Shown here: positions 1-64,000 of the stretch, piece by piece
Numbering within the stretch: position 1 is the first letter of the stretch
Layout of the letters: the number at the start of each line of letters is the position of its first letter
From: an uncultured Muribaculaceae bacterium
GTDB lineage: Bacteria; Bacillota_I; Bacilli_A; RF39; UBA660
DNA: 64,000 nucleotides
Assembly: GCA_964408085.1 (NCBI GenBank)
Contig: CAYOYB010000004.1
Location: forward strand, 1,057 to 65,056
Reading direction: 5' to 3'
Program-made: the position numbers and the translations under genes
The notes under the pieces: model-generated
What the model was told of the DNA's origin: nothing
The model's input: the letters and a program-made list of their open reading frames with translations, nothing else
Databases searched by the model: none

Positions 1-185
1 TCACAGGAGAATATTTTAAGAAAGTTGCATCCCCTATTAATTAGGCAAAAACAACATCATTCTTAGCGAATAATGAAGTGAATGCATTTTTTAATTTATT
101 TCCATTTAATTTTTGGTTGTACTTAACGCGTACCTTCGACTTGCAATTTAGTATCGCCTATTCCCGTCGAACCCAAATCAACCCC
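1..185 (-). ncRNA. ssrA: tmRNA (ssrA), 5' part; gene runs off the left edge of the window
   Basis: Reverse complement of 151-185 reads GGGGTTGATTTGGGTTCGACGGGAATAGGCGATAC, the canonical tmRNA 5' end (GGGG...GGnTTCGACGGG). It lies directly downstream of smpB on the same strand. A tag-like frame (103 down to 41) reads GNKLKNAFTSLFAKNDVVFA-TAA. Confidence 0.85.
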
Positions 186-193
186 GTACAGAC

Positions 194-203
194 ATTATAT
201 CAT
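194..203 (-). promoter_or_regulatory. extended -10 promoter element for ssrA
   Basis: Reverse complement reads ATGATATAAT (TGnTATAAT), ending 8 nt upstream of the GGGG 5' end of the tmRNA. Confidence 0.5.
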
Positions 204-228
204 AAAAAAATAAAAAGTATATAACTTT

Positions 229-678
229 CTATTTTAAATTCAAATTTTTATATTGTTTCTTTACTTCTCTATCAATATCACGCTGTTTAATTGATTCCCT
301 TTTATCATAATTCTTTTTACCTTTAGCAATACCAATTAATATCTTAGCTTTATTATTTTTAAAATAAAGTTTTAAAGGAATCAATGTATAACCATTAAGA
401 GCTATACTATCACGTAATTTAAATATCTCTTTTTTATTCAATAATAATTTTCTAGTTCGTGTTTCTTCATGATTAAAAACATTGCCTTCTTTATATTGAC
501 TAATATGCATATTAAGTATAAATACTTCATTATTTTTAACTATCGCATAACTATCTTTTAAATTAGCTTTTCCATCACGAATAGATTTTATCTCTGTACC
601 TTTTAAAACCAAACCAGCTTCTATTGTTTCTAATATTTGATAATCATAATTCGCTTTTCGATTAACTATTTCTATCAT
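229..678 (-). CDS. smpB: SsrA-binding protein SmpB
   Basis: 149 aa. Recognisable SmpB sequence (NRKANYDY...GTEIKS...NMHISQY...TRTRKLLL...IPLKLYF...KGKK.YDKR). Adjacent to tmRNA. Confidence 0.95.
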   Translation of the reverse strand: MIEIVNRKANYDYQILETIEAGLVLKGTEIKSIRDGKANLKDSYAIVKNNEVFILNMHISQYKEGNVFNHEETRTRKLLLNKKEIFKLRDSIALNGYTLIPLKLYFKNNKAKILIGIAKGKKNYDKRESIKQRDIDREVKKQYKNLNLK

Positions 679-685
679 TTTACAC

Positions 686-1813
686 CTATGCTAAAGGAAC
701 TACTTCTATTGAATTATCATACATTTTTATTATGCCAGAATACTTTTCATATAATGATAGATAATTTGGTAAAATATCAGCATTTAATTCTGTAAATGGA
801 TAAACATAGTAATTTCTAAAATTATTATAATATGTATAAATTAAATGGGCTTTAACATTTTCTATTTTTATACTATTATCCTCATTTTTTACAATATCAT
901 AAGATACCATAGCTCCAACTAATCTATCAATACCTATTTGTGCAGAAATAAAATTACCTAATGAATAAATAACTAAAGTATCACCAATAAATTCAATTGG
1001 TTCAATAACATGAGGATGTGTTCCAATTACAACATTAACGCCTAAATCAGATAAATATTGCGCAATTTGTTTTTGACTATATACAGGTGTCGCTGTATAT
1101 TCTTCTCCCCAGTGCATAGCAACCATAATAACATCTGTATAAGGTCTTACAGCCTCAATATCTTTTCTTACTTGTTCTGGATCATAACGATTAACTAAGT
1201 AATCTTTACCTGATGGAGTTGGAATACCATTAGTATTAGTTGTATAAGAAAGAAGTGTATATTTTATACCATTCATCTCTCTTACTTGAATTTTATTTCT
1301 ATTTTCAAATGAATTATAACTACCAGCTACCATTACTTCCTTAGTTGGCCAATATTGCTCTGTAGAATAAAGAATAGCTCTTTCACCACGATCCAAAGTA
1401 TGATTGTTTGATAAGCTTACTATATTAAAACCAGCATCTAACATAGCGTCAGCAATTTCATCAGGCGAATTAAAGCAAGGATAGGTTGACACTCCTAAAT
1501 CTTTTCCACCAATAATAGTTTCTTGATTATAATATTTTAAATCGTAATCTTTAACTAAATTTTTAATAGATGGTAACATTTTCGTAAAATCATAGCTATC
1601 ACCTGAAATATAAGCATCTTGATAAACAGAACTATGAATTAAAGCATCGCCCGCTGTTATCATTGAAAGTTTATTTGATTGCGACTCTCCAGCATATTTA
1701 AAATCGTTCTTATAACTAAGTGCTTGTAAATCTACCTCATCTTTACCACAACCTGTAAAAATTACTAGCAAACTTAATAATCCAACTAAAAAATTCATTT
1801 TTTTATTTTTCAT
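686..1813 (-). CDS. CapA/PGA_cap-family metallophosphatase-like lipoprotein
   Basis: Start moved to MKNKKMNF (ATG 1813, AGGAGG 7 nt upstream). Lipobox LLVIFTGC. Motifs NNHTLD, HWGEEY and GTHPHV are typical of CapA-like proteins. Confidence 0.7.
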   Translation of the reverse strand: MKNKKMNFLVGLLSLLVIFTGCGKDEVDLQALSYKNDFKYAGESQSNKLSMITAGDALIHSSVYQDAYISGDSYDFTKMLPSIKNLVKDYDLKYYNQETIIGGKDLGVSTYPCFNSPDEIADAMLDAGFNIVSLSNNHTLDRGERAILYSTEQYWPTKEVMVAGSYNSFENRNKIQVREMNGIKYTLLSYTTNTNGIPTPSGKDYLVNRYDPEQVRKDIEAVRPYTDVIMVAMHWGEEYTATPVYSQKQIAQYLSDLGVNVVIGTHPHVIEPIEFIGDTLVIYSLGNFISAQIGIDRLVGAMVSYDIVKNEDNSIKIENVKAHLIYTYYNNFRNYYVYPFTELNADILPNYLSLYEKYSGIIKMYDNSIEVVPLA

Positions 1814-1823
1814 AAAAATCCTC

Positions 1824-3632
1824 CTAATTATCCATAATATATATAAAAGTTGCATATTCCTTAAGCTCATAACTATCATACAACTTAACATAATCTTTAT
1901 CAAATTTATTTTCTTTAATAGATTCTCTATAAAATAGTATTGAATTATCTAAATTAATACCATTACTATCAGTATAATAATTAACTACAATATAATCATA
2001 CAATTTATTTTCTGGATAGTCAATTTTTTTAGTTTCAAAATACGCAGTTAGCCACAATCTAGCATAAGGAAAAGCATTAGATGTAATATTTCTAACTCCA
2101 TTATTGTAAAGATTTTTCAAATCTCTAAGTTCTTCATGATTTAATACTATAGTTGGATTTAAATACTTACTAATATTATAGCCATAAATACCAAGTTTAT
2201 CAAAAGAATTACTAACTATATAATATGGCGTTTTTAATCTAAAATAACTCTCAAAATTAGTTAATAATAAAATACTGCATATTACTATTGAAATAAAAAA
2301 ACTAACTAAAAATATTATTCTATCAAATTGACATTCGCTTACCAATTTAAACACTATAATAAAATTTAACAACCAGAATAAATAATATGATTTAGATAAA
2401 TAATAGGGACTAGAAACGCCAAAATACCAAAGTATTATTATAACAAGAATAAAAAGTAACAATAGAATATAAATAAAAAACTCAAAATCTAAATATTTTT
2501 TTCTAATAGAACATAAAAAATAATATATTATAAATGGTAAAAACATTATAAAACTACTATATATATCAATATAACAGTAACCATCTAAAGAAAGTTGATA
2601 AACTAAATTTTGCTCACTATTATTAATATTAGGTAAAACAAAATATATAAAACCTAATATACATGGTAAAATAAAAACTAAAAATATAAAACGCATATTT
2701 TTAAATGTAACTATTTTCTCCTTATTTTTTAAAGCTTTATAAATTGAATATATAAATAGTCCACCAAAAACAACAGGAACAAAAAAATAATAAGTAAAAA
2801 ATAAACCTAAAGTAGTAAACATAATTAAAATTAAACTAATATTGTTATTTACAATATTTAAATCATACATTTTATATAATATTAATAAAAGCGTTATAAT
2901 TGTTATTGAATGTCCTAAATAGAAAAAACCAATCATTAAACTATTTAATGGATAACCTAGCATATATAATAAAGTACCTATTATTATAATAACCATATTT
3001 ACTTTCTTTTTTAAACTAGAAATTAAAACATAAAACATTAAAGTAGACAATAATAACATACCAATATCAAACAAAATATATAGTTGATAAAAATCAAAAT
3101 TATCAATAAACGGTGAAATTGTTTTAAAAAAAAGGCCTAAATTAACATAAGAAGCAAATTGTCTAGTTTCAAAATTAACAATCGTATTATCTACTGCTTT
3201 ATTCAATAAATATGATTGTTCAAAAAAATCCTTAGAAGTCAAAAAATGTGTTCCTGGATCACAGGTTTCATAAACTATATCAAAAGGAAATCCAAAACGA
3301 AATAACGCTAATAACAAAATTACAATTGTAAAAATTATTGCTACAATAATATCTCTTTTTAAAAAATAATAACTTTGGTAACCAACATATTTTTTAATAA
3401 AAAAAAGTAATAAAATTGATACAAAACAATTTACAATAGTTAAATTTAATAAATTTATTGGAATTCCAAACGCACTTAAAATAAAGGCTACAATAGAATT
3501 GTAACAAAATAGTAACCCAAAAGAAATAATTATCCACTTAATTAAATTTTGTTTTTGAGGTGTTTTTTTTAATAATAAAAACATTACTATTAAAAATATA
3601 TTAGATAACACATAAAATAGCGACGATAGCAA
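1824..3632 (-). CDS. large polytopic integral membrane protein, function unknown
   Basis: 602-aa ORF, hydrophobic throughout (more than 10 predicted TM stretches), with a soluble C-terminal ~150 aa. No catalytic motif recognised. Confidence 0.6.
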   Translation of the reverse strand: MLSSLFYVLSNIFLIVMFLLLKKTPQKQNLIKWIIISFGLLFCYNSIVAFILSAFGIPINLLNLTIVNCFVSILLLFFIKKYVGYQSYYFLKRDIIVAIIFTIVILLLALFRFGFPFDIVYETCDPGTHFLTSKDFFEQSYLLNKAVDNTIVNFETRQFASYVNLGLFFKTISPFIDNFDFYQLYILFDIGMLLLSTLMFYVLISSLKKKVNMVIIIIGTLLYMLGYPLNSLMIGFFYLGHSITIITLLLILYKMYDLNIVNNNISLILIMFTTLGLFFTYYFFVPVVFGGLFIYSIYKALKNKEKIVTFKNMRFIFLVFILPCILGFIYFVLPNINNSEQNLVYQLSLDGYCYIDIYSSFIMFLPFIIYYFLCSIRKKYLDFEFFIYILLLLFILVIIILWYFGVSSPYYLSKSYYLFWLLNFIIVFKLVSECQFDRIIFLVSFFISIVICSILLLTNFESYFRLKTPYYIVSNSFDKLGIYGYNISKYLNPTIVLNHEELRDLKNLYNNGVRNITSNAFPYARLWLTAYFETKKIDYPENKLYDYIVVNYYTDSNGINLDNSILFYRESIKENKFDKDYVKLYDSYELKEYATFIYIMDN

Positions 3633-3719
3633 TTAAAATCACCTACATATACTATATTTTAGACAATTATATCATAAAAACTATAATAGGGCAATTAAAA
3701 AAAGCCACTAAAGTGACTC

Positions 3720-5834
3720 TTAATCCGTATTTTTATTTACATTATTTACAACAAGGAAATCGACTGTTTTAGCTTCTTTATTTGCTGCTTTAACTTTTAC
3801 TCTAATATTATCACCAAGTCTAAATCCTCGTTTGTTTTTAGTTCCACGTAAACTGAAAGTTTCTTCATCAAAAATATAAGTATCATCAGTTAAATCATCT
3901 ATTTTTACTAACCCTTCAACTAAATTAGGAAGTTCAACAAAAATACCAAAGCTCATAATACTACTTATAATACCGTCATATTCTTCACCAATATGCTTTT
4001 CCATATATTCAGCTTTTTTCATATCATCAACTTCTCGTTCACATTCAATAGAATCACGTTCTTTATTAGAAGCATGTTCTGTTAAAAACGGTAATTTATG
4101 CTCCCAATATTCAATTGTATCATTATCTACTTTATGTTCAAATAAATATGTTCTAAGTAAACGATGAACAGTTGTATCTGGATATCTTCTAATCGGTGAC
4201 GTAAAATGTGTGTAGCATTTACTTGCAATTCCAAAATGACCAATATTATTTTTATCATAAACAGCCTTTTGCATACTTCTTAAAAGTAATTTTGATAAAA
4301 TTGAAAATTCTTTTTTATCACTTAATTGTCCTAAAATTTTCTGCATTTCTTTAGGAGTAATATCTTTTATTTTTCCATTTACTTTATATCCTAAAATATT
4401 AATAAATTTTAAAAAATTATTAACCTTTTCTTCATTAGGCTCACCATGAACACGATATACAAATGGTAATTCCATAAAATATATACAAGTAGCTACTGTT
4501 TCATTAGCTGCAATCATAAAGTCTTCAATAAGTTTTTCGCCTACTCCACGATTTCTTAAAACGACATCAATAGCTTCACCTTTTTCATTAACAATAATTT
4601 TAGCTTCATCAATATTAAAATCAATACAACCACGACGTGTTTTATACTCTCTTAAAATATTAGCTAATTCCAACATTTTTTTTAAACTATCAACAAATGG
4701 TTCATAACCCTCAGGTACAATATTTTCTTCTAAAATTTTATTAACACATTTATAAGTCATTTGTTTTTTTGAATTTATTACACTTTCAAAAATATCATAA
4801 CTAACAACTTCACCATTATGATTAATTTCCATTTCGCAAGATATAGCTAACCTATCAACATTTGGGTTTAAAGAACAAATTCCATTTGATAATTTATGTG
4901 GTAACATTGGTATAACACGATCAGCCAAATAAACACTTGTTCCACGATCATAGGCTTCTTCATCTATTTTGGTGTTTTCTCTTACATAATAACTAACATC
5001 AGCGATATGTACACCTAACTTATAATTACCATTATCAAGTATTTCAATTGAAATAGCATCATCAATATCTTTAGTATCATCACCATCAATTGTAAAAATT
5101 TCTTTTTCTCTTAAATCACGTCTTCCAACAAATTCTTCCTCTTTTACTTCATTAGGTAAAATGTCTACTTCTTGCATTACTTCATCAGAAAATGTATCAT
5201 TTATTCCATATTTATTTACAATTGATAAAATATCAACTCCAGGATCATTTTTATGACCCAAAATTTTTATAACCTCTGCTTTATAACAATTTCCTTTTAA
5301 TTTATTACAAATTTTAACTAAAACTTTATGACCATCCATAGCTCCCAAAGTTTTATCTTTATCTATAACAATATCAATATTAACCTTTTCTTCATCTAAT
5401 TTAATATGACCAATACCCTTTGCATAATAAAATTCTCCAACCATTTGTTTAAACTTTCGATCGACGATTTTAACAATTCGTCCTTCTAAATCTAAACCTT
5501 TTTTAGAAATAATTTCAACAATTACCTTGTCACCATGAATAGCTCCATTCATATTTGTAGCAGCGACAAATACATCCTCGTCACCTTCAATATCAACAAA
5601 ACCGAAACCTTTTTTATTACCAATCATTTTTCCAACTTTTAAATGACTATTATTAAACATCATATAATTGTTTTTATTTGTCCTATAAATACTTAAATTA
5701 TCCTCTAACTCATTTAAGTCTTTAAGTAAACTTTTTAAACCATCAACATCATTTATTCCTAACTTATCTTCAAGTTCATGAACACTTAAGGCTTTATCAC
5801 TGTTTTTTAATATTTCTAATATTGATTCTTGCAT
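3720..5834 (-). CDS. rnr: ribonuclease R
   Basis: 704 aa with N-terminal HTH/cold-shock-like region, RNB catalytic core (DGDDTKDIDDA, HFGIAS..YTHFTSPIRRYPD) and a C-terminal S1 domain. Confidence 0.95.
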   Translation of the reverse strand: MQESILEILKNSDKALSVHELEDKLGINDVDGLKSLLKDLNELEDNLSIYRTNKNNYMMFNNSHLKVGKMIGNKKGFGFVDIEGDEDVFVAATNMNGAIHGDKVIVEIISKKGLDLEGRIVKIVDRKFKQMVGEFYYAKGIGHIKLDEEKVNIDIVIDKDKTLGAMDGHKVLVKICNKLKGNCYKAEVIKILGHKNDPGVDILSIVNKYGINDTFSDEVMQEVDILPNEVKEEEFVGRRDLREKEIFTIDGDDTKDIDDAISIEILDNGNYKLGVHIADVSYYVRENTKIDEEAYDRGTSVYLADRVIPMLPHKLSNGICSLNPNVDRLAISCEMEINHNGEVVSYDIFESVINSKKQMTYKCVNKILEENIVPEGYEPFVDSLKKMLELANILREYKTRRGCIDFNIDEAKIIVNEKGEAIDVVLRNRGVGEKLIEDFMIAANETVATCIYFMELPFVYRVHGEPNEEKVNNFLKFINILGYKVNGKIKDITPKEMQKILGQLSDKKEFSILSKLLLRSMQKAVYDKNNIGHFGIASKCYTHFTSPIRRYPDTTVHRLLRTYLFEHKVDNDTIEYWEHKLPFLTEHASNKERDSIECEREVDDMKKAEYMEKHIGEEYDGIISSIMSFGIFVELPNLVEGLVKIDDLTDDTYIFDEETFSLRGTKNKRGFRLGDNIRVKVKAANKEAKTVDFLVVNNVNKNTD

Positions 5835-5882
5835 ATTATCACCTAAAATAATTATAAATTAAAAAATACTAAAATGATATAC

Positions 5883-6779
5883 TTACTTTAAAAGTTTACA
5901 AAATTTGTCAGCTAAATTTATAAAGGTATTATTCTTTACTAAATTGTACCCTTCAATACCTAAATTACAAACTCTATTACTAATAATACGATTAAATTTT
6001 TTTATAAGATTTTGTGTATTAAATAAATAAACATTTTTATTATCGATAAGAAAATCATTACATAATTCACTATTTAAAATTAAAATATTCTTTTTTAAAT
6101 TAAGACATATATTTAAATAATCACTATTTTCTAAAATATTATCTAAAAAAATAACTAAATTACTATTATTAAGATAATTTTGTAATAACTGGTCATTACA
6201 ATACTTATGTAATTTTAAATTATTAGGTATATCCCCCATTAATAAACGTTCTTTTTTTGTTAAATTAGGATTATAACCAATTAACTCATATTGTAAATTA
6301 GGAAATTTATTTATTAAATCAAAACAAGCTTCTAAATATTTATAATTACTATCAATAATAGTAATACATTTTTTTCTTAAATTAAAAAATTTATTTTTAC
6401 ATAAACCTATACATAAATTTTCTTGTGGTATTACTAAAGTTTTTTTAATTCCAATCATTTTTCTTAAATAAGGTAAACTTGTTATAATTATATTACACTT
6501 ATTAAAAAAATCAGTCATTTTATTTTTATAATTAGAATATTTTTTATTTTTCTTTATATAACTATTACTAATTTTTAATTCATCTAAATAAGCAATATAA
6601 ATAACTTTTTTAGATTTTTTAATTAATTCTAAACTTTTACGATTATTTTGAGCAATTATTAATGTTTTAAAATCACTATTAATATTCGTTGTATATTCTA
6701 ATGCACCATAATCTAAATAAGTTACTATTTTCGTCAATAAAGCCTTATCTTCGATATAAATTAGATTCATATTATTCAC
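5883..6779 (-). CDS. hypothetical protein (possibly glycosyltransferase-like)
   Basis: 298-aa ORF with good coding appearance. No motif recognised with confidence. Confidence 0.45.
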   Translation of the reverse strand: MNNMNLIYIEDKALLTKIVTYLDYGALEYTTNINSDFKTLIIAQNNRKSLELIKKSKKVIYIAYLDELKISNSYIKKNKKYSNYKNKMTDFFNKCNIIITSLPYLRKMIGIKKTLVIPQENLCIGLCKNKFFNLRKKCITIIDSNYKYLEACFDLINKFPNLQYELIGYNPNLTKKERLLMGDIPNNLKLHKYCNDQLLQNYLNNSNLVIFLDNILENSDYLNICLNLKKNILILNSELCNDFLIDNKNVYLFNTQNLIKKFNRIISNRVCNLGIEGYNLVKNNTFINLADKFCKLLK

Positions 6780-6875
6780 CTATTCTATTATTTTCATAAA
6801 TAGACAATTATATACAAATTTAAATCATTAAAATTAAAGAAAATAAAGAATTTATTTGATATAATAAGCAACATA

Positions 6876-6884
6876 TGTTATAAT
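6876..6884 (+). promoter_or_regulatory. extended -10 promoter element upstream of the pilin-like gene trio
   Basis: TGTTATAAT (TGnTATAAT) lies about 24 nt upstream of the ATG at 6908, with GGAAAGGA as the RBS in between. Confidence 0.45.
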
Positions 6885-6907
6885 TGAAATTGGAAAGGAT
6901 GTATAAT

Positions 6908-7801
6908 ATGTTTATTTTAGCTGAATGCAATATTCCACCAGTCATAACAGGAATTTTATCACAGTTATATAAAATAATCATTGTTTTAATTCCGATAGGT
7001 ATTGTTATCTTCGGTTCTATAGATTTCATAAAAGCTACGATGGCAAAAGATAGTAACGCTATTGCATCCAGTACTAAAACATTTATAAGTAGATTAATAA
7101 CAGGATGCATAACATTTTTCGTTCTAACAATTGTAACTTGGCTATTTAAGACAATTATTGGAAATGTTGGAGAAGCTAGTAGTGCGATGAGTTGTGCCTT
7201 ACAAATTATAGGTGGTACTGCTGGAAGTTCTAGTGGCTATGGTAGTCAAAATAGCTATTCAGTTCAAATGGCTGCTAATATGGCTTGCTATGGAACTCAA
7301 TATGGATTATGCATTTCTCAAAATCAAAATCCTAACAAAGTTGAAGAATGCAATACAGCTGCCAATTCGATTTGTCACACAAATAATAAAGTACAAAAAC
7401 CAACTACTACGACTACTACAACAACTACAATTAAAACATATGATCAATATCAAAGTTGTATTGAGCAATATTGCTCAGATTTATCAGGTGTAGCTAGAAA
7501 AAATTGTGAATCAAAATATTGTTCAGAAGAAAAACCACAAATAGATTCATATACTTGCTCACCAGAATTAAATGGAGAAGAATATTGTAATTGTTTTGAA
7601 AGTAAATGTAGTGGTCTATCTGGAATTGCTCTATCAAACTGCAAATCAAAGTGTCAAAACCAAAATACTACAACTACGACTAAGTCAAATCTCCAAGCAT
7701 GCTATGACAAATGTAAAACCGATAATAAATGTAATAGTCAAAGAACATGTAATAAAACAGGATATGAAGAATGTAAAGCTGAATGCAATGAGCAGTCTTA
7801 A
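6908..7801 (+). CDS. VirB2/TrbC-like pilin-like membrane protein, paralog P1, with long Cys-rich/poly-Thr C-terminal extension
   Basis: Start chosen at MFILAECNIPP to align with P2 (MFFLDVCGIPD). Shared core: TM helix - GSIDFIKATMAKD....FISRLITG - TM helix. The extension has about 20 Cys, runs of T9 and T5, and an internal duplication (CIEQYCSDLSGVARKNCESKYC / CFESKCSGLSGIALSNCKSKC). Confidence 0.7.
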   Translation: MFILAECNIPPVITGILSQLYKIIIVLIPIGIVIFGSIDFIKATMAKDSNAIASSTKTFISRLITGCITFFVLTIVTWLFKTIIGNVGEASSAMSCALQIIGGTAGSSSGYGSQNSYSVQMAANMACYGTQYGLCISQNQNPNKVEECNTAANSICHTNNKVQKPTTTTTTTTTIKTYDQYQSCIEQYCSDLSGVARKNCESKYCSEEKPQIDSYTCSPELNGEEYCNCFESKCSGLSGIALSNCKSKCQNQNTTTTTKSNLQACYDKCKTDNKCNSQRTCNKTGYEECKAECNEQS

Positions 7802-7838
7802 AATTAAAAAATAATTATATTAGAAAGAAGGAATTTTT

Positions 7839-8162
7839 ATGTTTTTTTTAGATGTATGTGGAATACCAGATGAAATAGCTAATACTGTCGGAGCAGTTTA
7901 TAATATATTATTGGTTGCTGTTCCTGTATTGGTGGTTTTATTTGGAACAATCGATTTTGTTAAAGCTGTTATTTCTGGTAAAGAAGATGAAATAAAAAAG
8001 AATACAGCTACATTTGTTAAAAGATTAATTACTGGACTTATAGTTTTCTTTATCCTAGCATTTGCAAAATTTATAATTGGTGTTATTAAAACAAACAATA
8101 CAAGTGGTGTTGTTGATTGTTTAGATTCTATATTTGGAAATTCAAAACAACAAGACCAATAA
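7839..8162 (+). CDS. VirB2/TrbC-like pilin-like membrane protein, paralog P2 (core only)
   Basis: 107 aa. Hydrophobic helix - GTIDFVKAVISGKEDEIKKNTATFVKRLITG - hydrophobic helix. Same core as P1, P3, P4 and P5. Confidence 0.75.
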   Translation: MFFLDVCGIPDEIANTVGAVYNILLVAVPVLVVLFGTIDFVKAVISGKEDEIKKNTATFVKRLITGLIVFFILAFAKFIIGVIKTNNTSGVVDCLDSIFGNSKQQDQ

Positions 8163-8178
8163 TAAAAGGGGAAACGTT

Positions 8179-9027
8179 ATGTATATACTAGGAAGTGGAT
8201 GTGGTTGGATACCTGATGAGCCTGTCAAATTTATGTATCATATTATCAACCTTATTAAAAATTTAACACCTGTTGTTTTAATAATAATGGGAAGCTTAGA
8301 TTTTGGAAAAGCCGTAATTTCACAAAAAGAAGAGGAAATAAAAAGAGCCCAAGCTGCTTTTATAAAAAAGTTAATTGCAGGAGCAGCTGTATTCTTTGTT
8401 ATTGTGTTTGCTAGATGGGTTCTAACAATTATTGATAATACTGGACAAGCAGATACAAGTGATGCTTTCAAATGTGTATCACTTCTACTAAATGGTTCAT
8501 ACTCTGCTGATGATAAAACATATTATGATGGTTCAAACATTCCTCAAAAAACCACTAAAACAACTACTAATAAAGTTGAAAATATATCATTGCAAGAAAA
8601 ATGTACTGAATGTATATCAAATAAAGAAGCAGAAATTCAAGCATGTATTAATGATAATACTTATGGAGATGATGCGTATAATCTAAATGATTTAGGCTAT
8701 AAAAACTCGCTTGATAACTGCTGGAACAACTATAACAATTTTCTTTCTGCCTATGATAATTATGCTACCTGTATTGAAACTGCAGCGCAAAAAGGAATAA
8801 CAAGCAATTGTGTTGCTGAATTAGCATCACTTGAGAATTATAATCAGACTTATAGTTTAGGTTATTCACTTAATTTGCCTTGTGACTTTGCTGAAACTGC
8901 AACACAGAAAAAGAATTGCTACTCTTATGACCAATACTCTAACGCTTGTGTCAATTATGCTAGAAGTGAGCAAAATTCAGGGGACCACGAAGCATACTGT
9001 CAAAAAAAATACTGCAGTAGTTGTTAA
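8179..9027 (+). CDS. VirB2/TrbC-like pilin-like membrane protein, paralog P3, with Cys-rich C-terminal extension
   Basis: Start moved to MYILGSGCGWIPDE (ATG 8179, AAAGGGGA RBS). Core is GSLDFGKAVISQKEEEIKRAQAAFIKKLIAG flanked by TM helices. About 200 aa of extension with about a dozen Cys, ending CQKKYCSSC. Confidence 0.7.
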   Translation: MYILGSGCGWIPDEPVKFMYHIINLIKNLTPVVLIIMGSLDFGKAVISQKEEEIKRAQAAFIKKLIAGAAVFFVIVFARWVLTIIDNTGQADTSDAFKCVSLLLNGSYSADDKTYYDGSNIPQKTTKTTTNKVENISLQEKCTECISNKEAEIQACINDNTYGDDAYNLNDLGYKNSLDNCWNNYNNFLSAYDNYATCIETAAQKGITSNCVAELASLENYNQTYSLGYSLNLPCDFAETATQKKNCYSYDQYSNACVNYARSEQNSGDHEAYCQKKYCSSC

Positions 9028-9042
9028 CTAGGCATTACATAA

Positions 9043-9088
9043 AAAAGTAATTTTAGATGAAATGTGTATTCCATTTAAAATTACTTTT
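9043..9088. terminator. hairpin between convergent genes (P3 and rmuC)
   Basis: AAAAGTAATTTTA ... TAAAATTACTTTT gives a 13-bp perfect inverted repeat with a 20-nt loop, T-rich on both sides. The large loop weakens the call. Confidence 0.35.
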
Positions 9089-10152
9089 TATTTATAATCT
9101 ATTTTATCCATTTCAACTTGATTAATTGAATCAAACCTTTTTGTTATTTTTTCTGTAGTATTATGAATATCTTTAATATCTTTATTTACTGTTTCAATAC
9201 TTCTAGATAGTTTATCCCAGCGTTCTTTATAACGTTTAAATTCATCAGCTAATAAATTTAATTCCTTATGAATAATAGAAGCATATTTATCTCTTTCAAT
9301 ATTTTTAATTATAACTTGTATAGTTGTCATTGTACTAATTAAAGTAGTTGGAGATGTTATCCAAATTCTTTTTTTATAAGCATACTCAATAATCTCAGAA
9401 TGATATGCATTAATTTCTGCAAAAATAGCCTCTGCTGGTAAAAACATTATTGCTTGATCAGATGTTACTCCTGATATTATATACTTGCTACTAATATCAT
9501 CAATATGCTTTTTCAAATCAGTTTTAAATTTTTTTTCAGCTTGAACTCTTTCTTCAGAACTAATCTTTTTATCAACCATCAAACGATAATTTTCTAAAGG
9601 AAACTTTGAATCAATAGCAACCACCCCTAAAGGGTCTGGTGCAAACAAAACACAATCAGCTATGGTTCCATTAGAAAAAGTATATTGTAATTGATAAACA
9701 TTATCATTTTTTTCACCAAAAACACTACTCATAATATGTTGTAAATTTATTTCTCCAAAAATTCCACGAGATTTTTTATCTGTTAAAATACTTTGTAAAG
9801 AAACAATATCACTAGATAAAGAATCAATTTTTTTCTGAGCTTCATCAATTTTTGAAAGTCTTTCTAAAACAGAAGCAAATGTTTTATTAGTTTTTTCAAA
9901 ATTTTCATCCAATCGCTCATTAACTTTATCATTTATCAAATTTAAACGATTATCCATACGATCAGTTAAAGAATTAAAATCAGTATTTAATGATTTATTT
10001 AACTCAAATTTGAAATCATCTATTTCTTTTATCATATTTGTTTCTAATTTTCCAAGTCTTTCTGTAATATTTGATTCATTTATATTTTTAAATAATGAAA
10101 TTACTGTTAAAATTAGTATTACTATTAATAAAATTATAATTATATAATCCAT
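9088..10152 (-). CDS. rmuC: DNA recombination protein RmuC
   Basis: Start moved to MDYIIII (ATG 10152, AGAGGTGA RBS). N-terminal TM, long coiled coil, and a C-terminal RmuC nuclease-like region (FAPDPLGVVAIDSKFPLENY ... MFLPAEAIFAEI ... ITSPTTL). Confidence 0.85.
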   Translation of the reverse strand: MDYIIIILLIVILILTVISLFKNINESNITERLGKLETNMIKEIDDFKFELNKSLNTDFNSLTDRMDNRLNLINDKVNERLDENFEKTNKTFASVLERLSKIDEAQKKIDSLSSDIVSLQSILTDKKSRGIFGEINLQHIMSSVFGEKNDNVYQLQYTFSNGTIADCVLFAPDPLGVVAIDSKFPLENYRLMVDKKISSEERVQAEKKFKTDLKKHIDDISSKYIISGVTSDQAIMFLPAEAIFAEINAYHSEIIEYAYKKRIWITSPTTLISTMTTIQVIIKNIERDKYASIIHKELNLLADEFKRYKERWDKLSRSIETVNKDIKDIHNTTEKITKRFDSINQVEMDKIDYK

Positions 10153-10295
10153 TTTATCACCTCTTACTATTCTAATTATAATATATATCATAATAAATTA
10201 AAATACCTTTATAAACTAAATATTTACTTTACAAATTATAATTGACTTTTAAAAAAAATAATGTTAATATATAGGCAAGAAAAGAGGGAAAAAAT

Positions 10296-11213
10296 ATGGC
10301 TAGAGTAAATGAATCTCATGAACGACTATTACGTGGATATGATGTTCCTGACAACAATAATAATAATACAACTTCTAATTCTAATTCTGGTAATTCAAAT
10401 AACAGCTGTATAAATTTCTGTTGTACAGGAGATTTTTGGATACCTTTAAAAGAATTTGAAACTATTATATATTCAGATAAATTTGGTAGTCATGCTGGAG
10501 AAATAAAAATTAAAAATGCTAGTTGGATTCCATATGCACAATTCTTTTGGAGAAATACAATCGCTATTGTTGACACAAGACCTAAAACAATAGATTACCC
10601 AAAAAAAGGTTATCTAATAAAGGACCAATTTGAAGCTTCAGTAGATGCATATGTTACATACCAAGTAGTTGATGTAAAAAAATATTATGAGTCATCACAA
10701 AATGTTCTAGAAGAATTAAATCAAAAAGTACAAAGAGTTTTAAGAGGATATTTTGCTTATAAAGAATTCTCAGAATTAAGTGCAAAAACAACTTCACTTA
10801 AAAACGAAATTGGTTCTGAATTAAATCAAGCAACTATGAATATGGGCATCAGAATTACTGATGTGGGCTACACTGAATGTAAATTACCTAAATCATTAAT
10901 AGACGATGCTGAACAAAAAAAAGTACAAGAATTAGCTCATAAAAGACAAAAAAATGAGCTCGCTTTCCAGCAAAATCAAAGTAGAGAAAAACAAGTGTTC
11001 GAAAATAATACTATGGATCCACTCTTAGATGTGCATGAGGGAAACGTAGCAACAAGACAAGCAAAAAGTAGCACAACTAAATTAAAGGCACTTAAGGATG
11101 TAATAAAGGATTTACCACCAGAACAACAAGCAGAAATAATAAAAGCTTATATGTATGCAAATTCTAATGGTAACGTTCACATTGTAAATACAGATTCACA
11201 TAAATCAAAATAA
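10296..11213 (+). CDS. SPFH/band-7 domain protein with Asn/Ser-rich N-terminus
   Basis: 305 aa. The central region (VDAYVTYQVVDVKKYY..., LRGYFAYKEFSEL, GIRITDVGYTECKLPKS) looks like an SPFH fold. No N-terminal TM segment seen. Confidence 0.55.
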   Translation: MARVNESHERLLRGYDVPDNNNNNTTSNSNSGNSNNSCINFCCTGDFWIPLKEFETIIYSDKFGSHAGEIKIKNASWIPYAQFFWRNTIAIVDTRPKTIDYPKKGYLIKDQFEASVDAYVTYQVVDVKKYYESSQNVLEELNQKVQRVLRGYFAYKEFSELSAKTTSLKNEIGSELNQATMNMGIRITDVGYTECKLPKSLIDDAEQKKVQELAHKRQKNELAFQQNQSREKQVFENNTMDPLLDVHEGNVATRQAKSSTTKLKALKDVIKDLPPEQQAEIIKAYMYANSNGNVHIVNTDSHKSK

Positions 11214-11235
11214 AAGCCTTCATTTTGAAGACTTT

Positions 11236-11523
11236 TTATTTATACAATATCCAGCTTTCATATCCACCATCAATACTAGCAACATTAAATCCTTGTTTTA
11301 ATAAAATATCACAAATATTTTCACTTGATAAGCCCTTTTGACAGTAAAGATAGTATTTTTCATTTTTATCCAAAAATTGATTAGGATTAATAATTAATTT
11401 TTCCATTGGAATATTTTTAGCATTAGGGATATGATTATTATTATAACTTTGAATACTTCTAATATCAATAATATTAATTTGATCAATTATTGGCATCAAA
11501 TCATTTATTGAAACTCTATTCAA
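11236..11523 (-). CDS. single-domain rhodanese-like sulfurtransferase
   Basis: 95 aa. IIDIRS...HIPNAKNIP and an active-site loop YLYCQKGLSS. Confidence 0.8.
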   Translation of the reverse strand: MNRVSINDLMPIIDQINIIDIRSIQSYNNNHIPNAKNIPMEKLIINPNQFLDKNEKYYLYCQKGLSSENICDILLKQGFNVASIDGGYESWILYK

Positions 11524-11690
11524 TTAAATCACCCTAATATAATATATGTAAAAATAAAATTTGCGCAATTACGTTTAACTATGCATTTTATCTATTATTA
11601 GCCATATAAAATTATTTTCTATCCTTTTTTATAACCTTAGAAAACATTTACTTTTTTATTTCAATCTATACCTTTAATAATTCATTTATA

Positions 11691-11725
11691 ATACAAAAAT
11701 AATCTCATTTAATATAAATGGGATT
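11691..11725 (-). terminator. candidate intrinsic terminator at the end of the T4SS cluster
   Basis: On the - strand, AAUCCCAUUU-AUAUU-AAAUGAGAUU forms 9 of 10 bp (one C.A mismatch) followed by AUUUUUGUAU. It sits about 25 nt after the coupling-protein stop. Confidence 0.4.
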
Positions 11726-11748
11726 ATTTTAATTTATTAAAACTAATA

Positions 11749-13941
11749 CTATTCGTCATCACTAAAGAAATCATCAAAGAATTGATCATCTGATACATCA
11801 TTAATCTTAACATTACTATCTTGAATAGACTTATCATCTATTATTTTTGGTAATTCCTTTGGTATTACAGCATCTTTTTTCTCTTCTAACTTAATATCAG
11901 GGTTAGAATCTTTATCAATGCTAGAATTTTCATTAGCTTTTTTAGCAGCTTCACGTTTTTCTTCTTCTTCTATTTCTGCTATTTTAGCATCTAATTTTTT
12001 AATTATATCATCAACATTAAAGCCACCATTTGGCATACCACCATTGCCAAACAAACCTGGCATACCATTATTAGGATTAGGATTCATGTTAGAATTCATA
12101 TTAGGATTCATATTATTTCGCATTCCATCAAACATTGGAGGAACAGGCATTCCTGGGTTAAATCCACCTGGCATATTAGGCATTCCAAACATATTGCCTC
12201 CACCCATTCCATTCATCATATTTTCATTAAATTTATCGTTGACATATTTCTTTAAATCAAACAAATGAATACTTTCCTTTTCTCTAATTGGATAATCGGC
12301 TTTTCCATAGGTCTTACCCCAAGAATTTTCTTTTTCCATCAACCAATTAGGTGTTAATTTTGTTTTAAAAGGCATCATTCTAATACGTAATACAACCATA
12401 CTCCACTGAGGTAATCTTTGTAAGTCACTAACTGTAACTAAAGGTGTTGAAGCTGTTTTATCTTTTTCCTTAGATTTTTCTTCACCACACATTTTACTTA
12501 ATTCTTCTAAAGCAGCAAGCTCACTACTAATTAAATAAACAATATTACCACAGTTACCTTTTATTGTTTCACCATTTTCTTTACCATATACTTGATATAA
12601 CTGAGCAAAGTTTTGGATAATAAAACTAAATCTAATTGCTCTACTTCTAGCAGCTGTTACCATAGTTGTAACATCTTTAAGTGGCGGCATATTAGCAAAT
12701 TCATCCAAGATAAAATTTGTTCTAAATGGCAATTTTCCACCTGATTCTTGAGCAACATCAATTAGGGTTTCATATACTTGCTTAATAAATATTGTAACTA
12801 AAGAGTGATAAGTCTTCTTTTCATCTTGAACAACAATAAATACTGCTGTTTTCTCACGACCAATATCTTTCATATCAAAATCGCTATGTGATAACATTTC
12901 AGATAAATTCTCTCTTGAAGAGAAAAGTTTTATTTTTTGCTTAAATACCGACAAAATCGAACCTTTAGTATCTGAAGGTGCCAATAAAGTACTAGAAACA
13001 TTAACATAAGCTGGAGAAGCTTGATCTTTATAACTAAAGTATTGTTTCATATAAGTAGAATTTCTAAATTTTTCTTCCCCAACTGTTGTCATTAAATTGA
13101 TTGTATTTAAATTTATTTCTTCTTCTTTAGCATCATCAAATAATGCTAAAGCTAAACCAGCAAAATAATCTGCTGAAGTTTTTTCCCAGAATGGATCTGC
13201 ATTTTGTGATTTTTCATCATACAAAATATTCATTGCTAAATCGTCCAATAACTCATTGGCTTTATCAGAATTACCTGATTTATATAAAGAATATGGTAAT
13301 GATAAAGGATTCCAACAATTTCCTTTTTGTGGATCACGGAAATTAAGCAATACAATCTTATAGCCACGTTCTCTTAATTCATTAGCATTATTTTCATATA
13401 TTTCACCTTTGGGATCAGTTATAATCATTGATTGGTTACTTTTAGCTAAACATTTAACCATTGGTTGAACGGTCATTTGAGTTTTTCCAGAGCCTGTTGA
13501 ACCAATTATTAAATTGTGATATTCACCATCATCTACCCAAATTTCTTTTCCATTATTAATAAGTGGTATACCACCATAAGACGAATTTTCATCACCTGGC
13601 AATACCATTTTCAATTCTCGTTTCATCTCTTTTTCCTTAGCCCAACGAGAATAACCTTTATCTGCTTTATCCTTTACCTCAAAACCAATACCCTTCTCTC
13701 GATTAAAAATAGTAGAAGATACACCCATAATAATTACAATTAAAATAATTAAGAAAGCTATCATTGTTTTGGGCAAATTTTCACCTATAAAAGCTGGAAT
13801 AGGATTAAAACCAGCTATTTCACCCTTTGTTGCTAAACTATTAATATTAAGCACAGCAATAGCTACAAAATACAATAAAACGATAGCAAAAGTGCCAAAA
13901 GCGACCATATCTTTTGGTGTTGCTCTAAACTTAAGCTTCAT
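11749..13941 (-). CDS. VirD4/TraG-type type IV coupling protein (T4CP) with low-complexity C-terminal tail
   Basis: 730 aa. Two N-terminal TM helices. Walker A is LIIGSTGSGKTQ, followed by ITDPKGE. Walker B-like FILDEFANMPPL. The C-terminus has a 74-aa Met/Asn/Pro/Gly-rich stretch and an acidic end, DDQFFDDFFSDDE. Confidence 0.85.
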   Translation of the reverse strand: MKLKFRATPKDMVAFGTFAIVLLYFVAIAVLNINSLATKGEIAGFNPIPAFIGENLPKTMIAFLIILIVIIMGVSSTIFNREKGIGFEVKDKADKGYSRWAKEKEMKRELKMVLPGDENSSYGGIPLINNGKEIWVDDGEYHNLIIGSTGSGKTQMTVQPMVKCLAKSNQSMIITDPKGEIYENNANELRERGYKIVLLNFRDPQKGNCWNPLSLPYSLYKSGNSDKANELLDDLAMNILYDEKSQNADPFWEKTSADYFAGLALALFDDAKEEEINLNTINLMTTVGEEKFRNSTYMKQYFSYKDQASPAYVNVSSTLLAPSDTKGSILSVFKQKIKLFSSRENLSEMLSHSDFDMKDIGREKTAVFIVVQDEKKTYHSLVTIFIKQVYETLIDVAQESGGKLPFRTNFILDEFANMPPLKDVTTMVTAARSRAIRFSFIIQNFAQLYQVYGKENGETIKGNCGNIVYLISSELAALEELSKMCGEEKSKEKDKTASTPLVTVSDLQRLPQWSMVVLRIRMMPFKTKLTPNWLMEKENSWGKTYGKADYPIREKESIHLFDLKKYVNDKFNENMMNGMGGGNMFGMPNMPGGFNPGMPVPPMFDGMRNNMNPNMNSNMNPNPNNGMPGLFGNGGMPNGGFNVDDIIKKLDAKIAEIEEEEKREAAKKANENSSIDKDSNPDIKLEEKKDAVIPKELPKIIDDKSIQDSNVKINDVSDDQFFDDFFSDDE

Positions 13942-13954
13942 AAATTCACTTCCT

Positions 13955-14668
13955 TTAAATTTGATTATTTTGCTTACGAATATTATTAAATCTAATAATC
14001 ACTATTATAAGAACTATTATAATCAATGAACTAATTATAATAGCCGTTTTATTTCTAAATAAAGTATTCTGTAACATTATATCACTTCTAACCTTATCTG
14101 ACAAATTAAACTCTATTTTTTTTGTTAAATCAGAAGATTTTAAATACCAAGTATAAACATTATTTTTTTCATCAACTTCATCGGCATTATGACTATTCAC
14201 AACATTATAAAATTTTATATTAACTTTTATTTGATCAATATTGTATCTATATACTGCCTCAAGTGGAGTTGAAAAAACTGCATTGCGATAATAATCACCA
14301 AAAGTAGAAAATGAATAAAATTTATTATCATCAATAATCTTAGCACTCTCAAATAATCTAGTATATATTTTACTATTAATATACTGCTCAACACTATTAT
14401 ACGAGTTTTTTACATTTAAACCTGATTGATTATCATCATAAACTCTTTCATATTTATAGTCAGTACCAATAAAATTTTCTTGTTCACGCTCATATAAAAA
14501 TTCGTCAACACTGCCAGCATATTTAAGCATGTTACTATTATCTTCCAAAAATGTTACTTCTTCTATTACTCGTTTTTTATTATCAATAGTTAAATTATAC
14601 TCAACATCACAACCTGTAAAGATAACCGTAAATAAAATCAGTATAACAAATTTTTTTAACTTACTCAT
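13955..14668 (-). CDS. lipoprotein with C-terminal TM anchor, T4SS-associated, function unknown
   Basis: Lipobox FTVIFTGC at the N-terminus and a hydrophobic helix (AIIISSLIIIVLIIVII) near the C-terminus. Packed between the hydrolase and T4CP genes. Confidence 0.6.
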   Translation of the reverse strand: MSKLKKFVILILFTVIFTGCDVEYNLTIDNKKRVIEEVTFLEDNSNMLKYAGSVDEFLYEREQENFIGTDYKYERVYDDNQSGLNVKNSYNSVEQYINSKIYTRLFESAKIIDDNKFYSFSTFGDYYRNAVFSTPLEAVYRYNIDQIKVNIKFYNVVNSHNADEVDEKNNVYTWYLKSSDLTKKIEFNLSDKVRSDIMLQNTLFRNKTAIIISSLIIIVLIIVIIRFNNIRKQNNQI

Positions 14669-14671
14669 ATT

Positions 14672-16894
14672 TTATCCTCCAAAGTTCATATCAAATAAGA
14701 GCGCCGGATTAATCGCATATGCACTAGAACTGGTATTATCTTGTCTAATTTCCAAATGTAAATGGTTTCCTATTGAATAACCTGTATTTCCAACTTGACC
14801 AAGTAAAGTTCCAGCTGAAATAGTTTGTCCAACAGATATATCCGCAGTCGAACTCATATGTCCATAAATAACATAATAATTGTGACCATCTCCAGTATTA
14901 TAACGAATATAAACTCTATTTCCAAAGCCTCCACCGCAACTTGTATCTCCTACAGTACACCAATCAACAACATCAGCTACAACTCCATCAGAAATAGAAT
15001 AAATAGAAGTACCTTGCGGAGCTGCATAATCAATCGCATTATGGTGCTCATCACCTCTTACCTCCCCATACTGACTAGATATATAAAAACTTCCAGTTGG
15101 TAAAGGGGAAAATGTAACATTTAAACTAGCGTCAGGAATGACATTTCCAATTGCATCTTCAAGTTTTCCACCATTTTTAACAGAATCCAATACTTGATTA
15201 ATTTGTTCAGGTGTCAGTGTTATTACTTGACCATTAACTTTAATCGTTCTTCCTCTACTATTCGCTATAGAAGTATTAAGATTAGCCAAATACTTATACA
15301 TTTTTGAATCAGCTTTAAAAGCATCATATATCTCTTTACCAGTTTCATATATGCTATTATCTCCATTAACTTCAGCACTACTATGATTAAATCCACTTTC
15401 CTTATAAACTTGTGTACGAGCAACAATCATTAATGCTCTTAACCTTTCATCAACATTATTGCCACTGTCAACAATTTCCTGTATTTCATTCTTATACTTA
15501 GCTAATGCATATAATAAAACATAATCATCAAAACTAATGGAATTACCATCGGCATCAATAACAACACTTGCCTTTGATTCGTTACTAGCTACAATTTCTG
15601 CAACTTTTTTTTCTATTTTATCTTTACCATATGTTAATTCATAATAATTTTCAACCATATTCATAATATCAGTAGCTGTTTTACGACGATTTTTTCGTTC
15701 TTTTTCAACAATTTCTTTATCAAAAGATGATAATATTTCATCAGCTAATGCTTTTAAAGTACCACTATTATACATAGTCAAATTATCAGCAAATGATAAT
15801 ATATAATTAATTTTTCCTCTTAAATTATCATTATTATCATACTCATTAGCATTATTATAAACTTTATAAGTTTCCTTTAAATTATTAACTATATAACCAT
15901 CATAATAAAAATGTTTAGTACTTGTATCAGCCAATCTTCCTAAAATAAATAAGGTAAGAGCATCGCGAACATTATCCAAAAAATCAGTAAATCGTTGATA
16001 AATACCAGCAAATACTGTAAATTGAGAAAAGTAATTAGTAATGCTACTTGCTACATCAAGCACTTCATTTACAGTTCCAACGGTTTGGCCTATCACATTA
16101 TTTGGCAACACCAAAAAACCAGGCTCAACATCTGTATCAATTTTTTTATCCTCTACGCATAATAATGGTGACATTGAAGGACTACAATCAATTAAAAAAT
16201 CAGTAACTATATTGTATTCAGCAATCAAGTATCCCCTATAACACTGTTCTTCTGTTTCTTTATTATTTTTCGTTAAAAGCGCACATCTTTTTAAAGCAGC
16301 AGCATTAACAAGCATATTTTTATTAGCCTCTACATACTGACTTTGTCCTCCATAAGTTGAAAAAAATCCTCTCTGATAATTAGTAGCAATATTTTTTATA
16401 AAAGACCAAAAAGTAGATTTACCACCAGATATATCTATTATAATTTTACTGGCATCAATATCATCATCCTTTTCTGGTTTTTCACTTAAATAAACTCTCT
16501 CTTCATTACTACCTTCATATAATAGCGTTTGATTTATTATACTTAATTCATAATTATCAAATTTAAACACTTTCTTATAAAGATCTAACATGTCGAAGAA
16601 CTTACCTTCTTCATCCTTTTCTAAATCTTGATTAGTTTTAAATCCATATAAAGATATAGCATTACCTATTCTTTCTCCCCATTTAGTAGAGTCATCTAAA
16701 ATTTCATCAATTTGTTCTAGTGTTCCAAAATAAACACACAAAATAACAATGAAAATTACCGCACCTATTAATATATACGGTAAAATCGTGCCAATAGCAG
16801 TTATTATGGCTGTTTTAATAGGAGCCGTAGCTGCTTTTAACATAGTCTTGGCTCCTAATTTAGCTAACTCTTTTCCATTGTCATTTTGTTCCAT
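14672..16894 (-). CDS. membrane-anchored cell-wall hydrolase with C-terminal M23 peptidase domain (VirB1-function analogue)
   Basis: 740 aa. N-terminal TM region. C-terminal HHNAIDYAAPQGTSIYSISDGVV ... GNTGYSIGNHLHLEIR (HxxxD ... HxH, the M23/LytM signature). Confidence 0.85.
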   Translation of the reverse strand: MEQNDNGKELAKLGAKTMLKAATAPIKTAIITAIGTILPYILIGAVIFIVILCVYFGTLEQIDEILDDSTKWGERIGNAISLYGFKTNQDLEKDEEGKFFDMLDLYKKVFKFDNYELSIINQTLLYEGSNEERVYLSEKPEKDDDIDASKIIIDISGGKSTFWSFIKNIATNYQRGFFSTYGGQSQYVEANKNMLVNAAALKRCALLTKNNKETEEQCYRGYLIAEYNIVTDFLIDCSPSMSPLLCVEDKKIDTDVEPGFLVLPNNVIGQTVGTVNEVLDVASSITNYFSQFTVFAGIYQRFTDFLDNVRDALTLFILGRLADTSTKHFYYDGYIVNNLKETYKVYNNANEYDNNDNLRGKINYILSFADNLTMYNSGTLKALADEILSSFDKEIVEKERKNRRKTATDIMNMVENYYELTYGKDKIEKKVAEIVASNESKASVVIDADGNSISFDDYVLLYALAKYKNEIQEIVDSGNNVDERLRALMIVARTQVYKESGFNHSSAEVNGDNSIYETGKEIYDAFKADSKMYKYLANLNTSIANSRGRTIKVNGQVITLTPEQINQVLDSVKNGGKLEDAIGNVIPDASLNVTFSPLPTGSFYISSQYGEVRGDEHHNAIDYAAPQGTSIYSISDGVVADVVDWCTVGDTSCGGGFGNRVYIRYNTGDGHNYYVIYGHMSSTADISVGQTISAGTLLGQVGNTGYSIGNHLHLEIRQDNTSSSAYAINPALLFDMNFGG

Positions 16895-16918
16895 TTATAA
16901 TCACCACCAATACTGGTA

Positions 16919-18703
16919 TTAGTAACCTCCACCACTACCAAATGAATCTAATTCTTGCTCTGTTACGACAACATTTATTCGCATACGTCTACTACCACAT
17001 ACAAATAATGCTTCACCTTGATTATATCTCTTAATACTTTCTTTTTCATTTTCATTTAAATCTATTAATTTAGCTAAATCTTCAACAGCTTGTTTTTTTA
17101 GCCCCATAATTAAATAATAAGATGCATTATCAAAAATTGCTTTACCTTGAGTTATTACATTATGATCACTAAAATCACTAGGTTGCTGAGTAATAATAAT
17201 TGTTCCAGTATTATATTTACGAGCACGTCTTTGAATTTGCGCTAAAAAGTCTGCTCCTAAAGTATTACTTCCACTAAGTAGAACATGAGCTTCATCAACT
17301 GTTAATACAGTATTTATTGATCTATCTAAAGTAAGACCCCATGCATATTTTAAAATATTAAAGAATAAAGCATTTCTTATATTTGTATCAGCATTCATAA
17401 GTTCCCTTATATTAAATACAATAAACTGACTATTAGAAGAAATAGTTGTATGACCATCAAAATAGTATTTTAATTCTTTAGTAATTGGTCTAATCTTAAT
17501 CTCCAATTTTTCTAAAATATCTTTTTCATGACTTTGTTCTGGCATTGATAAAATTCTACCTTTAATTGTCGCATAAACATCCCTAAATGTTGGATAATCT
17601 TCTGATTTAAATTTTGTAAAATCAGTATCAAAATTCATACCAAAACGTCTATAAGTATCTTGGACAACCTCACTAAACATTGTTAAAACATCTTCTTCTA
17701 TATTAGGATCATAATATTTAAGAAAAGCTTTTATTGTTTGTAAAGTTCTAGTTAAAACAGTATATCCTAAACCTTCTTTAACCTCGTCTTCATCGGCATC
17801 TAAAACAACCTCTAGTGGATTAATCATACCATATTCTCCACCTTTTCCTAGGTCAATGAAATCACCATCATACATAGCTGCCATTTCTTCGAATTCACCT
17901 TCAGGGTCAATAATAACAATTTGGCAGTTATTTCTAATATGTGAACGTAATATCAATTTAGCTGCTGTTGACTTTCCAGAACCAGAAGTACCAAGAATTA
18001 TCAAATTAGCGTTATTACGATTGTGCTCCTTCTTTATTTGAAATAAGAATTGATTAAATAAAATAACACCACCTGAGAAATCAACACCCAATAAAGTAGC
18101 AAGACCTGGATCCTTAATACTATCAAAAATAAATGGATACATAGCTGCCATTGTTGGTGTTGGAATAGGTGTACCAATTCTTTCTTCTATATCTTGTTTA
18201 GGGAAGATAGGAATCATCGATTTTAATACTTTTTCCTGTTCAAATCTTAACGGAAAAGCTTTAAGTTCCATTGCTTCTAAATAATTTCGAACTTGGAACT
18301 TCTTACTTGTTAATTCTTCAGCTGAATCAGCAGTTATCATAATATGCATTTGAAAATCATAAATTTTTGATTGACTTGCCGCAATTTGTGAAATAAATTG
18401 TTCCAAAGATTCATAATCTTGCCTAATTCTTTCTTGAATTGTTTTATCATTTTCTTCATGATATCTTTGTTTTAAATCAGCTATTTCCTTATTTAACATT
18501 TTTCTTAAAATATCAAAAGGTAATGGCAAATGTTTAATAACAACCTTTATACCAGACATACTTGTCAATGACGACAAATAGCCAGGCTCAATATATTTAG
18601 GATATGATACAACTGTCATAATACAAGCGTGTTTATCACTAATAATAAAATCAGAAGCTTTAAATTCTAGTCCCTTAGGAGCTATTTGACTCTTAATATC
18701 CAT
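16919..18703 (-). CDS. VirB4-family T4SS ATPase, C-terminal 594-aa part (ATPase domain)
   Basis: Walker A is ILGTSGSGKSTAAK. Also IIDPEGEF, Walker B LTVDEAHVLL and RRARKYNTGTIIITQQPSDF. The start overlaps the preceding ORF by 11 nt. Confidence 0.9.
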   Translation of the reverse strand: MDIKSQIAPKGLEFKASDFIISDKHACIMTVVSYPKYIEPGYLSSLTSMSGIKVVIKHLPLPFDILRKMLNKEIADLKQRYHEENDKTIQERIRQDYESLEQFISQIAASQSKIYDFQMHIMITADSAEELTSKKFQVRNYLEAMELKAFPLRFEQEKVLKSMIPIFPKQDIEERIGTPIPTPTMAAMYPFIFDSIKDPGLATLLGVDFSGGVILFNQFLFQIKKEHNRNNANLIILGTSGSGKSTAAKLILRSHIRNNCQIVIIDPEGEFEEMAAMYDGDFIDLGKGGEYGMINPLEVVLDADEDEVKEGLGYTVLTRTLQTIKAFLKYYDPNIEEDVLTMFSEVVQDTYRRFGMNFDTDFTKFKSEDYPTFRDVYATIKGRILSMPEQSHEKDILEKLEIKIRPITKELKYYFDGHTTISSNSQFIVFNIRELMNADTNIRNALFFNILKYAWGLTLDRSINTVLTVDEAHVLLSGSNTLGADFLAQIQRRARKYNTGTIIITQQPSDFSDHNVITQGKAIFDNASYYLIMGLKKQAVEDLAKLIDLNENEKESIKRYNQGEALFVCGSRRMRINVVVTEQELDSFGSGGGY

Positions 18704-19253
18704 CGCTCATCACCGTCCCAAATGTCGTTGTTTGACCTCCATTTAAGAAATTATCTAAAACCATTCTTAAATCATCATTAGAGGTTTGCATTGTAGTTAA
18801 ACCTGCATTAGCAAAATTATTAATTAAATTTCTAATACGTTTTTGAATTACTTCAATATCTTTGTGTTTAAATAAAAGGAAATATTCTGTATCAACTACA
18901 TTGTTATTCATAAACATATTAGCTTTTTGAATATCTTGTGTAATTAACTTCCTTTTAGCTTGACTAGTAACTGAATTATATAAAAGTTGAAGTTGTGATA
19001 AATATACATGAATATCAACTGGACGATCTGCTACAATTATCCAAAACTCATAATCAATCATATTATATACATTTTTTAAATTCGAAATAATAATATCTTG
19101 AGCTTCTTGCTCCAAAATGAATATATTTCTAGGTCTAATTTTAACCCCCGAAACTTTCAAATTATCCTCTAAAATAATCATACCATTTGTTATACTTTTG
19201 ATAGGAACAAAAGCTTCATTAGTATACTTACTTTTTGAATTTGTTGACTTCAT
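18693..19253 (-). CDS. 186-aa protein resembling the N-terminal domain of Gram-positive VirB4 (split gene)
   Basis: The sequence FVPIKSITNGMIILEDNLKVSGVKIRPRNIFILEQEAQDIIISNLKNVYNMIDYEFWIIVADRPVDI resembles, from memory, the N-terminal region of TrsE/Orf16-type VirB4 proteins. Its stop overlaps the next ORF's start (GATGGATATTAA). Confidence 0.6.
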   Translation of the reverse strand: MKSTNSKSKYTNEAFVPIKSITNGMIILEDNLKVSGVKIRPRNIFILEQEAQDIIISNLKNVYNMIDYEFWIIVADRPVDIHVYLSQLQLLYNSVTSQAKRKLITQDIQKANMFMNNNVVDTEYFLLFKHKDIEVIQKRIRNLINNFANAGLTTMQTSNDDLRMVLDNFLNGGQTTTFGTVMSDGY

Positions 19254-19551
19254 CTATATAACACCAACCTTTCCATACAAACTTTTGTCTAGATGTAATA
19301 TATTTAAAGAAAATAGCAATAAATTTTCTAACATTGTGATAATACGCTAACGGAAATACCAGAAAAGCACAAAAGACTCCTGGTATTAGCGCAATTATCG
19401 TATAAGTCATTTGTTCTATAGGTAAAGCTAATAATAAAATAAACGAAATTATTACTCCTATCGATAAAATTACTAAATCAGTTGGTTTAAATAAACCTAA
19501 AATTAATGCTGATTTTTTTGAATTAGCTGGTATAAGAAAATTATTATACAC
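19228..19551 (-). CDS. VirB3/PrgI/TcpE-like small membrane protein
   Basis: 107 aa with two adjacent TM helices. Sits immediately upstream of VirB4, as in Gram-positive T4SS operons. Confidence 0.55.
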   Translation of the reverse strand: MYNNFLIPANSKKSALILGLFKPTDLVILSIGVIISFILLLALPIEQMTYTIIALIPGVFCAFLVFPLAYYHNVRKFIAIFFKYITSRQKFVWKGWCYIDEVNKFKK

Positions 19552-19568
19552 TAGTTACCCCTCCCTTT

Positions 19569-21767
19569 TTATTTTTGTCTTTTATTTACTCTATCAATTG
19601 CTTCAATATCTTTATTGTAGCCTGCTATATCTTTATTCATCTGATTAATAGCACCTTGATATTTCTTATATTCTGCATCTTTATCATTATATCTTCTCTT
19701 CCAATATGCTTCTTCATTAGTAGCACTAGTAAGTCTTCTATTATAAGCATCAACACGTTTGATATCATCCTCAATACGATTTTGAAGTGTATTAAAGTTA
19801 GTAGAATTAGTCATATTAAACTTACTTTCAAACTCTGACAATTGATCAGCACTTACTCCTCTATGAGCATTTGTATATAATTTTCTATAATCAGAATATG
19901 ATAATTGACTAAATTTCTTAGTTACGCCATCAACTTCAAATGTATAATCTTGTAGTTGTTCATTATAAGTTCCGCCTAATTCCTTAAATCTATCTTTATC
20001 TATCTTTTCCTCATTATCACGAAGATTTTGTAGCTCGTGAACAGCATTATTATGTTGTTGTAAAGCAGCCATTCGCTCACTAGATAGTGTTGAAAGTTGA
20101 TTTTGAGCATCACGCAATTTATTTTCTGTACTCTTGATATCTGCCTTTATACGTCCTTTTGGACTATAGCTATCTTTAATACCTGCCATTTCGGCAAACT
20201 TTCCATATGCTCCTCTAATTGATGGAAGGATTGGATAAGCAGATTTATATTTATTACCTGCTGTTGCATAAGTCACGGCTCTTGCATTTCTAATATCACC
20301 TGTTCTTGAAATGGCGGTAGACGCAATATTTTTAGCGCTATCCATAACATCCATAGGATTTAGACTACCATTCAATCCCTCACCAGATGGTTTGAAACTT
20401 TTAAATGCACCCAATGCTGAACGTGCACCTGTTCCAACGGCACCTGTTCCAAATGCTAAACCTGAACGAAGCAGACCACCGATACCTAACTTACCATTAT
20501 TCTCATCTTTAATCATTTTACCTGTACCAATAGCATTACCTATTGCTCCACCAATAATACCACCAGTTACACCAGCAATACCACTAGCTATAGCTGTAGT
20601 ACTTTTAGCGTCTCTCATAAATCCACCAAGACTACCAAATAGATTTTCAATCAATTTTGGAAGTTGTAAAGCAAATAAGAAACAACCAATGATTAAGAAT
20701 ATGATTACTAATGGATAATCTTTAAAAGTATATGCCGTTCCTGAATAACCAGCAACACCATTAGAATTAGTTAATATTTTTGTTATAATTAAAATTGCAA
20801 AATAGAAAGCTATTAATCTTATAAATAATTCTAGGAATGTTTTTATTGTTTCTTTAAGCCATTTATTAAACATACTATTAGAATTATCCTTAGGTTCAAT
20901 ATAAGTAATAATTGGTAATGGTGCAATTAAACTTAAAAATGATAATTTAACACTACGAATTGCCACACCTACAGCAATTACTACTAAAACAACTATACAA
21001 ATTGCACCTATCAATAAACCAAATAAGCCATCAACATGAACAACAGCCGTTTTATCGATTTGTAACATAACTACATCAATTAAGGCTTTATACATATTTC
21101 GTTCTTCTAAACCTTCACACATGGCTTTATAAATATCTGGGTCTTCTTTTTGGATAACCTTTTCAACACAATGACTATGGCAAACTTGCTTTTCACCCAT
21201 ATCAGTTGCCTTAATAAATTCATCACAAGATGACAAATCGACACCTGTTGTATCACCCCATATATCTGCTTCCGTATTAAAAGTAACAAAAGGAGCCAAA
21301 ATAGAATAAGCTAAATAATCTGAGGTTTTTATACCAAATCCAACTTCAGGATCAACATTCTCTGAATCAGCTTTACCAGAACCATTACCAAAAACTAATT
21401 TTTCTAAAATTCCATCTTGTAAAATTAATCCTTGTAATTCAAATGCTTTTTTAAAAATAGTGTTTATAGTTCCAAGTAAAACTAGAACCACTACTACTTT
21501 AGTTAAAATTTTACCAGCCCCAGCCTGTTGGTCCGCAATCTTATCAGGATTGGTAATATATTGAATGACAGAAAAGGCTAGTTTAAATATCATGAATAAT
21601 CCAATAAGTCCAAAAACATTACTTTTCAATTTGTCAAAGGCATCACTACCAAGCAAATCCGCATCAGCTAACATCACAATCAAATTATATAATGATCGAA
21701 CCATAAAGCTAATAAATTTAAAAACAAAAGTACTAAGTAAATTAGAAACAGCTCTTACTAATGACAT
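19569..21767 (-). CDS. VirB6-like polytopic T4SS membrane protein, paralog A
   Basis: 732 aa. N-terminal TM pair, a Cys-containing extracytoplasmic loop, a TM bundle, a Gly-rich segment (GIAGVTGGIIGGAIGNAIGTG) and a C-terminal coiled coil. The N-terminus is alignable with paralog B. Confidence 0.65.
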   Translation of the reverse strand: MSLVRAVSNLLSTFVFKFISFMVRSLYNLIVMLADADLLGSDAFDKLKSNVFGLIGLFMIFKLAFSVIQYITNPDKIADQQAGAGKILTKVVVVLVLLGTINTIFKKAFELQGLILQDGILEKLVFGNGSGKADSENVDPEVGFGIKTSDYLAYSILAPFVTFNTEADIWGDTTGVDLSSCDEFIKATDMGEKQVCHSHCVEKVIQKEDPDIYKAMCEGLEERNMYKALIDVVMLQIDKTAVVHVDGLFGLLIGAICIVVLVVIAVGVAIRSVKLSFLSLIAPLPIITYIEPKDNSNSMFNKWLKETIKTFLELFIRLIAFYFAILIITKILTNSNGVAGYSGTAYTFKDYPLVIIFLIIGCFLFALQLPKLIENLFGSLGGFMRDAKSTTAIASGIAGVTGGIIGGAIGNAIGTGKMIKDENNGKLGIGGLLRSGLAFGTGAVGTGARSALGAFKSFKPSGEGLNGSLNPMDVMDSAKNIASTAISRTGDIRNARAVTYATAGNKYKSAYPILPSIRGAYGKFAEMAGIKDSYSPKGRIKADIKSTENKLRDAQNQLSTLSSERMAALQQHNNAVHELQNLRDNEEKIDKDRFKELGGTYNEQLQDYTFEVDGVTKKFSQLSYSDYRKLYTNAHRGVSADQLSEFESKFNMTNSTNFNTLQNRIEDDIKRVDAYNRRLTSATNEEAYWKRRYNDKDAEYKKYQGAINQMNKDIAGYNKDIEAIDRVNKRQK

Positions 21768-21846
21768 TTATTACCACACCTCCCAAGGGCTATATTATTA
21801 TAGTATACCATATAATCTATTAACAATTCAATTATTTTAAGTATAA

Positions 21847-23904
21847 TTATTGTCCTTTTATATATTTATTTAACAATTCTAATCTTTCCTCAATATCATC
21901 AAGTTCTTTTTGCATTTCTTCTTGTTTTGAATATAACTCATCATATTTATCATATGTTTCTTGATTTATAACATCTGAGCCTTCACCACGAGCATTCATT
22001 TCACTAACATATTCTGCATAATTATCATAATGTTGCTCGAATGCTTTTTCAATATTACCTGGATTATCCTCAGAGGCCAAACTAAATGATAAATATTCTT
22101 GACCTTGTTTATACGAATCTTGTAAATTAGTTTGACGAGTTTCAAGTGCTGTTACTTCTGATTTCATATCATCAACAGACAAATCAGATATACCAGTTCT
22201 TCTTGCTTGGCGTTTCATACTACTTTCAGTTATACTAGCTGTAACATCACCAGATTTATAAGCACCTTTATTCTCAACTAATTTTTTAGCTGTTTTGTAC
22301 CCAGAACTTACACCACCAGCAACGATACTACCTGGAACTCTTAATACACTAATTGGAGCACCAGCTACATTCTTAATAGTAGAACCAAATACTCCCAATT
22401 TTCCAAAAAATCCGCTAGATTGAGCTAAATTTGTTTTAAAGTTTTTAATACTTCCTGAAGCATTTGAAAAACTAGTTTTCACATTTCTAATGTTTTCAGG
22501 AGTCGCCGCTATATTAGCAGCTGTTCCACCAATTGTAGAAATTCCAATAGCAGAAGCCCCAATAGCAAATTTTCCCACATCTTTAATTAAACTTAAAAAA
22601 CCATTCTCCTTATTTAAGTTAAATAAAGTACATAATAATTGTGGCATTTGGAAAGCAAACAAGAAAATACCAATTATAATAAATACATTTACCATTATTT
22701 CGTTCTTTGAAGCCGTACTTAATAACCATTTAAATAATAAAACTGAAAAAAATACTACTGCCAATCTAATAAACAATTGTAAATATGTTGTAATAGTTTC
22801 CTTAAGCCAACCATTAAATAATTTACTATCTTTAACATCAATATAAGATATAATTGGAATTGGTGAAATTACCTGTAAAAAAGCTAATTTAATGCATCTA
22901 ATCGCAATATTAACACAAATAATCACTAATAAGAACGTTACAAGTAACCCTACCAATGTAGCTAGGATAAAATGATACTCAAAAATAAAATCACCATCAG
23001 AATATGTCTCTGTTTCGGGATTACACGCATGACCATGTATACCACTATAAAATACTGGATCAGTTTCTATAGCTGTTACAATTTCCGCTGATAGCATAGT
23101 CGAAACAGATTTTTCATCTCTAGCCTTATTGATTAAATCATATACATATTTTCCGTCTCTAACACCACAATAATGCGTCCATTCTGGAAACATAGTAATA
23201 GCGGGATCCTTACCAGATTTGCAATTATAATATAAATCTCGACTATCAGGATAAACACCATTAGCATTTGGCACACCATAGGCAGCATTTCGTGTTGATG
23301 GATAATATAAATAATAAGCACATTTAGGCAATGTAGGGCATAATTCACCACCAGGAACTGGCACACAACAATACTTTAAATCGATTGCATTTGTTGACTT
23401 ATCTTCTTCTAAAAATATATTAGGGCAATCATCAAAAGCTAAAGCTAAAGGGCCAGAAACATTATAATCTAAAAAATTACTAAAAACTAAATAGCTAACT
23501 TCATCACTAATATTTTCGAGTTCTTTTTCACCAATTCTATTTCCAAGAACAATATTTCCAATAATATTATCACGCAAAATAATTCCTTGTAATTGATAAG
23601 CTTTTTCAAAAATTACAGGAACTGTAGGAATTAAAACTAAAGCAATAATAACTCTTTGAACTATTTTTATAGCTGATTGTTGTTTATCGGGATTAATAAT
23701 ATAATTAATTATAACTAAAGCTAATTTAAATAACATAAATAGACCAATTATACCGTATATACGCTCTATAATGTCATTAATATATTTATTCGCTATATTA
23801 ACATCAGCAAGTTGTAAAATTAGTGTATAAATTTTACTAATTAAATCAGCGATAAAAATATCTACTGAAGCAAATAAAGATCTAACACTAGATACAAAAT
23901 CCAT
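21847..23904 (-). CDS. VirB6-like polytopic T4SS membrane protein, paralog B
   Basis: 685 aa with the same architecture as paralog A. Shared blocks: LADxxL/I...GLFMxFKLAxxxIxYIxNPDK and SPxPIISYIxxKD...FNxWLKETIxTxLxLFIRL. Confidence 0.65.
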   Translation of the reverse strand: MDFVSSVRSLFASVDIFIADLISKIYTLILQLADVNIANKYINDIIERIYGIIGLFMLFKLALVIINYIINPDKQQSAIKIVQRVIIALVLIPTVPVIFEKAYQLQGIILRDNIIGNIVLGNRIGEKELENISDEVSYLVFSNFLDYNVSGPLALAFDDCPNIFLEEDKSTNAIDLKYCCVPVPGGELCPTLPKCAYYLYYPSTRNAAYGVPNANGVYPDSRDLYYNCKSGKDPAITMFPEWTHYCGVRDGKYVYDLINKARDEKSVSTMLSAEIVTAIETDPVFYSGIHGHACNPETETYSDGDFIFEYHFILATLVGLLVTFLLVIICVNIAIRCIKLAFLQVISPIPIISYIDVKDSKLFNGWLKETITTYLQLFIRLAVVFFSVLLFKWLLSTASKNEIMVNVFIIIGIFLFAFQMPQLLCTLFNLNKENGFLSLIKDVGKFAIGASAIGISTIGGTAANIAATPENIRNVKTSFSNASGSIKNFKTNLAQSSGFFGKLGVFGSTIKNVAGAPISVLRVPGSIVAGGVSSGYKTAKKLVENKGAYKSGDVTASITESSMKRQARRTGISDLSVDDMKSEVTALETRQTNLQDSYKQGQEYLSFSLASEDNPGNIEKAFEQHYDNYAEYVSEMNARGEGSDVINQETYDKYDELYSKQEEMQKELDDIEERLELLNKYIKGQ

Positions 23905-23932
23905 TTACATCACTCTTTCTAGCAAAAAACTA

Positions 23933-24280
23933 TTATAAACATGTTCCCCCATGATCTACACCAGATATATCTAAAATCCAGTCTAATAATAATGGTAAAA
24001 TAAATAAAATCACAATTGCAATTAATCTTTTAGCAAAATTTTGACCAGCTTTTTTCAAACTATCATCCTTACCACTAGTAATCGCTTTAAAAAAGTCTAG
24101 TATACCTAAAACTATCCCAATTGCTAAAGCAACCCATTTTACCATATCAAATAAATCTTTCAAAAATTCAGCAATATTTGAACCAACTACTTGTTTACAA
24201 TCAGTAGCTGCCATTATCCTTCCTGTTAAAGAAAAAAAAGAAAGGAAGAAAAACATAAATGTATTTTTAATTTTTTTCAT
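23933..24280 (-). CDS. VirB2/TrbC-like pilin-like protein, paralog P4 (with cleavable-looking signal peptide)
   Basis: Start moved to MKKIKNTF (ATG 24280, GGAGG RBS). Signal-like N-terminus ending IMAATDC. Core is GILDFFKAITSGKDDSLKKAGQNFAKRLIA between hydrophobic helices. Confidence 0.7.
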   Translation of the reverse strand: MKKIKNTFMFFFLSFFSLTGRIMAATDCKQVVGSNIAEFLKDLFDMVKWVALAIGIVLGILDFFKAITSGKDDSLKKAGQNFAKRLIAIVILFILPLLLDWILDISGVDHGGTCL

Positions 24281-24306
24281 ATAAGCCTCCAGCATTTCTC
24301 ATAATA

Positions 24307-24335
24307 ATTATACCATACAAAAAATAATAAAACAA
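24307..24335 (-). promoter_or_regulatory. candidate sigma-A promoter inside the cluster, upstream of P4
   Basis: On the - strand: TTGTTT, a 17-nt spacer ending in TGG, then TATAAT. It lies about 27 nt upstream of the P4 start codon. Confidence 0.5.
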
Positions 24336-24420
24336 TAAAAAGTAATTGAACTAAACCATCATATATGAATTAATAAAGCATTAAAAATATATAATATAAA
24401 AACTATTAAACCAATTTATT

Positions 24421-24455
24421 AAAAGCATTATAAAAGGATGATTTTTCATCATCCT
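24421..24455 (-). terminator. candidate intrinsic terminator/attenuator downstream of P5
   Basis: On the - strand, AGGAUGAU-GAAAA-AUCAUCCU (8-bp perfect stem) is followed by UUUAUAAUGCUUUU. It lies about 85 nt after the P5 stop, within a 243-bp intergenic gap. Confidence 0.45.
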
Positions 24456-24538
24456 CTATAATTAATTTCTTTGTCAAATTCATTATCTAGCAATTTTATC
24501 TGATAAAGAATTAAAATAATTCAAAAGTTAGTTTCAGT

Positions 24539-24895
24539 TTATTTTCCACAATCATTATTAACAAAACAATCGAAGCAACCCCAAAATTTATTATTTTCTG
24601 ATTTATCCCCACCAACTAATGAAACTACAAATTGAACCAATGAAACTACAAAGAATACCAAAACGGCAATAACTAATCTCTTAATTAATAATCCTTGATT
24701 TTTCTTTATATCATCTTCCTTTTGGGACATTACAGCTTTACCTAAATCTAGTAAACCAAAAAATACAACCATAATTGGAATAACTACTTTCATTATATTA
24801 ATTATTGTTGAAATAGAAGTAGGAAGAACAGTATCGAATTCTATTTCACCTCCACCACAACTAGTTGTTGCTAAAACATTAATTAAATCTGTCAT
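24539..24895 (-). CDS. VirB2/TrbC-like pilin-like protein, paralog P5
   Basis: 118 aa with a GGGAGG RBS. Core is GLLDLGKAVMSQKEDDIKKNQGLLIKRLVIA between hydrophobic helices. C-terminal tail is CFDCFVNNDCGK. Confidence 0.75.
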   Translation of the reverse strand: MTDLINVLATTSCGGGEIEFDTVLPTSISTIINIMKVVIPIMVVFFGLLDLGKAVMSQKEDDIKKNQGLLIKRLVIAVLVFFVVSLVQFVVSLVGGDKSENNKFWGCFDCFVNNDCGK

Positions 24896-24953
24896 TATAA
24901 TACCTCCCTAAAGCTTATATTACATTAAAACTTAGCAAAAGTCAATATTTAGC

Positions 24954-25955
24954 TTAAAACAACCCCAATATTTTATTCTTTTTTGACATTTCCTCGTCAG
25001 TTTCAACTTCAAATCCTAATTTCAATAAAAATCTACTTAAAGCGTGAATGTTTCTTTCACGATCATCTAATGGTGGTAAATTATAATATACTTTAGATTT
25101 TGATTCATACTCAAATTCCAAAATATCCTTAGAACTTAATAAGCTCTTATTTAAAATTAACTTTTTCTCTTCTTTTTTTACTTTTGAAAATGCATTTCGA
25201 TCTAGCATCATTAATTTATTTAACTTAATAATTGATGGCTCTACTAAGCACAACACATCATTACATAAGCTTTCAGCCTGACGACTAGTATTAATATCAA
25301 TTAACGCAATATCTTTATCACTATATTTTACAATTGCATTACCAATATCATTACTAGTTGAATTAACCATATCCTTATCGTTAAAATAAATAAAATCACG
25401 TTTATCAACTTCAATAGCTACTACTGAATAATGTTTTGATAAAAGTTTTTTCATCATATATATTAAAGTTGAAGCCCCAGCTTGCTTAGTAAGATTTTTA
25501 ACTCCTATTACAATTGTTCCTCTACCTCTAGCATAAGTTTCTCCACTTTCACCATCATCATCATTTTTCTCTACTTCTAATTGATGAATATGAGCTACAT
25601 CACGATAAGTGTTTGGATGATTATATAAATACATAATACCTTCAGCATTTTTAGTAAAATTATAAATTCCCATCGAAATTAATTTAGATAAATACTCAGT
25701 TGAAGAACTTTCAATTGTATCATCTAAAAGTAAAATTACCTTTTCCATATCTAGAGCAATAGAAAGTTTTTGAAGATTTTTAATATCCTTATAATCCTTT
25801 ATTGCAGTTATATCTAAAATCATTCTTTGAAAATAAAAGTTTTGAAAAGTTGAAATAATTTCTTCTGCCTCAAATTCTCCATTCAAAGATTTAATTATAT
25901 CAATATCTAAACCTTGTAACATTGCATTATATTTGTTTGTTATAATTACGTTCAT
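24954..25955 (-). CDS. TadZ/CpaE-like protein (receiver-like N-domain + ParA/MinD-like domain with degenerate Walker A)
   Basis: 333 aa. The C-terminal half (IVIGVKNLTKQAGASTLIYMMKKLL...VVAIEVD...ALIDINTS) has a MinD/ParA layout but lacks the GKT lysine. Its position next to Tad-like genes supports the call. Confidence 0.5.
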   Translation of the reverse strand: MNVIITNKYNAMLQGLDIDIIKSLNGEFEAEEIISTFQNFYFQRMILDITAIKDYKDIKNLQKLSIALDMEKVILLLDDTIESSSTEYLSKLISMGIYNFTKNAEGIMYLYNHPNTYRDVAHIHQLEVEKNDDDGESGETYARGRGTIVIGVKNLTKQAGASTLIYMMKKLLSKHYSVVAIEVDKRDFIYFNDKDMVNSTSNDIGNAIVKYSDKDIALIDINTSRQAESLCNDVLCLVEPSIIKLNKLMMLDRNAFSKVKKEEKKLILNKSLLSSKDILEFEYESKSKVYYNLPPLDDRERNIHALSRFLLKLGFEVETDEEMSKKNKILGLF

Positions 25956-25967
25956 ACTATCACCTTC

Positions 25968-26462
25968 CTATTTATCTCCTAAATCATAAATAATACGTGT
26001 TTCACCATAAACAGGCAATTCTAATTGTGCTCCAATAACTGGTATATCAAAATACATAAAAGTCTTGACTCCATAATAATATCCGCGTTCTGATGGAAAA
26101 GCATAAATACAATAATGATAATTAGAATGTGAATTTAAAGTAATTCCACCTTTTTTTGATACACTTTCATCATCACAATTATTTTGTGACCAACCACCAT
26201 AGTTTGCCTTATAACCAATTTCTGATAATTCGCGATTTATTTGTTCTTCTAAATCGCTTCCCTCTAAATCAATCGGTTCTGGATTACCGTAAATATCTAC
26301 CTTAGTATTATATTCAGCATAAGCAGATACATAATGTAGAATTTTATTTTTTACTTTATTAGCCCTTGAATAATTAACAGCGGCAGTTAAAATAACCATC
26401 ATTAAAAAAGCAAATGCTAAAACTAAGCCAAATACAAAAGCATTTCCCATTGATTCTTTCAT
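25968..26462 (-). CDS. TadE-like pseudopilin / prepilin-like protein
   Basis: The N-terminus MKESMG|NAFVFGLVLAFAFLMMVIL is a short charged leader ending in Gly, followed by a hydrophobic helix. Paralogous to the next gene (C-terminal YFDIPVIGAQLELPVYGE vs YIDMPIIGDYFRIPVYGE). Confidence 0.6.
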   Translation of the reverse strand: MKESMGNAFVFGLVLAFAFLMMVILTAAVNYSRANKVKNKILHYVSAYAEYNTKVDIYGNPEPIDLEGSDLEEQINRELSEIGYKANYGGWSQNNCDDESVSKKGGITLNSHSNYHYCIYAFPSERGYYYGVKTFMYFDIPVIGAQLELPVYGETRIIYDLGDK

Positions 26463-26474
26463 TTAACCACATCC

Positions 26475-26945
26475 TTATTCAAGAGTATCAAAATAATTTG
26501 AGCAATAATTCCAAAAGCAGAAAACACGGTTACTTTCACCATAAACAGGTATTCTAAAATAATCACCAATAATTGGCATATCTATATATATATATGTTAC
26601 AACACCAAATTTAACATACTGCCCATTATGAGCACGTGTCTCTTCAGATTTTGCATATACACAAAACCAATAATCAGGATTTAAATCATCCATAGGCTGC
26701 ATACCACGGCGAAAATTGCAAGAACTTTTTGTATCAGTCTGATAACCTATACTATAAAGGTAATCATTAATACTTTGAGCTGAATTTTCGTTATAACCCT
26801 CATATTTTTCAATAGCATTTATAATTCTATTATTAGCTTTAAAGGCCTTAGAGTAACTCATGGTTCCAGCCAGAATAGCAAAAGTTATTGTAATAAAAAC
26901 AATTATAATATTATATAGTGCTATGCTACCAATACCTTCACGCAT
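26475..26945 (-). CDS. TadE-like pseudopilin / prepilin-like protein
   Basis: N-terminus MREGIG|SIALYNIIIVFITITFAILA. Paralog of 25968-26462. Confidence 0.6.
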   Translation of the reverse strand: MREGIGSIALYNIIIVFITITFAILAGTMSYSKAFKANNRIINAIEKYEGYNENSAQSINDYLYSIGYQTDTKSSCNFRRGMQPMDDLNPDYWFCVYAKSEETRAHNGQYVKFGVVTYIYIDMPIIGDYFRIPVYGESNRVFCFWNYCSNYFDTLE

Positions 26946-26983
26946 AAGTTACTCCTCCTTATTTTAAAACTTAAAATTATTTA

Positions 26984-27235
26984 TTATTCTGTTGCTGCAT
27001 CGCCTTTTCCAGAATTATTTAAACAAGTTTGATAACCAGTTTCATCAAAATCACTGCTACCATTTGCTGCTTGACAAGAATTACCTTTCCAAACACCACC
27101 TGCATCAGTACAACAAGTCCTATTAGCTGTTGATTTCATCAAGCTATTAATTAATGGAGTTACTACAGCAACAATAACACCGATTAAAATAATAGCAACA
27201 ACTGTTAAGTTTGCTTCTCCTGCTGCTTCTTTCAT
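26984..27235 (-). CDS. small Flp-like pilin candidate (major pilin of the Tad-like module)
   Basis: 83 aa. MKEAAG|EANLTVVAIILIGVIVAVVTPLI, followed by a 50-aa tail with 4 Cys. Has a strong RBS (AAGGTGGTGA) and its own promoter-like element. Confidence 0.6.
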   Translation of the reverse strand: MKEAAGEANLTVVAIILIGVIVAVVTPLINSLMKSTANRTCCTDAGGVWKGNSCQAANGSSDFDETGYQTCLNNSGKGDAATE

Positions 27236-27268
27236 TATTTCACCACCTTTAACTTATATACCATTTAT

Positions 27269-27298
27269 ATTATACCACATTTTAAAATGAATAATCAA
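27269..27298 (-). promoter_or_regulatory. candidate strong promoter directly upstream of the Flp-like pilin gene
   Basis: On the - strand: TTGATT, an 18-nt spacer ending in TGG, then TATAAT. It lies in the 66-bp gap between the TadC-like and pilin genes. Confidence 0.5.
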
Positions 27299-27301
27299 TA
27301 T

Positions 27302-28084
27302 TTAAAATTGCATCATCATCATCATTGCAAATAGCATTAATGCTAAGATTCCACCACCTGTAGCAAATAGCATTTGCATAGTCTTGTTTTCCATTTTTTC
27401 AAGACGATCTTTATATTTTTGTTCACGAGCCTTATTTTGTAAATTAGAAACTGTTTTCGAAAACATCAATAATTGTTCATGCTTATTTTCTTGGCTTCCT
27501 AAACCAAGTCTATATAAAAGACGCATCATACGCATTGAATCACGAACTGGATATTCTTTAGCAAAGTCCATATATGGATCAACCGAAGAATCACCCTCTT
27601 CAATTCTAGCAACCATTCTTTCTAAACCTGGTTTAAACATTTCTGGAGCAGTTGCTATACTTCTATTTAAAGCAACTGGAACAGTGTAATGTTGAATTAA
27701 TATTTCTAATCCCTTTAAATAATAAGGTAACATTAAATTGATTTTATATAAATTAGCATTATAAAATCTACGTAATTGTGTATATGGCATTTTAAATACT
27801 AAAAAACCTATAACTACTGCAAAAATGAAATATATAAAAGTAAATTTACTCAAGAATAAGAAAATGAAGAATATAATCACTAAAAGTCCATTTCTTACTC
27901 TAATTCCAAATAACTTATTTACATCAACATCATTTCCATATCTAATAGTTAGTAAAAACTTATAATCATCTTCCATCAAAAATCTAAAATAAGGTTCGGT
28001 ATCATTAACAAATTTTCTTGTATCAATCTTTTTATTATATTCCAATATAAATAAAATAATTATTGCTATAAATATAAAATTCAT
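27302..28084 (-). CDS. TadC-like (T2SS-F family) pilus platform membrane protein
   Basis: 260 aa. TM segments at the N-terminal third and the extreme C-terminus, with a helical cytoplasmic domain between. Tandem with a similar gene (ATGA overlap), immediately downstream of the TadA-like ATPase. Confidence 0.55.
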   Translation of the reverse strand: MNFIFIAIIILFILEYNKKIDTRKFVNDTEPYFRFLMEDDYKFLLTIRYGNDVDVNKLFGIRVRNGLLVIIFFIFLFLSKFTFIYFIFAVVIGFLVFKMPYTQLRRFYNANLYKINLMLPYYLKGLEILIQHYTVPVALNRSIATAPEMFKPGLERMVARIEEGDSSVDPYMDFAKEYPVRDSMRMMRLLYRLGLGSQENKHEQLLMFSKTVSNLQNKAREQKYKDRLEKMENKTMQMLFATGGGILALMLFAMMMMMQF

Positions 28085-28986
28085 TATTCACCACCTACAT
28101 TCTGATTATAATATTTTTCACCACTTAATAAGAAGAATGAATTAATAACTATGATTAAATGAAGTAAAACTTGAACCATCCAATTATCAAGTAATTTAAT
28201 ATAGGAACTTACGCCTAACATAAATTGTACCATCATAACAAGTAAATATAGAATAACACCAAATTGTAAAAATTTTTTATGAAATTGAGCTCTATCCATA
28301 CGATCTCGATAAACATTTTCAACAAGCATATCAATATCAAGAGACATATTTTCTAAAGCTTCACCAGAATCTTTACTACCTTCATTAGTAATTTGTAAGA
28401 ACAATTGATGCATATTTTTTACAATATAATAGTCATATTTTTCATTCATATATTCTAATGCTTGATCAATTGTACCATTTTCATAAGCCATACTAATCAT
28501 AAGTTCAACATCTGCTTTAACAGGATCTTCTAAAACTCCTGATTGTACAACACCTTCTAATGATTTAACAAAAGATTGAGTAACGGCAAATTCCATAATT
28601 GTATTTGTCGTATATACCTGGATTTGTTCAAAAATAAATTCACTATATATTCTTTTGCATCTTAAATAGGTTATATATGGAATAACAGAAACAGCAATTA
28701 ATGCATAAATAATGGAAATTACAATACTATAAAAATACATATAAGAAACCATAAATCCAAAAACTGCAAAAACTGTTATCTGAATTGCGTATTGTCTAGG
28801 TGTATAATCTTGGCCTAGCTCTTTAACCTTTTCTCTAATTATTTTAAATGAATATGGTGCAAATTTATCATAAATTAAGCCAATATTCTTAGTAATAAAT
28901 TTATAAACATTATTACCAACATTACGTCTATATATTACAATAAACGAAATTATTAGAGCTATCGCAATAAACATTATTGCATTCAT
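28084..28986 (-). CDS. TadB-like (T2SS-F family) pilus platform membrane protein
   Basis: 300 aa. Same layout as 27302-28084, directly following the ATPase gene. Confidence 0.55.
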   Translation of the reverse strand: MNAIMFIAIALIISFIVIYRRNVGNNVYKFITKNIGLIYDKFAPYSFKIIREKVKELGQDYTPRQYAIQITVFAVFGFMVSYMYFYSIVISIIYALIAVSVIPYITYLRCKRIYSEFIFEQIQVYTTNTIMEFAVTQSFVKSLEGVVQSGVLEDPVKADVELMISMAYENGTIDQALEYMNEKYDYYIVKNMHQLFLQITNEGSKDSGEALENMSLDIDMLVENVYRDRMDRAQFHKKFLQFGVILYLLVMMVQFMLGVSSYIKLLDNWMVQVLLHLIIVINSFFLLSGEKYYNQNVGGE

Positions 28987-29001
28987 AATATTCCTCCCCT
29001 A

Positions 29002-30159
29002 CTATTCTGCTAATATTTCAACATTATCACTAATTTTTGAAACATTTAAAGGTGCTACATTATTTAAATTAACATTTTGACTATTGTTAGAAACATATGT
29101 CTCACCACTTTTAATTATATCTTTTGGTAAAACAACACCCTGAGCATCTAGATAATCCAATAAATATTGACTTGGATTATTACGATAAACTTTTCCTTCG
29201 GTTGTTTTTCTATAGATTGTGTTATACTCAGCTTGATTATCCTTAGTTACATAAAATTCGGTTACTTCAGCAATTTCCCTTACAAATCTTTTAGTTGCTT
29301 TATCCTGATATCCTCTAATATAAACACCAATTTGAATATAACGATAAATAGACTTTAAAAATTGATCAATATCTTGATTAGTTTCAAGCAAACTATACAT
29401 ACGGTTAGGAATTGAAGCTGCTTTATCAGCATGGATAGTTGATAAAATATAGTGCCCTGAAGAAATTGAGTTTCGAACAGCCATAACAGCTTCAGCACTA
29501 CGTACTTCGGAAAGTAAAATCCACTTAGGATTCTGACGCATACAAGTTACTAAAACATCAGAATATGAAGCTATATTATTAGTCTTCATAGCTACAATAT
29601 CACGATGTGGGAAAATCCTATCCAAATGCAGTTCCAATGTATCCTCGATTGTAATAATTTTTTCGTTTTCTTTAGTCTTTGAAGCTAAATATTTAACAAA
29701 TTCAGTTTTACCAGAACCTGTTTCTCCACAAACAATTATATTACAATGACCTAAAACACATTGTTCCAAAAAATCATGAATATCTAACGTAATATAGTTT
29801 TCGTTTAAAATTTTCTCTTTCTCTAAACGAATTTTAGCAGGTGTTTTACGAACAACCACCGCAATTCCATTTTTAGCAATCGATTCATGAACAAAATTTA
29901 AACGTAATTCAGCACTTTCAGCATCCAAGAATGGATGAGCCATATTAAAGGTTTTACCCATAACATTTGAACATTGAAAGGCCAATTTTTCCATAAAAGC
30001 ATTGTTTATTGCGGGATTCTCAATTCTGAAAATACCACGCGACAAAGTTTTTAACCAAACTTGACCACCATTACTATATGAAACATCGGTAATATCATCT
30101 TCCAATAGATATTCGCGCAATGGGCCGAAATCTATTGAAGAAAACATATTATCATTCAT
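29002..30159 (-). CDS. TadA/CpaF-type (VirB11-superfamily) secretion ATPase
   Basis: 385 aa. Walker A is VCGETGSGKTEF. Asp box IITIEDTLELH, Walker B WILLSEVRSAEA and His box LSTIHADKA. Confidence 0.85.
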   Translation of the reverse strand: MNDNMFSSIDFGPLREYLLEDDITDVSYSNGGQVWLKTLSRGIFRIENPAINNAFMEKLAFQCSNVMGKTFNMAHPFLDAESAELRLNFVHESIAKNGIAVVVRKTPAKIRLEKEKILNENYITLDIHDFLEQCVLGHCNIIVCGETGSGKTEFVKYLASKTKENEKIITIEDTLELHLDRIFPHRDIVAMKTNNIASYSDVLVTCMRQNPKWILLSEVRSAEAVMAVRNSISSGHYILSTIHADKAASIPNRMYSLLETNQDIDQFLKSIYRYIQIGVYIRGYQDKATKRFVREIAEVTEFYVTKDNQAEYNTIYRKTTEGKVYRNNPSQYLLDYLDAQGVVLPKDIIKSGETYVSNNSQNVNLNNVAPLNVSKISDNVEILAE

Positions 30160-30161
30160 AA

Positions 30162-30989
30162 TTACTCACCAAGATTATTATCATCAAGATTATTATCAGT
30201 GTTGTCAGTAGGAGTTTCATCAATTACAACTGTATGTGCATTAATAAAATCTCTTAAATATTGTGTACTAACTTCTGTAACTAATTCTTCATCATCAATT
30301 GTCGTTCCATGTGGAACTGGGAATAAAACTACAGATTTACTTGATAAATAACTAGCTTTTCTTAGTAATATATGTAAATCTTCAGTTACACCAAAATATA
30401 AATAAGCTGGAGTTCTTTTTGAACTCATATCTTCAAAAACATTATTTCCTGATGAATCTTTTACAGCTAAAACTTGAATATTTTCCAATAATCTACCAAC
30501 CATGATTTCTCCATTATCATCAACAGCCTTCATATAGATATCTACATAGCTGTCTGGAACAATTGAGTTACCATAAGTAGTAGCCATACTTACAGGAAAG
30601 TTATATGGAATTTCTCCCTCTTTAATATTAGTAAATAAAGCATCTGGCATATCATCAGCACTAACAACTACTCCACTATAGAACATACTACCAGCTGGAA
30701 TTACAGTATTAATTGCTGAATATTTACCAACAATTGACCCTTCAGATCTAATAACGTTTTCTGAAACTGCAACAGATGGAATGCTAACATATTTAATCAT
30801 ATCTTTAGTAATCAAAGTTCTAGGTTGAATTGTTACCTTTGCAGTTGGAATCCTTACAGGACTAGTAGCTTTTTTAATTTGTGAATTATAACCAAAATAG
30901 ATAATCGCAATTACAAGAATTACTCCTAATATTGTGACAGTATTTTTGTTTGTAAAAAATCTTTTTATAGAAATTATAATATTATTCAT
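30162..30989 (-). CDS. CpaB/RcpC-like pilus assembly protein (N-terminal TM + SAF-like domain)
   Basis: 275 aa. A TM helix (VTILGVILVIAIIYFGY) followed by VTIQPRTLITKDMIKYVSIP...GKYSAINTVIPAGSMF, the usual CpaB pattern. Confidence 0.6.
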   Translation of the reverse strand: MNNIIISIKRFFTNKNTVTILGVILVIAIIYFGYNSQIKKATSPVRIPTAKVTIQPRTLITKDMIKYVSIPSVAVSENVIRSEGSIVGKYSAINTVIPAGSMFYSGVVVSADDMPDALFTNIKEGEIPYNFPVSMATTYGNSIVPDSYVDIYMKAVDDNGEIMVGRLLENIQVLAVKDSSGNNVFEDMSSKRTPAYLYFGVTEDLHILLRKASYLSSKSVVLFPVPHGTTIDDEELVTEVSTQYLRDFINAHTVVIDETPTDNTDNNLDDNNLGE

Positions 30990-31016
30990 ATTTTTTCCTC
31001 TCTTCCTTCTTTTTTA

Positions 31017-31418
31017 TTAATAAGGTGTCTCTAATATAGCATCAAGTGTATTCGTTAAATCAAATGAAATTATTTCATTAGTTATACTAGAATTTAAGCT
31101 ACTAGACACTCGCACACTAACCTTAGGTGGTTCTTCATTAATATCCACTATATCAATTTTATATGTTCTAGATAAATTTGCATTTTCTGCAAAACGACGA
31201 TAAAAATTTTCAATAAATTTTTCCGCATCAATCCTAATCTCTCCAGTTGTATGATAAGTAGGTAAATCAAATGCATCGTACATCGCAGCTTCAGTAGTTT
31301 CCTTTAATAAAGTATAATTATGTTCTTCTGTATTGGTCAAGGATTGGAATAGATAGATAAAGAAAATCATCAATATTCCTACACCTACAACCAAAATTCC
31401 CCAAAACGATTCCTTCAT
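31017..31418 (-). CDS. prepilin-like/pseudopilin-like protein
   Basis: 133 aa. N-terminus MKESFWG|ILVVGVGILMIFFIYLF has the same leader pattern as the other three prepilin-like ORFs. Confidence 0.5.
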   Translation of the reverse strand: MKESFWGILVVGVGILMIFFIYLFQSLTNTEEHNYTLLKETTEAAMYDAFDLPTYHTTGEIRIDAEKFIENFYRRFAENANLSRTYKIDIVDINEEPPKVSVRVSSSLNSSITNEIISFDLTNTLDAILETPY

Positions 31419-31430
31419 TTGATTCTCCCC

Positions 31431-34400
31431 TTATCTAGTCTTTAAAATATCACTAAATCTATCATCATTAGTAATTTTAATAGAAAAATTTCCACCATAA
31501 CTAACGGCAATATTTTCTAATTCTTCATGGATAAATAAACTATATCCTCCACCATAAGTACCTGGTGAATTGCTTGGATAAATAAGTGTACCCTTTAAAT
31601 AATCGCCATCCATGCTATCATGATTGTCTTTTCTAATTTCTTTAATTGCTGCTGGTGTTAATGTTAGACTATATAAAGGTTCTAAAGAATAAACTCCCAT
31701 ACCATTAGCACCTCTATTTTCTGTAATTATAGACTCTTTCCCACTCCAATTTTTACCTGGAATTCTTGAACTACCATCAGCGCCTGGGAAAGGATTATCT
31801 AAGTCAATTAATCGATAAATAACATTTAATCCTGCAACATCTCCACATTCTGGAACTGGCTTACCATCAACTATGCATTCACCATAATCACCAATATCAT
31901 CATCATCGTCATCATCACAAGGTGGATCTACACATATTCCATCATCATCGTCATCATCACAAGGTGGATTTACACATATTCCATCATCATCAGGTGACGC
32001 TATAATTCTATTTTTAACAACAAAACGACAAATACCATATGGGTCACCATATATACATTCCCCGCCAGTACATTCCTCTATACCTAAATCATCAACAATT
32101 GTATCAAAATGACCTTCACCGTTTTCATCAACACTTCCTAAAATCCAATATTTTAAACCAATAGGATATAAACCAGAGCCATTCATAAATTCTACAGACA
32201 ATGTTCCATCTGGTAATTCTTGATAATTATTATATGTTTCTTTAAAACTTTTATATGAAACTTCTCTTACGCATGAACAAGAGCCATCGTCTCCTCTATC
32301 TCTTACTTCACCATCTTTGCATATACAAGCATTTATTTTTTCATTTAATCGATATAAATCAGAAGTTGATATATAGCTAACATAAACTGTATTCCATAGT
32401 TCTTTTGAAGAATAATCAAATGGAGGGCCAGCCTCTATAAATCCTGAACATCTACTAAAGCTATCTACATTCAACATTTTTACATTACCAAAAGCATAAC
32501 GATTACCTAAATCAGCATTAGGATCAACTGGTTTTACTGCACCAGCTCCACAAACACCTTCGTAATCTTCTGTCGCACCAGGAACCCACGAAGCATCATT
32601 AATTAAACAGGTTATACCATCATCACGTTCAGACATAGTAAACACATGTTCTGTGTTACATTCATCATTATTGTCTACACATGCATAATTTACGCCAAAC
32701 CCACCAGCACCATTAATCTTTTCAATATCAGTAGGAGTAGAATAAGTATGCACATCAAATAGTGTTTGATATTCTAATTCTATATTCATATCCAAAAGAA
32801 TATTACCAGATTGATGGCATTCTAAAACATTATTAAATATTTCCGCTGTTTTTGGAGAAAAGCCTTCTACATTAGCCTTATAATTAGCTAAATGTTCTTC
32901 ACAAACTTGAACTTGTGATTTAACAAAATGCTGACCAAGCGAACCACAAGAAGGACTATAAGCAGTACCTCCTATAAAAGCATACCAATGTTGAGCATCT
33001 TTACCAGTTAACTCCTTTGTGCACACATAGTTAGGTTTCCAACCACATATATATTGTTCTGAATGAGTATGACCATTTTGATCTGTGACTGACTTTGTAC
33101 AGTATATAGGGCATTGACCAGCTTGACCAGCTTCTATACAAACACTAGTAGGAGCACAATGATCTTCATATTCGCTCGCATAAGCATTACAATTCGCAAA
33201 ATCTCCATCTGTAACTGGTTGTACCCCCCATTTGTCATTACAAGTCAAATTTGCTAAATCAGCAGCAGCATCCCTAGCAGCCTTACTATATTCCTGATAA
33301 TTATCAATAGCTTTATCCAAATCAATATCAACGGCACAAATTTTTGCCCCAGTAGCTTTAGCAATATCATTTTCTGAATCTTTAATTGTCCATTTGAAAT
33401 ATCTACCAGCTTCTACATAAGGATAATTATCTGGCAAATCAACTTCAAAAACTTCTTGGCAATGAATTTTACAATAGTCATTTATTTTAGTTGAATAACG
33501 AGCATCATTTGAATAAGCCACAGCTAAAAAAGTATTATCAGAAAAATCATTAGCGATGTTCATTACCCAATCTGCTGGTAGCTTTCCATCAACAATTGCT
33601 TTTTCAATTTTTTCTGTAGTATTATATTGTGCAAATTGTCCACCACTACTATTAAATACACCATCTCTAAAATAAGACGTATTATTTGTATTATCATCAT
33701 CACAATAATTTACAATAATTTCTGGTTCTAGATTTGGCACACTACAATTAGTTTTATTTCCACAATACTCTTCAAACAAATCCTGTTTATCTGCCCAATA
33801 GTCACTGTACGATTTTCTTTCAGTTCCATCACAAATTGGAACTCCTGTATCCTCACAGCAAGAATCAATAGCTGATGGTATACAGCATGGTTTACAATAT
33901 AGTTCAAAGAAATCTTGTTTATCTTCCCAATATTTCTCTGCAGGCTCACAAGCTTCTACTGTACCATCTTCACTTATATCACCAGTTTCATAACAGCAAT
34001 AAGGATCATCTGGATGAAAATTATCACCAGCATTTGTTACACAAGCTTCATATTCTCTATAATCGGTGTAATCTTCTGGTTTGCCACATGGCACACAACA
34101 TCCTTTTGGTTCATCACAATTTTTTGCAGCCTTTCCAAGCCATACTAATTGCATAGAAGATCCCCATGGATTTCCATTGCTGTCTTTAGCCTTACCAGCA
34201 AATATATCCATTCTGTTAGAAGGCTCATTCCCCGCATTATTGCTAGTAGGTTGTGAAGTAAAATATGCATATATTGAACCATTCGATTTAAGTTGATATT
34301 TCAACGAATCATTATCTTCTTGATTAGTAAGATACATATTTATCAAATTTCGATATACTGAACCACCAAAATTATTTTTATATGTATTTGTACTTATTTC

Positions 34401-35066
34401 ACCAGCAGCATGAGATGCAGCGAAAAAGTTAGCAGCTTCTGTACCAGAAAAAACATAATATACATAATTATCATCATGCATTCTAACCAACGGTTCAATC
34501 AATACATACGTCTTTTTTAATTCTTCGCACTCATTATTTTCTACATATTTGCAAACATCAAATCCAACATCATTTAAAAAATCTGGGTTCTTACATGAAT
34601 CTCCATTGACCTCCCTATCGATAATATTCTCTAAGGTAATATGTTTTGTACTCCAACTTCCTGTACCCGCACCACTGATATGATTTGCATCATATAGCAA
34701 ATTTCCTACTGCATCAGTTCCATAAGTGTATGGGCCAAAATTCTGCAATGGTGTATAGCCAAGACCACCTTGATTTACAATGGCCGTCTTATATGTAGCA
34801 CCAGGCATTTGTTTGATTGTAGATGAAGAAAATGAAGACTGCCAATAGTCAATTGTTCTTTCTGACTTTCTATTTCCATTTTCATCAACTACAGTAATAC
34901 GAACACCATAATCACCATCGCCAGAAATACGAAGTCCTGTACTAACATTGGTAGTTGTTCCACCTGTTATAGCATTACCATTACTATCAACATCCACATC
35001 CGCCTTTACAGCAAATGGTATCACTAATAAAATTATTAATATTATGTTATAAAAAACTTTTTTCAT
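31431..35066 (-). CDS. 1211-aa secreted Cys-rich protein (candidate pilus-associated adhesin/tip protein)
   Basis: Signal peptide MKKVFYNIILIILLVIPFAVKA|D. I count 52 Cys, often as CC, CxC or CxxC. There is a duplicated motif YWEDKQDFFELYC / YWADKQDLFEEYC and a tandem GICV(N/D)PPCDDDDDD repeat. Confidence 0.75.
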   Translation of the reverse strand: MKKVFYNIILIILLVIPFAVKADVDVDSNGNAITGGTTTNVSTGLRISGDGDYGVRITVVDENGNRKSERTIDYWQSSFSSSTIKQMPGATYKTAIVNQGGLGYTPLQNFGPYTYGTDAVGNLLYDANHISGAGTGSWSTKHITLENIIDREVNGDSCKNPDFLNDVGFDVCKYVENNECEELKKTYVLIEPLVRMHDDNYVYYVFSGTEAANFFAASHAAGEISTNTYKNNFGGSVYRNLINMYLTNQEDNDSLKYQLKSNGSIYAYFTSQPTSNNAGNEPSNRMDIFAGKAKDSNGNPWGSSMQLVWLGKAAKNCDEPKGCCVPCGKPEDYTDYREYEACVTNAGDNFHPDDPYCCYETGDISEDGTVEACEPAEKYWEDKQDFFELYCKPCCIPSAIDSCCEDTGVPICDGTERKSYSDYWADKQDLFEEYCGNKTNCSVPNLEPEIIVNYCDDDNTNNTSYFRDGVFNSSGGQFAQYNTTEKIEKAIVDGKLPADWVMNIANDFSDNTFLAVAYSNDARYSTKINDYCKIHCQEVFEVDLPDNYPYVEAGRYFKWTIKDSENDIAKATGAKICAVDIDLDKAIDNYQEYSKAARDAAADLANLTCNDKWGVQPVTDGDFANCNAYASEYEDHCAPTSVCIEAGQAGQCPIYCTKSVTDQNGHTHSEQYICGWKPNYVCTKELTGKDAQHWYAFIGGTAYSPSCGSLGQHFVKSQVQVCEEHLANYKANVEGFSPKTAEIFNNVLECHQSGNILLDMNIELEYQTLFDVHTYSTPTDIEKINGAGGFGVNYACVDNNDECNTEHVFTMSERDDGITCLINDASWVPGATEDYEGVCGAGAVKPVDPNADLGNRYAFGNVKMLNVDSFSRCSGFIEAGPPFDYSSKELWNTVYVSYISTSDLYRLNEKINACICKDGEVRDRGDDGSCSCVREVSYKSFKETYNNYQELPDGTLSVEFMNGSGLYPIGLKYWILGSVDENGEGHFDTIVDDLGIEECTGGECIYGDPYGICRFVVKNRIIASPDDDGICVNPPCDDDDDDGICVDPPCDDDDDDDIGDYGECIVDGKPVPECGDVAGLNVIYRLIDLDNPFPGADGSSRIPGKNWSGKESIITENRGANGMGVYSLEPLYSLTLTPAAIKEIRKDNHDSMDGDYLKGTLIYPSNSPGTYGGGYSLFIHEELENIAVSYGGNFSIKITNDDRFSDILKTR
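31899..31982 (-). repeat. 42-nt perfect-but-one tandem duplication inside the Cys-rich gene
   Basis: 31899-31940 and 31941-31982 are identical except for one position (c/t at 31928/31970). They encode GICVNPPCDDDDDD and GICVDPPCDDDDDD. Confidence 0.9.
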
Positions 35067-35078
35067 TTTTTCACCCCC

Positions 35079-35546
35079 CTATGAGCAAGTCATTCCTTCT
35101 CCAATATAATAATCAACTGTATAATTGATATTAAAATTGTCATTACTATCGCAGAAATTCAAATAAAAAGGTTCAATTTCTAATAATTTTTCTTTATTGA
35201 TTTTTGAGAAATCAATTGTTAATTCTATATTAAGTTCATTATTAGATATATTGTCACTATATTCAAATCCATCAATTTCTTTAAATTTTTCAAAGTAGCT
35301 TTGTTTATAAGTTTGCATATTTTCTAATGTTGTGACATTATCACTTGAATACTTTTCTGTTCTTGTATACTTAATTAACTTATCAGAACTTGATTCAAAA
35401 TTATACTTAACATCATAAGTATAATCTTCATTAATAGCTTGATGTGAACATTGATGAGATTTAATTTCCTCTTTTTTACTACAACCACATCCACTAATAA
35501 ATAATGCTAATACTAGGAAATTAAGAACAATTATTGCTTTTTTCAT
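35079..35546 (-). CDS. small lipoprotein, function unknown
   Basis: 155 aa with lipobox LFISGCGC. Tightly packed upstream of the Cys-rich gene. Confidence 0.6.
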   Translation of the reverse strand: MKKAIIVLNFLVLALFISGCGCSKKEEIKSHQCSHQAINEDYTYDVKYNFESSSDKLIKYTRTEKYSSDNVTTLENMQTYKQSYFEKFKEIDGFEYSDNISNNELNIELTIDFSKINKEKLLEIEPFYLNFCDSNDNFNINYTVDYYIGEGMTCS

Positions 35547-35560
35547 TTTTTCACCCTTTT

Positions 35561-36208
35561 CTAAAATCCAAATGTATCTTTCTTATAATGAACAATTTTA
35601 ATAATTATTATTATAATTGCTATTCCAATTGCGATATATAATCCATACATACTTATAAAACTCATTGCCAAATCTATAACACTAATTTCTTTATTAATTT
35701 TAGAATCATCTATAATTCCATTTTTTTCTTTATAGTCATTAACTTTCTTTATGAATTCATTCCTTGATAATGAATGTGACACCCATTTTTGACACAATTC
35801 AAATTCTTTAGCATTATCACATACACTTAATTTATAAAAAGGATTGTATGTAGGTGTTGTTGCATATAAACTACCAACGTTTTGATTAATACAAGAATTA
35901 GTCCCATAAAAATTAAATGTATAGCTTTGCCCATCAGAATAATTATTTAAAACTATTTCATTATTAACTAAATCATAAGTTCGATAAATATTACCAAACG
36001 GATCTCTAAAATAAAGTTCTGGATTCAAATTGCTAAATTTAATTGAAAATACTGCATTATCTTGAACCATCTGATAATCATAACTAACATTAATATTAGA
36101 TATAATTTTTTTTAATCTTGCTTTATCTGTAGAAGAACAAGATGCATAAACACTATTAGGAAATAAACATAATAATATTAAAATAAGTATATATTTAAAT
36201 TGCTTCAT
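35561..36208 (-). CDS. secreted protein with C-terminal TM anchor, function unknown
   Basis: Start moved to MKQFKYIL (ATG 36208, GAGGTGGA RBS). Signal peptide ending VYASC and a C-terminal helix YGLYIAIGIAIIIIIIKIV. Confidence 0.55.
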   Translation of the reverse strand: MKQFKYILILILLCLFPNSVYASCSSTDKARLKKIISNINVSYDYQMVQDNAVFSIKFSNLNPELYFRDPFGNIYRTYDLVNNEIVLNNYSDGQSYTFNFYGTNSCINQNVGSLYATTPTYNPFYKLSVCDNAKEFELCQKWVSHSLSRNEFIKKVNDYKEKNGIIDDSKINKEISVIDLAMSFISMYGLYIAIGIAIIIIIIKIVHYKKDTFGF

Positions 36209-36277
36209 TAAACATTTCCACCTCAATTATATTATATATTTTCTTCAAAATCAACAAAAATCAACATTATTTACATT

Positions 36278-37885
36278 TTAAATAACTTTATAGACATAAA
36301 TATAATCACGAACTTTTAAAGTTAATGATAATTCTTGAGCATTTTCTACTTCTTTAATAAGTTCAAGATAATAAGTATTATCTTCATTAAGTCTTATTGA
36401 TTTAACATTTTTTAATATAGAATTATCTTTCTTTTCTGTGCCATCAATAGTATAAGAAAATGAACCATATAAACTAATAAAATTATATAAATTTGTTGTT
36501 TTGCTTCTAGCAACATTTTCATCCCAAGAAATTGTACCATTAACTTTAAGAAGAGTTTTATCATAGTTATTAATAATAGATGGTTTTAAATATTCAATTG
36601 AAGGGTAACAATCGTTTTCACTAACACAGAAGTTATAATCCAGTTTAAACATTTCACTTATATTTTGTTCATTAATTGTAAATTGTGTTTTCTCTAAAAT
36701 ACTGCCACCAAAATCAATTGTTTCTCCTAATTTATATTCCTTTGTTGCTTTTACTTGATCTAAATTTCTTGTTACAATTCCAACATTTATAGTTTTTGCT
36801 TCTGTACTAGATACACTACCACTACTATCAACATATCTAAAAGTCATTTTTTTATCAACATCATTTTTATCAATAGGATAAATAAGCAAATATTTTATAA
36901 ATTGATTATTTATATATTCATTATTATAACCGTTACCTATATCTACAAATTTATCTATATAAGTACTATCATGATAATATTTATTATATCCAACAATCAA
37001 TTCTGGTCTAGCCAAATTAAGTTGTTTTGCTGTTTTACCATTAGTCTTTATAGTAACTTCTAAAATAACAAAAGACTTATTTTCAGAAATTTTGTTACCT
37101 TTGTAATCTAGATTAGTTATATAAGTGTTACTAATTGCCATCGTAAAATCACGAGTAGTAAAAAAATCAGTTTGCGTATATTTTTTACTATATACACCTA
37201 AACTTAAATAAACAATTAAACAAATAATACTAACTGATAAAGAACTAATAAAGAAAAACAAATAACGGTTTTCAACATAAAAATATTTTAAAAATCTTTT
37301 ACTTTTATTAACACCTCTATGAACTCTATCAACATCAATTTCAACATTAAACTCAAATTCTTCATTATCTTCTTCTACTATTTCTAAATCTTTTAAATCT
37401 TCTTTAAAATTAAATTTTTTAATATCAAATCCTAACGCTCTTATGCCATATAGAATAATAGTAATAGCTTGAGCCATACTAATTACGACTAAAAAATCTC
37501 TAACATTTCTTAAAACCTTAGGATCAACGATTTTTATTTCCATATCACCTACTACACTATAAGAATAGGCAATTAAAATAAACGCAATTACATAAGCAAT
37601 AATCGTCCAAATATATAATTTAATAGATTTTTGTTTCATTAACAATAGAAAAATTACTATTAAAGTAAAAATGATAACAGCAAAAATTGCCAAATATATA
37701 TATATATCATATAAAAATTCGGTAGGGTTAGTAGATAAAACTCCCGTGTAACTAGATATAGCTATATCAAAAAAATTAATAATACGACTAAAACGATATA
37801 TAATATATACCATTAATAAAGTTAAAATCAAATGAATTAGTTTAAAATGCTTAATCAAAATTTTATATGGTTTTCTTAATATCAC
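36278..37885 (-). CDS. first gene of the cluster: membrane protein (about 5 N-terminal TM helices, one central TM, large C-terminal extracytoplasmic domain)
   Basis: 535-aa ORF with a GTG start as listed (start uncertain). No catalytic motif recognised. Confidence 0.55.
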   Translation of the reverse strand: MILRKPYKILIKHFKLIHLILTLLMVYIIYRFSRIINFFDIAISSYTGVLSTNPTEFLYDIYIYLAIFAVIIFTLIVIFLLLMKQKSIKLYIWTIIAYVIAFILIAYSYSVVGDMEIKIVDPKVLRNVRDFLVVISMAQAITIILYGIRALGFDIKKFNFKEDLKDLEIVEEDNEEFEFNVEIDVDRVHRGVNKSKRFLKYFYVENRYLFFFISSLSVSIICLIVYLSLGVYSKKYTQTDFFTTRDFTMAISNTYITNLDYKGNKISENKSFVILEVTIKTNGKTAKQLNLARPELIVGYNKYYHDSTYIDKFVDIGNGYNNEYINNQFIKYLLIYPIDKNDVDKKMTFRYVDSSGSVSSTEAKTINVGIVTRNLDQVKATKEYKLGETIDFGGSILEKTQFTINEQNISEMFKLDYNFCVSENDCYPSIEYLKPSIINNYDKTLLKVNGTISWDENVARSKTTNLYNFISLYGSFSYTIDGTEKKDNSILKNVKSIRLNEDNTYYLELIKEVENAQELSLTLKVRDYIYVYKVI

Positions 37886-37914
37886 ACTATCACCCTATTT
37901 TTACCTATTATATT

Positions 37915-37923
37915 AGTATAACA
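37915..37923 (-). promoter_or_regulatory. candidate extended -10 element upstream of the whole cluster
   Basis: On the - strand, TGTTATACT (TGnTATACT) lies about 30 nt upstream of the first ORF. No good -35 element. Confidence 0.3.
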
Positions 37924-38031
37924 CAAAAATCTCAAAAAAAAAGAATTTATTAAAAACTTTTTCAAATAAATTATATTAATCAGTATAAAAAATATTTACA
38001 TATTAATATTGAGCATATTACACTTTTAATT

Positions 38032-38346
38032 TTAAAGTCTTTTTTTTGTACCACTACTTAAATTAATAATTTCCTCAAAATCATCATCAACAGCCATAAC
38101 ATTTTTATGAATCATATTACATTGCTCACATTGATAAATAATCTTGTAAGTATCTTTAAACTTTTCAATTCCAATAGGTCTAAGTAATCCTTTACAAGAA
38201 TTTAACCGATCACCTGGATTAATATCAACATGTTTAGAACATAAGCAATAAGGACAATGATCTCTAGCTGTATAGTTTAATTTCGAAACTTCTTGACCAC
38301 AATTTTCACACTTAAAATTTTCATCACGCATTAAAAATCTTTTCAT
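38032..38346 (-). CDS. RNHCP-domain zinc-ribbon protein
   Basis: FKCENCGQ...ARDHCPYCLCSKHVD...CKGLL...YQCEQC matches the RNHCP pattern (RNHCPxCLxSxHxD). Start set at the ATG after AGAGG. Confidence 0.75.
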   Translation of the reverse strand: MKRFLMRDENFKCENCGQEVSKLNYTARDHCPYCLCSKHVDINPGDRLNSCKGLLRPIGIEKFKDTYKIIYQCEQCNMIHKNVMAVDDDFEEIINLSSGTKKRL

Positions 38347-38416
38347 AAACACCTCTATTTATATAATTTACAATCAAAAATTAAAATGATATAATATTTT
38401 TACTTGGAGTGAGCGT

Positions 38417-39139
38417 ATGGAATATAAATTTACAATAAATGATTTTGAAGGACCACTTGATTTATTACTACATTTAATTAAGCAATCTAACATTAATATC
38501 TATGATATAAATATAGAAGAAATCGCTGAACAATATTTAGATTTCATTAATTCTACTGAAAATCTTAATTTAAATATTGCTAGTGAATATTTAATTATGG
38601 CTGCTGAATTAATGGAAATAAAATCAAAAATGCTTCTTCCAAAACCAGAAAAAGAAAACGATGAAGAAGAAATTGACCCTAAAGAAAATCTTATTAATAA
38701 GTTATTAGAATATAACAAATACAAAAATATTATACCACAATTTCAAGAATTAAAAAGTGAAAGAGATAATATTTACACTAAAAACCCAGAAGACTTAAAA
38801 GATTTAGAAAAAGATGTAATAATTAATGAAAGCTCAGATTTAAAACTTTTAATTGATGCTTTAAATAATTTTTTAAGTTCCCAAAAATTAAATCAACCAT
38901 TAAATACAACTATTACTAAAAAAGAATACTCCATTGCTCAAAGAAATTTAGAAATTAAAAACATTTTAAAAATCAAAAAAAATGTTAACTTTTTAGAATT
39001 ATTTGATATAATTACAAAAGAATACATTGTAATTACATTTTTATCAATTCTAGATTTAGCTAAAAAAAATGAAATAATTATTGAACAAGATAAAAATTTT
39101 AATACAATTTTATTAAAAGATATCGAGGTGAAATCATGA
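38417..39139 (+). CDS. scpA: segregation and condensation protein A
   Basis: 240 aa. N-terminus FEGPLDLLLHLIKQSNINIYDINIEEIAEQYLDFI is typical ScpA. Overlaps scpB by 4 nt. Confidence 0.9.
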   Translation: MEYKFTINDFEGPLDLLLHLIKQSNINIYDINIEEIAEQYLDFINSTENLNLNIASEYLIMAAELMEIKSKMLLPKPEKENDEEEIDPKENLINKLLEYNKYKNIIPQFQELKSERDNIYTKNPEDLKDLEKDVIINESSDLKLLIDALNNFLSSQKLNQPLNTTITKKEYSIAQRNLEIKNILKIKKNVNFLELFDIITKEYIVITFLSILDLAKKNEIIIEQDKNFNTILLKDIEVKS

Positions 39140-39702
39140 ATTTAAAAGCTGTCCTAGAAGGTTTATTATTTTTATCCGGTAGTGAAGGTTTAACTTTTGA
39201 ACAAATTAAAGAAATTTTAGAAATAGATGACGCTAAAGGAAAACAACTTATTGCCGAATTAAACGCTGAATATAAATTAAGCACTCGTGGTATAAGACTA
39301 GAATTATTGGGTGGAGCATTTAAATTAACAACAAAAAAAGAACATAAGCCATATTTTGAAAAAATGTTGAAAAGTGAAGCTGAAGGTGAATTAAGTGAAG
39401 CTGCTTTAGAAACTTTAGCAATAATCGCTTATAATCAACCTATTACTAGAAATCAAATAGATGAAATAAGAGGTGTTAGTAGTTCACATATTATTAGAAA
39501 ATTGTTGATTAAAGCCCTTATTCAAGATTGTGGACGTTCAGAATTGCCAGGAAGACCAATTTTATACTCAACTACACCTCACTTTTTAGATTATTTTGGG
39601 CTTTCAAGTATAAGTGAATTACCACCATTAGAAATTAAAAATAATATAGAAACTACAAAAGAAGAAAATTTATTTGAAACGAGATATACAGAAAATAATT
39701 AA
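39136..39702 (+). CDS. scpB: segregation and condensation protein B
   Basis: 188 aa. LEGLLFLSGSEGLT..., AALETLAIIAYNQPITRNQIDEIRGV, GRPILYSTTPHFLDYFGL. Confidence 0.9.
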   Translation: MNLKAVLEGLLFLSGSEGLTFEQIKEILEIDDAKGKQLIAELNAEYKLSTRGIRLELLGGAFKLTTKKEHKPYFEKMLKSEAEGELSEAALETLAIIAYNQPITRNQIDEIRGVSSSHIIRKLLIKALIQDCGRSELPGRPILYSTTPHFLDYFGLSSISELPPLEIKNNIETTKEENLFETRYTENN

Positions 39703-39708
39703 AAATTA

Positions 39709-39738
39709 TTGATTAGATAAAATAGATTATGATATAAT
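39709..39738 (+). promoter_or_regulatory. promoter of tRNA-Leu
   Basis: TTGATT, an 18-nt spacer ending in TGA, then TATAAT. The -10 ends 12 nt before the tRNA 5' end. Confidence 0.6.
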
Positions 39739-39750
39739 CTATTTGTATTT

Positions 39751-39836
39751 GCCAACCTGGCGGAATGGTAGACGCAGTGGACTCAAAATCCACCGATAGC
39801 AATATCATGAGGGTTCAAGTCCCTTGGTTGGTACCA
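39751..39836 (+). tRNA. tRNA-Leu (anticodon CAA), CCA encoded
   Basis: Acceptor stem GCCAACC/GGTTGGT (G1.U72). Anticodon loop CT-CAA-AA. Long variable arm (CCGATAGCAATATCATGAGG). T-arm GGTTCAAGTCC. 3' ACCA. Confidence 0.9.
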
Positions 39837-39912
39837 TTTAAAAATCTGTTCGAACTTTTTCGAACTTTAAATAGGAGACTTGTCAAAAGTCTTTTTTTAT
39901 GTTATTATGAAT
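39831..39912 (+). repeat. copy A of an approximately 80-bp imperfect direct repeat that begins inside the tRNA-Leu 3' end
   Basis: GTACCATTTAAAAATCTGTTCGAACTTTTTCGAACTTTAAATAGGAGACTTGTCAAAAGTCTTTTTTTATGTTATTATGAAT aligns base-for-base at most positions with 41221-41300. Confidence 0.8.
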
Positions 39913-39914
39913 GC

Positions 39915-40028
39915 AGCAAGAAATCTTGCATAAAATAAAAAAGGGAACATTCAGTTTTGCAATGTTGAATGTCTACCCAATTAGAATTGATTAGACACTT
40001 ATTCTAGCGAATGAGTGTCATTTTTTTA
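39915..40028 (+). ncRNA. putative small RNA 1 (candidate type I antitoxin)
   Basis: Promoter is TTGTCA (39880-39885), 17 nt, TATTAT (39903-39908). Three hairpins: GCAAG/CTTGC at 39916-39929, ACATTCA/TGAATGT at 39947-39972, and terminator GACACTTAT/ATGAGTGTC at 39994-40019 followed by T7. Its 3' end overlaps the stop codon of the convergent peptide gene. Confidence 0.55.
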
Positions 40029-40110
40029 TTGCTAACACCAAGAAGGTAGAGAGTAATAAAATGATAGCAATGAGCTTTAAAACCTTTACTATGAAAGTTT
40101 TAGTTTTCAT
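40018..40110 (-). CDS. 30-aa hydrophobic peptide (candidate type I toxin 1)
   Basis: Not in the ORF track because it is too short. GAGAGGAGG RBS, then ATG at 40110. Sequence MKTKTFIVKVLKLIAIILLLSTFLVLAIKK, with TGA at 40018-40020. Confidence 0.55.
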   Translation of the reverse strand: MKTKTFIVKVLKLIAIILLLSTFLVLAIKK

Positions 40111-40176
40111 CTTATCAAACCTCCTCTCTTTGAAAGATTAGAGGCAGACACTCAACAACTGATATTCCCTAAAATA

Positions 40177-40205
40177 ATTATACTATAAGTTAACTATGTG
40201 TACAA
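40177..40205 (-). promoter_or_regulatory. promoter of peptide gene 1
   Basis: On the - strand: TTGTAC, 17 nt, TATAAT. This gives a 5' UTR of about 60 nt in which CCTCT can pair with the AGAGG of the RBS. Confidence 0.55.
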
Positions 40206-40350
40206 GCGAACATAATAAATTCATGAAAATTTTTTTATGAATCTACTTATATTTTAATACTTGCGTCAAAATATATAGAGTTTAGAAATTTTGTCAAAAC
40301 AAAATTGTATGTTATAATACAATATATTTAAGAATTAATGGAGGTTTTAC

Positions 40351-41199
40351 ATGAATACAATTATTTTAAGTGACACTGCTATTCTAGGTTTAGATTATAA
40401 AAGCACAAAAGAAGGTATTTGTTATTTAAAATTATTACAAAGTAAAGGATATAAACTTGTTGTTTTATCTAATAGACCAGAATTATGTATGAGAAAAATT
40501 GGTGCTTTTATATCAAATAATAATGAAGTATCATATCGATATTTAGGTTCATGTGATATTAAAGGAAATGGTATTGATATAATTTTTCATGATGATAAAC
40601 AAATTATAGACGAAATTAATATAAAATATGACTACACTGTATTTGGAAATGGTATATGTATATTTAATAATCAAGATAAATTAATCTATCAAGGACAATT
40701 TGTAACTAGAGAAATATTAAATGAAATGGTTGAAACTTTTAGAAAAAATGGATATAGATCTTATGGTGAATTGCAAATACTTTCAAAAGATAATTATGGA
40801 GATAGATGCTTTTTAGGACGTGAAGATGTATATAAATTTTTTACACCAACAATAGGAACGACTGAAATAACAGATAATATTTATGGAATGCAATGTAGTG
40901 GTCGAAGTGAAACAGAAGACAACTATATTATAAAAGAAATAGAAAATGCAATTTCAAGTATAAAAGGATATATATTAAATGAGAAACCTTGTTTTTATCA
41001 AAAAGATATAAATAAATTAACAGCGCTTAATTATCTTGCAAATAGTTATGGCATAAATATTGATGAAGCCATTATTTTATTAAGTGAGATTACAGATGAT
41101 GTTATAAATTCCAAATATAAAGCTACTAATTTAATTAATGAAAATAACAATACCTTTAAATATGGATCTATAAATCATGTCCTAAAAAAAGTGATATAG
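40351..41199 (+). CDS. hypothetical protein (weak HAD/Cof-like flavour only)
   Basis: 282-aa ORF with a GGAGG RBS. No canonical DxD motif seen, so no function assigned. Confidence 0.5.
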   Translation: MNTIILSDTAILGLDYKSTKEGICYLKLLQSKGYKLVVLSNRPELCMRKIGAFISNNNEVSYRYLGSCDIKGNGIDIIFHDDKQIIDEINIKYDYTVFGNGICIFNNQDKLIYQGQFVTREILNEMVETFRKNGYRSYGELQILSKDNYGDRCFLGREDVYKFFTPTIGTTEITDNIYGMQCSGRSETEDNYIIKEIENAISSIKGYILNEKPCFYQKDINKLTALNYLANSYGINIDEAIILLSEITDDVINSKYKATNLINENNNTFKYGSINHVLKKVI

Positions 41200-41220
41200 T
41201 TTTAAATAACTATACCAATA

Positions 41221-41300
41221 GTACCATTAAGAAATCTGCTCGAGCTATTCGAGCTCTAAATAGAGAACTTGCAAAAAGTTCTTTTTTATGTTAATATGTA
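41221..41300 (+). repeat. copy B of the direct repeat (no tRNA in front of it)
   Basis: GTACCATTAAGAAATCTGCTCGAGCTATTCGAGCTCTAAATAGAGAACTTGCAAAAAGTTCTTTTTTATGTTAATATGTAT. It starts with the same GTACCATT that ends tRNA-Leu in copy A. Confidence 0.8.
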
Positions 41301-41303
41301 TAT

Positions 41304-41417
41304 AGATGGAGGCAACTCCATATAATAAAAAAGGAACATTCAATATGCCGATGTTGAGTGTTGCCATTTAAATGGTTACCACCTAAATCATTGGATGAGT
41401 TAGGTGGATTTCTTTTA
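41304..41417 (+). ncRNA. putative small RNA 2 (candidate type I antitoxin)
   Basis: Promoter is TTGCAA (41269-41274), 17 nt, TAATAT (41292-41297). Hairpins: ATGGAG/CTCCAT at 41306-41321, AACATTCAA/TTGAGTGTT at 41335-41362, and terminator CCACCTAA/TTAGGTGG at 41379-41407 followed by a T-rich run. Same layout as sRNA 1 with different stem sequences. Confidence 0.55.
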
Positions 41418-41498
41418 TATTAGAGTTATAAATAACAATAATAGTAAAAGGAAGATAATAATTACTAGAGCAAAGATTAAAAAATCTTTCTTGTTCAT
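41415..41498 (-). CDS. 27-aa hydrophobic peptide (candidate type I toxin 2)
   Basis: GGGGAGG RBS, then ATG at 41498. Sequence MNKKDFLIFALVIIIFLLLLLLFITLI, with TAA at 41415-41417. Convergent with sRNA 2. Confidence 0.55.
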   Translation of the reverse strand: MNKKDFLIFALVIIIFLLLLLLFITLI

Positions 41499-41560
41499 AT
41501 TATCGCCTCCCCTCAACACGAAGTTTGGCTCCACCCAACTTATTAAATGTTCCTAAAACA

Positions 41561-41589
41561 ATTATAGCAAACATTTGTTCTTAATACAA
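41561..41589 (-). promoter_or_regulatory. promoter of peptide gene 2
   Basis: On the - strand: TTGTAT, a 17-nt spacer ending in TGC, then TATAAT. Same geometry as the copy 1 promoter. Confidence 0.55.
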
Positions 41590-41661
41590 TAATTTTATTC
41601 TAAATTTATTACTATTTATAAACACAATTGTGCATTACCATAGTTAATGAAAGGAAAAAAT

Positions 41662-42324
41662 ATGAGGTTAGCAATAATAAGTGATATTCATTCTAATTTA
41701 ATAGCTCTTAATCTAGCAATAAATGATTTAAAACATGAAAATATTGATAAAGTAATATTTTTGGGTGATTATATTACAGATGGAGAAAATGAAAATGAAA
41801 TTTTAGATATTGTAAAAAAGAATGCTGATTATGCAATCTTAGGAAATAGAGAAAAATATATATTAAATTATTCTCCTTCAAAAAAAGATTATAACAATTA
41901 CAAAACAATTGCTACTACATTTAATAATTTGAATGAAGAAAGTTTAAATTATATAAAATCATTAAAAAATCACTATACTATTACAATAAATAATCTCAAA
42001 ATTTTAATGATTCATGGTAATAAGTATTATAGTGATATGGAAAACATTTATAATATGTTCGATCAAATAATTGATGATTTTGACTTTGATATTTGTTTTT
42101 TTGGTCATTCACACCAATATACATATAAAAAATATAAAAACAAAATATTCTTAAATCCAGGTTCACTTGGACAATCTGTTGATCGACCTACTTATAAATA
42201 TTGTATAGTAGAAATATCAGATAAAATAAATGTCCTTCTAAAAGAATTTAAAACAAAAGATACACTTAATGAATTTGTTGATAAATATAAAAAGACAAAA
42301 TATTATAGTAAAAATTACGTTTGA
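41662..42324 (+). CDS. calcineurin-like metallophosphoesterase (YfcE/MJ0936-like), ends at an in-frame TGA
   Basis: Start set at MRLAIISDIHSN (AAAGGA RBS). Motifs DIHSN, GDYITDG, GNRE, MIHGN and GHSHQ. The frame stays open for 55 more codons after the TGA. Confidence 0.8.
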   Translation: MRLAIISDIHSNLIALNLAINDLKHENIDKVIFLGDYITDGENENEILDIVKKNADYAILGNREKYILNYSPSKKDYNNYKTIATTFNNLNEESLNYIKSLKNHYTITINNLKILMIHGNKYYSDMENIYNMFDQIIDDFDFDICFFGHSHQYTYKKYKNKIFLNPGSLGQSVDRPTYKYCIVEISDKINVLLKEFKTKDTLNEFVDKYKKTKYYSKNYV

Positions 42325-42496
42325 GCTAACTTAATTTTATATACAATAAAATATGGCAATGATTATTGTGGGATGTTTGTAAAATTATTTAATGATAAAA
42401 TAGCAAGTATAAATGAAATTAGTGTTGATGAATTTAATAAAATGTGGAATGATACTTATGAAGAATTCTGTGATAAATTCAATTTAAATTAAGAAA

Positions 42497-42529
42497 AAAC
42501 CAAACCTTTAAAAGTTTGGTTTTATTTAT
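42497..42529 (+). terminator. intrinsic terminator after the extended phosphoesterase frame
   Basis: AAACCAAAC-CTTTAAAA-GTTTGGTTT (9-bp perfect stem) followed by TATTTAT. It begins 5 nt after the TAA at 42490-42492. Confidence 0.7.
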
Positions 42530-42566
42530 AAATATAGTAAAAAAAGATAATTAAATCACTTTTAAA

Positions 42567-42935
42567 TTAATTAAATATATTCATAATACTTGGTAATAAG
42601 AAAATAGATGCAATAATAACTAATCCAATTATTATCAATATAACATCTTCTAAATTAAATTCTTTGTTTAATATTTTTATTTTTTTATTATTAGTATCGT
42701 CTTTTGTTTCTTCAGTATTAGTTGGTTGTTCAGTTTCTTCTAATACTTCTTCTAATTCATCAACTTTAGAAGTAACATTATCAGTTTCCTCAACCTCTTC
42801 TAATTCCTCTAATTCTTCAACATCATTTAAAACTTCAACATCATTATTTTGATTATCATTATCATTTTTAACCACTTGATTTTCAAAATTAAAATCATAA
42901 GTTAAATCTTGATTTTTATTTTCTTCATTATTCAT
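42567..42935 (-). CDS. acidic, low-complexity protein with C-terminal TM anchor
   Basis: 122 aa, with Asn/Asp/Glu-rich repeats (VEELEELEEVEE) and a C-terminal helix ILIIIGLVIIASIFLLPSI. Confidence 0.5.
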   Translation of the reverse strand: MNNEENKNQDLTYDFNFENQVVKNDNDNQNNDVEVLNDVEELEELEEVEETDNVTSKVDELEEVLEETEQPTNTEETKDDTNNKKIKILNKEFNLEDVILIIIGLVIIASIFLLPSIMNIFN

Positions 42936-43100
42936 ACATATCCCTCGCTTATTATAATAAGTATAACAAAAAAATCAAAAAAATCAAACTATTTTATTAA
43001 TTTTTTTATATTTAGCTAAATATAACATAATATTATTTTACATACTATATTTTTTTATAAAGCATAATCATATCTATCTATACTTAATTTTATTTTATTT

Positions 43101-44669
43101 CTACTTACTAATTGATATTAGATAATCTTCTAATTTGTTCAATAAATAATCTGATGCATCCTGCCCATCAGCCTTCATTCTCAGCATTGTAATTATATCA
43201 TCATCGTTTAATTCTATAATTAATTTGCCACTCTCTGTTAATATCCCTGTTGAAGCTTTACGAGCATTATGCGAAAATCCTTTTCTTGATATAATAATAG
43301 CTACATTTCTTAAAACAGCATTATATAGATATTTTTCAGTTATATAAATAAGATTTTGATCTAGCTCATCTTCATAATTCTTGAATTCAAAAACTACAAA
43401 CCTTGTATTATAATGATGAATAAGAATTTTCCAAAATTCTGAAGTTTCTTTTAACCCACATATTAAATCCATTCTAAACATTCTATCTTCTGTACTACTT
43501 TGTTCTAGCATTCTTGTAAATTCTGTTCCAAACAAAAACCTAACAATATCTACACATAATTTTTCATATATTTTATCACTTTCATTTTTATTACCATATT
43601 CCAAATCCCCTATTTTCTTTATGAAACTGGTTACATTGTCAATCTCCATGTCAATGCCTTCCCTTAATTCTTCTTTTGGTCGAATTTCAAAAGTTTCTAA
43701 ATCTACTAATGGTTTTGGAATAATATCATAAATATTATACTGAACTACTTCTATCAACGCTTTCATTAAATCATCATTTTCTTGTGATAAATATAATAAA
43801 TTAGAAATATCAATAATTATAACTTTTCTTTCTTTATAAGAAATTTCCTTTAATTCATCTGGAACTTGGCAAGACACAATTAGTATAGACACTACTTCTT
43901 CTTCATATTCTTCTTCCCATTTTCCCTTGTAATATTCTACTTGTTCTATTGCTCGTTTAATAATAGTGTTTTGTACAAACTCACTCCTATAGCTCTTAAC
44001 TTCTATAATTATTTTTCTCCCATTATCGTCAACCACAAAATCTGTTCTCATAACTCTTTGGTTTGCTTTTAAAGCTACTTCTTTTTCAATTTTTGAAAAT
44101 TTTAATTCTTTCAAAAGTTTTTCTACAAAACATTCAAATTTAAATTCTAAGTAATTTGGATTTATATACCCATTAGCAATTACCTGCTGTATTGTCAATG
44201 AATAATCAATTGTTTTTTTATCTAACCATTTTTCATCTTTTGTTGTCATTTGAACTCTATCACAAAAACATATCACTTTAGATTCTTTAAATCCATGATA
44301 TATACTTTTATACTTTTCCTCGGATATCTTTTCTATATCATTCAATATAATATAATCAAAACTTACTATTGGAAATATATCATTATAATAATTACCTATT
44401 ACTACATTTTCATGGTCTTTTAATAAATCTTTAAATTGTTGTTCTAAAAATTTTGTTTTATGAATTATTAGTATACGTTTTTTAGAATCTAGCAATTCAA
44501 CCAAATACTTGATTACAGTACTTTTCCCCGTTCCAACTGGCATCTCAATAAAAATCTCTCTTTTATTTTGTTTCAAATTTTTAATGATGGTATCTATTAT
44601 TTCTTTTTGGTATACTCGCATATCATTTTTTATCATAATAATTTCTCCTGATTTTTCATATTTCCACAA
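43101..44669 (-). CDS. P-loop ATPase (helicase-like first RecA domain) fused to two PD-(D/E)xK nuclease-like regions; defence-like orphan
   Basis: Walker A is EMPVGTGKSTV, and a DExx-like IILNDIEK follows. Then RTDFVVDDNGRKIIIEVKSY (D...EVK) and RMDLICG...FVVFEFKNY (D...EFK). Start codon uncertain. Confidence 0.5.
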   Translation of the reverse strand: MWKYEKSGEIIMIKNDMRVYQKEIIDTIIKNLKQNKREIFIEMPVGTGKSTVIKYLVELLDSKKRILIIHKTKFLEQQFKDLLKDHENVVIGNYYNDIFPIVSFDYIILNDIEKISEEKYKSIYHGFKESKVICFCDRVQMTTKDEKWLDKKTIDYSLTIQQVIANGYINPNYLEFKFECFVEKLLKELKFSKIEKEVALKANQRVMRTDFVVDDNGRKIIIEVKSYRSEFVQNTIIKRAIEQVEYYKGKWEEEYEEEVVSILIVSCQVPDELKEISYKERKVIIIDISNLLYLSQENDDLMKALIEVVQYNIYDIIPKPLVDLETFEIRPKEELREGIDMEIDNVTSFIKKIGDLEYGNKNESDKIYEKLCVDIVRFLFGTEFTRMLEQSSTEDRMFRMDLICGLKETSEFWKILIHHYNTRFVVFEFKNYEDELDQNLIYITEKYLYNAVLRNVAIIISRKGFSHNARKASTGILTESGKLIIELNDDDIITMLRMKADGQDASDYLLNKLEDYLISISK

Positions 44670-45026
44670 CTGCAGATTTATTCATATTTTATCATACATA
44701 ACCATTAATTTTCAATAAAGCAATCTATATTCGAAAATTATTTTAAAATTACTTTGGCTTTTAGTAAATAATCCGCCATAAACAATAAACATTAGTGAAT
44801 ATATATTTAACTCATTTATATAAAGGTTATCTATAACTCATTTTAATATTTTTTTCTAACACCTAAAATAATTAAACACTTTTTGCATTTACTGACAACG
44901 ACAATTATTATCTGTTTTACTAATCATGGATATAATTCAAGCTTTGCAATAATTAAAAATTTCTATTTGATTTTCTAAATTTTAATATATAATATTTGCA
45001 ATTAATATATTAGAATCAGATATTAT

Positions 45027-46280
45027 TTATCTTATATTTAACACACATACACATTCAACATGTTTGGTATTAGGAAACATATCAACTGGTGTAATTTCGA
45101 TAACATCATAACTTTCACTTAATAAATTTAAATCTCTAGCTAATGTTACAGGATCACAAGAAACGTAAATAACTTTACAAGGTTTTACACTTATAATTCC
45201 TTTTATAGTGTTTTCGTTAAGCCCGCTCCTAGGTGGGTCCACTATTATTACATCAACATTATTAGTAATATTTTCAAAAGATAGTTCACTAGAACCACAT
45301 ACAAACTCAATATTGTCAACTAAATTAGCCTTACTATTAATAATCGCATCTTTAACTGCGTATTCATTTATTTCATATCCAATAACTTTATGAACAAATT
45401 TGCTAATATAAATACCAATTGTTCCTGTTCCACAATATAAATCTAAAACAATTTCGTCTCCTTTAAAATTTCCATATTCAATAATTTTGTCATATAGTTT
45501 AACACACATTTTTGGATTAACTTGAAAAAAAGAATCAGGGGAAATTTTAAAAATATAATTTCCTAATTTTTCTTCTAAATAATTATCTCCATAAACTAAA
45601 TTATAAATATTATCTTGTTTTACATAAATAGAATCAACGTTATTTTCAAGTTTTTTAATATTACTCAAATTAATATTTTTTCCTATAAATATTACCATTA
45701 CTTTATTATTATAAAAACTACTTCTTATAATTATTTGTTCAATATTTTCTAAATTAATTTTATTTTTTATTTTTAACAAAACTTCATTAATTTTATTTGA
45801 AGCAATATAACATTTATCAACATTAACCAATTTATAACTATTTTTTGTAAACAAACCAATCTCTTTTTCAACTTGAAAAGTTACCTTATTTCGGTAATAA
45901 AAATTATTATCAGATATAAATAAAATTGGTTTTATTTTATTTATATCAATGCTAGCAAACTTAGTAATAATATCTTTAATTTTATTTTCCTTAAAAACTA
46001 ATTGATGCTCATAATTTATATGGTGCAAATCACATCCACCACATCTATCAAAAAATGGACAAATACTATTTATTCGCTTATTACTATATTCTAAAAATTT
46101 AACTACTTTAGCTACATTATATTTTTTCTTTGATTTAGATATACTAACCATAACTTTATCGCCAGGAATAACACTATCTACAAAAGTAACTTTACCATCA
46201 ATATAACCAATACCTCTAGCATCATGATCAAATCTTTCAATCATAACTTCATATAAATTTTCATCATTCATTTTAAACAC
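45027..46280 (-). CDS. RumA/RlmCD-type 23S rRNA (uracil-5)-methyltransferase
   Basis: N-terminal TRAM-like domain. Fe-S Cys cluster CPFFDRCGGCDLHH. SAM motif LDLYCGTGTIG. DPPRSGL, and a catalytic Cys near the C-terminus (YVSCDP). Confidence 0.85.
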   Translation of the reverse strand: MFKMNDENLYEVMIERFDHDARGIGYIDGKVTFVDSVIPGDKVMVSISKSKKKYNVAKVVKFLEYSNKRINSICPFFDRCGGCDLHHINYEHQLVFKENKIKDIITKFASIDINKIKPILFISDNNFYYRNKVTFQVEKEIGLFTKNSYKLVNVDKCYIASNKINEVLLKIKNKINLENIEQIIIRSSFYNNKVMVIFIGKNINLSNIKKLENNVDSIYVKQDNIYNLVYGDNYLEEKLGNYIFKISPDSFFQVNPKMCVKLYDKIIEYGNFKGDEIVLDLYCGTGTIGIYISKFVHKVIGYEINEYAVKDAIINSKANLVDNIEFVCGSSELSFENITNNVDVIIVDPPRSGLNENTIKGIISVKPCKVIYVSCDPVTLARDLNLLSESYDVIEITPVDMFPNTKHVECVCVLNIR

Positions 46281-46371
46281 CTAAAATTATTTTAACATTT
46301 TTATTAATATAACTCAAACATTGTTTTTTATCATAATATATGATAAAATTTATAACAAGGAAGTTGATAGT

Positions 46372-47046
46372 ATGGCTAAGAAAAAAAATAAATCATTTGT
46401 TGAAATTAAAAAAAATAATGATGATTTTAATCAAAACATCATTGATCCTTTAAAACAATATGAATATGTTGAACCCAAAAAAAAGGTACCTATTAAACAA
46501 ATATTATTAGTATTAGCCGTAATTGTAACAATTTGTTTGATACTAATATTTTTTAAAATTATTGACAACCATGATAACGAAATAAATAAATCAAATGACG
46601 CTAATAGCCAGCAAACTAATAAACCTAATACCAACTTAAATACATCAACAACAACCAAACCTAAACAAGATGATAATGACAAAATTACGGAAACACTTGT
46701 ATGTTCATCGTCAAACATAGAAGATAATTTACAAATTGATGTGAAAGTAATTGCGAATTTTCATGATAAAAAATTACGTTCTGATGAAAATTTAATGACA
46801 ATTAAGTTATTAGATCAAAACTCTAAAGATAAATTTGATAATTATGTTACTACCTTACAAATGTTTTCGTTGTATTTAATGGAAAATTCCAACTATGAAA
46901 TAACTGATTATAATGATGATAATGCATTTAGTATTTCAATAAAAACAACTTATACAAAAGATACGAAAATTGAAAGTAATTTAAATTATGATGAAGACTA
47001 TGAATCAGTAAAACAAAAGCTAATTGGACTTGGTCACAACTGTTAA
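46372..47046 (+). CDS. membrane-anchored hypothetical protein
   Basis: Start moved to MAKKKNKSF (AAGGAAG RBS). Single TM (ILLVLAVIVTICLILIFF), an Asn/Thr-rich linker and a globular C-terminus. Confidence 0.55.
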   Translation: MAKKKNKSFVEIKKNNDDFNQNIIDPLKQYEYVEPKKKVPIKQILLVLAVIVTICLILIFFKIIDNHDNEINKSNDANSQQTNKPNTNLNTSTTTKPKQDDNDKITETLVCSSSNIEDNLQIDVKVIANFHDKKLRSDENLMTIKLLDQNSKDKFDNYVTTLQMFSLYLMENSNYEITDYNDDNAFSISIKTTYTKDTKIESNLNYDEDYESVKQKLIGLGHNC

Positions 47047-47077
47047 AAAAAGAAAAATTAATAAAATTTTTCTTTTT

Positions 47078-47842
47078 TTATATTAAATTAACAACCACAA
47101 CGACTACGACTAATATAACAATACATAAAATTATAATCATCGTTTTCATCCAAAAATTATTCTTTTTTAATTTATTTTTTATCTCTTTTATATCATCAAA
47201 ATCTTCTTCCTTAAAACTCATACTTGATGTATAAAAAGAATGATCAATCTCATTTTTCTCTTCAATTATAGGCTTTACTTTAGGAACATCATTCATAACC
47301 CTATTAATTGAACTAATTCCACCAACAATAGTATTTTCATTATTAGATTTTAAATCACCTAATACATCCAATGACAAATCACGATCATTTAAATCTTTTA
47401 ATAATTTAGTACTAGCTATTGTATTTAATAATTCGTTTAAATTTTCATCTTGCTCTTGTTTACTAGCTTTATAAGATTCAATTTTTTTTAATAAATTTAT
47501 TTGTTCTTCTTTTAATTTATGATATTCATTTTTTTCAGTATTATCAGTTTTAGCTTTTTCTAAAATTTCTCTAATATCATAATTTCGATTATCGTCTTCA
47601 TCAATAACATTTAAGTTTAATTCTTCATTTCTTGTTGTTCTACGTTCAGGCTTTTTATCACGATTTAAAATTTCATTCAATTTAGCTGGGCTTATTTCAT
47701 TAGCGTTCGATATTTGTTCAACATCTGGTTGACTTAAACTGTTGTGTATATCATCATAAAGTCGCTGATTTTTACGGGTACGTCTGGCTACTTCAACATC
47801 TGTTTGATAATATCTTTCCATTCTACTTGGCATATATCCCAC
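47078..47842 (-). CDS. hypothetical protein with C-terminal TM anchor
   Basis: 254 aa, highly charged and coiled-coil-like, with a C-terminal helix MIIILCIVILVVVVVVV. Confidence 0.5.
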   Translation of the reverse strand: MGYMPSRMERYYQTDVEVARRTRKNQRLYDDIHNSLSQPDVEQISNANEISPAKLNEILNRDKKPERRTTRNEELNLNVIDEDDNRNYDIREILEKAKTDNTEKNEYHKLKEEQINLLKKIESYKASKQEQDENLNELLNTIASTKLLKDLNDRDLSLDVLGDLKSNNENTIVGGISSINRVMNDVPKVKPIIEEKNEIDHSFYTSSMSFKEEDFDDIKEIKNKLKKNNFWMKTMIIILCIVILVVVVVVVNLI

Positions 47843-47890
47843 CTCATTATAATAATGATATCATATTTTTTTAAATTTTAAAATATTTAC

Positions 47891-47919
47891 TTGCATTTTT
47901 AATACTATTTATCTATAAT
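47891..47919 (+). promoter_or_regulatory. promoter of the ferredoxin gene
   Basis: TTGCAT, 17 nt, TATAAT. AGGAGG RBS at 47927-47932. Confidence 0.65.
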
Positions 47920-47939
47920 CTTTATTAGGAGGAAAAAAG

Positions 47940-48146
47940 ATGAAAAAAGTTATTGTAAATAAAGACAAATGTATCGCTTGTGGTGCTTGTGTTGGGTTAG
48001 TTGATGAAGTGTTTGAATTTGGTGATGATGATTTAGCACAAGTAAAAAACGATATTAATTTTGAAAATATGGATAAAGATTTAGAAGACGCTGTTAAAGA
48101 CGCTATTGAAGGTTGTCCAACAGAAGCAATTGAAGAAGAAAAATAA
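47940..48146 (+). CDS. small ferredoxin
   Basis: 68 aa with CIACGACVG ... EGCPTEAI, a single-cluster ferredoxin pattern. Confidence 0.85.
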   Translation: MKKVIVNKDKCIACGACVGLVDEVFEFGDDDLAQVKNDINFENMDKDLEDAVKDAIEGCPTEAIEEEK

Positions 48147-48158
48147 TTAAAATTATCT

Positions 48159-48196
48159 AAAACCTAATTCACTATGTAGAATTAGGTTTTATTTGT
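48159..48196. terminator. bidirectional intrinsic terminator between ferredoxin and rluB
   Basis: AAAACCTAATTC-ACTATGTA-GAATTAGGTTTT (12-bp perfect stem) flanked by A-rich and T-rich runs. Confidence 0.75.
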
Positions 48197-48204
48197 TATA
48201 AAAT

Positions 48205-48930
48205 TTAATTTTTTGTCTCGGCATATAATTTTTTTACTTCTTTTAAATTTAAATAACGATATTCACCTGATTTTAAATTTTGAACATCTAAAAAAGCAAT
48301 TTTTTCGCGTTTTAATTTTAATACTTCATATCCTACTGCCTCAAACATTTTTTTAACTTGATGATTTTTACCTTCATGAATAATAATCTCAACTAAAGAA
48401 GTATTACTTTTTTTATCAAATTTTTTTAACCTTACCTTAGCTCTAGAAGTTTTAAAATTATCAATATATACACCATTAGCTAATTTATTTAAAATATCTT
48501 TAGGCACAAAACCAGCTACTTTAACTATATAAAGCTTTTCAATTTTATTTTTAGGATGCATTAATAAATTTGCTAACTCTCCATCATTTGTTAACAAAAG
48601 AGCACCTGTTGTATCATAATCAAGTCGACCAACTGGATATAAACGCTTATCTGTTTCAATCAAATCTAAAACAGTTTGCCTATCTTTATCATCACTTGTT
48701 GTCGTTACAACTCCACGTGGTTTATTAAGTAAAATATATTCTTTCTCTTCAAATTTTAAAGTCTTATCAAAAATTGTGATAGTATCATTTTTATCAACAC
48801 AAGTTCCTAAACGATTAATAATCTCACCATTTACTTTTACCTTACCACTACTAATAAGTTCTTCTGCCTTACGTCTAGAACAATATCCGCTATTAGCAAT
48901 AACTTTCTGTAATCTTTCCATCTTAGTCAC
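48205..48930 (-). CDS. rluB: RsuA/RluB-family pseudouridine synthase
   Basis: N-terminal S4 domain (RLQKVIANSGYCSRRKAEELI) and catalytic GRLDYDTTGALLLTNDGEL. Confidence 0.85.
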   Translation of the reverse strand: MTKMERLQKVIANSGYCSRRKAEELISSGKVKVNGEIINRLGTCVDKNDTITIFDKTLKFEEKEYILLNKPRGVVTTTSDDKDRQTVLDLIETDKRLYPVGRLDYDTTGALLLTNDGELANLLMHPKNKIEKLYIVKVAGFVPKDILNKLANGVYIDNFKTSRAKVRLKKFDKKSNTSLVEIIIHEGKNHQVKKMFEAVGYEVLKLKREKIAFLDVQNLKSGEYRYLNLKEVKKLYAETKN

Positions 48931-48975
48931 CTAGACTGATTATACTGAAAAAACAAAAAAAAAGCAAATGCTTTT

Positions 48976-49425
48976 CTATTTACAAGTATAACCAACATTT
49001 TCTAACATTTTTTTTGCTTCTTTTAATTTATTTATTTCCTTTTTAGTAACATACATCATACTTTCAAATAATTCATCGCCTATCTTCTCAACTTTTATTT
49101 TTACATTAACAGTGATAGTTGACTTCTTTAACTTTGCCTTACATTCAACAAGCTTACTGCTAGCTGATTCATAAAAATCACAATACTCAGTAACATCTTC
49201 GTATTCTTTTTGAATTTCTTCTTCTGTATAATATTCATTATAGGTAGATTCCATCTTTATATTAATTTGTTTTAAATTTTCGCCATTTTCATCATAAACT
49301 AATTTATAGCTTTCATTATATGTATAACCAGGATTTTTAGCTTTCTTTTCGCATGTTAATTTACTTTTACTACAGCCTGTAAATACTATTAATATCATGA
49401 GTAATGCCAAAACTTTGTATTTCAT
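48976..49425 (-). CDS. small lipoprotein
   Basis: 149 aa with lipobox LIVFTGC. Confidence 0.6.
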   Translation of the reverse strand: MKYKVLALLMILIVFTGCSKSKLTCEKKAKNPGYTYNESYKLVYDENGENLKQINIKMESTYNEYYTEEEIQKEYEDVTEYCDFYESASSKLVECKAKLKKSTITVNVKIKVEKIGDELFESMMYVTKKEINKLKEAKKMLENVGYTCK

Positions 49426-49471
49426 TTTATCACCAAAATAATATTACACCCTTAATTATGATTAGTCAAAT

Positions 49472-49993
49472 TTATAAAATTAGGTTAACAATAATTATAC
49501 TAATTATTATACAAACAATATCAGCTAATATTCCCGCTTTTAAAGCATATTTTATTTTTTTTACACCAATTGTTCCAAAATAAATTGTTAAAATATAAAA
49601 AGTTGTATCTGTTGAACCTTGTAAAATTGAACCTAACACTCCTAAAAAAGAATCAGGGCCATCATTTTCAAAAATATTTGTTAAAATTGCTAAAGCCGAA
49701 GAACCAGAAATAGGTCGCATAATCATCATTGGTAAAATTTGATATGGAACTTTAAAAAAGGTAAAAAAGTTTGATAATTTATCAAAAAAAGCATCAATAA
49801 ATCCACTTTTCAAAAAAATATTAACACCTAAAATCATCGCTAACATTGACGGAAATAAATTAAGGGCAAGTTCAATACTCTCTTTAGCGCCATCAACAAA
49901 AACATCATATATATTAACTTTCTTTTTAATACCATAAATAATAATTCCTAAAATAATAATAGGAATAATCGCATTTGAAATAAATTGAATCAT
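49472..49993 (-). CDS. spmB: spore maturation protein B (nucleoside-recognition-domain membrane protein)
   Basis: 173-aa polytopic protein, last gene of a dacB-spmA-spmB arrangement. Confidence 0.7.
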   Translation of the reverse strand: MIQFISNAIIPIIILGIIIYGIKKKVNIYDVFVDGAKESIELALNLFPSMLAMILGVNIFLKSGFIDAFFDKLSNFFTFFKVPYQILPMMIMRPISGSSALAILTNIFENDGPDSFLGVLGSILQGSTDTTFYILTIYFGTIGVKKIKYALKAGILADIVCIIISIIIVNLIL

Positions 49994-50571
49994 TTTTTAT
50001 CCCTAATAGCTAAAAAGCGATCAATAATAAGTCCTATAAATAAAGAAACAAAAGTTACGATTATACATGGCAACAAAATAAAAGTTGGGTTACTACTTCC
50101 ATACATCATTCTTAAAGTTATAACAGTTGTTGGAATAATAGTTAAACCACAAGTATTAATAACTAAAAATGTAATCATACTTCTCGTTGCTTCATCTTTT
50201 TTAGGATTTAATTCTTGCAAAGATTTCATTGCTTTCAAACCAAATGGTGTAGCCGCATTTCCAAGGCCAAACATATTCGCAACAATATTAGATGAAATAT
50301 AACTAATTGACTCATGATTTTTTGGAATATCTGGAAATATTTTTGTTAAAATAGGTGAAATTAATTTAGAAAATTTTTCTAGTAAACCAGATTTTGAAGC
50401 AATATTCATGATACCAAGCCATAGAGCCATCACTGGTAAGATTTTTAAAATCATATCTAATGATGTCTTAGTACTATTTAAAATTTCTTCATTTATGATA
50501 TCAACTTTACCAGTTACAACTGAAAAACAAATCCCAATAATTATCAAAAAACCCCAAATTTTATTTACCAT
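49990..50571 (-). CDS. spmA: spore maturation protein A
   Basis: Start moved to MVNKIWGFL (GGTGGA RBS), overlapping the dacB stop. Polytopic, paired with spmB. Confidence 0.7.
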   Translation of the reverse strand: MVNKIWGFLIIIGICFSVVTGKVDIINEEILNSTKTSLDMILKILPVMALWLGIMNIASKSGLLEKFSKLISPILTKIFPDIPKNHESISYISSNIVANMFGLGNAATPFGLKAMKSLQELNPKKDEATRSMITFLVINTCGLTIIPTTVITLRMMYGSSNPTFILLPCIIVTFVSLFIGLIIDRFLAIRDKK

Positions 50572-51653
50572 AAATTCTTCCACCACTTTGCTAATTTTTG
50601 ATACCATTTAAGTTTTTCTTGCTTTTTTTCTTGAACATAAACTTGTGTTGTAAAAATTTGCTTTTCATTCTGCATGACAGAAACATTCCCAACTATATCT
50701 CCATCTTTAACATTTTCATTTCTATTTAGCTTAATTTTTAAATATAAATTACTTTTTTCTGATTTCATCAAAGGATAAGAAAAACCTTCTTTAATATAGA
50801 GCGTAGAATTTATATAATAATTTTCATCATAAATATTAATATCACCAGCCTCTAAAATTTTGTAAGAAAAATAATTATTAAAGGCTTCTTCATATAAATC
50901 TTTATGGTCTGCAAAGTCATTCCCATCATTTAATGTTACAACAACCAAATTTAAATTATCGCGGCTTGCTGTTGTAACCAAAGTTCTTCTTGCTTTATCA
51001 GTAAAGCCAGTTTTTCCACCTGTCGTATATTTATAACTATTTAGTAACCTATTTTTATTATACCAAGCATAAGAATTCATATTAGTAGTTAAAGTATATT
51101 TTTTAGTTCCTACAATCTTCCTATAAGTTTCGTTTTTCATCGCATAACTCGTTAAGATTGCCATATCATAAGCACTTGAATAATTTCCTTTATCTTGATC
51201 TAAACCACTTGGATTATTAAATGTTGATTCATTCATACCAATTTCTTTTGCTTTATCATTCATCATTTTAACAAAACTATCAACATCACCACCAACAAAA
51301 TTAGCAATAGCTAAAGCAGCATCATTTCCACTTCTTAACATAAGACCATATAATAAATCCAAAAGTTTAAGTTGTTCTCCTTGTCTTATATAAATGCCTG
51401 AACCATAAGCTGGTAAGATCTCGTCACCAATTGTCACAACTTCATCCAATTTCCCACTCTCAATCGCAACAATACAAGTCATAATTTTAGAAATTGAAGC
51501 TACTGTTCGAACATTATGAATATCTTTACTATATAAAATTCTACCACTATCCATATCCATTAATATTGCCGATGTAGCACTAGTATCAAAAGCTTTAACA
51601 CTATAAGGAATAATCGCCAAAAAGATTAAAACAAAACAACATAGCCTCTTCAT
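50565..51653 (-). CDS. dacB: D-alanyl-D-alanine carboxypeptidase (PBP5*-like)
   Basis: Start moved to MKRLCCFV (AGGTGG RBS). Signal peptide. SxxK (ASISK), SGN (LRSGND) and KTG (GGKTGFT). Upstream of spmAB as in Bacillus. Confidence 0.85.
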   Translation of the reverse strand: MKRLCCFVLIFLAIIPYSVKAFDTSATSAILMDMDSGRILYSKDIHNVRTVASISKIMTCIVAIESGKLDEVVTIGDEILPAYGSGIYIRQGEQLKLLDLLYGLMLRSGNDAALAIANFVGGDVDSFVKMMNDKAKEIGMNESTFNNPSGLDQDKGNYSSAYDMAILTSYAMKNETYRKIVGTKKYTLTTNMNSYAWYNKNRLLNSYKYTTGGKTGFTDKARRTLVTTASRDNLNLVVVTLNDGNDFADHKDLYEEAFNNYFSYKILEAGDINIYDENYYINSTLYIKEGFSYPLMKSEKSNLYLKIKLNRNENVKDGDIVGNVSVMQNEKQIFTTQVYVQEKKQEKLKWYQKLAKWWKNLW

Positions 51654-51795
51654 ATAACCACCTATAAAAAGATATGAAAAAAAGGACAAAATATGCACTA
51701 TATTGATTATTGATGTCAAATCACGTAAAATTAAATACTTTAGGGAAAAAATTCAATAAAAAATGATACAATAATATAAGAAAAGGAAAATATTT

Positions 51796-52818
51796 ATGAA
51801 AAAGAAAAAAATTATATCATCCATAATATTAGTAATTTTATTCTTAGGAATCATTTATAAACCTAGTATAATTAAGGCTGACTCTGGTTTTGACTCTAGT
51901 TGGGATAGTGGCTCATCAGGATGGAGTAGCTCATCAGATTGGGGGAGTTCTTCAGATTGGGGCAGCTCATCAAGTTGGAGTAGCAGTTCGCATAGTAGCA
52001 GTGGTAGCTATATCTACGGTGGATTTTATTTTGATGTCATCTCTATTACTACTGTTGTTATGTTAACATTTGTTGTATTTACTTTCTATCTAACTTTAGC
52101 AAAAATAGTAAGAAACGATATTATACCAAAAATAATTATTTTTACACCATATTTTACATTTGTTACTTACATATTTGGTTTTATTAATCTTATTGCAGCA
52201 ATAATTACATTAAAGATACTTCTAAATAAAAATAAACAAAATAATAATTCCAACCAATCATCTAATTTACCAAACAAGTTATCTATAGAAGAAATTAACA
52301 AATATCTACCAAATTTCAATGTTGAAGAATTTAATACTACTGTCTTTAAAATATATAAAGATATTCAAGAAGCTTGGATGAATTTTGATTTAGAGACAAT
52401 CAGAAATTTAGTTAGTGATGAAATTTATAATATGTATTCAATGCAACTTAGTACTTTACAAGTTAAAGGTCAAAAAAATATGATGGAAAATATTAAATAT
52501 ATTGATAATTATATCTCTAATATTTCAATAGATAACAATATTACGACGATTCAAACTGTTTTAAAAGTAACTTGTAATGATTACGTTATTGATAATGATA
52601 ATAAAGTAGTAAGAGGTAATAAATATCGAACACTAACCTATACATATGTATTAACATTTACAAAATATACAGAGCCTAAAAATATTACTAATTGTCCAAA
52701 CTGTGGAGCAGAAATTAGTATTAATTCTAATGGTAAATGTAAATACTGTAATGCTACTATCATAAACGAAGAAGAAAAATGGATTATGACTAAAAAACAG
52801 ATGTTAGTTCAAAAATAA
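51796..52818 (+). CDS. Tim44-like domain membrane protein with Ser/Trp-rich repeat and C-terminal zinc ribbon (paralog 1)
   Basis: Signal/TM, then SGFDSSWDSGSSGWSSSSDWGSSSDWGSSSSWSSSS, then TM helices. The Tim44-like region is FKIYKDIQEAWMNFDLETIRNLVSDEIY.... Ends with CPNCGA...CKYCNA. Confidence 0.6.
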   Translation: MKKKKIISSIILVILFLGIIYKPSIIKADSGFDSSWDSGSSGWSSSSDWGSSSDWGSSSSWSSSSHSSSGSYIYGGFYFDVISITTVVMLTFVVFTFYLTLAKIVRNDIIPKIIIFTPYFTFVTYIFGFINLIAAIITLKILLNKNKQNNNSNQSSNLPNKLSIEEINKYLPNFNVEEFNTTVFKIYKDIQEAWMNFDLETIRNLVSDEIYNMYSMQLSTLQVKGQKNMMENIKYIDNYISNISIDNNITTIQTVLKVTCNDYVIDNDNKVVRGNKYRTLTYTYVLTFTKYTEPKNITNCPNCGAEISINSNGKCKYCNATIINEEEKWIMTKKQMLVQK

Positions 52819-52834
52819 AAAATGAGGTGTATTA

Positions 52835-53428
52835 ATGAAATTAAGTATTAACGATATTCTAAACATTGTTCAAAATTTTATAAGTGATAACAAAATAATA
52901 ATCATTGTTATGTTTGCCATAATAATTTTGTCTACTTTACTTGTAAATATTAAAGGTAAGAAAAAAGAAACAAAAAAGAAATTAGATATTAATCATAACG
53001 ACCCAGCACTAACAAATAAAGATATTCCTAATAAGGAAGAAATTCAATTACAAGCCTTTAATCTACTTAAAGACTTAAAAACTGCTAAAATGAATCTTGA
53101 TGTAGATAAAATTAGGGCAATTACAACTGATAATATATTTGAGCTATATAACACTCAAATTGAAACTTTAAAAACAAAACAACAAAAAAATATAAGTGAA
53201 CAAATTGAATATATTAAATCATATATTACCAATACTACTAACAATAATGAAGTTATAAACTTAAGAGTTGTAATAAAATGTTTTGACTATATTGTCGATA
53301 AAAAAAATATTGTTATTAAAGGTAAATATAATAGAAAAACCTTGCAAACTTATGAAATTGAAATTATAAATAATAATTCTAATTACATTATTCAAAAACT
53401 AGAATTATTATATGAAAGAGAGATATAA
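52835..53428 (+). CDS. Tim44-like domain protein (paralog 2, no zinc ribbon)
   Basis: 197 aa with an N-terminal TM and AFNLLKDLKTAKMNLDVDKIRAITTDNIF..., the same domain pattern. Confidence 0.5.
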   Translation: MKLSINDILNIVQNFISDNKIIIIVMFAIIILSTLLVNIKGKKKETKKKLDINHNDPALTNKDIPNKEEIQLQAFNLLKDLKTAKMNLDVDKIRAITTDNIFELYNTQIETLKTKQQKNISEQIEYIKSYITNTTNNNEVINLRVVIKCFDYIVDKKNIVIKGKYNRKTLQTYEIEIINNNSNYIIQKLELLYEREI

Positions 53429-53429
53429 T

Positions 53430-53969
53430 ATGTTAAATGAATTAATTAAATTAGATAATACTTTTTCAGAAAGCAAATTTAAAACTAAAGTTGATAATAT
53501 ATTTGTTATGCTACATATATCACTTATGACAAATAATTTAGATAGAGTTAGACATTTTATAAATGATAAAGTTTATGATGACTTTAATGAAAGGTTAAAT
53601 AAACTAAATATAAATAATCAAACACAAATGTTTGATGAATTAAATGTTAAATCAACAGAAATTCAAAATGTTGAAATAACAAATGATAACTTTATCATAA
53701 CAGTAAAATTAATATCAAGATATATGGATTATATTATTGATACTAATTCAAAAAAATTAATAAGTGGAAATAATAGTCATCGTATAGAAAAAGCTAATAT
53801 CCTAACATTCACAAAAATTAGAGATTTTAAAATTCAAGGTAGTGTTAGAAAATGTCCATCTTGTGGCGCTAATATGAATGTAAATAGTACTGGTAAATGT
53901 GAATACTGTGGAACTATTTATAACAATAAAGATTACGATTGGATTTTAACAAATATTGAAACAAATTAA
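53430..53969 (+). CDS. Tim44-like domain protein with zinc ribbon (paralog 3, no TM)
   Basis: Start set at MLNELIKL. Contains FKTKVDNIFVMLHISLMTNNLDRVRHFINDKVY... and CPSCGA...CEYCG. Confidence 0.5.
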   Translation: MLNELIKLDNTFSESKFKTKVDNIFVMLHISLMTNNLDRVRHFINDKVYDDFNERLNKLNINNQTQMFDELNVKSTEIQNVEITNDNFIITVKLISRYMDYIIDTNSKKLISGNNSHRIEKANILTFTKIRDFKIQGSVRKCPSCGANMNVNSTGKCEYCGTIYNNKDYDWILTNIETN

Positions 53970-53992
53970 AAAATCACTTACGTGATTTTTTT
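53969..53992. terminator. short bidirectional terminator hairpin
   Basis: AAAAATCAC-TTAC-GTGATTTTT, followed by TTT. Confidence 0.55.
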
Positions 53993-54009
53993 ACTTAAGA
54001 TTAAAATGC

Positions 54010-54903
54010 TTACTTTTTAGTATAAACTTTTATCTCTTGACGTGTTTTTTCCACTAATCCATCTCTAACATCATAATCAAATTTATACGATTTAGCATCT
54101 AAAGTTCGATAAACGATTTCATTTTTAATATCAGATAATGAATCATCCCAATAATAATTTAATAAAATAGAACCATTTTCTGTTAAATTTTTATTAGATA
54201 ACTGCTTAACAAAAGAAATATAAGCTTGTTTATCAAGAATATAGTACAATATATTAGATAAATTAACAAAACTATATTTTTTATCAAAAACATCTACTGT
54301 TTTGAAAATACCCACATTTTTAAAATTAATTTGGGCAGTAGCTAATTTAGATTTTAAAATATAATAATTCTTTTCATTAAGATATGGTATTTTACCCATA
54401 AGTAATTCAGGATAACTATAATTTGAAATAAAAATGTGCATTAAATTTTCTTTATCTAAAAATATCTGATTCCAAAATGATCTAACACTATCATCTGATA
54501 TATTCTTTTCAATAACATTACAATAATCAATTCTTTCTTCCTTAAAATTTGCTAATGTATAAAATTTAATAAAATCTTTAAAATCCAAACTTTTAATTGC
54601 GCTTATTTTTAATAATAAATGATAATAGCATAACTTATTAGAATCAAATATATCGACACTTTTGGCTCCATATAAAATTGCGCTTAACACCTGATCACCA
54701 GAGCCACAAACTGTTAGGATATCATTATCCCTAATATTAAAAAGTGGATAATACCAATTAAGATCTTCATTACTGAAGGCATAACATTGTGAAATACGAC
54801 CATACGCATCAGATTTTTTTAGCCATGCATATCGATCGTTACAATTATCCATTTTTATCATTTTTAAAGTATCTTCTAAATCAACCAATATCTCACTAGT
54901 CAT
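54010..54903 (-). CDS. hypothetical protein, possibly DUF3419/BtaA-like SAM-binding fold
   Basis: 297 aa. CGSGDQVLSAILYGAKSVDIFDSN resembles a Rossmann SAM-binding motif. Weak call. Confidence 0.35.
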   Translation of the reverse strand: MTSEILVDLEDTLKMIKMDNCNDRYAWLKKSDAYGRISQCYAFSNEDLNWYYPLFNIRDNDILTVCGSGDQVLSAILYGAKSVDIFDSNKLCYYHLLLKISAIKSLDFKDFIKFYTLANFKEERIDYCNVIEKNISDDSVRSFWNQIFLDKENLMHIFISNYSYPELLMGKIPYLNEKNYYILKSKLATAQINFKNVGIFKTVDVFDKKYSFVNLSNILYYILDKQAYISFVKQLSNKNLTENGSILLNYYWDDSLSDIKNEIVYRTLDAKSYKFDYDVRDGLVEKTRQEIKVYTKK

Positions 54904-55014
54904 AATTTTCCCTCTTTTTTCAAAATATTATAACATTATTTTTTTAAATTGCAACAAAAAAAATAGAATATTAAATTCTATTTCTAATTGTTATTTTAAT
55001 TAATTTAATCAATA

Positions 55015-56226
55015 TTATTTTTCTTTAACCATTACAATCTGAGCATTACCATATGTATCTTCAATTGTTTCTTCTGTTTTGTCATTATATTCAAATGTTA
55101 TACTTCTTATATAAGCATAGCCTTCTTCATAACTATAGCTTTCTACTTTTTTAGAACTATATAACTCTGCAACATAGTTATCTCCATTTTTAGTTGCTGT
55201 TAATTTATACAAATAACCATCTGTACCTAAAATATAAAAACCATTACTATACAAAACAACTTGAGCTTGAATTCTCTCATTATTAGAATTAACAATATAT
55301 TGATTATAGTTGTAATTATCACAAAGCTGAGCATCTAAAGAAGAAGATATTGATAAATAACTTAAAAAACCATCTTTATAAATTAAAACATATTCTTTTT
55401 TTGTATTATTTGGATCTGAAATATCTGAATAATAACTATAAGTCAAATAATCACCACTTTTAGTATTTGAACAATATACAATATTATAATAATCATTATT
55501 ATTAGTTACACCTAAAACTGAACGTGCCTTATCGCTCTGTTCTACTCTATTACCACCATAAGTAATATTAACAAATTTATTATCAGTTTCAAATTTTTCA
55601 GCTTCTCCTACTATAGTATCATTAATATCCCCTTTATAAATATTTCCTTCTTCTGTTAAAATAATATAATAATACATAGATGCAACACCATAACTTACAG
55701 ATGTAATATATTTTGCTTGTTCACCATTTATATTTATCATAGTTGGTTCACAATTTTGTCCACACTCTTCCAAATAATAACCAACATTTTTATTTTCGTC
55801 TATTTCAACTATAATTCCAGTATCCTCAGTTTTAATTTTAGTATCAGTAATTGGTTTATAAACATCAACTAATTTATCATTTAAAACATAATTAACATTC
55901 TCACTATCATAATTATTATTTTGATTGTTATTATCATCAATATTATTGTCTATAGAAGTATTTGGAGTATCAGGAGTAGTAGGTTCATTATTACTATTAT
56001 TGTATTTTATAATAATAGCATAAACTAAAAAGCCGCAAATAATTAAAAGTAAAAAAACTAAAATAGCAATTAAAGCTTTATTACTTTTTTTATTATTAAC
56101 ATTTTTTGCTTCGCCTAAATTTTCCTGTTTTATAGTTGATGAATCCACATTATTAACTGGTTCACCACAATTACTACAAACCTTATCTTCAGGTTTTAAC
56201 ACATTACCACATTTTTTACAATTCAT
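55015..56226 (-). CDS. zinc-ribbon / single-TM / extracytoplasmic-domain protein
   Basis: N-terminus MNCKKCGNVL...CSNCGEP, a TM helix (ALIAILVFLLLIICGFLVYAIII), and a C-terminal domain of about 300 aa. Confidence 0.55.
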   Translation of the reverse strand: MNCKKCGNVLKPEDKVCSNCGEPVNNVDSSTIKQENLGEAKNVNNKKSNKALIAILVFLLLIICGFLVYAIIIKYNNSNNEPTTPDTPNTSIDNNIDDNNNQNNNYDSENVNYVLNDKLVDVYKPITDTKIKTEDTGIIVEIDENKNVGYYLEECGQNCEPTMININGEQAKYITSVSYGVASMYYYIILTEEGNIYKGDINDTIVGEAEKFETDNKFVNITYGGNRVEQSDKARSVLGVTNNNDYYNIVYCSNTKSGDYLTYSYYSDISDPNNTKKEYVLIYKDGFLSYLSISSSLDAQLCDNYNYNQYIVNSNNERIQAQVVLYSNGFYILGTDGYLYKLTATKNGDNYVAELYSSKKVESYSYEEGYAYIRSITFEYNDKTEETIEDTYGNAQIVMVKEK

Positions 56227-56449
56227 ATAATTCTCCCCTTTTTACTTTATAATCATTATAGCATAATTATTTTTTTATATAATATTATAATTCACAAATA
56301 TATTAAAATTATACAATTGTTTGTCACCTACTAGAAAAAGCACTTCAATATATAAACTTTGCATAAAAAATCATATATATTCTTTTATAAATATGATAAC
56401 GCCATTCTTATAATTAATACAAAAAATAGAATTAAATGATTTAATTCTA

Positions 56450-56998
56450 TTAGTATTCATAAATACCCAAAATTTTATCTTCATCTAGACTAGAAATCTT
56501 ATCTAATTGCCATTTATCATCAATCTTCGTTAGCGTCAAATCTAAAGTATACTTAACTTTATCTTTAACACCTTCTAAAAGAGAAAGACGATAATCAATA
56601 AATTTTTCTTGACTATATTTATTATCTTCATCTAAAAATTCTTCCATATGTTCTTCTAAATAAGAATTAGCATTAGCAATCGTCTTTGAATAATCATAGA
56701 CTTCAATTTCAACTGTTACTGTTGCTGTATCACCATCTATTCTTTCGTCTTTTATATCATAAACTAGATTTTTATAGTGATTTTTCATAATGTCTTTATA
56801 TTTTTCTTTTTGCGTTTCATTCATTGAATTATCAGTTGCTAAAACATTATTTAAATCTTCAATTACATCTTTATTTAATGTTTGATAATTCATAAAAAAC
56901 ATTTCAGCCTGTTTAGTTGGTGTATTATTTAATGTTTCACCACATCCACTTAATAATATTGTTAGCGACATCAAAAATGGTATTATTATTTTTTTCAT
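56450..56998 (-). CDS. lipoprotein
   Basis: 182 aa with lipobox ILLSGCGE. Confidence 0.6.
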   Translation of the reverse strand: MKKIIIPFLMSLTILLSGCGETLNNTPTKQAEMFFMNYQTLNKDVIEDLNNVLATDNSMNETQKEKYKDIMKNHYKNLVYDIKDERIDGDTATVTVEIEVYDYSKTIANANSYLEEHMEEFLDEDNKYSQEKFIDYRLSLLEGVKDKVKYTLDLTLTKIDDKWQLDKISSLDEDKILGIYEY

Positions 56999-57142
56999 AT
57001 TTTCCCTCCATTTTTATAATGAATCAAATAAAGAAAAAATATGCTTAATACTTTACAAAATTTATATTTTTACTGTAAACAATTATTAATAAGTAATTTT
57101 CATAAATAAGAAGTATGCTAAAATAAAAATAGGTGAAAACTT

Positions 57143-58006
57143 ATGAAGAAAAAAGTGTTAACAATTTTAATGCTAGTTATTTTATTTTTGGGAATCATTT
57201 ATAAACCAATTATTATTAAGGCTGATTCAGGATTTGATTCTAGTTATGATAGTGGTAGTTCATCAAGTAGTTCATCAGACTGGAGTTCATCAGATTGGAA
57301 TTCATATGGTGTTTCTCATCAAAATTCCCCGTATAATACTATATCTGTGATTATAATTGCCTCTTTAATTGCAATAGTATATATAATAGCATTTAGAAGA
57401 GTAATAAAAACAATTAAAGAAACAATTAATGAACAGATAGAGGCAAGTTATCTACTAAAATTAACTACTGAAGAGATTCAAACTAAACTACCTAATTTAA
57501 ATATAGAAGAATTTAATAAAATTGTATTTAATAATTACAAAGAGATTCAAATAGCTTGGATGAATTTTGATTTAGATACAATTAAAAATCTAGTAAGTGA
57601 CGAAATATACAATATGTATTCAATGCAGTTAGACACATTAAAAGTTAAAGGTCAAAAAAATATGATGGAAAATATTAATTATGTAGATAACTATATATGT
57701 AATATAACAATAGAAAATGATATAACAACTATTAGTACAATTCTATCTGTCACTTGTTATGATTATATTGTTGATAATAATAACAAAGTTATTAGAGGAA
57801 GCAAAAATAAAGAATTATATTATACATATAGATTAACATTCACTAAAAATAGTATTGATAAAAATATAGATAATTGTCCTAATTGTGGCGCCAAAATTAA
57901 TTCTAAGAAAGATACAAAATGTCATTATTGTGGTGCAACTATAGTTAATAACAATTCAGAATGGATTATGACGAAGAAAGAAATGTTAGGACAACAAACA
58001 AAATAA
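57143..58006 (+). CDS. Tim44-like domain membrane protein with Ser-rich repeat and zinc ribbon (paralog 4)
   Basis: N-terminus LVILFLGIIYKPIIIKADSGFDSSYDSGSS is almost identical to paralog 1. C-terminal domain and CPNCGA...CHYCGA are highly similar to 51796-52818. Confidence 0.6.
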   Translation: MKKKVLTILMLVILFLGIIYKPIIIKADSGFDSSYDSGSSSSSSSDWSSSDWNSYGVSHQNSPYNTISVIIIASLIAIVYIIAFRRVIKTIKETINEQIEASYLLKLTTEEIQTKLPNLNIEEFNKIVFNNYKEIQIAWMNFDLDTIKNLVSDEIYNMYSMQLDTLKVKGQKNMMENINYVDNYICNITIENDITTISTILSVTCYDYIVDNNNKVIRGSKNKELYYTYRLTFTKNSIDKNIDNCPNCGAKINSKKDTKCHYCGATIVNNNSEWIMTKKEMLGQQTK

Positions 58007-58036
58007 GTATAGACTAAAAATCTATACTTATTTTTT
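58005..58036. terminator. terminator hairpin between the Tim44-like gene and aspS
   Basis: AAGTATAG-ACTAAAAAT-CTATACTT followed by ATTTTTT. Confidence 0.55.
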
Positions 58037-59785
58037 CTATCTAACTTTTATATGAACTTCTCTTAATTGTTGTTCTGTTACCTCAGTTGGTGAACCCATT
58101 AACATATCAGCTCCACTTGCTGTCATTGGGAACGCTATTGTTTCACGAATACTTGTTTCATCTTTAAGTAACATTAACATTCTATCAATTCCAATTGCCA
58201 TACCTGCATGTGGTGGTGCGCCATATTGGAAAGCTGTATATAACGACTTAAATTTATCTTTAAGTGTTTCTTCATCATAACCAGCAATTTCAAAAGCTTT
58301 CTTCATAATTTCGATATCATGATTTCTGACAGCTCCACTAACTAATTCAATACCATTACAAACAAAATCATATTGATATGCTAAAACATCTTCTGGATTT
58401 TTGGTATTTAAACTTTCCATACCACCTTGTGGCATACTGAATGGATTATGTGTAAATATATAATGATTAACATCACTATCATACTCAAACATTGGGAAAT
58501 CATTGATAATACAAAATTCAAAGCGATTAGAATCTAATAAATCTAATTTACGACCTAACTCTAGTCTTATTTGACCAGCTTGTTTACTAGCTTGTAATTC
58601 ATTTTTATCAGCGATAAAAAATAATACGCTACCAATATTTAAATTAGCTCTTTCAATTAAATCACTTTTATCTTTTTCTGTTAAAAATTTATCAATAGGT
58701 CCTTTAAAACTCATATCATCTTGAACAGTAATATAACCAATTCCTGGCATACCAATACTTTTAGCGTAATCAACAACCTCATTAAACCAACTATTTGATT
58801 TACTAGCTAAATCATCGACTTTAATTCCACGAACAGTTACACCTTTAAATGGTTTAAATTCTGAATTTTCAAAAATATCACTTAAATCAATTATTTCAAA
58901 AGGAATTCTTAAATCTGGTTTATCAGAACCATATTTTAACATAGCTTCACGATAAGGAATACGTCTAAATGGTGTTTCAGACATTTTTTTATCACTGAAC
59001 TTAGCAAATACATCTTTAAATATTTGCTCACCTACCCCATAAACATCCTCTTCTTCAGCAAAAGCCATTTCAAAATCCAATTGATAAAACTCCCCATAAA
59101 CACGATCTGATCTAGCATCCTCATCTCTAAAACAAGGGGCAACTTGAAAATATTTATCAAATCCACTGACCATTAAAAGTTGTTTAAAAATTTGTGGTGC
59201 TTGTGGTAAAGCATAGAATTTTCCATGGAAAAGTCGTGATGGAACGATAAAATCTCTTGCCCCCTCTGGTGATGACGCAGTTAAGATTGGTGTTTGAATT
59301 TCTGTAAACCCTAAATCTTCCATTTCATGTCTTAAAAATTTAATAACATCTGATCTAAAAATAATATTATCATGAACTTTCTTATTTCTTAAATCTAAAT
59401 AACGATACTTAAGTCTAACTTCTTCGCTACTTTCTTTTGATGTCATAACTTCAAATGGTAAAACATTTTTAGCTTTACCTAAAACATCAATACTTTCTAC
59501 GACTACTTCAACTTCTCCAGATTTTAAACGAGGGTTATAATCTTCTTCATTTCTTTTTCTAACCACACCATTTAAACAAACAGTTGATTCACGAGTTAAT
59601 CCATCAAAAATAGAATCATCATTACTTACAACTTGAACAGTTCCTTTTTCATCACGAATATCAAGAAATATTACGCCACCATGGTCACGAATATTTTCAA
59701 TCCATCCAGAAAATTTAACTTGCTTCCCAACATAATCATTATTTATATCACCACAGTAACAATTACGATATTTATTTTCTCTCAT
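58037..59785 (-). CDS. aspS: aspartyl-tRNA synthetase (bacterial type)
   Basis: 582 aa. N-terminal OB fold. Class II motifs: FYQLDFEMAF region, GAPPHAGMAIGIDRMLMLL. A GAD-like insertion is present. Confidence 0.95.
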   Translation of the reverse strand: MRENKYRNCYCGDINNDYVGKQVKFSGWIENIRDHGGVIFLDIRDEKGTVQVVSNDDSIFDGLTRESTVCLNGVVRKRNEEDYNPRLKSGEVEVVVESIDVLGKAKNVLPFEVMTSKESSEEVRLKYRYLDLRNKKVHDNIIFRSDVIKFLRHEMEDLGFTEIQTPILTASSPEGARDFIVPSRLFHGKFYALPQAPQIFKQLLMVSGFDKYFQVAPCFRDEDARSDRVYGEFYQLDFEMAFAEEEDVYGVGEQIFKDVFAKFSDKKMSETPFRRIPYREAMLKYGSDKPDLRIPFEIIDLSDIFENSEFKPFKGVTVRGIKVDDLASKSNSWFNEVVDYAKSIGMPGIGYITVQDDMSFKGPIDKFLTEKDKSDLIERANLNIGSVLFFIADKNELQASKQAGQIRLELGRKLDLLDSNRFEFCIINDFPMFEYDSDVNHYIFTHNPFSMPQGGMESLNTKNPEDVLAYQYDFVCNGIELVSGAVRNHDIEIMKKAFEIAGYDEETLKDKFKSLYTAFQYGAPPHAGMAIGIDRMLMLLKDETSIRETIAFPMTASGADMLMGSPTEVTEQQLREVHIKVR

Positions 59786-59787
59786 AA

Positions 59788-61248
59788 TTACCTCTTTTCA
59801 ATTTCACTAATCATCATGTTTCTTGTCATTGCTGGATTAGCTTGACCTTTTGTCTTTTTCATAACTTGACCTACTAAAAAGTCCACAATATTAGTTCTTC
59901 CTTGTTTATAAGTAACAATAGCGTCTGGTTGTTCATCAAGTACTTCAGTAACAATTTTTAAAATTTCATCTTCGCCACCAATTTGTTTAATACCTAAATC
60001 TTCTACAATAGCGCTAGGATCTTTTTTGTCTTCTAAAGATTTATAAAAAACTTCTTTACTTTGTTTTGAAGAAATCTTACCATCTTCTATCATTTTAATT
60101 AAATCTACTAACATTTGAGGAGTAAAGAATAAATCCTTTATTTCCATTTCATTTTTATTTAAGTAACCCAAAATAATACTAGTAACCCAGTTAGAAGCTG
60201 ACTTAGGATTAGCTCCTAATTTAATGGCTTCTTCATAATAATCAGCGACATCTTTTTCTTTAACAATTATTGTGGCGTCATAATTAGAAATACCATATTC
60301 ATTAATATATTTTTCTTTTCTCTCTGGTGCAAGTTCTGGTATAGATGCTTTTATACTTTCTAACCATTCTTGCGACAACTTAAATTTTGGTAAATTTGGT
60401 TCAATAAAATATTTATAGTCAATGGCATCTACTTTACTTCGCATATAAATAGTTGTACCTGACTCTTCATCCCAACGTCTTGTTTGTTGTTCCATTTTAT
60501 CATATTCGCCAGATTCTTTAAGTTCAATTTGTCTTTCAATTTCATAATTAATCGCATCTCTAACGCCACCAAAAGAATTGACATTTTTGATTTCAACTTT
60601 AGTTCCCCAATTTTCTTCTTTGGTTTCATCTAAGTTTTCATCCATAATAGATACATTGACGTCACATCTAATTTGTCCTTTTTTACTATCTGCTTCACTA
60701 ATACCTGCATATTGATAAATAGACCTCATTGTCTCTAAAAAAGAAACTGCTTCTTTAGCTGAATGAAAATCTGGATAAGTAACTAACTCTAAAAGTGGTA
60801 CACCTGCTCTATTATAGTCAATAGTTGAAACAGTTGCATAATGGTCAGTACTTGCAGCATCTTCCTCTAAGTGAATATTATTAATACGAACTGTTTTTAA
60901 TTCATCATCACATTCATAAGTTAAACTACCATATATACCAACTGGAGCTGGTTTTGTTTCTTGTGTAATTTGAAAGCCCTTTGGTAAGTCAGGATAATAA
61001 TAATTTTTTCTTTCAAAATAAATATATTCAGGTTGCTTACAATTTAAAATAATACTAGCCATTAAAGCTTTTTTTATTGCTTCTTTATTTACAACTGGTA
61101 AAGTACCTGGGAAGGCCATATCAACAGGACGAATATTGCTATTAGGTATATCACTATAAGAGTTGGCAGCACCAGAGAAAACTTTTGTCTTAGTTTCACT
61201 AATTTCACAGTGCATTTCTAAACCAATTAGAACTTTATAACCATTCAT
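59788..61248 (-). CDS. gatB: Asp/Glu-tRNA amidotransferase subunit B
   Basis: 486 aa. VLIGLEMHCEI start, DYNRAGVPLLE, and a C-terminal YqeY-like tail. Confidence 0.95.
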   Translation of the reverse strand: MNGYKVLIGLEMHCEISETKTKVFSGAANSYSDIPNSNIRPVDMAFPGTLPVVNKEAIKKALMASIILNCKQPEYIYFERKNYYYPDLPKGFQITQETKPAPVGIYGSLTYECDDELKTVRINNIHLEEDAASTDHYATVSTIDYNRAGVPLLELVTYPDFHSAKEAVSFLETMRSIYQYAGISEADSKKGQIRCDVNVSIMDENLDETKEENWGTKVEIKNVNSFGGVRDAINYEIERQIELKESGEYDKMEQQTRRWDEESGTTIYMRSKVDAIDYKYFIEPNLPKFKLSQEWLESIKASIPELAPERKEKYINEYGISNYDATIIVKEKDVADYYEEAIKLGANPKSASNWVTSIILGYLNKNEMEIKDLFFTPQMLVDLIKMIEDGKISSKQSKEVFYKSLEDKKDPSAIVEDLGIKQIGGEDEILKIVTEVLDEQPDAIVTYKQGRTNIVDFLVGQVMKKTKGQANPAMTRNMMISEIEKR

Positions 61249-62705
61249 TATTCTACCTCCTTAGCAATTTGATTTTTGTAATCCATTGAACTTTCTAAAG
61301 CATACGCAATATTTAATACATTAGCATCATCATAACAGTTTCCAGTTATATTAACACCAACTGGCAAATTATTAACAAAACCATTTGGAATTGTAATAGA
61401 TGGAAAACCACCAAAATTTCCAATTTGTAAATGTTCTTCTAAAATTTGAGTACTTGCATCTAAAATATCTAAAGAACCATCTAAGTGTTTAGCAGGACCA
61501 CTTCCAACTGGTAAAATAACAGCGTCATATTTTTCATAAAGTTTTTTCCACTCATCAACCAATAATCTTCTAACTCTTTGAGCATTAAAGAAATAACGAT
61601 TTTTATTTTGTGCTTGTAATACATAAGAGCCAATTACAAATCTTCTTTTAATAAGTGGTGAGAAACCTTCAGTACGATAATTTTTCATCATCTCAATATA
61701 ATTTTTACCTTCACCACGTGGACCAAAAATAATACCTGTTAAATTTGACATATTACTTGTTGCCTCAGCACATGATATAACAACATAAACACTTGCTACA
61801 GCATTAAGCAATTTTTTATCAATAGAAACTTCTTCAATTTCCATACCTAATTCACGACATTTATCAAGTGTTTTCTTAAAATTTTCTAAATGACTTTTCA
61901 ATTCATCACTAGCATTAGGATAATTTTCGATATCACAAATTTCTTTAACATAACATAATTTTTTACCTTTAACATCACCATTTAAAGAATCAGCCAAATG
62001 AATATCACTAGAGTCCCAACTAGTCATATCATTTTTGTCAATTCCTTTCATATTGTCAGCAACAATAGCGGCATCTAAAACACATCTAGATAAAACACCA
62101 CAGTGATCTAAACTACTAGCAAAAGGAAACAAACCATATCGTGAAATCATTCCATAAGTAGGTTTATAACCAACAATTCCACAATATGCTGCTGGCTTTC
62201 TTATCGAGTCTCCTGTATCACTACCAGTAGCATATGGGTACACCCCAGCTGCTACTGCACAAGCACTACCTGCAGAAGAACCAGCACACATTCTTGTTTT
62301 ATCCCATGGATTTCTAACCATTCCTGTATGACCAGTTGTACCTGTTCCACCCATACCAAATTCATCTAAAACTGTTTTATTAACAGCTACTGCTCCAGAA
62401 TGCTCCAAATTTTTAATAGCGGTTGCTGTAAAAAAAGGAACATAATCTTTTAAAGTATTTGATGAACCAGTACTTAAAATACCTTTAGTACTATAATTAT
62501 CTTTAATACCATAAGGAATACCTGATAATAAATTATCTGTAACATTACTACCCTTAGCGTCATCTAAAATTGTAACAAACGCATTATACTTATCCTGAAT
62601 TTCATGAGATTTTTTTAAAGATTCCCTAACTAATTCATCACTAGTAACAACACCATTTTTTAAATCCTCATGTAGTTCTTTAATTGTTTTTTCCATATAA
62701 CTCAT
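61248..62705 (-). CDS. gatA: Asp/Glu-tRNA amidotransferase subunit A
   Basis: 485 aa. Amidase signature: GGTGTTG..., CAGSSAGSACAVAAG, GSDTGDSIRKPAAYCG. Confidence 0.95.
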   Translation of the reverse strand: MSYMEKTIKELHEDLKNGVVTSDELVRESLKKSHEIQDKYNAFVTILDDAKGSNVTDNLLSGIPYGIKDNYSTKGILSTGSSNTLKDYVPFFTATAIKNLEHSGAVAVNKTVLDEFGMGGTGTTGHTGMVRNPWDKTRMCAGSSAGSACAVAAGVYPYATGSDTGDSIRKPAAYCGIVGYKPTYGMISRYGLFPFASSLDHCGVLSRCVLDAAIVADNMKGIDKNDMTSWDSSDIHLADSLNGDVKGKKLCYVKEICDIENYPNASDELKSHLENFKKTLDKCRELGMEIEEVSIDKKLLNAVASVYVVISCAEATSNMSNLTGIIFGPRGEGKNYIEMMKNYRTEGFSPLIKRRFVIGSYVLQAQNKNRYFFNAQRVRRLLVDEWKKLYEKYDAVILPVGSGPAKHLDGSLDILDASTQILEEHLQIGNFGGFPSITIPNGFVNNLPVGVNITGNCYDDANVLNIAYALESSMDYKNQIAKEVE

Positions 62706-62706
62706 A

Positions 62707-63006
62707 CTATTCCACCACCTTTGGCACTTCTACTTCACGGTCATTATAGACATCACAGTTTTGAAGTAATTCATCAATTGGTGTTGATTCCTCAACTTCA
62801 TCTTCTCTTAACTCAAATGAAAAATTATCTAAACACCAAGACATTGGCTCAACATCTTCAATATTTGGTACTTTAGTAATAATATCAATATCAATATCGA
62901 TTACTCCAAATTCATCTAATATCATCTTATTTTCTTCTTTTGTTAGATCGATTAATAACTTATCAGCTAAATCATCAACAATCTCACTCGTAAATTTATT
63001 CTCCAT
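62707..63006 (-). CDS. gatC: Asp/Glu-tRNA amidotransferase subunit C
   Basis: Start moved to MENKFTSE (AGGAGG RBS). Small acidic protein immediately upstream of gatA. Confidence 0.8.
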   Translation of the reverse strand: MENKFTSEIVDDLADKLLIDLTKEENKMILDEFGVIDIDIDIITKVPNIEDVEPMSWCLDNFSFELREDEVEESTPIDELLQNCDVYNDREVEVPKVVE

Positions 63007-63025
63007 GATAATCCTCCTTTTATAT

Positions 63026-63055
63026 AAAAAATTCCTGAACGACAAAATTCAGAAA
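63026..63055 (-). terminator. weak AU-rich hairpin + U6 between the tRNA-Asn array and gatC
   Basis: On the - strand, UUUCUGAA-UUUUGUCG-UUCAGGAA (8 bp including one G.U) is followed by UUUUUU. There is no room for a promoter before the gatC RBS. Confidence 0.45.
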
Positions 63056-63070
63056 TTTTATTAACAAATA

Positions 63071-63146
63071 TGGCGCCTGATGTAGGACTCGGACCTACGA
63101 CCTACCGGTTAACAGCCGGGTGCTCTACCAACTGAGCTAATCAGGC
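63071..63146 (-). tRNA. tRNA-Asn (anticodon GTT), copy 3 in transcription order
   Basis: Reverse complement is GCCTGATTAGCTCAGTTGGTAGAGCACCCGGCTGTTAACCGGTAGGTCGTAGGTCCGAGTCCTACATCAGGCGCCA. Cloverleaf with CT-GTT-AA anticodon loop; CCA encoded. Confidence 0.92.
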
Positions 63147-63152
63147 AATAAG

Positions 63153-63228
63153 TGGCGCTCAATGTAGGACTCGGACCTACGACCTGCCGGTTAACAGCCG
63201 GATGCTCTACCAACTGAGCTAATTGAGC
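63153..63228 (-). tRNA. tRNA-Asn (anticodon GTT), variant copy
   Basis: Same length and anticodon. Acceptor stem is GCTCAAT/ATTGAGC instead of GCCTGAT/ATCAGGC (compensated changes), with further changes around the anticodon stem and variable region (CATCCGG...CCGGCAG vs CACCCGG...CCGGTAG). Confidence 0.92.
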
Positions 63229-63233
63229 AGATA

Positions 63234-63309
63234 TGGCGCCTGATGTAGGACTCGGACCTACGACCTACCGGTTAACAGCCGGGTGCTCTACCAACTGAGC
63301 TAATCAGGC
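63234..63309 (-). tRNA. tRNA-Asn (anticodon GTT), copy 1 in transcription order
   Basis: Identical in sequence to 63071-63146. Confidence 0.92.
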
Positions 63310-63317
63310 AAATAACT

Positions 63318-63586
63318 AAAAAAACAGCTATTTCATCCACTTAAGGACGAATAACTGTGTATCCGCGGTACCACCCTTATTATTATATATCACTATATAA
63401 TCACTCATTGTTCTTCTGAACTTGCAATGGTAACGGATCACAGTCCGACTTATTCTACTTTCAAGAGATTTCGATAAGTAACTCCGTGGTGTTATTCATA
63501 TTAGCCACAATGTTAGTTCTCACCATTCTAACTCTCTTTAAATAGAAACTAATATTACTTCTCCACTTCACAGTTTTAAAATAACT
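63318..63586 (-). promoter_or_regulatory. T-box riboswitch leader, specifier candidate AAC (Asn)
   Basis: On the - strand: T-box AAGGGTGGTACCGCG (63364-63378) and F-box CCGTTA (63431-63436). Stem I spans 63480-63575, with K-turn-like GUGAA/GGA, specifier loop AGAAGUA // GAAU-AAC-A, AG bulge AGAGA, and distal loop AAUGGUGAGAA closed by GUUAG/CUAAC. The terminator is a stem of about 14 bp followed by U7 (63318-63358). Confidence 0.85.
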
Positions 63587-63592
63587 AGATAT

Positions 63593-63621
63593 AGTATATA
63601 ATAATTGGCTAATGTTGTCAA
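63593..63621 (-). promoter_or_regulatory. promoter of the T-box leader
   Basis: On the - strand: TTGACA (63616-63621), 17 nt, TATACT (63593-63598). Confidence 0.65.
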
Positions 63622-63677
63622 CAGATTTATATTAAAAATTTTGTATTACTTATAATATATATTTGAATAAAATAATC

Positions 63678-64000
63678 TTACCTAATATTATCATTCTTTT
63701 CATAAACTTCAAAATATCCAGTTTCTGATGAATATCTATATATAATTTTTGAATTAGTCGAATAATTATTAAACATATCTATATCAAATCCAGAATAGCT
63801 TTCATTTAATAGGTAAAACTCTTCTTCTTTAAAAAAATCTAATATAGGAGATAATTTATTTTTATCATCATAGTCTTTCATCATATTAAAATAATCAAAG
63901 TTAGATGTCATATAAATTTCAACATCTGTATTAAACTTATTAATTAGTTTATTTATTGACTCTGCATCTAAATTTCTAATATCTAAAATAATCGAAAATA
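63678..64000 (-). CDS. hypothetical protein, N-terminally truncated by the window edge
   Basis: The listed 77-aa ORF stays open upstream of its first Met all the way to position 64000 (...ILDIRNLDAESINKLINKFNTDVEIYMTSNF...). The real gene therefore starts outside the window. Confidence 0.5.
   Translation of the reverse strand, partial: FSIILDIRNLDAESINKLINKFNTDVEIYMTSNFDYFNMMKDYDDKNKLSPILDFFKEEEFYLLNESYSGFDIDMFNNYSTNSKIIYRYSSETGYFEVYEKNDNIR

Follow-up and report, generated by a model that had tools for sequence, protein, structure and literature searches.

Divergent T4SS pilin-like paralogs, some with putatively exchangeable cysteine-rich outer domains, at a chromosomal T4SS and Tad-like locus of gut Bacilli

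Patescibacteria encode essential arrays of divergent VirB2-like pilins beside a monoderm-type T4SS (PMC10633639, PMC12102498), and reviews name them as the sole carriers of VirB2-like pilins among monoderm T4SSs and call their T4SSs unique among monoderms in conjugative-pilus potential (PMC12857230; also PMC10633639, PMC12102498). Cultured Gram-positive T4SSs are reported to be without pili and without VirB2, and the small proteins of mycoplasma ICEs are described as VirB3-like, not as pilins (PMC12857230). The Patescibacteria systems used for comparison here are those of Southlakia epibionticum (SEML1_0006-0019) and Nanosynbacter lyticus TM7x. In canonical conjugative pilins the loop faces the pilus lumen and both termini are on the outer surface, and therefore terminal extensions would point outward; a signal peptide is typical of VirB2. 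The archaeal Ced DNA-import system combines the small membrane proteins CedA1 and CedA2 with a VirB4-like ATPase.

Here we analyzed a 64-kb stretch of DNA (the window) that holds five genes of one pilin-like family, referred to as paralogs A to E, three of them in a satellite trio and two inside a cluster of T4SS and Tad-like pilus genes. The features of the window are as follows.

6856-6884, plus strand: putative promoter of the trio (TTGATA, 17-nt spacer, TG-extended TATAAT)
6908-7801, plus strand: paralog A, 297 aa, 111 bits to the family HMM; core from aa 1 to ~110 with a degenerate loop, Gly/Ser linker, ~190-aa outer C-terminal domain
7839-8162, plus strand: paralog B, 107 aa, short and without extension, 129 bits to the family HMM
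8179-9027, plus strand: paralog C, 282 aa, 120 bits to the family HMM
11749-37885, minus strand: the cluster, 26.1 kb
11749-13941, minus strand: VirD4 coupling protein (Pfam)
within 11749-16894, minus strand, with VirD4: an unknown 237-aa protein and a 740-aa M23 peptidase (Pfam)
16919-18703, minus strand: VirB4 ATPase (P-loop_TraG, AAA_10)
18693-19253, minus strand: VirB4 N-terminal piece, matching the N-terminus of NF045975, the Mbov_0397 VirB4 model, at E 9e-16, far below the curated cutoff
19228-19551, minus strand: VirB3-like 2-TM protein (match to the N-terminus of NF045975, E 0.014)
19569-23904, minus strand: two tandem VirB6/TrbL-like polytopic proteins of 732 and 685 aa (PF19597 TrbL_4, 3.3e-8 and 1.9e-5)
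23933-24280/24295, minus strand: paralog E, 115/120 aa, 88 bits to the family HMM, VirB6-proximal subtype
24539-24895, minus strand: paralog D, 118 aa, 139 bits to the family HMM
24954-30989, minus strand: Tad-like pilus module, upstream of the pilin-like pair D/E

The M23 peptidase is a possible wall-hydrolase counterpart of VirB1. The VirB6/TrbL-like pair lies directly downstream of paralogs D and E; phmmer mapping labelled just one TrbL-like ORF per related locus. The genes of the Tad-like module keep their order in related loci. In the CpaE and TadB/C positions the module has a 333-aa protein and two polytopic proteins, respectively, all without a family match; its other members are an RcpC/CpaB-like protein, a T2SSE ATPase, an 83-aa pilin-like ORF and two minor-pilin-like proteins. 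Its pilin-like ORFs at 26984-27235, 26475-26945 and 25968-26462 bear M[KR]E..G leaders. Housekeeping genes (RNase R, SmpB, ScpA/B, tRNA-Leu) flank the locus, and neither a relaxase nor an integrase was found among the ORFs scanned, which were part of the window's ORFs. A reading of the locus as a mobile element (ICE) is unsupported, given these housekeeping flanks and a synteny conserved across species.

The sequence-only reading had proposed five ORFs with a common core, and all five are present at the coordinates listed above. Their cores align at 22-38% identity (reference, the first sequence, 6908-7801), with a Cys before TM1, G..D..KA, an L, an F and a Cys after TM2 fixed in all five, and an HMM of the family built from 40 members returned exactly five matches in the window, at E values from 1e-41 to 7e-26. 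In the family layout, TM1 and TM2 enclose a basic, strongly conserved loop; a short outer N-tail bearing one conserved Cys precedes TM1, and a second conserved Cys follows TM2. The loop motif given earlier for all members fits four of them and breaks down in paralog A, where KDSNAIASS replaces K-E/D-E/D-x-I-K-K. Paralog A also has in-frame alternative starts (ATG at 6899, TTG at 6884); the start at 6908 is favored because an RBS-like GGAAAGGA lies at 6892-6899.

The cysteine-rich extensions of two members were confirmed, with 20 Cys in the extension of paralog A (23 in the protein) and 12 in that of paralog C (14 in the protein). So were the two Thr runs of paralog A (T9, aa 166-174; T5, aa 254-258) and its internal Cys-repeat, in which 12 of 21 positions match ungapped against 9 in the best of 200 shuffles. 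The linker of paralog C (aa 113-135) is predicted to be disordered and is followed by the ~150-aa outer domain that holds the 12 Cys, which AF2 predicts as all-alpha at low confidence (pLDDT mostly 40-75). The AF2 model of the short paralog B (pLDDT 78.6) is a hairpin of helices 11-46 and 49-85 with an extra helix at 91-99. Paralog D has four outer Cys, one N-terminal and then CxxC...C, and is the type matched most (66) among the 120 database matches listed. Paralog E starts at 24280 in the database gene call; the start at 24295 gives it a signal-peptide-like N-terminus, which is peculiar to this paralog, the other four being too short ahead of TM1 to fit one.

Loop K+R counts average 5.9 in family members, compared with 0.7 and 0.5 in the two tails. 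Signal-peptide-like N-termini precede the first Cys in 116 of 328 members (203 leave no room for one), and in other genera N-terminal domains of 200-400 aa stand behind a signal peptide. Because of this charge bias and the signal peptides of other members, both termini are placed outside, and insertion as a helical hairpin is strongly implied, with the basic conserved loop cytoplasmic and the Cys before TM1 and after TM2 on the outer side. No part of the protein is more conserved than the loop. Both flanking Cys are present in 328 of 333 aligned members, and the outer-Cys count is even in 298 of the 333 and in 30 of the 32 with long C-tails; such even counts strongly imply that the outer cysteines are paired as disulfides.

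PF18895 (T4SS_pilin) matches all five paralogs, in each case under its gathering threshold of 26.6 bits (A 12.6, B 18.3, C 15.4, D 14.8 and E 22.3 bits, the last with E 1.4e-4), and is the best Pfam match for four of them. On its 71-position model the alignments of A, B, C and E are in register and full length (5-71, 3-71, 4-71 and 3-71, respectively) and that of D is partial (19-51). Among the 40 family members 17 match PF18895 at E<=0.01 (best 2.8e-6), and the close relatives P0002 and P0016 have a precomputed PF18895 domain. The earlier likening to VirB2/TrbC pilins thus stands for a helix-loop-helix membrane family tied to a T4SS, as evidenced by PF18895 and gene context, and falls for TrbC/VirB2 membership: PF04956 (TrbC/VirB2) is absent at E<=1 from the Pfam search of the five proteins, and hhalign of the 40-member alignment against eight annotated plasmid VirB2/TrbC proteins gave a probability of 2.5%. 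The suggested resemblance to the Mbov_0395 family (NCBIfam NF045849) did not survive either, since none of the five matches it at E<=1 and the remaining NCBIfam matches are noise; among the 40 relatives 7 match NF045849 weakly (best E 1.2e-3). Foldseek against the PDB returned generic helical hairpins at E>1, VirB2 and TraA not among them, the two-helix fold being too simple to discriminate, and a sequence profile search of the PDB gave nothing relevant. Weak, TM-driven matches to unrelated families (MamI, for example, in 25 of 40 members) illustrate the noise of such short hydrophobic profiles. We conclude that PF18895 and gene context justify calling the family 'T4SS pilin-like', and that membership of TrbC/VirB2 or Mbov_0395 does not hold.

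The converse suspicion, that the shared core is a generic two-TM motif, is opposed by conservation of G, D, K, K, R, F and the two Cys at 86-98% across 387 sequences. The family is very large: at E<=1e-3 its profile finds 9,890 sequences, each standing for one cluster at 50% identity, and nearly all matches listed with sources and names are unnamed proteins. A tblastn search with paralog D against 72,556 plasmids gave zero matches, and so there is no sign of the family on known plasmids. Outside the window's clade, about 70 of 75 related loci (from species-representative gut 'Bacilli/Tenericutes/Erysipelotrichaceae' genomes) hold the CpaE-position gene, 1-7 family members, VirB6, VirB3, the VirB4 N-piece and VirB4, the VirB6-to-VirB4 part of the order being scored where the contig extends. 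The family array lies there between the Tad-like module and VirB6-VirB3-VirB4, and in the window paralogs D and E directly precede VirB6-VirB3-VirB4. A genetic tie of the family to VirB6, VirB3 and VirB4 is strongly implied.

The trio (6908-9027, plus strand) is, as first noticed, parted from the 26.1-kb cluster by genes for RmuC, a Band_7/SPFH protein and a 95-aa rhodanese (identified from precomputed Pfam matches on the identical locus L001), and sits 2.7 kb past the VirD4 end of the cluster. Its putative promoter has 11 of 12 consensus matches plus the TG extension and is the region's best site by consensus match. The order RNase R, trio, RmuC, Band_7, rhodanese, VirD4 recurs where paralog B is only 57% identical. 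The trio is restricted to the window's clade and conserved within it, and in every relative with a trio the synteny check that had been proposed showed linkage to the cluster's VirD4 end. Since the trio runs on the other strand from a putative promoter of its own, we infer its functional coupling to the T4SS from linkage only.

The idea that some members are surface-display modules on a VirB2-like anchor gained backing from comparative data, namely Cys parity, outer domains at either end, tail divergence and cassette replacement. An outer domain is N-terminal in 32 family members, C-terminal in 27 and at both ends in 0. Between relatives, core identity is 44-84% and tail identity 19-41%; orthologs of paralog A have cores 45-84% identical and tails of 0-215 aa that are 33-35% identical. 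The VirB6-proximal E subtype is 115-120 aa here and 340-494 aa, with an N-terminal outer domain, in most other genera. Tail types also cross between paralogs: the A and C tails of L008 are 42% identical (E 3e-36), the tail module of the window's paralog C is found on paralog A in L008 and L009, and in L008, L009 and L011 the same tail has matches among the tails of both A and C. Within the gene C region, L004 and L007 are 99.6% identical to approximately codon 133, then differ by an unrelated stretch and are 99% identical again. A search for a silent cassette in the 1.2-kb gap behind gene C of L004 found short ORF fragments only. The outer domain of paralog C matched only itself among 5.8 billion proteins, and the outer domains of ten long family members gave no Pfam match above threshold. 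By these sequence comparisons, the outer domains diverge much faster than the cores, are common to paralogs and are replaced between near-identical strains, and their evolution as exchangeable cassettes at either terminus is strongly implied.

Set beside the Patescibacteria systems, the locus shares a monoderm host, a T4SS that is chromosomal and Gram-positive in its make-up (VirB1-like hydrolase, VirB3, VirB4, VirB6), pilins detected by the same Pfam model, a type IV-pilus-class system alongside the T4SS, and the lack of any relaxase seen (here among the ORFs scanned). Divergent paralog arrays by virB4 number 2-11 genes at ~25% identity in the accounts of Patescibacteria (PMC10633639, PMC12102498, PMC12857230), and 1-7 per locus in the relatives studied here, with the window's five at 22-38%. 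The differences are a host among low-GC gut Bacilli, a VirD4 that is present here and reported absent in S. epibionticum, a single conserved locus in which T4SS and Tad-like module are physically fused, large outer domains rich in disulfides at the N- or C-terminus of many members, an invariant Cys pair flanking the hairpin, and the detached three-gene operon of the window's clade. We found no mention of a Tad fusion, outer domains, the Cys pair or a detached operon in the excerpts of the Patescibacteria literature.

Like VirB2 (Ti plasmid), TrbC (RP4) and TraA (F), the family members are small hairpins of two hydrophobic helices with a basic loop, and their genes adjoin virB3, virB4 and virB6; unlike them, they are without sequence or profile similarity to these pilins, lack a signal peptide in four of five, carry outer-domain fusions and reside in a monoderm envelope. 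Likeness to mycoplasma ICEs extends to the sub-cutoff match of the split VirB4 N-terminus to the ICE model NF045975, weak matches of a few family members to NF045849, NF045848 and NF045889, and the gene order from small TM proteins to VirB4, whereas the locus is chromosomal with housekeeping flanks and no integrase among the ORFs scanned. Ced presumably resembles the locus in being chromosomal, without a relaxase and derived from a T4SS, in having small pilin-like hairpins as subunits and in working with a type IV pilus; Ced is not known to carry outer-domain fusions.

The arrays lie where the two modules meet, with the CpaE-position gene immediately before them, and might be taken for Flp-type subunits or pseudopilins of the neighboring Tad-like pilus rather than for subunits of the T4SS. 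Such a role is highly improbable: a class-III leader and a single N-terminal hydrophobic helix are absent, with two TM helices and a cytoplasmic loop in their place, and we rejected the 2-TM family as Tad pilins because the Tad-like module already has its own M[KR]E..G-leader candidates. Nor do we think it probable that the core is a generic two-TM anchor for secreted Cys-rich surface proteins, with a trio that acts independently of the T4SS (as adhesins or in surface variation, for example) and has ancestry alone in common with the cluster genes. The promoter-like site, the opposite strand and the three unrelated intervening genes would suit an independent trio, and sub-threshold Pfam scores amid other TM-family noise and the generic Foldseek hairpins would suit a generic anchor; however, the core is far from generic in its 86-98% conserved residues, the family sits within the Tad-T4SS locus in nearly all loci retrieved outside the window's clade, and the trio keeps its link to the VirD4 end in every relative that has it.

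More serious, if still rather unlikely, is a role as membrane-retained parts of the T4SS translocon or wall complex, nearer to VirB3/PrgI-type subunits or a wall-spanning scaffold, in which the hairpin anchors, the loop docks VirB4/VirB6, and the outer domains build or decorate a duct, with no pilus formed. Conservation of the loop is as expected of a docking surface, similarity to canonical VirB2 is undetectable, VirB6-proximal E-type proteins with their usual large outer domain would be awkward as repeating filament subunits, and cultured Gram-positive T4SSs are reported to have neither pili nor VirB2 (PMC12857230). Against this, the separate VirB3-like 2-TM protein at 19228-19551 is already encoded, arrays of as many as seven divergent paralogs, with cassettes replaced at strain level, suit exposed variable subunits more than a fixed channel part, and PF18895 is the sole consistent profile match. 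We favor as probable the reading that the five proteins are pilin-like subunits of a chromosomal T4SS, a divergent branch of PF18895, some of which anchor variable surface domains; that they form a pilus is something we infer.

On this pilin-like reading, the short members B, D and E would be structural subunits; VirB4 and VirB6, acting on the conserved loop, would pull them out of the membrane and build from them a short pilus or a stalk that spans the wall. The long members A and C would be minor subunits whose Thr/Ser/Gly linkers carry the disulfide-rich variable domains past the wall, where these could bind a partner cell or host surface. The conserved Cys pair, Cys7 and Cys94 in paralog B, may be joined in an N-to-C disulfide, which would stand in, without a covalent backbone bond, for the head-to-tail cyclization of VirB2/TrbC. 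In the window's clade three members would have been relocated past the VirD4 end, at a distance of 2.7 kb, to an operon with a promoter of its own.

A broader proposal, which we put forward tentatively, is that these genome-reduced, uncultured gut Bacilli join Patescibacteria as a second monoderm lineage that builds a pilus or stalk dependent on its T4SS. The machine would be a chromosomal hybrid of Tad-like and T4SS parts, inherited vertically, whose pilins are closed by an N-to-C disulfide in place of a cyclized backbone and bear swappable, disulfide-rich receptor-binding cassettes. If true, it would point to a contact-dependent lifestyle, in which the cells attach to partner cells or host surfaces, with uptake from them or delivery into them. 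The window shows the design principle of the Patescibacteria systems, a divergent pilin-like array by VirB3, VirB4 and VirB6 with a type IV-pilus-class system alongside and no relaxase among the ORFs scanned, in another phylum. The invariant outer Cys pair, the outer domains at either terminus and the cassette replacement between near-identical strains make the system appealing for experiments, which could reveal by what means a monoderm T4SS gets across the wall and recognizes its targets, and what use these abundant but poorly understood gut bacteria make of such a machine.

The sequencing runs that hold the locus are DNA gut metagenomes, none of them RNA, each with a low word share. The host belongs to an uncultured low-GC lineage of gut Bacilli that is common in human, ruminant, rabbit and mouse gut metagenomes.

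A family HMM built from 40 members returned exactly five matches in the window (E 1e-41 to 7e-26) and no further member. These are the five ORFs described in the sequence-only reading, all present where it had placed them, and their shared core aligned over ~100 aa with 22-38% identity to the first sequence. The core runs from a short acidic N-tail with an invariant Cys through TM1, the motif G-x-x-D-x-x-K-A and a Lys/Glu-rich loop ending in K-R, to TM2 with an invariant Phe and a second invariant Cys. The longer loop motif proposed earlier fits four of the five strictly and breaks down in paralog A (6908-7801), where the loop is degenerate. The Cys-rich extensions are as first described, with 20 and 12 Cys; Thr runs lie in paralog A (T9 at aa 166-174, T5 at aa 254-258), and the reported internal duplication scores 12 matches in 21 positions, where 200 shuffles gave at most 9. 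At the DNA level the paralogs are similar only where the loop is encoded (75% over 60 nt), implying that the duplications are old.

Family members, Tad-like module and T4SS genes in the window
6908-7801, + strand, paralog A (long)
7839-8162, + strand, paralog B (short)
8179-9027, + strand, paralog C (long)
11749-13941, - strand, VirD4 coupling protein (T4SS)
14672-16894, - strand, M23 peptidase (T4SS)
16919-18703, - strand, VirB4 ATPase (T4SS)
19569-23904, - strand, two TrbL_4/VirB6-like proteins (T4SS)
23933-24280/24295, - strand, paralog E (short, VirB6-proximal subtype)
24539-24895, - strand, paralog D (short)
25968-26462, - strand, pilin-like gene, MKESMG/..., leader M[KR]E..G
26475-26945, - strand, pilin-like gene, MREGIG/..., leader M[KR]E..G
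26984-27235, - strand, previously unlisted 83-aa pilin-like ORF, MKEAAG/EANLTVV..., 4 Cys, leader M[KR]E..G
29002-30159, - strand, T2SSE-family ATPase (Tad-like module)
30162-30989, - strand, RcpC/CpaB-like gene (Tad-like module)

The minus-strand cluster joins two machines, a Tad-like pilus module and a T4SS, and paralogs D and E sit exactly at their border. No family match was obtained for the protein of 333 aa at the CpaE position or for the two polytopic proteins that occupy the TadB/C position. The mycoplasma-ICE VirB4 model NF045975 aligned at its N-terminus with two small ORFs upstream of VirB4 (E 0.014 and 9e-16); the first contains two TM segments, and together they form a VirB3-like protein and a split VirB4. 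VirB4 (16919-19551, -) is divided among three ORFs that overlap one another, encoding a VirB3-like piece of 107 aa with two TM segments, an N-domain of 186 aa and an ATPase of 594 aa, and because this arrangement recurs in nearly all related loci a sequencing frameshift is not the cause. The tandem VirB6/TrbL_4-like genes encode 732 and 685 aa; mapping with window proteins labelled only one TrbL-like ORF per related locus in other genera. Flanking genes are housekeeping (SmpB, RNase R, ScpA/ScpB, tRNA-Leu), and neither integrase nor relaxase was found among the window ORFs scanned. Among conserved genes in or beside the locus, Pfam gave no match for the 1211-aa protein (31431-35066), p535 (36278-37885), p237 (13955-14668) or a 298-aa gene next to the trio (5883-6779), nor did NCBIfam for the first three; homologs of p1211 occur in about a dozen related loci, those of the other three in a wider set.

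The earlier interpretation is partly supported: a T4SS pilin-like family is borne out by PF18895 (T4SS_pilin) and by gene context, but membership of TrbC/VirB2 or of Mbov_0395 is not. PF18895 was the single profile recurring among the matches: it matched all five paralogs, in four of them along its full length, with scores (12.6-22.3 bits) under the 26.6-bit threshold, as well as 17 of 40 relatives at E <= 0.01 (best 2.8e-6), and two close relatives carry it as a precomputed domain. Canonical TrbC/VirB2 (PF04956) was absent from the paralogs' Pfam matches, and hhalign against eight annotated VirB2/TrbC proteins gave 2.5%. The Mbov_0395 model matched none of the five and only weakly 7 of 40 relatives, in a search that also returned TM noise such as MamI (25/40). 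AF2 modelled paralog B with confidence as a hairpin (pLDDT 78.6), a fold too simple for Foldseek to distinguish from others. We therefore assign the family to a divergent branch around PF18895.

Charge bias and signal peptides across 328 aligned members addressed topology. Mean Lys+Arg content is 5.9 in the loop, 0.7 in the N-tail and 0.5 in the C-tail, 116 members have signal-peptide-like N-termini before the first Cys, and in some a domain of 200-400 aa separates signal peptide and core; this puts both termini outside and the loop in the cytoplasm. Both conserved Cys occur in 328 of 333 members, and outer Cys add up to an even number in 298 of 333 (30 of the 32 with long C-tails), a parity that would be difficult to account for if the outer Cys were not essentially all paired. 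In VirB2/TrbC the two ends are joined by cyclisation; a disulfide between the N-proximal and post-TM2 Cys, if formed, would tie the ends in much the same way. Family-wide, where a signal peptide is lacking, the protein opens with a conserved hydrophobic pentapeptide, then 1-8 residues and the Cys (in the window MFILA, MFILD and MYILG, at 6908-6925, 7839-7859 and 8179-8202). The pentapeptide aligns with the ...VLA / ...IMA ends of other members' signal peptides and may be cleaved or a relic.

The best-supported reading is that the five are pilin-like T4SS subunits. Each would insert as a hairpin with both ends out, be recognized through the conserved cytoplasmic loop, be extracted by the machine and then assemble on VirB6 into a wall-spanning stalk or short pilus. 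VirB4-driven pilin dislocation is established for VirB2, and by analogy a VirB4-style extraction may operate here. Short paralogs would be structural subunits and long ones minor or tip subunits, presenting variable disulfide-rich binding domains on Thr/Ser/Gly linkers. Because both termini face outward in known conjugative pili, an extension at either end is compatible with assembly on geometric grounds. Outer domains of at least 60 aa are N-terminal in 32 members, C-terminal in 27 and at both ends in none, which fits a packing limit.

Pilus or stalk formation, the central claim, is a candidate function suggested by analogy, and its main rival holds that the proteins are parts of the translocon or wall complex that stay membrane-bound and form no polymer. 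A generic two-TM anchor is less likely. Membership among Tad-like pilus subunits, to which the position of D and E lends some colour, is also less likely; the Tad module has its own pilin-like genes, in which the leader M[KR]E..G precedes a hydrophobic helix, so the 2-TM family was ruled out as the Tad pilin. No prepilin peptidase was identified.

The outer domains behave as exchangeable modules. Cores of trio (A-C) orthologs are 44-84% identical, tails 19-41%, with lengths from 0 to 241 aa. In the related locus L008, A and C have tails with 42% identity (E 3e-36), and the window's paralog C carries a module similar (E 1e-6 to 1e-7) to the one that L008 and L009 have on paralog A, indicating that modules move between paralogs. 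Replacement between strains is likewise indicated by two relatives, L004 and L007, which are 99.6% identical to about codon 133 of gene C, unrelated over the next 1.4 kb (L004, 10729-12133) versus 0.78 kb (L007, 4179-4957), and then 99% identical again. The breakpoint is the core/linker junction, and the swap takes in the outer-domain-coding part of paralog C and the downstream spacer; the L004 spacer held short ORF fragments only and no silent cassette. The outer domains had no Pfam match, that of paralog C had no database homolog except itself, and AF2 modelled it, at low confidence, as all-alpha after a disordered linker.

Between the trio and the 26.1-kb cluster lie RmuC, a Band_7/SPFH gene and a rhodanese gene of 95 aa, as first described. 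With a near-consensus, extended -10 promoter-like site upstream (6856-6884) and gaps of 37 and 16 nt, the trio reads as its own operon. Across the window's clade (L001-L012) its position by the VirD4 end is constant, between the 298-aa gene beside RNase R and RmuC, Band_7, rhodanese and VirD4, even where paralog B is only 57% identical; the locus thus appears to be a vertically inherited, chromosomal feature. Among the loci mapped the trio occurs in this clade only, so it would be a lineage-specific relocation or expansion of array members. E-type proteins measure 115-120 aa in the window's lineage versus 340-494 aa in most other genera.

Profile searches returned 263 proteins from a word-indexed database, almost all unnamed metagenomic sequences, and exhaustively 9,890 representatives of 50%-identity clusters at E <= 1e-3 (5,674 at E <= 1e-10). 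Species-representative genomes yielded 259 confirmed stretches, nearly all from rabbit, ruminant, mouse or human gut MAGs labelled Bacilli, Tenericutes, Erysipelotrichaceae or Mycoplasmatota. Some bins with a Bacilli-type locus are titled Muribaculaceae, Bacteroidaceae or Roseburia (L031, L032, L044, L047, L057, L067, L072, L086), probably through faulty labelling or binning rather than true occurrence. When the cluster proteins and family HMM were mapped onto 87 loci, ~70 of the 75 outside the window's clade shared one order: p535, p221, DUF5411, RcpC, TadA, TadB?, TadC?, two minor-pilin-like genes, a CpaE-position gene, 1-7 family members, VirB6, VirB3-like, VirB4 N-piece and VirB4, followed in some by M23, p237 and VirD4.

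A literature search found no description of the locus in gut Bacilli, which does not prove absence. Its nearest described counterpart is the T4SS of Patescibacteria with its essential pilin array (PMC10633639, PMC12102498), which a review dated 31 December 2025 (PMC12857230) gives as the only monoderm case with VirB2-like subunits. The logic is common to both; the window locus differs in belonging to Bacilli and including VirD4 and, as far as these sources describe that array, in the physical fusion of its T4SS to a Tad-like module and in encoding a family with an invariant Cys pair, exchangeable outer domains and, in the window's clade, a detached trio.

Elsewhere in the window, a T-box leader (RF00230, 127 bits, 63340-63580, -), consistent with a Bacillota host, immediately precedes a tandem set of three tRNA-Asn(GTT) genes (63071-63309). 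These are followed (58037-63580, -) by a 112-aa ORF in the gatC position, without a Pfam match, then gatA (Amidase), gatB and a GAD-domain AspRS, in what appears to be a tRNA-dependent asparagine pathway with its own tRNA genes behind one T-box.

Follow-up and report, generated by a model that had tools for sequence, protein, structure and literature searches.

Tad-like pilus genes and a Gram-positive conjugation-type secretion channel in one chromosomal cluster

Do a pilus-like module and a conjugation-type channel encoded side by side form one apparatus, and does this apparatus serve a mobile element or the host? The question is raised by a 26 kb cluster in the window, the whole 64 kb stretch of DNA analysed here, which combines a Tad-like pilus module with a Gram-positive conjugation-type secretion channel. 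The ORF listing and translations bore out the sequence-only reading of 23 consecutive minus-strand genes, from position 37885 down to 11749. The organisation was operon-like, with intergenic spacings of −26 to +79 nt and the sole exception of a 243 nt gap between orf14 and orf15. All the motifs quoted earlier for orf7, orf20, orf21 and orf23 were found in the translations, and the flanks were indeed of the housekeeping type, with smpB, rnr, RmuC, SPFH and rhodanese on one side and RNHCP, scpA, scpB and tRNA-Leu on the other.

The first gene, orf1 (36278–37885, minus strand as are all those below), encodes a polytopic membrane protein of 535 aa with about five hydrophobic segments and a large extracytoplasmic C-terminal part. 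The region's best promoter-like site (37935–37907) was located immediately upstream. Neither orf1 nor orf2 (35561–36226), a secreted protein of 221 aa with a C-terminal anchor and six Cys, matched a Pfam or NCBIfam family. The 155 aa lipoprotein orf3 (35079–35546) possesses an LxxC lipobox and matched Pfam DUF1307 (32.4 bits) and, weakly, lipoprotein models of NCBIfam. The secreted protein orf4 (31431–35066; 1211 aa) is Cys-rich (52 residues) and carries an Asp-rich tandem repeat (42 nt repeat at 31889–31972); it had no family match, and its conservation among relatives was limited to the C-terminal end. By analogy with plasmid systems, where a large surface protein (Tie, SLH/Ig proteins) occupies the equivalent position, orf4 is a candidate adhesin.

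The DUF5411 protein orf5 (31017–31418; Pfam, 177 bits) showed a conserved, prepilin-like N-terminus made of the leader MKESFWG and a hydrophobic helix, and its family HMM matched a Priestia plasmid DUF5411 protein (2.6e-8). CpaB/RcpC-like orf6 (30162–30989) has an N-terminal TM and a SAF-type domain. Its matches to TIGR03177 (E 1.1e-10) and RcpC (24.6 bits) were both below cut-off; the family HMM matched a bona fide Sinorhizobium CpaB at 3.6e-7, a PGAP-annotated cpaB of a Parageobacillus plasmid at 2.5e-41 and a Priestia SAF protein at 2.7e-43. The secretion ATPase orf7 (29002–30159; motifs GETGSGKTE, IEDTLELH, LLSEVRSAEA and STIHA) is a member of the CpaF/FlaI/VirB11 superfamily (Pfam T2SSE, 97 bits). 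Every NCBIfam equivalog scored below cut-off, and in the PDB comparison the distances to CpaF, FlaI and HP0525 were equal. Identity with "CpaF/VirB11 family" proteins of Firmicute plasmids was 31–33%, the counterpart in pAW63/pLS20 being "VirB11".

None of the next six products, orf8 to orf13, had a direct Pfam or NCBIfam match, and they were named from indirect evidence. The HMM of the polytopic membrane protein orf8 (28084–28986; 300 aa) matched plasmid proteins placed by PGAP in the T2SSF family (Priestia 8.8e-16, Parageobacillus 2e-11). The Priestia counterpart itself reached 24.2 bits on T2SSF (cut-off 25.2), and hhalign against three TadB/C proteins gave a probability of 71.5%. From these profiles, orf8 is probably a TadB/T2SSF-type platform subunit. 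A second platform-like polytopic protein, orf9 (27302–28084; 260 aa), whose AF2 model was of poor quality, stands where TadC and, in pLS20, gene 39 are located. Its HMM matched the gene following the T2SSF-like gene in Priestia (1.8e-18), Parageobacillus (4.5e-9) and Paraclostridium (3.1e-7), with an hhalign value of 85% to the plasmid pair. Together these comparisons weakly suggest a T2SSF assignment for orf8 and orf9.

The 83 aa product of orf10 (26984–27235) consists of an invariant leader (MKEAAGEAN[LM]TV), a hydrophobic helix and a Cys-containing tail. The motif may resemble that of an 81 aa protein of the Parageobacillus plasmid (G|ENGTLTAF), and orf10 is a candidate for the Tad-like module's major pilin. 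The label "Flp-like" given to it earlier found no support in the profiles, the Flp Pfam matching no member of the orf10 family. The prepilin-like paralogues orf11 (26475–26945; 156 aa; leader M[KR]E..G) and orf12 (25968–26462; 164 aa) aligned with each other at an hhalign probability of 100%. "TadE-like" fared no better as a label: among 141 small proteins, including about 54 from the orf11/orf12 families, the scan with Pfam TadE matched only 2, in an output that does not name the matching members. The cytoplasmic protein orf13 (24954–25955; 333 aa) has a predicted C-terminal ParA/MinD/HypB-type (SIMIBI) fold with a degenerate P-loop. Its AF2 model (pLDDT 67.5 overall, 84–92 at residues 145–300) had HypB, ParA, ParF and MinD as top Foldseek matches (E 3e-5 to 3e-3), and no sequence match was found in Pfam, PDB or plasmids. 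Of the name "TadZ-like", the fold class was retained and a sequence relationship was not; by position and modelled fold class, orf13 may be TadZ/CpaE-like. No prepilin peptidase was detected in the window, nor in any of 80 related loci. Given the lack of this peptidase and of the Flp motif, and the weak support for T2SSF, the module is Tad-like rather than an established member of the Tad family proper.

The downstream half starts around the gap, which is flanked by the VirB2-like paralogues orf14 (24539–24895; 118 aa, two TM) and orf15 (23933–24295; 120 aa, with a signal peptide), aligned by hhalign at 100%. The match of orf15 to Pfam T4SS_pilin was weak (22.3 bits, E 1.4e-4); this profile (PF18895) matched 38 of the 141 small proteins, about 60 of which were of the orf14/15 family. 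The extended VirB6-like channel protein orf16 (21847–23904; 685 aa; TrbL_4 24.6 bits) possesses a conserved FLQxISPIPI motif and a coiled-coil C-terminal tail. It weakly matched Mbov_0396 of a mycoplasma ICE and was only about 30% identical among relatives. Its paralogue orf17 (19569–21767; 732 aa) scored 33.7 bits on TrbL_4, above the cut-off of 27; in some relatives the VirB6-like gene is single-copy. The 107 aa protein orf18 (19228–19551) is VirB3-like by position and two-TM topology, and its HMM matched a DUF5592 protein of a C. perfringens plasmid (about 1e-4).

VirB4 had been described as one gene. The ATPase motifs (GTSGSGKST, VDEAH) were confirmed in orf20 (16919–18703; 594 aa; P-loop_TraG, AAA_10, DUF87), but the N-terminal (TraC-like) domain lies apart in orf19 (18693–19253; 186 aa), which aligned with positions 96–276 of NCBIfam VirB4_plasma (E 9e-16) and whose counterparts in relatives carry a precomputed PF26593 TraC-like match. 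A frameshift was ruled out as the cause because all relatives and the plasmid systems share the split. The NCBIfam scores of orf20 were both below cut-off (Mbov_0397-type 360 bits, CD1110-type 186 bits), and it was 30% identical over 99% of its length to VirB4 of pAW63-like plasmids. The membrane-anchored peptidoglycan hydrolase orf21 (14672–16894; 740 aa) ends with a Peptidase_M23 domain (74 bits; HHNAID...HLH), and its position is occupied in other relatives by a SpoIID-domain protein. By topology, orf22 (13955–14668; 237 aa) is a lipoprotein with a C-terminal anchor; with no family match and about 28% identity among relatives, it is possibly a VirB8/TcpC-position protein. The last gene, orf23 (11749–13941; 730 aa), encodes a VirD4-type coupling protein (T4SS-DNA_transf 187 bits, TraG-D_C; GSTGSGKT, LDEFANMP) with an acidic C-terminal tail rich in Asn, Met, Pro and Gly. 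It scored 293 bits on NCBIfam conju_CD1115 (cut-off 250), and the T4CP of the plasmid systems belongs to the same family.

The combination of Tad and T4SS components is not unprecedented, and the view that Gram-positive T4SSs never carry such a module is not supported. A reduced form, comprising a "VirB11" ATPase and two membrane proteins, has been on record since 2005 for pAW63/pXO2 and pLS20 (PMC1196294, PMC8557374), in whose conjugation operons the ATPase, the two polytopic proteins and small N-terminally anchored proteins are integral. In the full form present on the Parageobacillus plasmid, CpaB, a ParA-like ATPase, a CpaF-like ATPase, a T2SSF-like protein and small pilin-like proteins adjoin TrbL/VirB4/VirD4 and a MobQ relaxase (genes: MobQ relaxase, VirD4 CD1115, SLH protein, cpaB, AAA ATPase, ATPase, T2SSF, DUF4320, TrbL, VirB4). 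This plasmid matches the cluster gene for gene; in addition to the values given above for orf6, orf8 and orf9, the window-family HMMs matched it for orf7 (2.6e-37), orf20 (3e-33) and orf23 (9.5e-23). In pHT73 the same pilus-like module is joined to a Tcp-type T4SS. The composite layout is also found on relaxase-carrying plasmids (Paraclostridium, C. perfringens, pBS72, pXO2), and many conjugative plasmids of Bacillus and Clostridium already carry the combination. The "Tad" proteins thus largely fall within an already described T4SS subtype, that of pAW63/pXO2/pLS20 and the Parageobacillus plasmid.

Related loci were taken from species-level MAGs labelled Tenericutes/Mollicutes/Bacilli, a lineage that is probably GTDB order RF39; 143 were confirmed by tblastn, 80 fetched and 79 usable. 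The cluster was collinear and on a single strand in 79/79, and both halves were present in every locus long enough (34/34 upstream, 48/48 downstream), in favour of the earlier proposal that they belong together. The chromosomal neighbours were often the same, with rhodanese downstream in 34 loci and RmuC nearby in 14. Median identities among relatives were 82% for orf7, 81% for orf20, 73% for orf19, 69% for orf8, 67% for orf9 and 65% for orf23, as compared to 53% for rhodanese and 72% for RmuC; the surface parts showed 28–44%. Judging from these sequences, the cluster core would be under purifying selection.

The two halves may nevertheless be separate systems or transcription units. A DUF5411-CpaB-ATPase-T2SSF module stands alone on a Priestia plasmid, where no T4SS gene lies within 12 kb of it, and similar modules exist in Clostridia, likewise without nearby T4SS genes (PMC9523054), so the pilus-like half can work alone. 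Moreover, the 243 nt gap (24296–24538, minus strand) contains a terminator-like hairpin (AGGATGAT-GAAAA-ATCATCCT, then TTTATAAT; dG −9.8 kcal/mol) and an extended −10 element (TGGTATAAT) directly ahead of orf15, a putative internal attenuator and promoter; the consensus scans showed no enrichment compared to shuffles. The collinearity of all usable loci, with both halves wherever length allows, argues against separation, as do the tight spacing, the position of the two VirB2-like paralogues, which bracket the only large gap, and the recurrence of the layout on relaxase-carrying plasmids. A second alternative is an ordinary ICE. In agreement with the earlier description, no relaxase, integrase or A24 peptidase was found by profile and motif scans in the window ORFs (the profile scan covering all but a few, including 56450–56998 and four at 58037–63045), nor any relaxase or integrase Pfam family in the related loci examined; the relaxase and peptidase negatives apply to the window and these loci rather than to the rest of each genome. 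No att-like repeats flanked the cluster. The case against a standard ICE, already made from the housekeeping flanks, is strengthened by the conserved chromosomal position.

On balance, we consider it rather probable that the cluster derives from the mating-pair-formation apparatus of Firmicute conjugative plasmids and is one machine, fixed in the chromosome and passed on vertically. The Parageobacillus/pHT73 type, which carries the DUF5411-CpaB-ATPase-platform module, is a more complete relative than pAW63/pXO2/pLS20. Because no relaxase or mobile-element gene was found and the same chromosomal place is kept across a deep small-genome lineage, the cluster would serve the host, as a domesticated machine for passing DNA or protein from cell to cell on contact, rather than act as a mobile element's transfer module. 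What appears to be new is the context: fixation in the chromosome, with no recognisable relaxase, throughout a lineage of gut bacteria that are uncultured and have small genomes. The closest lifestyle parallels would be the chromosomal, relaxase-less, monoderm-type T4SS with VirB2 arrays retained by Patescibacteria (PMC12102498) and the machinery of mycoplasma ICEs, which transfer DNA and are likewise without a recognisable relaxase (PMC6030558).

From the observed gene content we infer the following steps. The ATPase orf7, its polytopic partners orf8/orf9, the ParA-like orf13 and the CpaB-like orf6 would build the prepilin-like proteins orf10, orf11, orf12 and perhaps orf5 into a short fibre or pseudopilus. 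Contact with the target cell would then involve the large Cys-rich orf4 together with the VirB2-like and VirB6-like proteins, which evolve fast, and the cell wall would be opened by the M23 hydrolase orf21. The split VirB4 (orf19/20), VirB3-like orf18 and VirB6-like orf16/17 would form the channel, into which the conjugation-type coupling protein orf23 would feed the substrate. Our single best guess for the cargo, a conjecture modelled on the ICE-driven chromosomal transfer of mycoplasmas, is chromosomal DNA, which cells would exchange with the help of a non-canonical or unlinked nickase.

The minus strand of the window carried 23 ORFs in succession between positions 37885 and 11749, numbered here orf1 to orf23 in that direction. 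The ORF listing and the translations reproduced the single-strand cluster of the sequence-only reading, and all of the sequence motifs which it quoted were found in the translations. The spacings ranged from -26 to +79 nt, the sole exception being a 243-nt gap between orf14 (24539-24895) and orf15 (23933-24295). The pilus-like half corresponds to orf1-orf13 and the type IV secretion (T4SS) half to orf14-orf23. The cluster was flanked on one side by smpB, a PGA_cap protein, rnr, RmuC, an SPFH protein and a rhodanese, and on the other side by an RNHCP protein, scpA, scpB and a tRNA-Leu gene, which confirmed the housekeeping flanks proposed earlier (rnr; scpA and scpB). The tRNA-Leu gene was located 1.9 kb from the upstream end of the cluster, with scpA and scpB in between. 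The window was AT-rich (G+C 21-35%), the G+C content of the cluster was similar to that of the conserved housekeeping genes of the window, and the 23 reading frames were all intact. Genetic code 4 was ruled out for the cluster, the 23 frames being open under table 11 with TAA or TAG stops. No direct profile match was obtained in Pfam and NCBIfam scans for orf1, orf2, orf4, orf8-orf13, orf18 and orf22. The exact-protein look-up of orf7 gave no match, and the same look-up with orf16 did match. No description of the cluster was found in the literature on RF39 with T4SS, pili or Tad.

With one genome taken per GTDB species, an alignment-based scan produced 143 confirmed loci, the best 80 of which were examined. 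The deposited names of the MAGs behind these best 80 of 143 were uncultured Tenericutes, Mollicutes, Bacilli or Erysipelotrichaceae, labels which probably correspond to GTDB order RF39. Among the sources were Firmicutes bacterium CAG:884, several UMGS bins and one complete chromosome of 1.49 Mb. The same Bacilli-type cluster was also present in MAGs deposited as "uncultured Muribaculaceae" or "Roseburia sp." (loci L017, L025, L040, L049 and others), which are probably mislabelled public bins. The order and strand of twelve marker genes were identical in all 79 usable loci, which answers the earlier question whether the two halves co-occur in the same order in related genomes. The genes orf11-orf13 were present in every one of the 34 loci that extend 12 kb or more upstream of the VirB3-like gene, and orf19, orf20 and orf23 in every one of the 48 loci that extend 9 kb or more downstream. 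Among the 80 loci, orf7-orf10 were missing solely where the locus ended, and none possessed one half but not the other. The linkage of the halves is robust and the cluster is real. Four divergent relatives showed 21-23 genes in the same order as the window, followed by the rhodanese and often by RmuC.

The median identity to the window was very unequal along the cluster. The motors and core components reached 82% (orf7), 81% (orf20), 73% (orf19), 69% (orf8), 67% (orf9), 65% (orf23), 60% (orf5), 58% (orf10), 57% (orf13) and 56% (orf6), and the neighbouring housekeeping genes 72% (RmuC) and 53% (rhodanese). The predicted surface parts were at 44% (orf14), 37% (orf11), 35% (orf15), 32% (orf12), 30% (orf16), 29% (orf17) and 28% (orf22). 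In orf4, conservation was confined to the C-terminal end. The hydrolase at the position of orf21 was a Peptidase_M23 in the window and in L005 and a SpoIID protein in L009-L012, with lengths of 557-994 aa, and the number of VirB6-like genes varied among relatives. Some relatives possessed extra genes of about 370 and 211 aa, without family match, ahead of a single VirB6-like gene. The pattern is that of a functional machine inherited vertically, with a constrained cytoplasmic and membrane core and diversifying exposed parts. A recent ICE or a decaying remnant does not fit such a pattern. In public metagenomes the orf9 and orf13 families comprised more than 7,500 and more than 6,000 sequence clusters at 90% identity, respectively, and the lineage and its cluster must therefore be abundant.

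The pilus-like half showed a mixed resemblance to Tad systems. Direct profile matches were found for orf3 (DUF1307), orf5 (DUF5411, 177 bits) and orf7 (Pfam T2SSE, 97 bits). The CpaB-like protein orf6 matched RcpC/CpaB with 24.6 bits, below the cut-off, and TIGR03177 with an E-value of 1.1e-10 (41 bits for a cut-off of 71). The HMM of its family recognised a Sinorhizobium CpaB (3.6e-7) and the PGAP-annotated cpaB of L098, the Parageobacillus plasmid NZ_CP063416 (2.5e-41), so that its assignment as CpaB/RcpC-like is well supported by homology that is significant though under the curated cut-offs. The ATPase orf7 scored 97 bits against TIGR03819 (TadA family, cut-off 373) and 114 bits against TIGR02788 (VirB11, cut-off 250), and its best PDB scores were 63.8 bits for CpaF, 61.7 for FlaI and 61.6 for the VirB11 HP0525. 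By these scores, orf7 is a member of the CpaF/FlaI/VirB11 superfamily, equidistant from all three.

The two polytopic proteins orf8 and orf9 had no Pfam or NCBIfam match, and no T2SSF domain was directly detected in them. An exhaustive phmmer search with orf8 gave 242 relatives, and none of the 18 full-length remote relatives matched Pfam T2SSF. The profile of the orf8 family aligned with three alphaproteobacterial TadB/C proteins over the T2SSF region (hhalign 71.5%, E-value 3.6e-5), and orf8 was related to plasmid proteins which PGAP calls T2SSF, one of them scoring 24.2 bits for a cut-off of 25.2; T2SSF membership of orf8 is thus weakly supported. HMM and hhalign comparisons identified orf9 as a homologue of the second polytopic gene of the plasmid systems. 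The orf9 profile search gave, among the matches listed, close relatives only, because the family is so large. The AF2 model of orf9 was poor (pLDDT 54.6), being built from a shallow alignment (71-90% identity), and the Foldseek search was empty. Sequence profiles of orf8, orf9 and orf13 gave nothing useful against the PDB. The AF2 model of orf13 had a pLDDT of 84-92 over the C-terminal domain (residues 145-300) and a poorly modelled N-terminal domain; the best Foldseek matches were HypB, ParA, ParF and MinD (E-values 3e-5 to 3e-3). The P-loop of orf13 was degenerate, and there was no tblastn match on any plasmid. The TadZ-like protein that had been announced is therefore retained for the fold class, which the model suggests orf13 shares with TadZ/CpaE at that level only, and not for the sequence, which did not match TadZ.

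The small proteins orf5, orf10, orf11 and orf12 have in common a M-[KR]-E-x-x-G leader followed by a hydrophobic helix, which looks like a class III signal peptide. The motif MKEAAGEAN[LM]TV of orf10 was invariant across the lineage, without the E at +5 and the Y at +6; bona fide Flp sequences read G-ATAIEYGLI. No member matched the Flp Pfam family and the Flp G/XXXXEY motif was absent from the orf10 family, so that the label of Flp-like pilin is not supported. The TadE-like label given to two other prepilin-like proteins had little support in profiles. The 141 small proteins scanned included about 54 members of the orf11 and orf12 families, and 2 of the 141 matched Pfam TadE (best E-value 1.6e-3, matching members not reported); the orf12 HMM matched a Sinorhizobium TadE with an E-value of 0.0066 in a tiny database. 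The N-terminal architecture of orf11 and orf12 was pilin-like. No GxGD-type motif of a prepilin peptidase (TadV/CpaA, A24) and no similarity to a candidate peptidase of plasmid L098 were found in the six-frame translation of the window and of the 80 related loci. Because of these mixed profile, motif and peptidase results we call the upstream half "Tad-like" and do not assign it as a member of the Tad family. In orf4, a secreted protein with 52 Cys, a tandem 42-nt repeat (31889-31972, minus strand) encodes DDDDDGICV[ND]PPC-like units and may form a length-variable acidic, Cys-rich stalk.

In the T4SS half, orf15 showed a weak direct match to T4SS_pilin. The genes orf14 and orf15 are paralogues, and in the scan of 141 small proteins, where these two families had about 60 members, PF18895 was matched by 38. 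The earlier identification of two VirB2-like proteins thus gains support at the family level. The VirB6-like proteins orf16 and orf17 matched TrbL_4 with 24.6 and 33.7 bits, respectively (cut-off 27), and no match to the NCBIfam pLS20_p028 family was reported for them; orf16 also showed a weak match to Mbov_0396, and its relatives were found in metagenomes and MAGs only. Families of VirB4 were matched by two successive genes, orf19 (18693-19253, minus strand) and orf20 (16919-18703, minus strand), which covered positions 96-276 and 295-891 of the mycoplasma-ICE VirB4 model, respectively. The VirB4 seen in the initial reading therefore exists as a family match, and is split between an N-terminal TraC-like domain (orf19) and the ATPase (orf20), overlapping by 11 nt. 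The overlap was 1 nt in one relative and 0 nt in another. All relatives kept this split, as did pXO2, pBS72 and clostridial plasmids, which marks the arrangement as genuine and rules out a frameshifted VirB4 pseudogene. A direct profile match to Peptidase_M23 was obtained for orf21 (14672-16894, minus strand). The coupling protein orf23 matched T4SS-DNA_transf and exceeded the curated cut-off of NCBIfam conju_CD1115 (293 bits for 250). At its C-terminus (11749-12300, minus strand), a tail of about 180 aa was enriched in Asn, Met, Pro and Gly and led into an acidic stretch, DDQFFDDFFSDDE. Such tails of coupling proteins often dock substrates or partner proteins.

The 243-nt gap (24296-24538, minus strand) contained an 8-bp hairpin with a T-rich tail (dG -9.8), 83 nt past the stop of orf14, and an extended -10 element, TGGTATAAT, immediately before orf15. 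In relatives, a gap exceeding 100 nt likewise followed the first VirB2-like gene. Hairpins were counted downstream of 46 of 68 orf14 orthologues, a count without control that is not relied on, and scans with consensus promoters and terminators showed no enrichment over shuffles in this AT-rich DNA. The hairpin may be an attenuator setting the stoichiometry of pilin to machine. With the -10 element it suggests that the halves may be transcribed separately or differentially, which keeps alive the idea of two adjacent systems.

The closest counterparts were found on plasmids. The VirB4 (orf20) and the ATPase (orf7) were searched by tblastn against 72,556 plasmids and matched Firmicute conjugative plasmids. 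On the maps of these plasmids, a single strand encodes a large surface protein and small proteins anchored at the N-terminus, followed by an ATPase of the "CpaF/VirB11 family", two polytopic proteins (about 250-280 aa each), a protein of about 120 aa and small transmembrane proteins, among them one of the TrbC/VirB2 family. There are also a CD1115-family VirD4, a large VirB6-like protein of the "pLS20_p028 family", a VirB3-like protein (DUF5592), a protein of about 190 aa ahead of VirB4, a cell-wall hydrolase after it and, elsewhere on the replicon, a MobP-type relaxase. Examples with such a layout are a Paraclostridium plasmid, a C. perfringens plasmid, pBS72 and pXO2. The identity of orf20 to the VirB4 of a pAW63-like plasmid was 30% over 99% of its length (HMM about 1e-34), and the orf7 HMM matched the plasmid ATPases with about 1e-47 to 1e-56. 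HMM matches were also obtained for orf9 with L001_21816 (3e-7), for orf8 with pBS72_16392 (3.8e-7) and for orf19 with pBS72_20155 (2e-5). The ATPase, the two polytopic proteins and the small anchored proteins were in the same order as CDS 25-17 of pAW63 and genes 36-41 of pLS20. The pAW63 paper of 2005 reported CDS 26-17 in this same order and named CDS 22 "VirB11" (PMC1196294). In the pLS20 family, gene 37 is a "putative VirB11", genes 36 and 38-41 encode membrane proteins of unknown role, and genes 36-41 are part of a single conjugation operon, in a text where Gram-positive elements are said to form no conjugative pili (PMC8557374).

Gene order and strand were thus those of the window in the pAW63/pXO2/pBT9727/pLS20 family and in Clostridium, Paraclostridium, Enterococcus and Lactococcus plasmids. 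The pAW63/pXO2/pLS20-type plasmids are mobile, with a relaxase (MobP2/MOBP) and replication and partition genes, whereas the window is devoid of these and the cluster is chromosomal, at a conserved site. Those examined had no annotated CpaB-like or ParA-like gene. Their VirD4 gene lies upstream of VirB6, whereas it is the last gene in the window, and their hydrolase is a lytic transglycosylase/C40 protein in place of M23.

The best match of the ATPase was on a Priestia koreensis plasmid, without T4SS gene within 12 kb of the module. This module encodes SLH/Ig surface proteins, a DUF5411 protein, a SAF-domain protein and a protein of 274 aa with a weak AAA_31/ParA match; after the CpaF/VirB11 ATPase come a member of the "type II secretion system F family", a membrane protein of 279 aa and a protein of 128 aa with a near-threshold match to DUF4320. 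The window HMMs matched it one for one (orf5 2.6e-8, orf6 2.7e-43, orf7 3.7e-59, orf8 8.8e-16 and orf9 1.8e-18). A tblastn search with orf6 retrieved 367 plasmids, mostly of the B. cereus group, and the gene maps of two were inspected. NZ_CP063416 (Parageobacillus thermoglucosidasius) carries a MobQ relaxase and a VirD4 (CD1115), an SLH protein and a large protein, a protein of 168 aa and cpaB, then two ATPases, the first AAA and the second for secretion, and two membrane proteins, the first of the T2SSF family. Further products are a protein of 81 aa, a DUF4320 protein, a polytopic protein of 173 aa, a TrbL-family protein, a protein of 137 aa, a VirB4-like protein of 781 aa and one lysozyme-family protein. 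It was matched gene by gene by the HMMs of orf6 (2.5e-41), orf7 (2.6e-37), orf8 (2e-11), orf9 (4.5e-9), orf20 (3e-33) and orf23 (9.5e-23). The pilus-like module of pHT73 accompanies a Tcp-type T4SS and a replication-relaxation protein. NZ_CP063416 and the pHT73-like B. cereus-group plasmids therefore join, as in the window, a full pilus-like module to T4SS genes on one strand, the module consisting of surface/SLH proteins, a protein in the DUF5411 position, CpaB, a ParA-like AAA ATPase, the secretion ATPase, a T2SSF-annotated and a second polytopic protein, a small pilin-like protein and DUF4320. The complete composite is thus present on plasmids that bear a relaxase, and at least two types of T4SS have been combined with the pilus-like module. 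The window differs by the lack of the relaxase (MobQ on the Parageobacillus plasmid, the replication-relaxation protein on pHT73), by the location of the ParA-like gene after the pilins and not ahead of the ATPase, and by a VirB6/TrbL-type channel where that of pHT73 is Tcp-type. The impression that a Tad-plus-T4SS composite was without precedent was consequently not upheld, as it recurs in Firmicute conjugation loci (pAW63, pLS20, NZ_CP063416, pHT73). No characterisation of the NZ_CP063416 and pHT73-like systems was found in the literature searched. The 173-aa polytopic protein of NZ_CP063416 (20590-21111), between the DUF4320 and VirB2/TrbL genes, is, on account of its AGDTK motif and a conserved Asp near the start, a candidate TadV-like prepilin peptidase without counterpart in the window; it had no PDB match.

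Compared to Tad/Flp (type IVc) systems, the window shares a CpaB-like protein, an ATPase of the same superfamily, a protein of ParA/MinD fold, two successive polytopic membrane proteins in the position of TadB/TadC, and several small proteins in which a short charged leader and a Gly precede a hydrophobic helix. It differs by the lack of the Flp motif and Pfam match, of a directly detected T2SSF and of a prepilin peptidase, and by an ATPase no nearer to CpaF than to FlaI or VirB11. Patescibacteria (Saccharibacteria and relatives) possess a chromosomal, mostly relaxase-less T4SS of the monoderm VirB4/VirB6/VirB3 type, conserved across a reduced-genome lineage, with arrays of several fast-evolving VirB2-like genes (PMC12102498). 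By analogy, this appears to be the closest lifestyle parallel, as both are chromosomal and relaxase-less, with VirB2 paralogues and reduced genomes. Patescibacteria, however, encode their type IV pili apart from the T4SS, whereas the window has the pilus-like module and the T4SS fused in one locus, and its host belongs to a walled Bacillota lineage with dacB and an M23 hydrolase. The mycoplasma ICE (CDS5 TraG/VirD4, CDS17 TraE/VirB4) provided Mbov_0397, the best-scoring curated VirB4 model for orf20 (360 bits) and orf19 (57 bits), both below the curated cut-off of 590. These ICEs resemble the cluster in having no recognisable relaxase, and are associated with oriT-independent chromosomal transfer. 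They differ in being mobile, with a DDE transposase and inverted repeats, in having VirB4 as a single protein where the window has two genes, and in lacking the pilus-like module and the cell-wall hydrolase.

We propose that the products of orf1-orf23 would form one envelope-spanning apparatus with three motors. In this model, the Tad-like part would provide a fibre or adhesion together with an assembly function, and target contact would be made via orf4 and the VirB2-like and VirB6-like proteins. The wall would be opened by the hydrolase (orf21), the channel would consist of VirB4, VirB3 and VirB6, and cargo would be selected by VirD4 (orf23). The high conservation of the conjugation-type coupling protein argues for export over uptake. 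It is possible, and we say so tentatively, that a small-genome gut lineage domesticated a conjugation machine into a core organ, in which the CpaF/VirB11-like motor and the platform would build a T4SS-integral fibre, and the organism would depend on the machine for contact-dependent exchange. The exchange could concern chromosomal DNA without canonical relaxase, or macromolecules acquired from a partner or delivered to it, in the manner of epibiotic Patescibacteria. If true, this fibre would be the first monoderm "conjugative pilus" to rely on Tad-like and not VirB2-only chemistry. The halves might also be two independent neighbours without mechanical coupling, a Tad-like adhesion pilus (orf1-orf13) for mucus, food particles or cells and a separate VirB4/VirD4 T4SS (orf14-orf23). 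The module stands alone on the Priestia plasmid, and a DUF5411/CpaF/PilC-like module was predicted by Miller et al. as an uncharacterised, stand-alone pilus/T2SS-like system in gut Clostridia (Roseburia, Ruminococcus, Eubacterium), with no T4SS mentioned (PMC9523054). The uncultured order TANB77 of gut Clostridia also has a conserved Tad-like cluster with no T4SS mentioned (PMC11680825), the association with two different T4SS types indicates modularity, and the gap holds its hairpin and -10 element. We nevertheless consider such a juxtaposition unlikely. The halves were never separated in the 79 related loci despite a divergence of the VirB6-like proteins to about 25-30% identity, and the pairing recurs independently on many conjugative plasmids, always with the same relative order and strand, which is not expected of mere neighbours. 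In addition, the VirB2-like paralogue orf14 is on the "pilus" side of the gap, and the pLS20 equivalents (genes 36-41) are inside a single conjugation operon (PMC8557374).

The cluster might also be a DNA-uptake (competence-like) or DNA-release machine, comparable to H. pylori ComB, archaeal Ced/Ted or the gonococcal GGI, used for nucleotide scavenging or recombination in a lineage of reduced biosynthesis. Type IV filaments commonly bind DNA, and the cluster, which is chromosomal, relaxase-less and conserved in small genomes, has a pilus-like module attached. Non-canonical uses of T4SSs of this kind have been reviewed (PMC12857230). Yet ComB has no VirD4, and the cluster keeps a highly conserved conjugation-type coupling protein, which normally means export; the weak matches of the coupling protein and VirB4 to NCBIfam CedB and CedD are negligible (19 and 47 bits for cut-offs of 600-700), and neither a ComEC nor a ComEA partner was detected within the window. 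We consider this function rather improbable. Most doubtful of all is an ordinary ICE or an integrated plasmid remnant whose relaxase, oriT and integrase would lie outside the window or be too divergent to recognise. The T4SS parts are all of conjugative type, the coupling protein passing the conju_CD1115 cut-off, the nearest protein relatives are on conjugative plasmids, and a tRNA-Leu gene is close to the upstream end. The lack of a recognisable relaxase is not decisive, because mycoplasma ICEs also have none and nevertheless drive both their own transfer and chromosomal transfer (PMC6030558), so that relaxases of this branch can evade detection. On the other hand, scpA and scpB separate the cluster from the tRNA gene, and no att-like direct repeats bracket the cluster. 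No relaxase, integrase or recombinase, nor A24 peptidase, was found by profile and motif scans of the ORFs across the 64-kb window, the profile scan leaving out ORFs which include 56450-56998 and four at 58037-63045, and no relaxase, integrase or recombinase family was present in the related loci. The absence of relaxase, integrase and prepilin peptidase from the cluster, observed in the sequence-only reading, was thereby extended, and its argument against a standard ICE was strengthened by the presence of the same neighbours in many species. Rhodanese and RmuC recur beside the cluster in many species-level genomes with motors 65-82% identical, the G+C content is that of the housekeeping genes, and with all 23 frames intact the core is as conserved as RmuC.

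Reviews still deny VirB11-type ATPases and conjugative pili to Gram-positive T4SSs (PMC12857230; PMC8557374). The comparison of gene maps and profiles shows the secretion-ATPase/platform/pilin-like module to be a recurrent collinear part of Firmicute conjugation loci, functionally unstudied. As judged from the loci compared, what is new is its chromosomal fixation across a whole uncultured gut lineage, with strongly constrained motors and no recognisable relaxase nearby. If both halves form one apparatus, the textbook picture of monoderm conjugation would change, and the cluster would be a second case, independent of Patescibacteria, of a conjugation machine serving as a lifestyle organ in reduced genomes. 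Since the lineage is abundant, what the machine does bears on gut ecology and on how genes flow among uncultured taxa. If it is merely an adhesion pilus beside a T4SS, the finding is of modest interest.

Other features were observed elsewhere in the window. A D-Ala-D-Ala carboxypeptidase (Peptidase_S11) followed by two "Gate"/nucleoside-recognition membrane proteins (49472-51719, minus strand) is reminiscent of the dacB-spmA-spmB sporulation operon; it shows at the least that peptidoglycan is made by the organism, although MAGs carry labels like "Tenericutes". A T-box leader (63340-63580, minus strand, 127 bits) is located directly upstream of three tandem tRNA-Asn genes (63071-63309, minus strand), after which ORFs of 112, 485 and 486 aa, sized like gatC/gatA/gatB, follow on the same strand (59788-63045). 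Such a T-box ahead of tRNA genes and a probable amidotransferase operon make an unusual combination. Three proteins with a Tim44-like domain are encoded within 6 kb on the plus strand (51796-52818, 53412-53969 and 57143-58006).

Follow-up and report, generated by a model that had tools for sequence, protein, structure and literature searches.

Gene organization of the locus

The window analysed here, a stretch of 64,000 nt from an uncultured, RF39-like member of the Bacilli, carries on its minus strand a fixed operon that encodes a DUF5411 protein, a CpaB-like protein, a TadA/VirB11-like ATPase, two polytopic membrane proteins, an 83-aa protein, two paralogs of 156 and 164 aa and a protein at the position of TadZ. 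For comparison we used 80 related loci, the best 80 of 513 confirmed ATPase matches in a one-genome-per-species collection, in which the ATPase is at least 76% identical and the gene order is strictly conserved. The DUF5411 gene is the first of the assembly block. It is followed by a CpaB/RcpC-like bitopic protein (30162–30989, minus strand), which matches TIGR03177 (E 1e-10) and PF16976 (E 2.6e-5) with scores below both curated cut-offs, and by a secretion ATPase of the T2SSE superfamily (29002–30159, minus strand; PF00437, E 1e-27). The latter is TadA/CpaF/VirB11-like, its matches to VirB11 (9e-33) and TadA-family TIGR03819 (9e-28) both lying below the equivalog cut-offs.

The 300-aa polytopic protein that comes next (28084–28986, minus strand) is placed at the TadB position by gene position and topology only. 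It has about five transmembrane (TM) segments and an internal soluble helical region of ca. 125 aa, is 63–96% identical across loci, and gave no T2SSF, PDB or mutual profile match. Its 260-aa neighbor (27302–28084, minus strand), at the TadC position by topology, had no match in the PDB; T2SSF was weakly matched in 2 of 24 orthologs (best E 0.048). The TadB/TadC-like topology of both proteins suggests a putative platform. At the far end of the operon, a 333-aa cytoplasmic protein (24954–25955, minus strand) is conserved in 59 loci and contains a degenerate ParA-like segment, GVKNLTKQAGAST. Searches of Pfam, NCBIfam and the PDB returned no match, and its position and our reading of this segment make it a candidate TadZ counterpart.

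Upstream of the operon lie four conserved genes (31431–37885, minus strand), kept in the same order in related loci. Their products are a 535-aa protein that combines five TM segments with an extracellular domain, a secreted 221-aa protein anchored at its C-terminus, a DUF1307 lipoprotein, and a Cys-rich secreted protein of 1211 aa, a candidate adhesin. A type IV secretion system (T4SS) module (11749–24895, minus strand) directly follows the putative pilus operon, again in the same order in related loci. It comprises VirD4, an M23 hydrolase, VirB4, a VirB3-like protein, two TrbL/VirB6 proteins and two PF18895 T4SS pilins; no relaxase was seen in the window. The two modules are separable, since the T4SS is absent beside the Tad-like module in a second lineage of Bacilli (loci L084 and L087).

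A conserved N-terminal motif in four small proteins

A sequence-only reading of this DNA had singled out four small proteins as prepilin-like because of their shared N-termini. All four ORFs were recovered on the minus strand, and their N-termini are precisely those reported (the slash marks the position after Gly): MKEAAG/EANLT in the 83-aa protein (26984–27235), MREGIG/S in the 156-aa protein (26475–26945), MKESMG/N in the 164-aa protein (25968–26462) and MKESFWG/I in the 133-aa DUF5411 protein (31017–31418). Each is preceded by a Shine-Dalgarno sequence 5–9 nt upstream of the ATG, and N-terminal extension is impossible, as every start is the first start codon after a stop. The common pattern is M-[KR]-[EQD]-x(2–3)-[GAS] followed by a 19-residue hydrophobic stretch. 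In a six-frame scan from every ATG, GTG and TTG of the 64 kb, only these four genes combined M[KR][EQD]x(2–3)[GAS] with a hydrophobic 19-mer, and the recurrence of the motif exceeds chance. Residue +5 after Gly is T, F, Y or G, confirming that both the Flp G/xxxxEY and the type IVa G/FxxxE motifs are absent, and the N_methyl, Flp and TadE HMMs matched none of the four proteins at E<=1.

The motif is kept in 64–78 orthologous loci of RF39-like metagenome-assembled genomes, in the L084/L087 lineage and across 150 representatives of Pfam DUF5411. The leader is fixed at 5–6 residues, including one basic residue, at position 2; position -2 is Ala, Ile, Met or Trp. Glu3 is the sole acidic residue common to all four families, three of which have no acidic residue after Gly. 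Ortholog counts show that Gly and leader length are strongly conserved, as proposed, but that Gly is dominant rather than invariant: Ala or Ser are its main replacements, and Asn, Thr, Ile or Leu occur in a few orthologs. Enzymes of the A24 family tolerate Ala and Ser at -1, as studies of PilD, FlaK and PibD have found, and the replacements would fit this tolerance, which speaks for a cleavage signal. The short leader with its one basic residue likewise has parallels among type IVa leaders, e.g., MKAQKG, and in that of Bacillus subtilis ComGC, MNEKG. On the other side, the putative leader M-K-E-[SA] is as conserved as the putative mature part, which appears unusual for a discarded leader and counts against cleavage.

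The layout seen here, a short polar start, a small residue and about 20 hydrophobic residues, is class-III-like. Our alignments support the view that the four proteins form a co-operonic set with a deeply conserved N-terminus of this kind. The prepilin label as first given drew on layout only and appears overstated: the conserved N-terminus stood up, whereas no pilin HMM or solved pilin was matched.

The candidate subunits

The 83-aa protein combines a hydrophobic helix containing Gly19 and Pro27 with a C-terminal head in which four conserved Cys surround a variable loop. Across 64 loci its N-terminus follows the consensus MKEA[AST]GEAN[LM]T, and the first 11 residues are almost invariant and more conserved than the helix behind them. 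M1, K2, E3, A4, E7, N9, T11, C42, G46 and C71 are invariant, while conservation reaches 90% or more at G6, P27, C41 and C54; G6 is present in 62 of 64 orthologs, with Ser in L005 and L016. The best PDB match of its profile, sub-threshold at E 0.042, is the type IV pilin PilE1 (8pfb_G). The alignment covers the alpha1-N helix of this Firmicute pilin and sets P27 on pilin P22 and G19 on position 14, a register that leaves residues 1–5 N-terminal to mature pilin residue 1. A promoter-like site (27269–27298, minus strand; TTGATT, 18-nt spacer, TG-n-TATAAT) occupies the 66-nt gap upstream of the gene. Within 90 nt upstream of the start, 56 of 63 loci have a TA[TAC]AAT box, and 49 of 63 have the extended -10 form TGnTA[TAC]AAT; over the region as a whole, promoter-like sites do not exceed shuffled expectation. 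Its own conserved promoter, Gly/Pro-kinked helix and variable four-Cys head make the 83-aa protein the likely major subunit.

The 156- and 164-aa proteins are indeed paralogs, as had been suggested from a shared block: they are 26% identical over their full length (pairwise E 1e-18), both contain Y.D.P.IG...PVYGE, and the pair is present in 64 of 65 loci. G6 is found in 60 of 65 orthologs of the 156-aa protein, a candidate minor pilin whose invariant residues include G6, C76 and C95, and in 44 of 64 of the 164-aa protein (Ala in 9, Ser in 6, Asn in 3). Basic residues follow the TM segment in both. None of the 149 homologs of the 156-aa protein has a name or a Pfam domain.

The 133-aa protein belongs to Pfam DUF5411 (PF17424, E 2e-52), a membership that the sequence-only reading missed. 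Among 150 representatives of this family, which forms 559 clusters at 50% identity, M1 is found in 150, K/R2 in 134, E3 in 113, W6 in 134 and G7 in 123. The domain begins at residue 1 in nearly all of the 150 listed matches and is, among these, often followed by extensions of 100–1500 aa, e.g., Big_2 or dockerin. These C-terminal grafts look modular, as in known modular pilins, and favor a candidate pilin-like module. AlphaFold2 (AF2) models of the 156-aa protein (pLDDT 86; helix 4–47, helix 53–66, three strands) and the DUF5411 protein (pLDDT 80; helix 2–48, three strands) share an N-terminal helix of ca. 45 residues and a small sheet, with Gly inside the continuous helix. The expected helix-plus-sheet pilin outline thus appeared in both models, but Foldseek retrieved no solved pilin with either (best E 0.08–0.09), and structure and sequence comparisons together gave no solved-pilin match below E 0.04.

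A putative processing peptidase

No TadV/PilD-type peptidase is encoded in the window, as originally stated: Pfam scans of 39 ORFs, including every predicted membrane protein of at least 90 aa, yielded no match to Peptidase_A24 or related families. No A24 peptidase was found within 10 kb on either side in the 80 loci, nor in the two loci of the other lineage, and GxGD and GxHD motifs are missing from all 19 polytopic ORFs of the 80 loci that lack a window counterpart; ten of these were scanned and proved to be transporters or similar proteins. This local absence is real but ordinary for such loci and carries little weight, because a prepilin peptidase often serves more than one system and has its gene at another site (PMC6668835). 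In Bifidobacterium, tadV consistently lies outside the Tad cluster, and 12 species with Tad loci reportedly have no tadV (PMC13091076).

Comparison with known systems

The closest parallels are with the Tad/Flp (type IVc) pili of monoderms, e.g., Bifidobacterium breve tad and the TANB77 Tad-like cluster (PMC11680825). Shared features are a small major subunit with two pilin-like paralogs encoded behind it (cf. flp, then tadE and tadF), a short TadA/CpaF-type ATPase with two polytopic proteins next in order, a CpaB-like and a TadZ-position protein, no secretin and, as in Bifidobacterium, no peptidase in the locus (PMC13091076). Unlike Tad, the locus lacks the Flp motif and Flp_Fap or TadE HMM matches, has platform and TadZ-position proteins undetectable by HMM, contains an extra DUF5411 component, and is in RF39 physically fused to a T4SS gene block; the four-Cys head and kinked helix of its major subunit are closer to type IVa pilins. 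Miller et al. 2022 predicted a DUF5411-containing "secretion-related operon" in Roseburia, Ruminococcus and Eubacterium (PMC9523054) that likewise has a CpaF-type ATPase, a PilC/GspF-like membrane protein and a large surface protein, its other genes being unannotated. That study reports co-occurrence only; it does not mention the N-terminal motif, interpret DUF5411 as a pilin or ask about a peptidase. Our locus also differs in coming from RF39-like Bacilli with an adjoining T4SS.

The Com pseudopilus (ComGC–GG, processed by ComC) also has very short leaders with an acidic residue, a minor pilin without Glu5 (ComGG) and a peptidase gene unlinked to the pilin operon. Unlike Com, the locus has no ComGB-type platform, G/FTLxE motif or N_methyl HMM match, and its ATPase scores only 81 bits against the 300-bit ComGA cut-off. 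Archaeal class III signals (PibD/FlaK/EppA substrates) need no Glu5, vary at +1, accept Gly, Ala or Ser at -1 and occur on small pilins, though normally with Lys/Arg at -2, unlike here; the archaeal Epd pili are the proposed ancestors of Tad. Modular type IV pilins such as Streptococcus sanguinis PilB/PilC offer a precedent for the DUF5411 layout of a helix and small domain at residue 1, in many homologs followed by large grafts (Big_2, dockerin, Cys-rich; up to 1664 aa). DUF5411 resembles their pilin modules in neither sequence nor fold, and its filament membership is putative.

Interpretation

We see about an even chance that the four proteins are filament subunits of a highly divergent monoderm Tad-like system whose peptidase is encoded outside the locus. 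The adjoining T2SSE ATPase and CpaB-like protein support their reading as pilins, while the missing Glu at +5 and the missing Lys/Arg at -2 of archaeal signals argue against it. It is also conceivable, though rather unlikely, that the subunits are assembled uncleaved and effectively leaderless, M-K/R-E staying on the mature protein without need of a prepilin peptidase; Glu3, with Glu7 in the major subunit, would then neutralize charge like the canonical Glu5, an equally doubtful proposal. The position of Glu3 as the only shared acidic residue, the near-invariant start of the major subunit, the variable Gly, the helix modeled straight through it, the locally absent peptidase and the tadV-less Bifidobacterium species would all suit such subunits. 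Against them, cleavage would account better for the small residues at the Gly position, the Pro27-to-Pro22 register points to some five residues more than a mature pilin has, and the peptidase absence covers local regions only; moreover, no type IV filament subunit is known to us that keeps a charged, uncleaved N-terminus when it is assembled.

A similarly low probability attaches to some or all of the 156-aa, 164-aa and DUF5411 proteins being bitopic machine components analogous to PilN/PilO or GspL/GspM. Their helix would improbably serve as a permanent signal-anchor, with the M-K/R-E-x-x-G tail docking the ATPase, platform or TadZ-position protein, and the fiber would, just as questionably, consist of the 83-aa protein only or of PF18895 proteins. 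A short conserved cytoplasmic N-terminus, a TM segment running into a long helix and a small alpha/beta domain match the PilN/PilO-type layout, and the basic residues after the TM segment of the two paralogs and the lack of likeness to any solved pilin also favor this alternative; PilN, PilO and GspM structures are likewise unlike our models, however. DUF5411 heads the machinery genes rather than lying beside the 83-aa gene, and where it bears large C-terminal domains it could equally be a simple membrane anchor that displays them on the cell surface. Yet the motif recurs on the 83-aa protein, which is too small for anything but a subunit, the two paralogs directly follow the major-subunit gene like TadE/TadF after flp, and the extracellular domains carry invariant Cys pairs. 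Far less probable than either alternative is cleavage by a new non-A24 peptidase of the cluster itself, which had been raised earlier and found no support. Examples of such an improbable peptidase would be the 535-aa conserved polytopic protein of unassigned function that heads the cluster in 66–68 loci and the 538–548-aa sortase-domain protein that takes the corresponding position in the L084/L087 lineage. The former has no Pfam match, no GxGD-like motif in the window sequence and poorly conserved predicted membrane segments; the two are not homologous, the motif is kept in both lineages despite the differing upstream genes, and sortases act on C-terminal sorting signals, not N-termini.

Under the preferred reading of a Tad-like pilus with an external peptidase, the M-K/R-E-x-x-(x)-G start would be a short class III signal in which Lys holds the N-terminus in the cytoplasm and an A24-family prepilin peptidase from outside the locus cuts after Gly or, more rarely, after Ala or Ser. 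Helix-first subunits would then be extruded into a pilus by the ATPase together with CpaB, the two proteins at the platform positions and the one at the TadZ position. Its major subunit would be the 83-aa protein, with its own promoter, short Gly/Pro-kinked helix and tiny, disulfide-bonded variable head; the two paralogs and DUF5411 would be low-abundance minor or priming pilins. The system would thus be a Tad-like (type IVc-like) member of the type IV filament superfamily that RF39-like gut Bacilli, uncultured and with reduced genomes, may carry as a conserved chromosomal locus. Clusters of a related Tad-like kind, whose pilin-like genes lack annotation, have been reported from Clostridia (PMC9523054, PMC11680825), and in other lineages DUF5411 may act as a pilin module bearing large grafted adhesin-like domains.

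A shared N-terminal signature marks four genes

Four proteins encoded on the minus strand, of 83 aa (26984-27235), 156 aa (26475-26945), 164 aa (25968-26462) and 133 aa (31017-31418), all start with M-[KR]-E-x-x-(x)-G, i.e., a short basic leader that ends in Gly and runs into a hydrophobic helix. These N-termini, first described in a sequence-only reading, were recovered as described when the ORFs were re-read: upstream extension of each is impossible, and a Shine-Dalgarno sequence lies 5-9 nt before every ATG. The 19 residues after the Gly have a Kyte-Doolittle mean of 2.4-2.6. A six-frame scan of the 64 kb from every possible start codon, using the pattern M-[KR]-[EQD]-x(2-3)-[GAS] followed by a strongly hydrophobic 19-mer, returned exactly these four genes and no others.

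Glu at position +5 is a feature of bacterial type IVa/IVb, Com, T2SS and Flp pilins. Its reported absence from the four proteins is borne out, since residue +5 after the Gly is T, F, Y and G, respectively. The Flp G/xxxxEY motif is likewise absent from the candidate pilins of the window, and the 83-aa protein, a candidate major subunit, has Glu at +1 rather than +5.

Alignment of orthologs, proposed earlier as a check on the Gly and the leader pattern, finds leader length kept and Gly dominant yet not strictly invariant. In related loci found through the ATPase gene, 83-aa orthologs begin with a nearly invariant MKEA[AST]GEAN[LM]T, in which Gly6 is present in 62 of 64 loci and replaced by Ser in two. 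At the position of the 156-aa gene, Gly6 occurs in 60/65 and Glu or Gln at residue 3 in 55/65; at that of the 164-aa gene, Gly6 occurs in 44/64 (Ala in 9, Ser in 6, Asn in 3) and Glu3 in 56/64. The 133-aa protein belongs to the family DUF5411, and the best 150 of its 559 clusters read M (150), K or R (134), E (113), S or A (133), a hydrophobic residue, W (134) and G (123; Ala 7, Thr 5, Ser 3). A second Bacilli lineage, represented by loci L084 and L087, carries the same motifs as MKEATGELNMT, MRESMGGSW and MKEASWGY. Replacements of the Gly are mainly Ala or Ser; leader length and a small residue at its end are strongly constrained.

The genes lie in a conserved Tad-like locus

The window, with a G+C content of about 27%, is chromosomal, since smpB, RNase R (rnr), scpA/scpB-like genes and gatA (gatCAB) flank the locus; a D-Ala-D-Ala carboxypeptidase gene is a further housekeeping gene. 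Near-identity DNA searches of the locus against plasmid and phage collections gave no match, and a search for RNA runs holding this sequence found none. A one-genome-per-species collection yielded confirmed matches to the ATPase gene at 513 sites. The best 80 of these are 76-98% identical, and nearly all are metagenome-assembled genomes labelled as uncultured Bacilli, 'Tenericutes', 'Mollicutes' or Acholeplasma sp. CAG:878; their carriers are the RF39-type gut lineage.

Gene order in the related loci is fixed. A 535-aa polytopic protein, a 221-aa anchored secreted protein, a lipoprotein and a secreted Cys-rich protein of ~1000-1200 aa precede DUF5411, a CpaB/RcpC-like protein, a T2SSE-family ATPase, polytopic proteins of 300 and 260 aa, the 83-, 156- and 164-aa proteins and a 333-aa cytoplasmic protein. 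Then come two PF18895 type IV secretion system (T4SS) pilins, two VirB6/TrbL proteins, a VirB3-like protein, VirB4, an M23 hydrolase and VirD4. As far as sequence can tell, gene content and arrangement in the first block are those of a monoderm Tad locus. Only its ATPase (PF00437, 1e-27) and, weakly, CpaB (TIGR03177, 1e-10) are recognizable by HMM; the latter scores 41 bits with TIGR03177 (cut-off 71) and 24.6 bits with PF16976 (cut-off 28.8). The 300- and 260-aa proteins directly after the ATPase have TadB/TadC-like topology, and a faint T2SSF signal (E 0.048) appeared for one protein at this platform position in 2 of 24 orthologs. Homology of the two proteins to each other or to GspF/PilC in the PDB was rejected, as no match was found. 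In the position of TadZ, the 333-aa protein (24954-25955, minus strand) contains a degenerate Walker-A-like segment (GVKNLTKQAGAST) without an HMM-detectable ParA/MinD domain. PDB and HMM searches detected no family for this protein, which may be a pseudo-ATPase.

A 535-aa protein (36278-37885, minus strand) of no known family, kept at the cluster head in 66-68 loci, combines a highly conserved N-terminus (MILRKPYKILIKHF...) with five predicted TM segments and an extracellular domain of ~300 aa. Directly upstream of the DUF5411 gene, a secreted Cys-rich protein of 1211 aa (31431-35066, minus strand) bears poly-Asp / 'GICVxPPC' repeats close to its C-terminal third. Although conserved, it evolves fast (30-54% identity), and it is a candidate for an adhesin associated with the pilus. 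On the plus strand, three paralogs that are membrane or secreted proteins (51796-52818, 52835-53428 and 57143-58006) contain Tim44-like domains, and two of them share a near-identical signal peptide and a following 'KADSGFDSS' segment.

Pilin-like features of the candidate subunits

None of the four proteins matches N_methyl (PF07963), Flp_Fap (PF04964), TadE (PF07811) or Tad (PF13400) at E ≤ 1 in Pfam and NCBIfam searches. The 156-aa protein and the 164-aa protein are indeed paralogs, as had been proposed (pairwise E 1e-18), and the 133-aa protein is a full-length DUF5411 (PF17424; 177 bits against a cut-off of 30, residues 1-132 of 134 HMM positions, E 2e-52). An exhaustive HMMER search for DUF5411 yielded 559 clusters at 50% identity. 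The domain begins at protein residue 1 in nearly all matches listed, and many homologs extend at the C-terminus by another 100-1500 residues (Big_2, dockerin, Cys-rich), in the manner of modular pilins or TadG-like proteins. Two suspected relationships were rejected: BLASTP found no similarity between the 1211-aa protein and these extensions, and hhalign aligned the 156/164-aa family with DUF5411 over the first 25 residues alone, at 1% probability.

AlphaFold2 models of the 156-aa protein (pLDDT 86, N-terminal helix at residues 4-47) and the DUF5411 protein (pLDDT 80, residues 2-48) both combine an N-terminal helix of ~45 residues with a three-stranded sheet and one or two short helices. The long helix and the sheet may reflect the lollipop shape anticipated for pilins, but a Foldseek search of the PDB with the models retrieved no solved pilin, its best hits (E 0.08-0.09) being unrelated folds. 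PDB profile searches with the larger pilin-like proteins were empty. The initial description of the four proteins as prepilin-like hence stands on layout and operon context, while HMM and fold comparisons lend it no pilin, Flp or TadE relative. We infer "pilin-like" with good motive from layout and context, as a description distinct from demonstrated family membership.

Judged by its gene and sequence, the 83-aa protein bears the hallmarks of a major subunit: its own promoter, a helix with Gly and Pro, and a Cys-containing head with a variable stretch. A promoter-like site inside the operon (27269-27298, minus strand) reads TTGATT, an 18-nt spacer and the extended -10 box TGgTATAAT. It fits the form TTGAnn-17/18-TGnTATAAT within the 66-nt gap upstream of the gene, and an equivalent box is kept in 49-56 of 63 related loci. 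Conserved Gly19 and Pro27 in the hydrophobic helix lie eight residues apart, the same spacing as Gly14/Pro22 of type IVa pilins, and the CC...C...C head encloses the sole variable stretch. When the 83-aa profile was compared with 177,635 PDB sequences, the best match was the alpha1-N helix of the type IV pilin PilE1 (8pfb_G, E 0.042), a sub-threshold and partly compositional match that aligns Pro27 with pilin Pro22. In this register, residues 1-5 would be extra relative to a mature pilin.

A prepilin peptidase is absent locally

The earlier statement that no TadV/PilD-type peptidase is recognizable in the window withstood a systematic scan: no Peptidase_A24 or relative matched among 39 window ORFs, which included all predicted membrane proteins of at least 90 aa. 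The 80 related loci hold 19 polytopic ORFs that have no counterpart in the window. None of the 19 has a GxGD or GxHD motif, and ten of them, when scanned, proved to be transporters or BacA, FtsX, GtrA or Rce1-like proteins. No A24 gene occurs within 10 kb on either side of the two sister-lineage loci (L084, L087). An outward walk from the window ends led to a strain-specific recombinase/primase island on one side and a 2.4-kb contig on the other. In a close strain (L085, 10088-19711), an island with a serine recombinase and a D5 primase has been inserted directly beside smpB, on the side equivalent to the window start; it is probably a mobile element that integrated there.

The absence is thus real in the window and the flanks of related loci, but it is not in itself remarkable, because peptidases may be shared or encoded elsewhere. 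In Bacillus subtilis, comC is not linked to comG. Prepilin peptidases are 'sometimes shared between systems', and MSH loci all lack one (Denise et al., PMC6668835). A Bifidobacterium study places tadV consistently apart from the Tad cluster and lists 12 species with Tad loci yet no tadV (PMC13091076), and peptidase-less Tad loci may represent a wider unsolved issue.

An adjoining T4SS is a separate module

Directly downstream of the Tad-like module lies a complete monoderm-type T4SS (11749-24895, minus strand) with VirD4, an M23 hydrolase, VirB4, a VirB3-like protein, two TrbL/VirB6 proteins and two PF18895 VirB2-like pilins, in an order kept in RF39-like loci. On the opposite strand (6884-9027, plus) lie three further PF18895-like genes. 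No relaxase was seen in the 64-kb window. In this respect and in its VirB2-like genes, the system resembles the relaxase-less T4SSs with VirB2-like arrays of Patescibacteria (PMC12102498), and the position of the Tad-like locus beside such a T4SS has its parallel there too. The resemblance points to a role that is core and non-conjugative.

The Tad-like block is also found without T4SS genes, in the L084/L087 lineage, and is therefore an independent module rather than a VirB11 sub-assembly of the T4SS. Assignment of the ATPase as VirB11 of the adjoining T4SS was also rejected on its best NCBIfam match, VirB11, which at 113.6 bits falls below the equivalog cut-off of 250; the TadA-family match (TIGR03819, 97 bits) is likewise below its cut-off of 373. 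The sister module has two CpaB copies and a single 156-like gene. Ahead of it lies a protein of 538-548 aa that ends in a sortase domain (L084 3143-4759, L087 3448-5094); this protein replaces the 535-aa polytopic protein and proved unrelated to it.

Discussion

We consider most likely, with roughly an even chance of being right, that a short class III signal would be cleaved after its small residue by an A24 peptidase from outside the locus, and that the ATPase would then drive polymerization of the subunits. The fibre would consist of the 83-aa protein, with the three larger proteins as minor or priming subunits. Cleavage is favoured because of the Ala/Ser substitution pattern, the fixed leader of 5-6 residues, one of them basic, and the register of the Pro. 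Three features lend some plausibility to uncleaved ("leaderless") assembly: conservation of M-K-E is unusually strong, Glu3 is the sole acidic residue common to all four proteins, and three of these proteins have nothing acidic beyond the Gly. Such assembly appears unlikely.

It seems doubtful that RF39-like Bacilli, together with DUF5411-bearing Firmicutes at large, assemble a type IV-like filament whose subunits escape cleavage altogether or are cut by a peptidase of a new family. In the former case, the filament would belong to a branch of the type IV filament superfamily that needs no peptidase, with the invariant M-K-E standing in for Glu5 and for the N-terminus that a peptidase would generate. 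We see a similarly small chance that the larger proteins are bitopic machine parts whose N-terminal tail acts as a cytoplasmic docking motif. A novel peptidase encoded in the cluster is highly improbable: the 535-aa protein, considered as a hidden peptidase and rejected, has no Pfam match, is poorly conserved in its membrane segments and, as encoded in the window, shows no GxGD-like motif.

The systems that come closest are monoderm Tad loci, the CpaF/PilC/DUF5411 operons flagged computationally in Clostridia (PMC9523054) and a Tad-like cluster of TANB77 with unannotated pilin-like genes (PMC11680825). The shared N-terminal signature is not described in the reports on these systems, and the literature searched yielded no description of RF39 pili or T4SS. 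The observation of the signature is solid and its reading as a pilin signal reasonable. Defined subunits and a defined signal would provide a search pattern to annotate hundreds of pilins and DUF5411 proteins now called 'hypothetical'. They would also offer a test case for how far a class III signal can drift (no Glu5, a conserved acidic leader) and for whether a prepilin peptidase is always required.

RF39 is a widespread uncultured order of the human and animal gut with a reduced genome and many auxotrophies (PMC6784871). Given 513 ATPase matches, at least 76% identity among the best 80 and the same gene order, the Tad-like machine probably plays a central part in how these bacteria live. 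It may serve attachment to partners or mucus, DNA uptake or nutrient uptake, and its subunits, once defined, would represent surface antigens and handles to enrich or image this uncultured clade.
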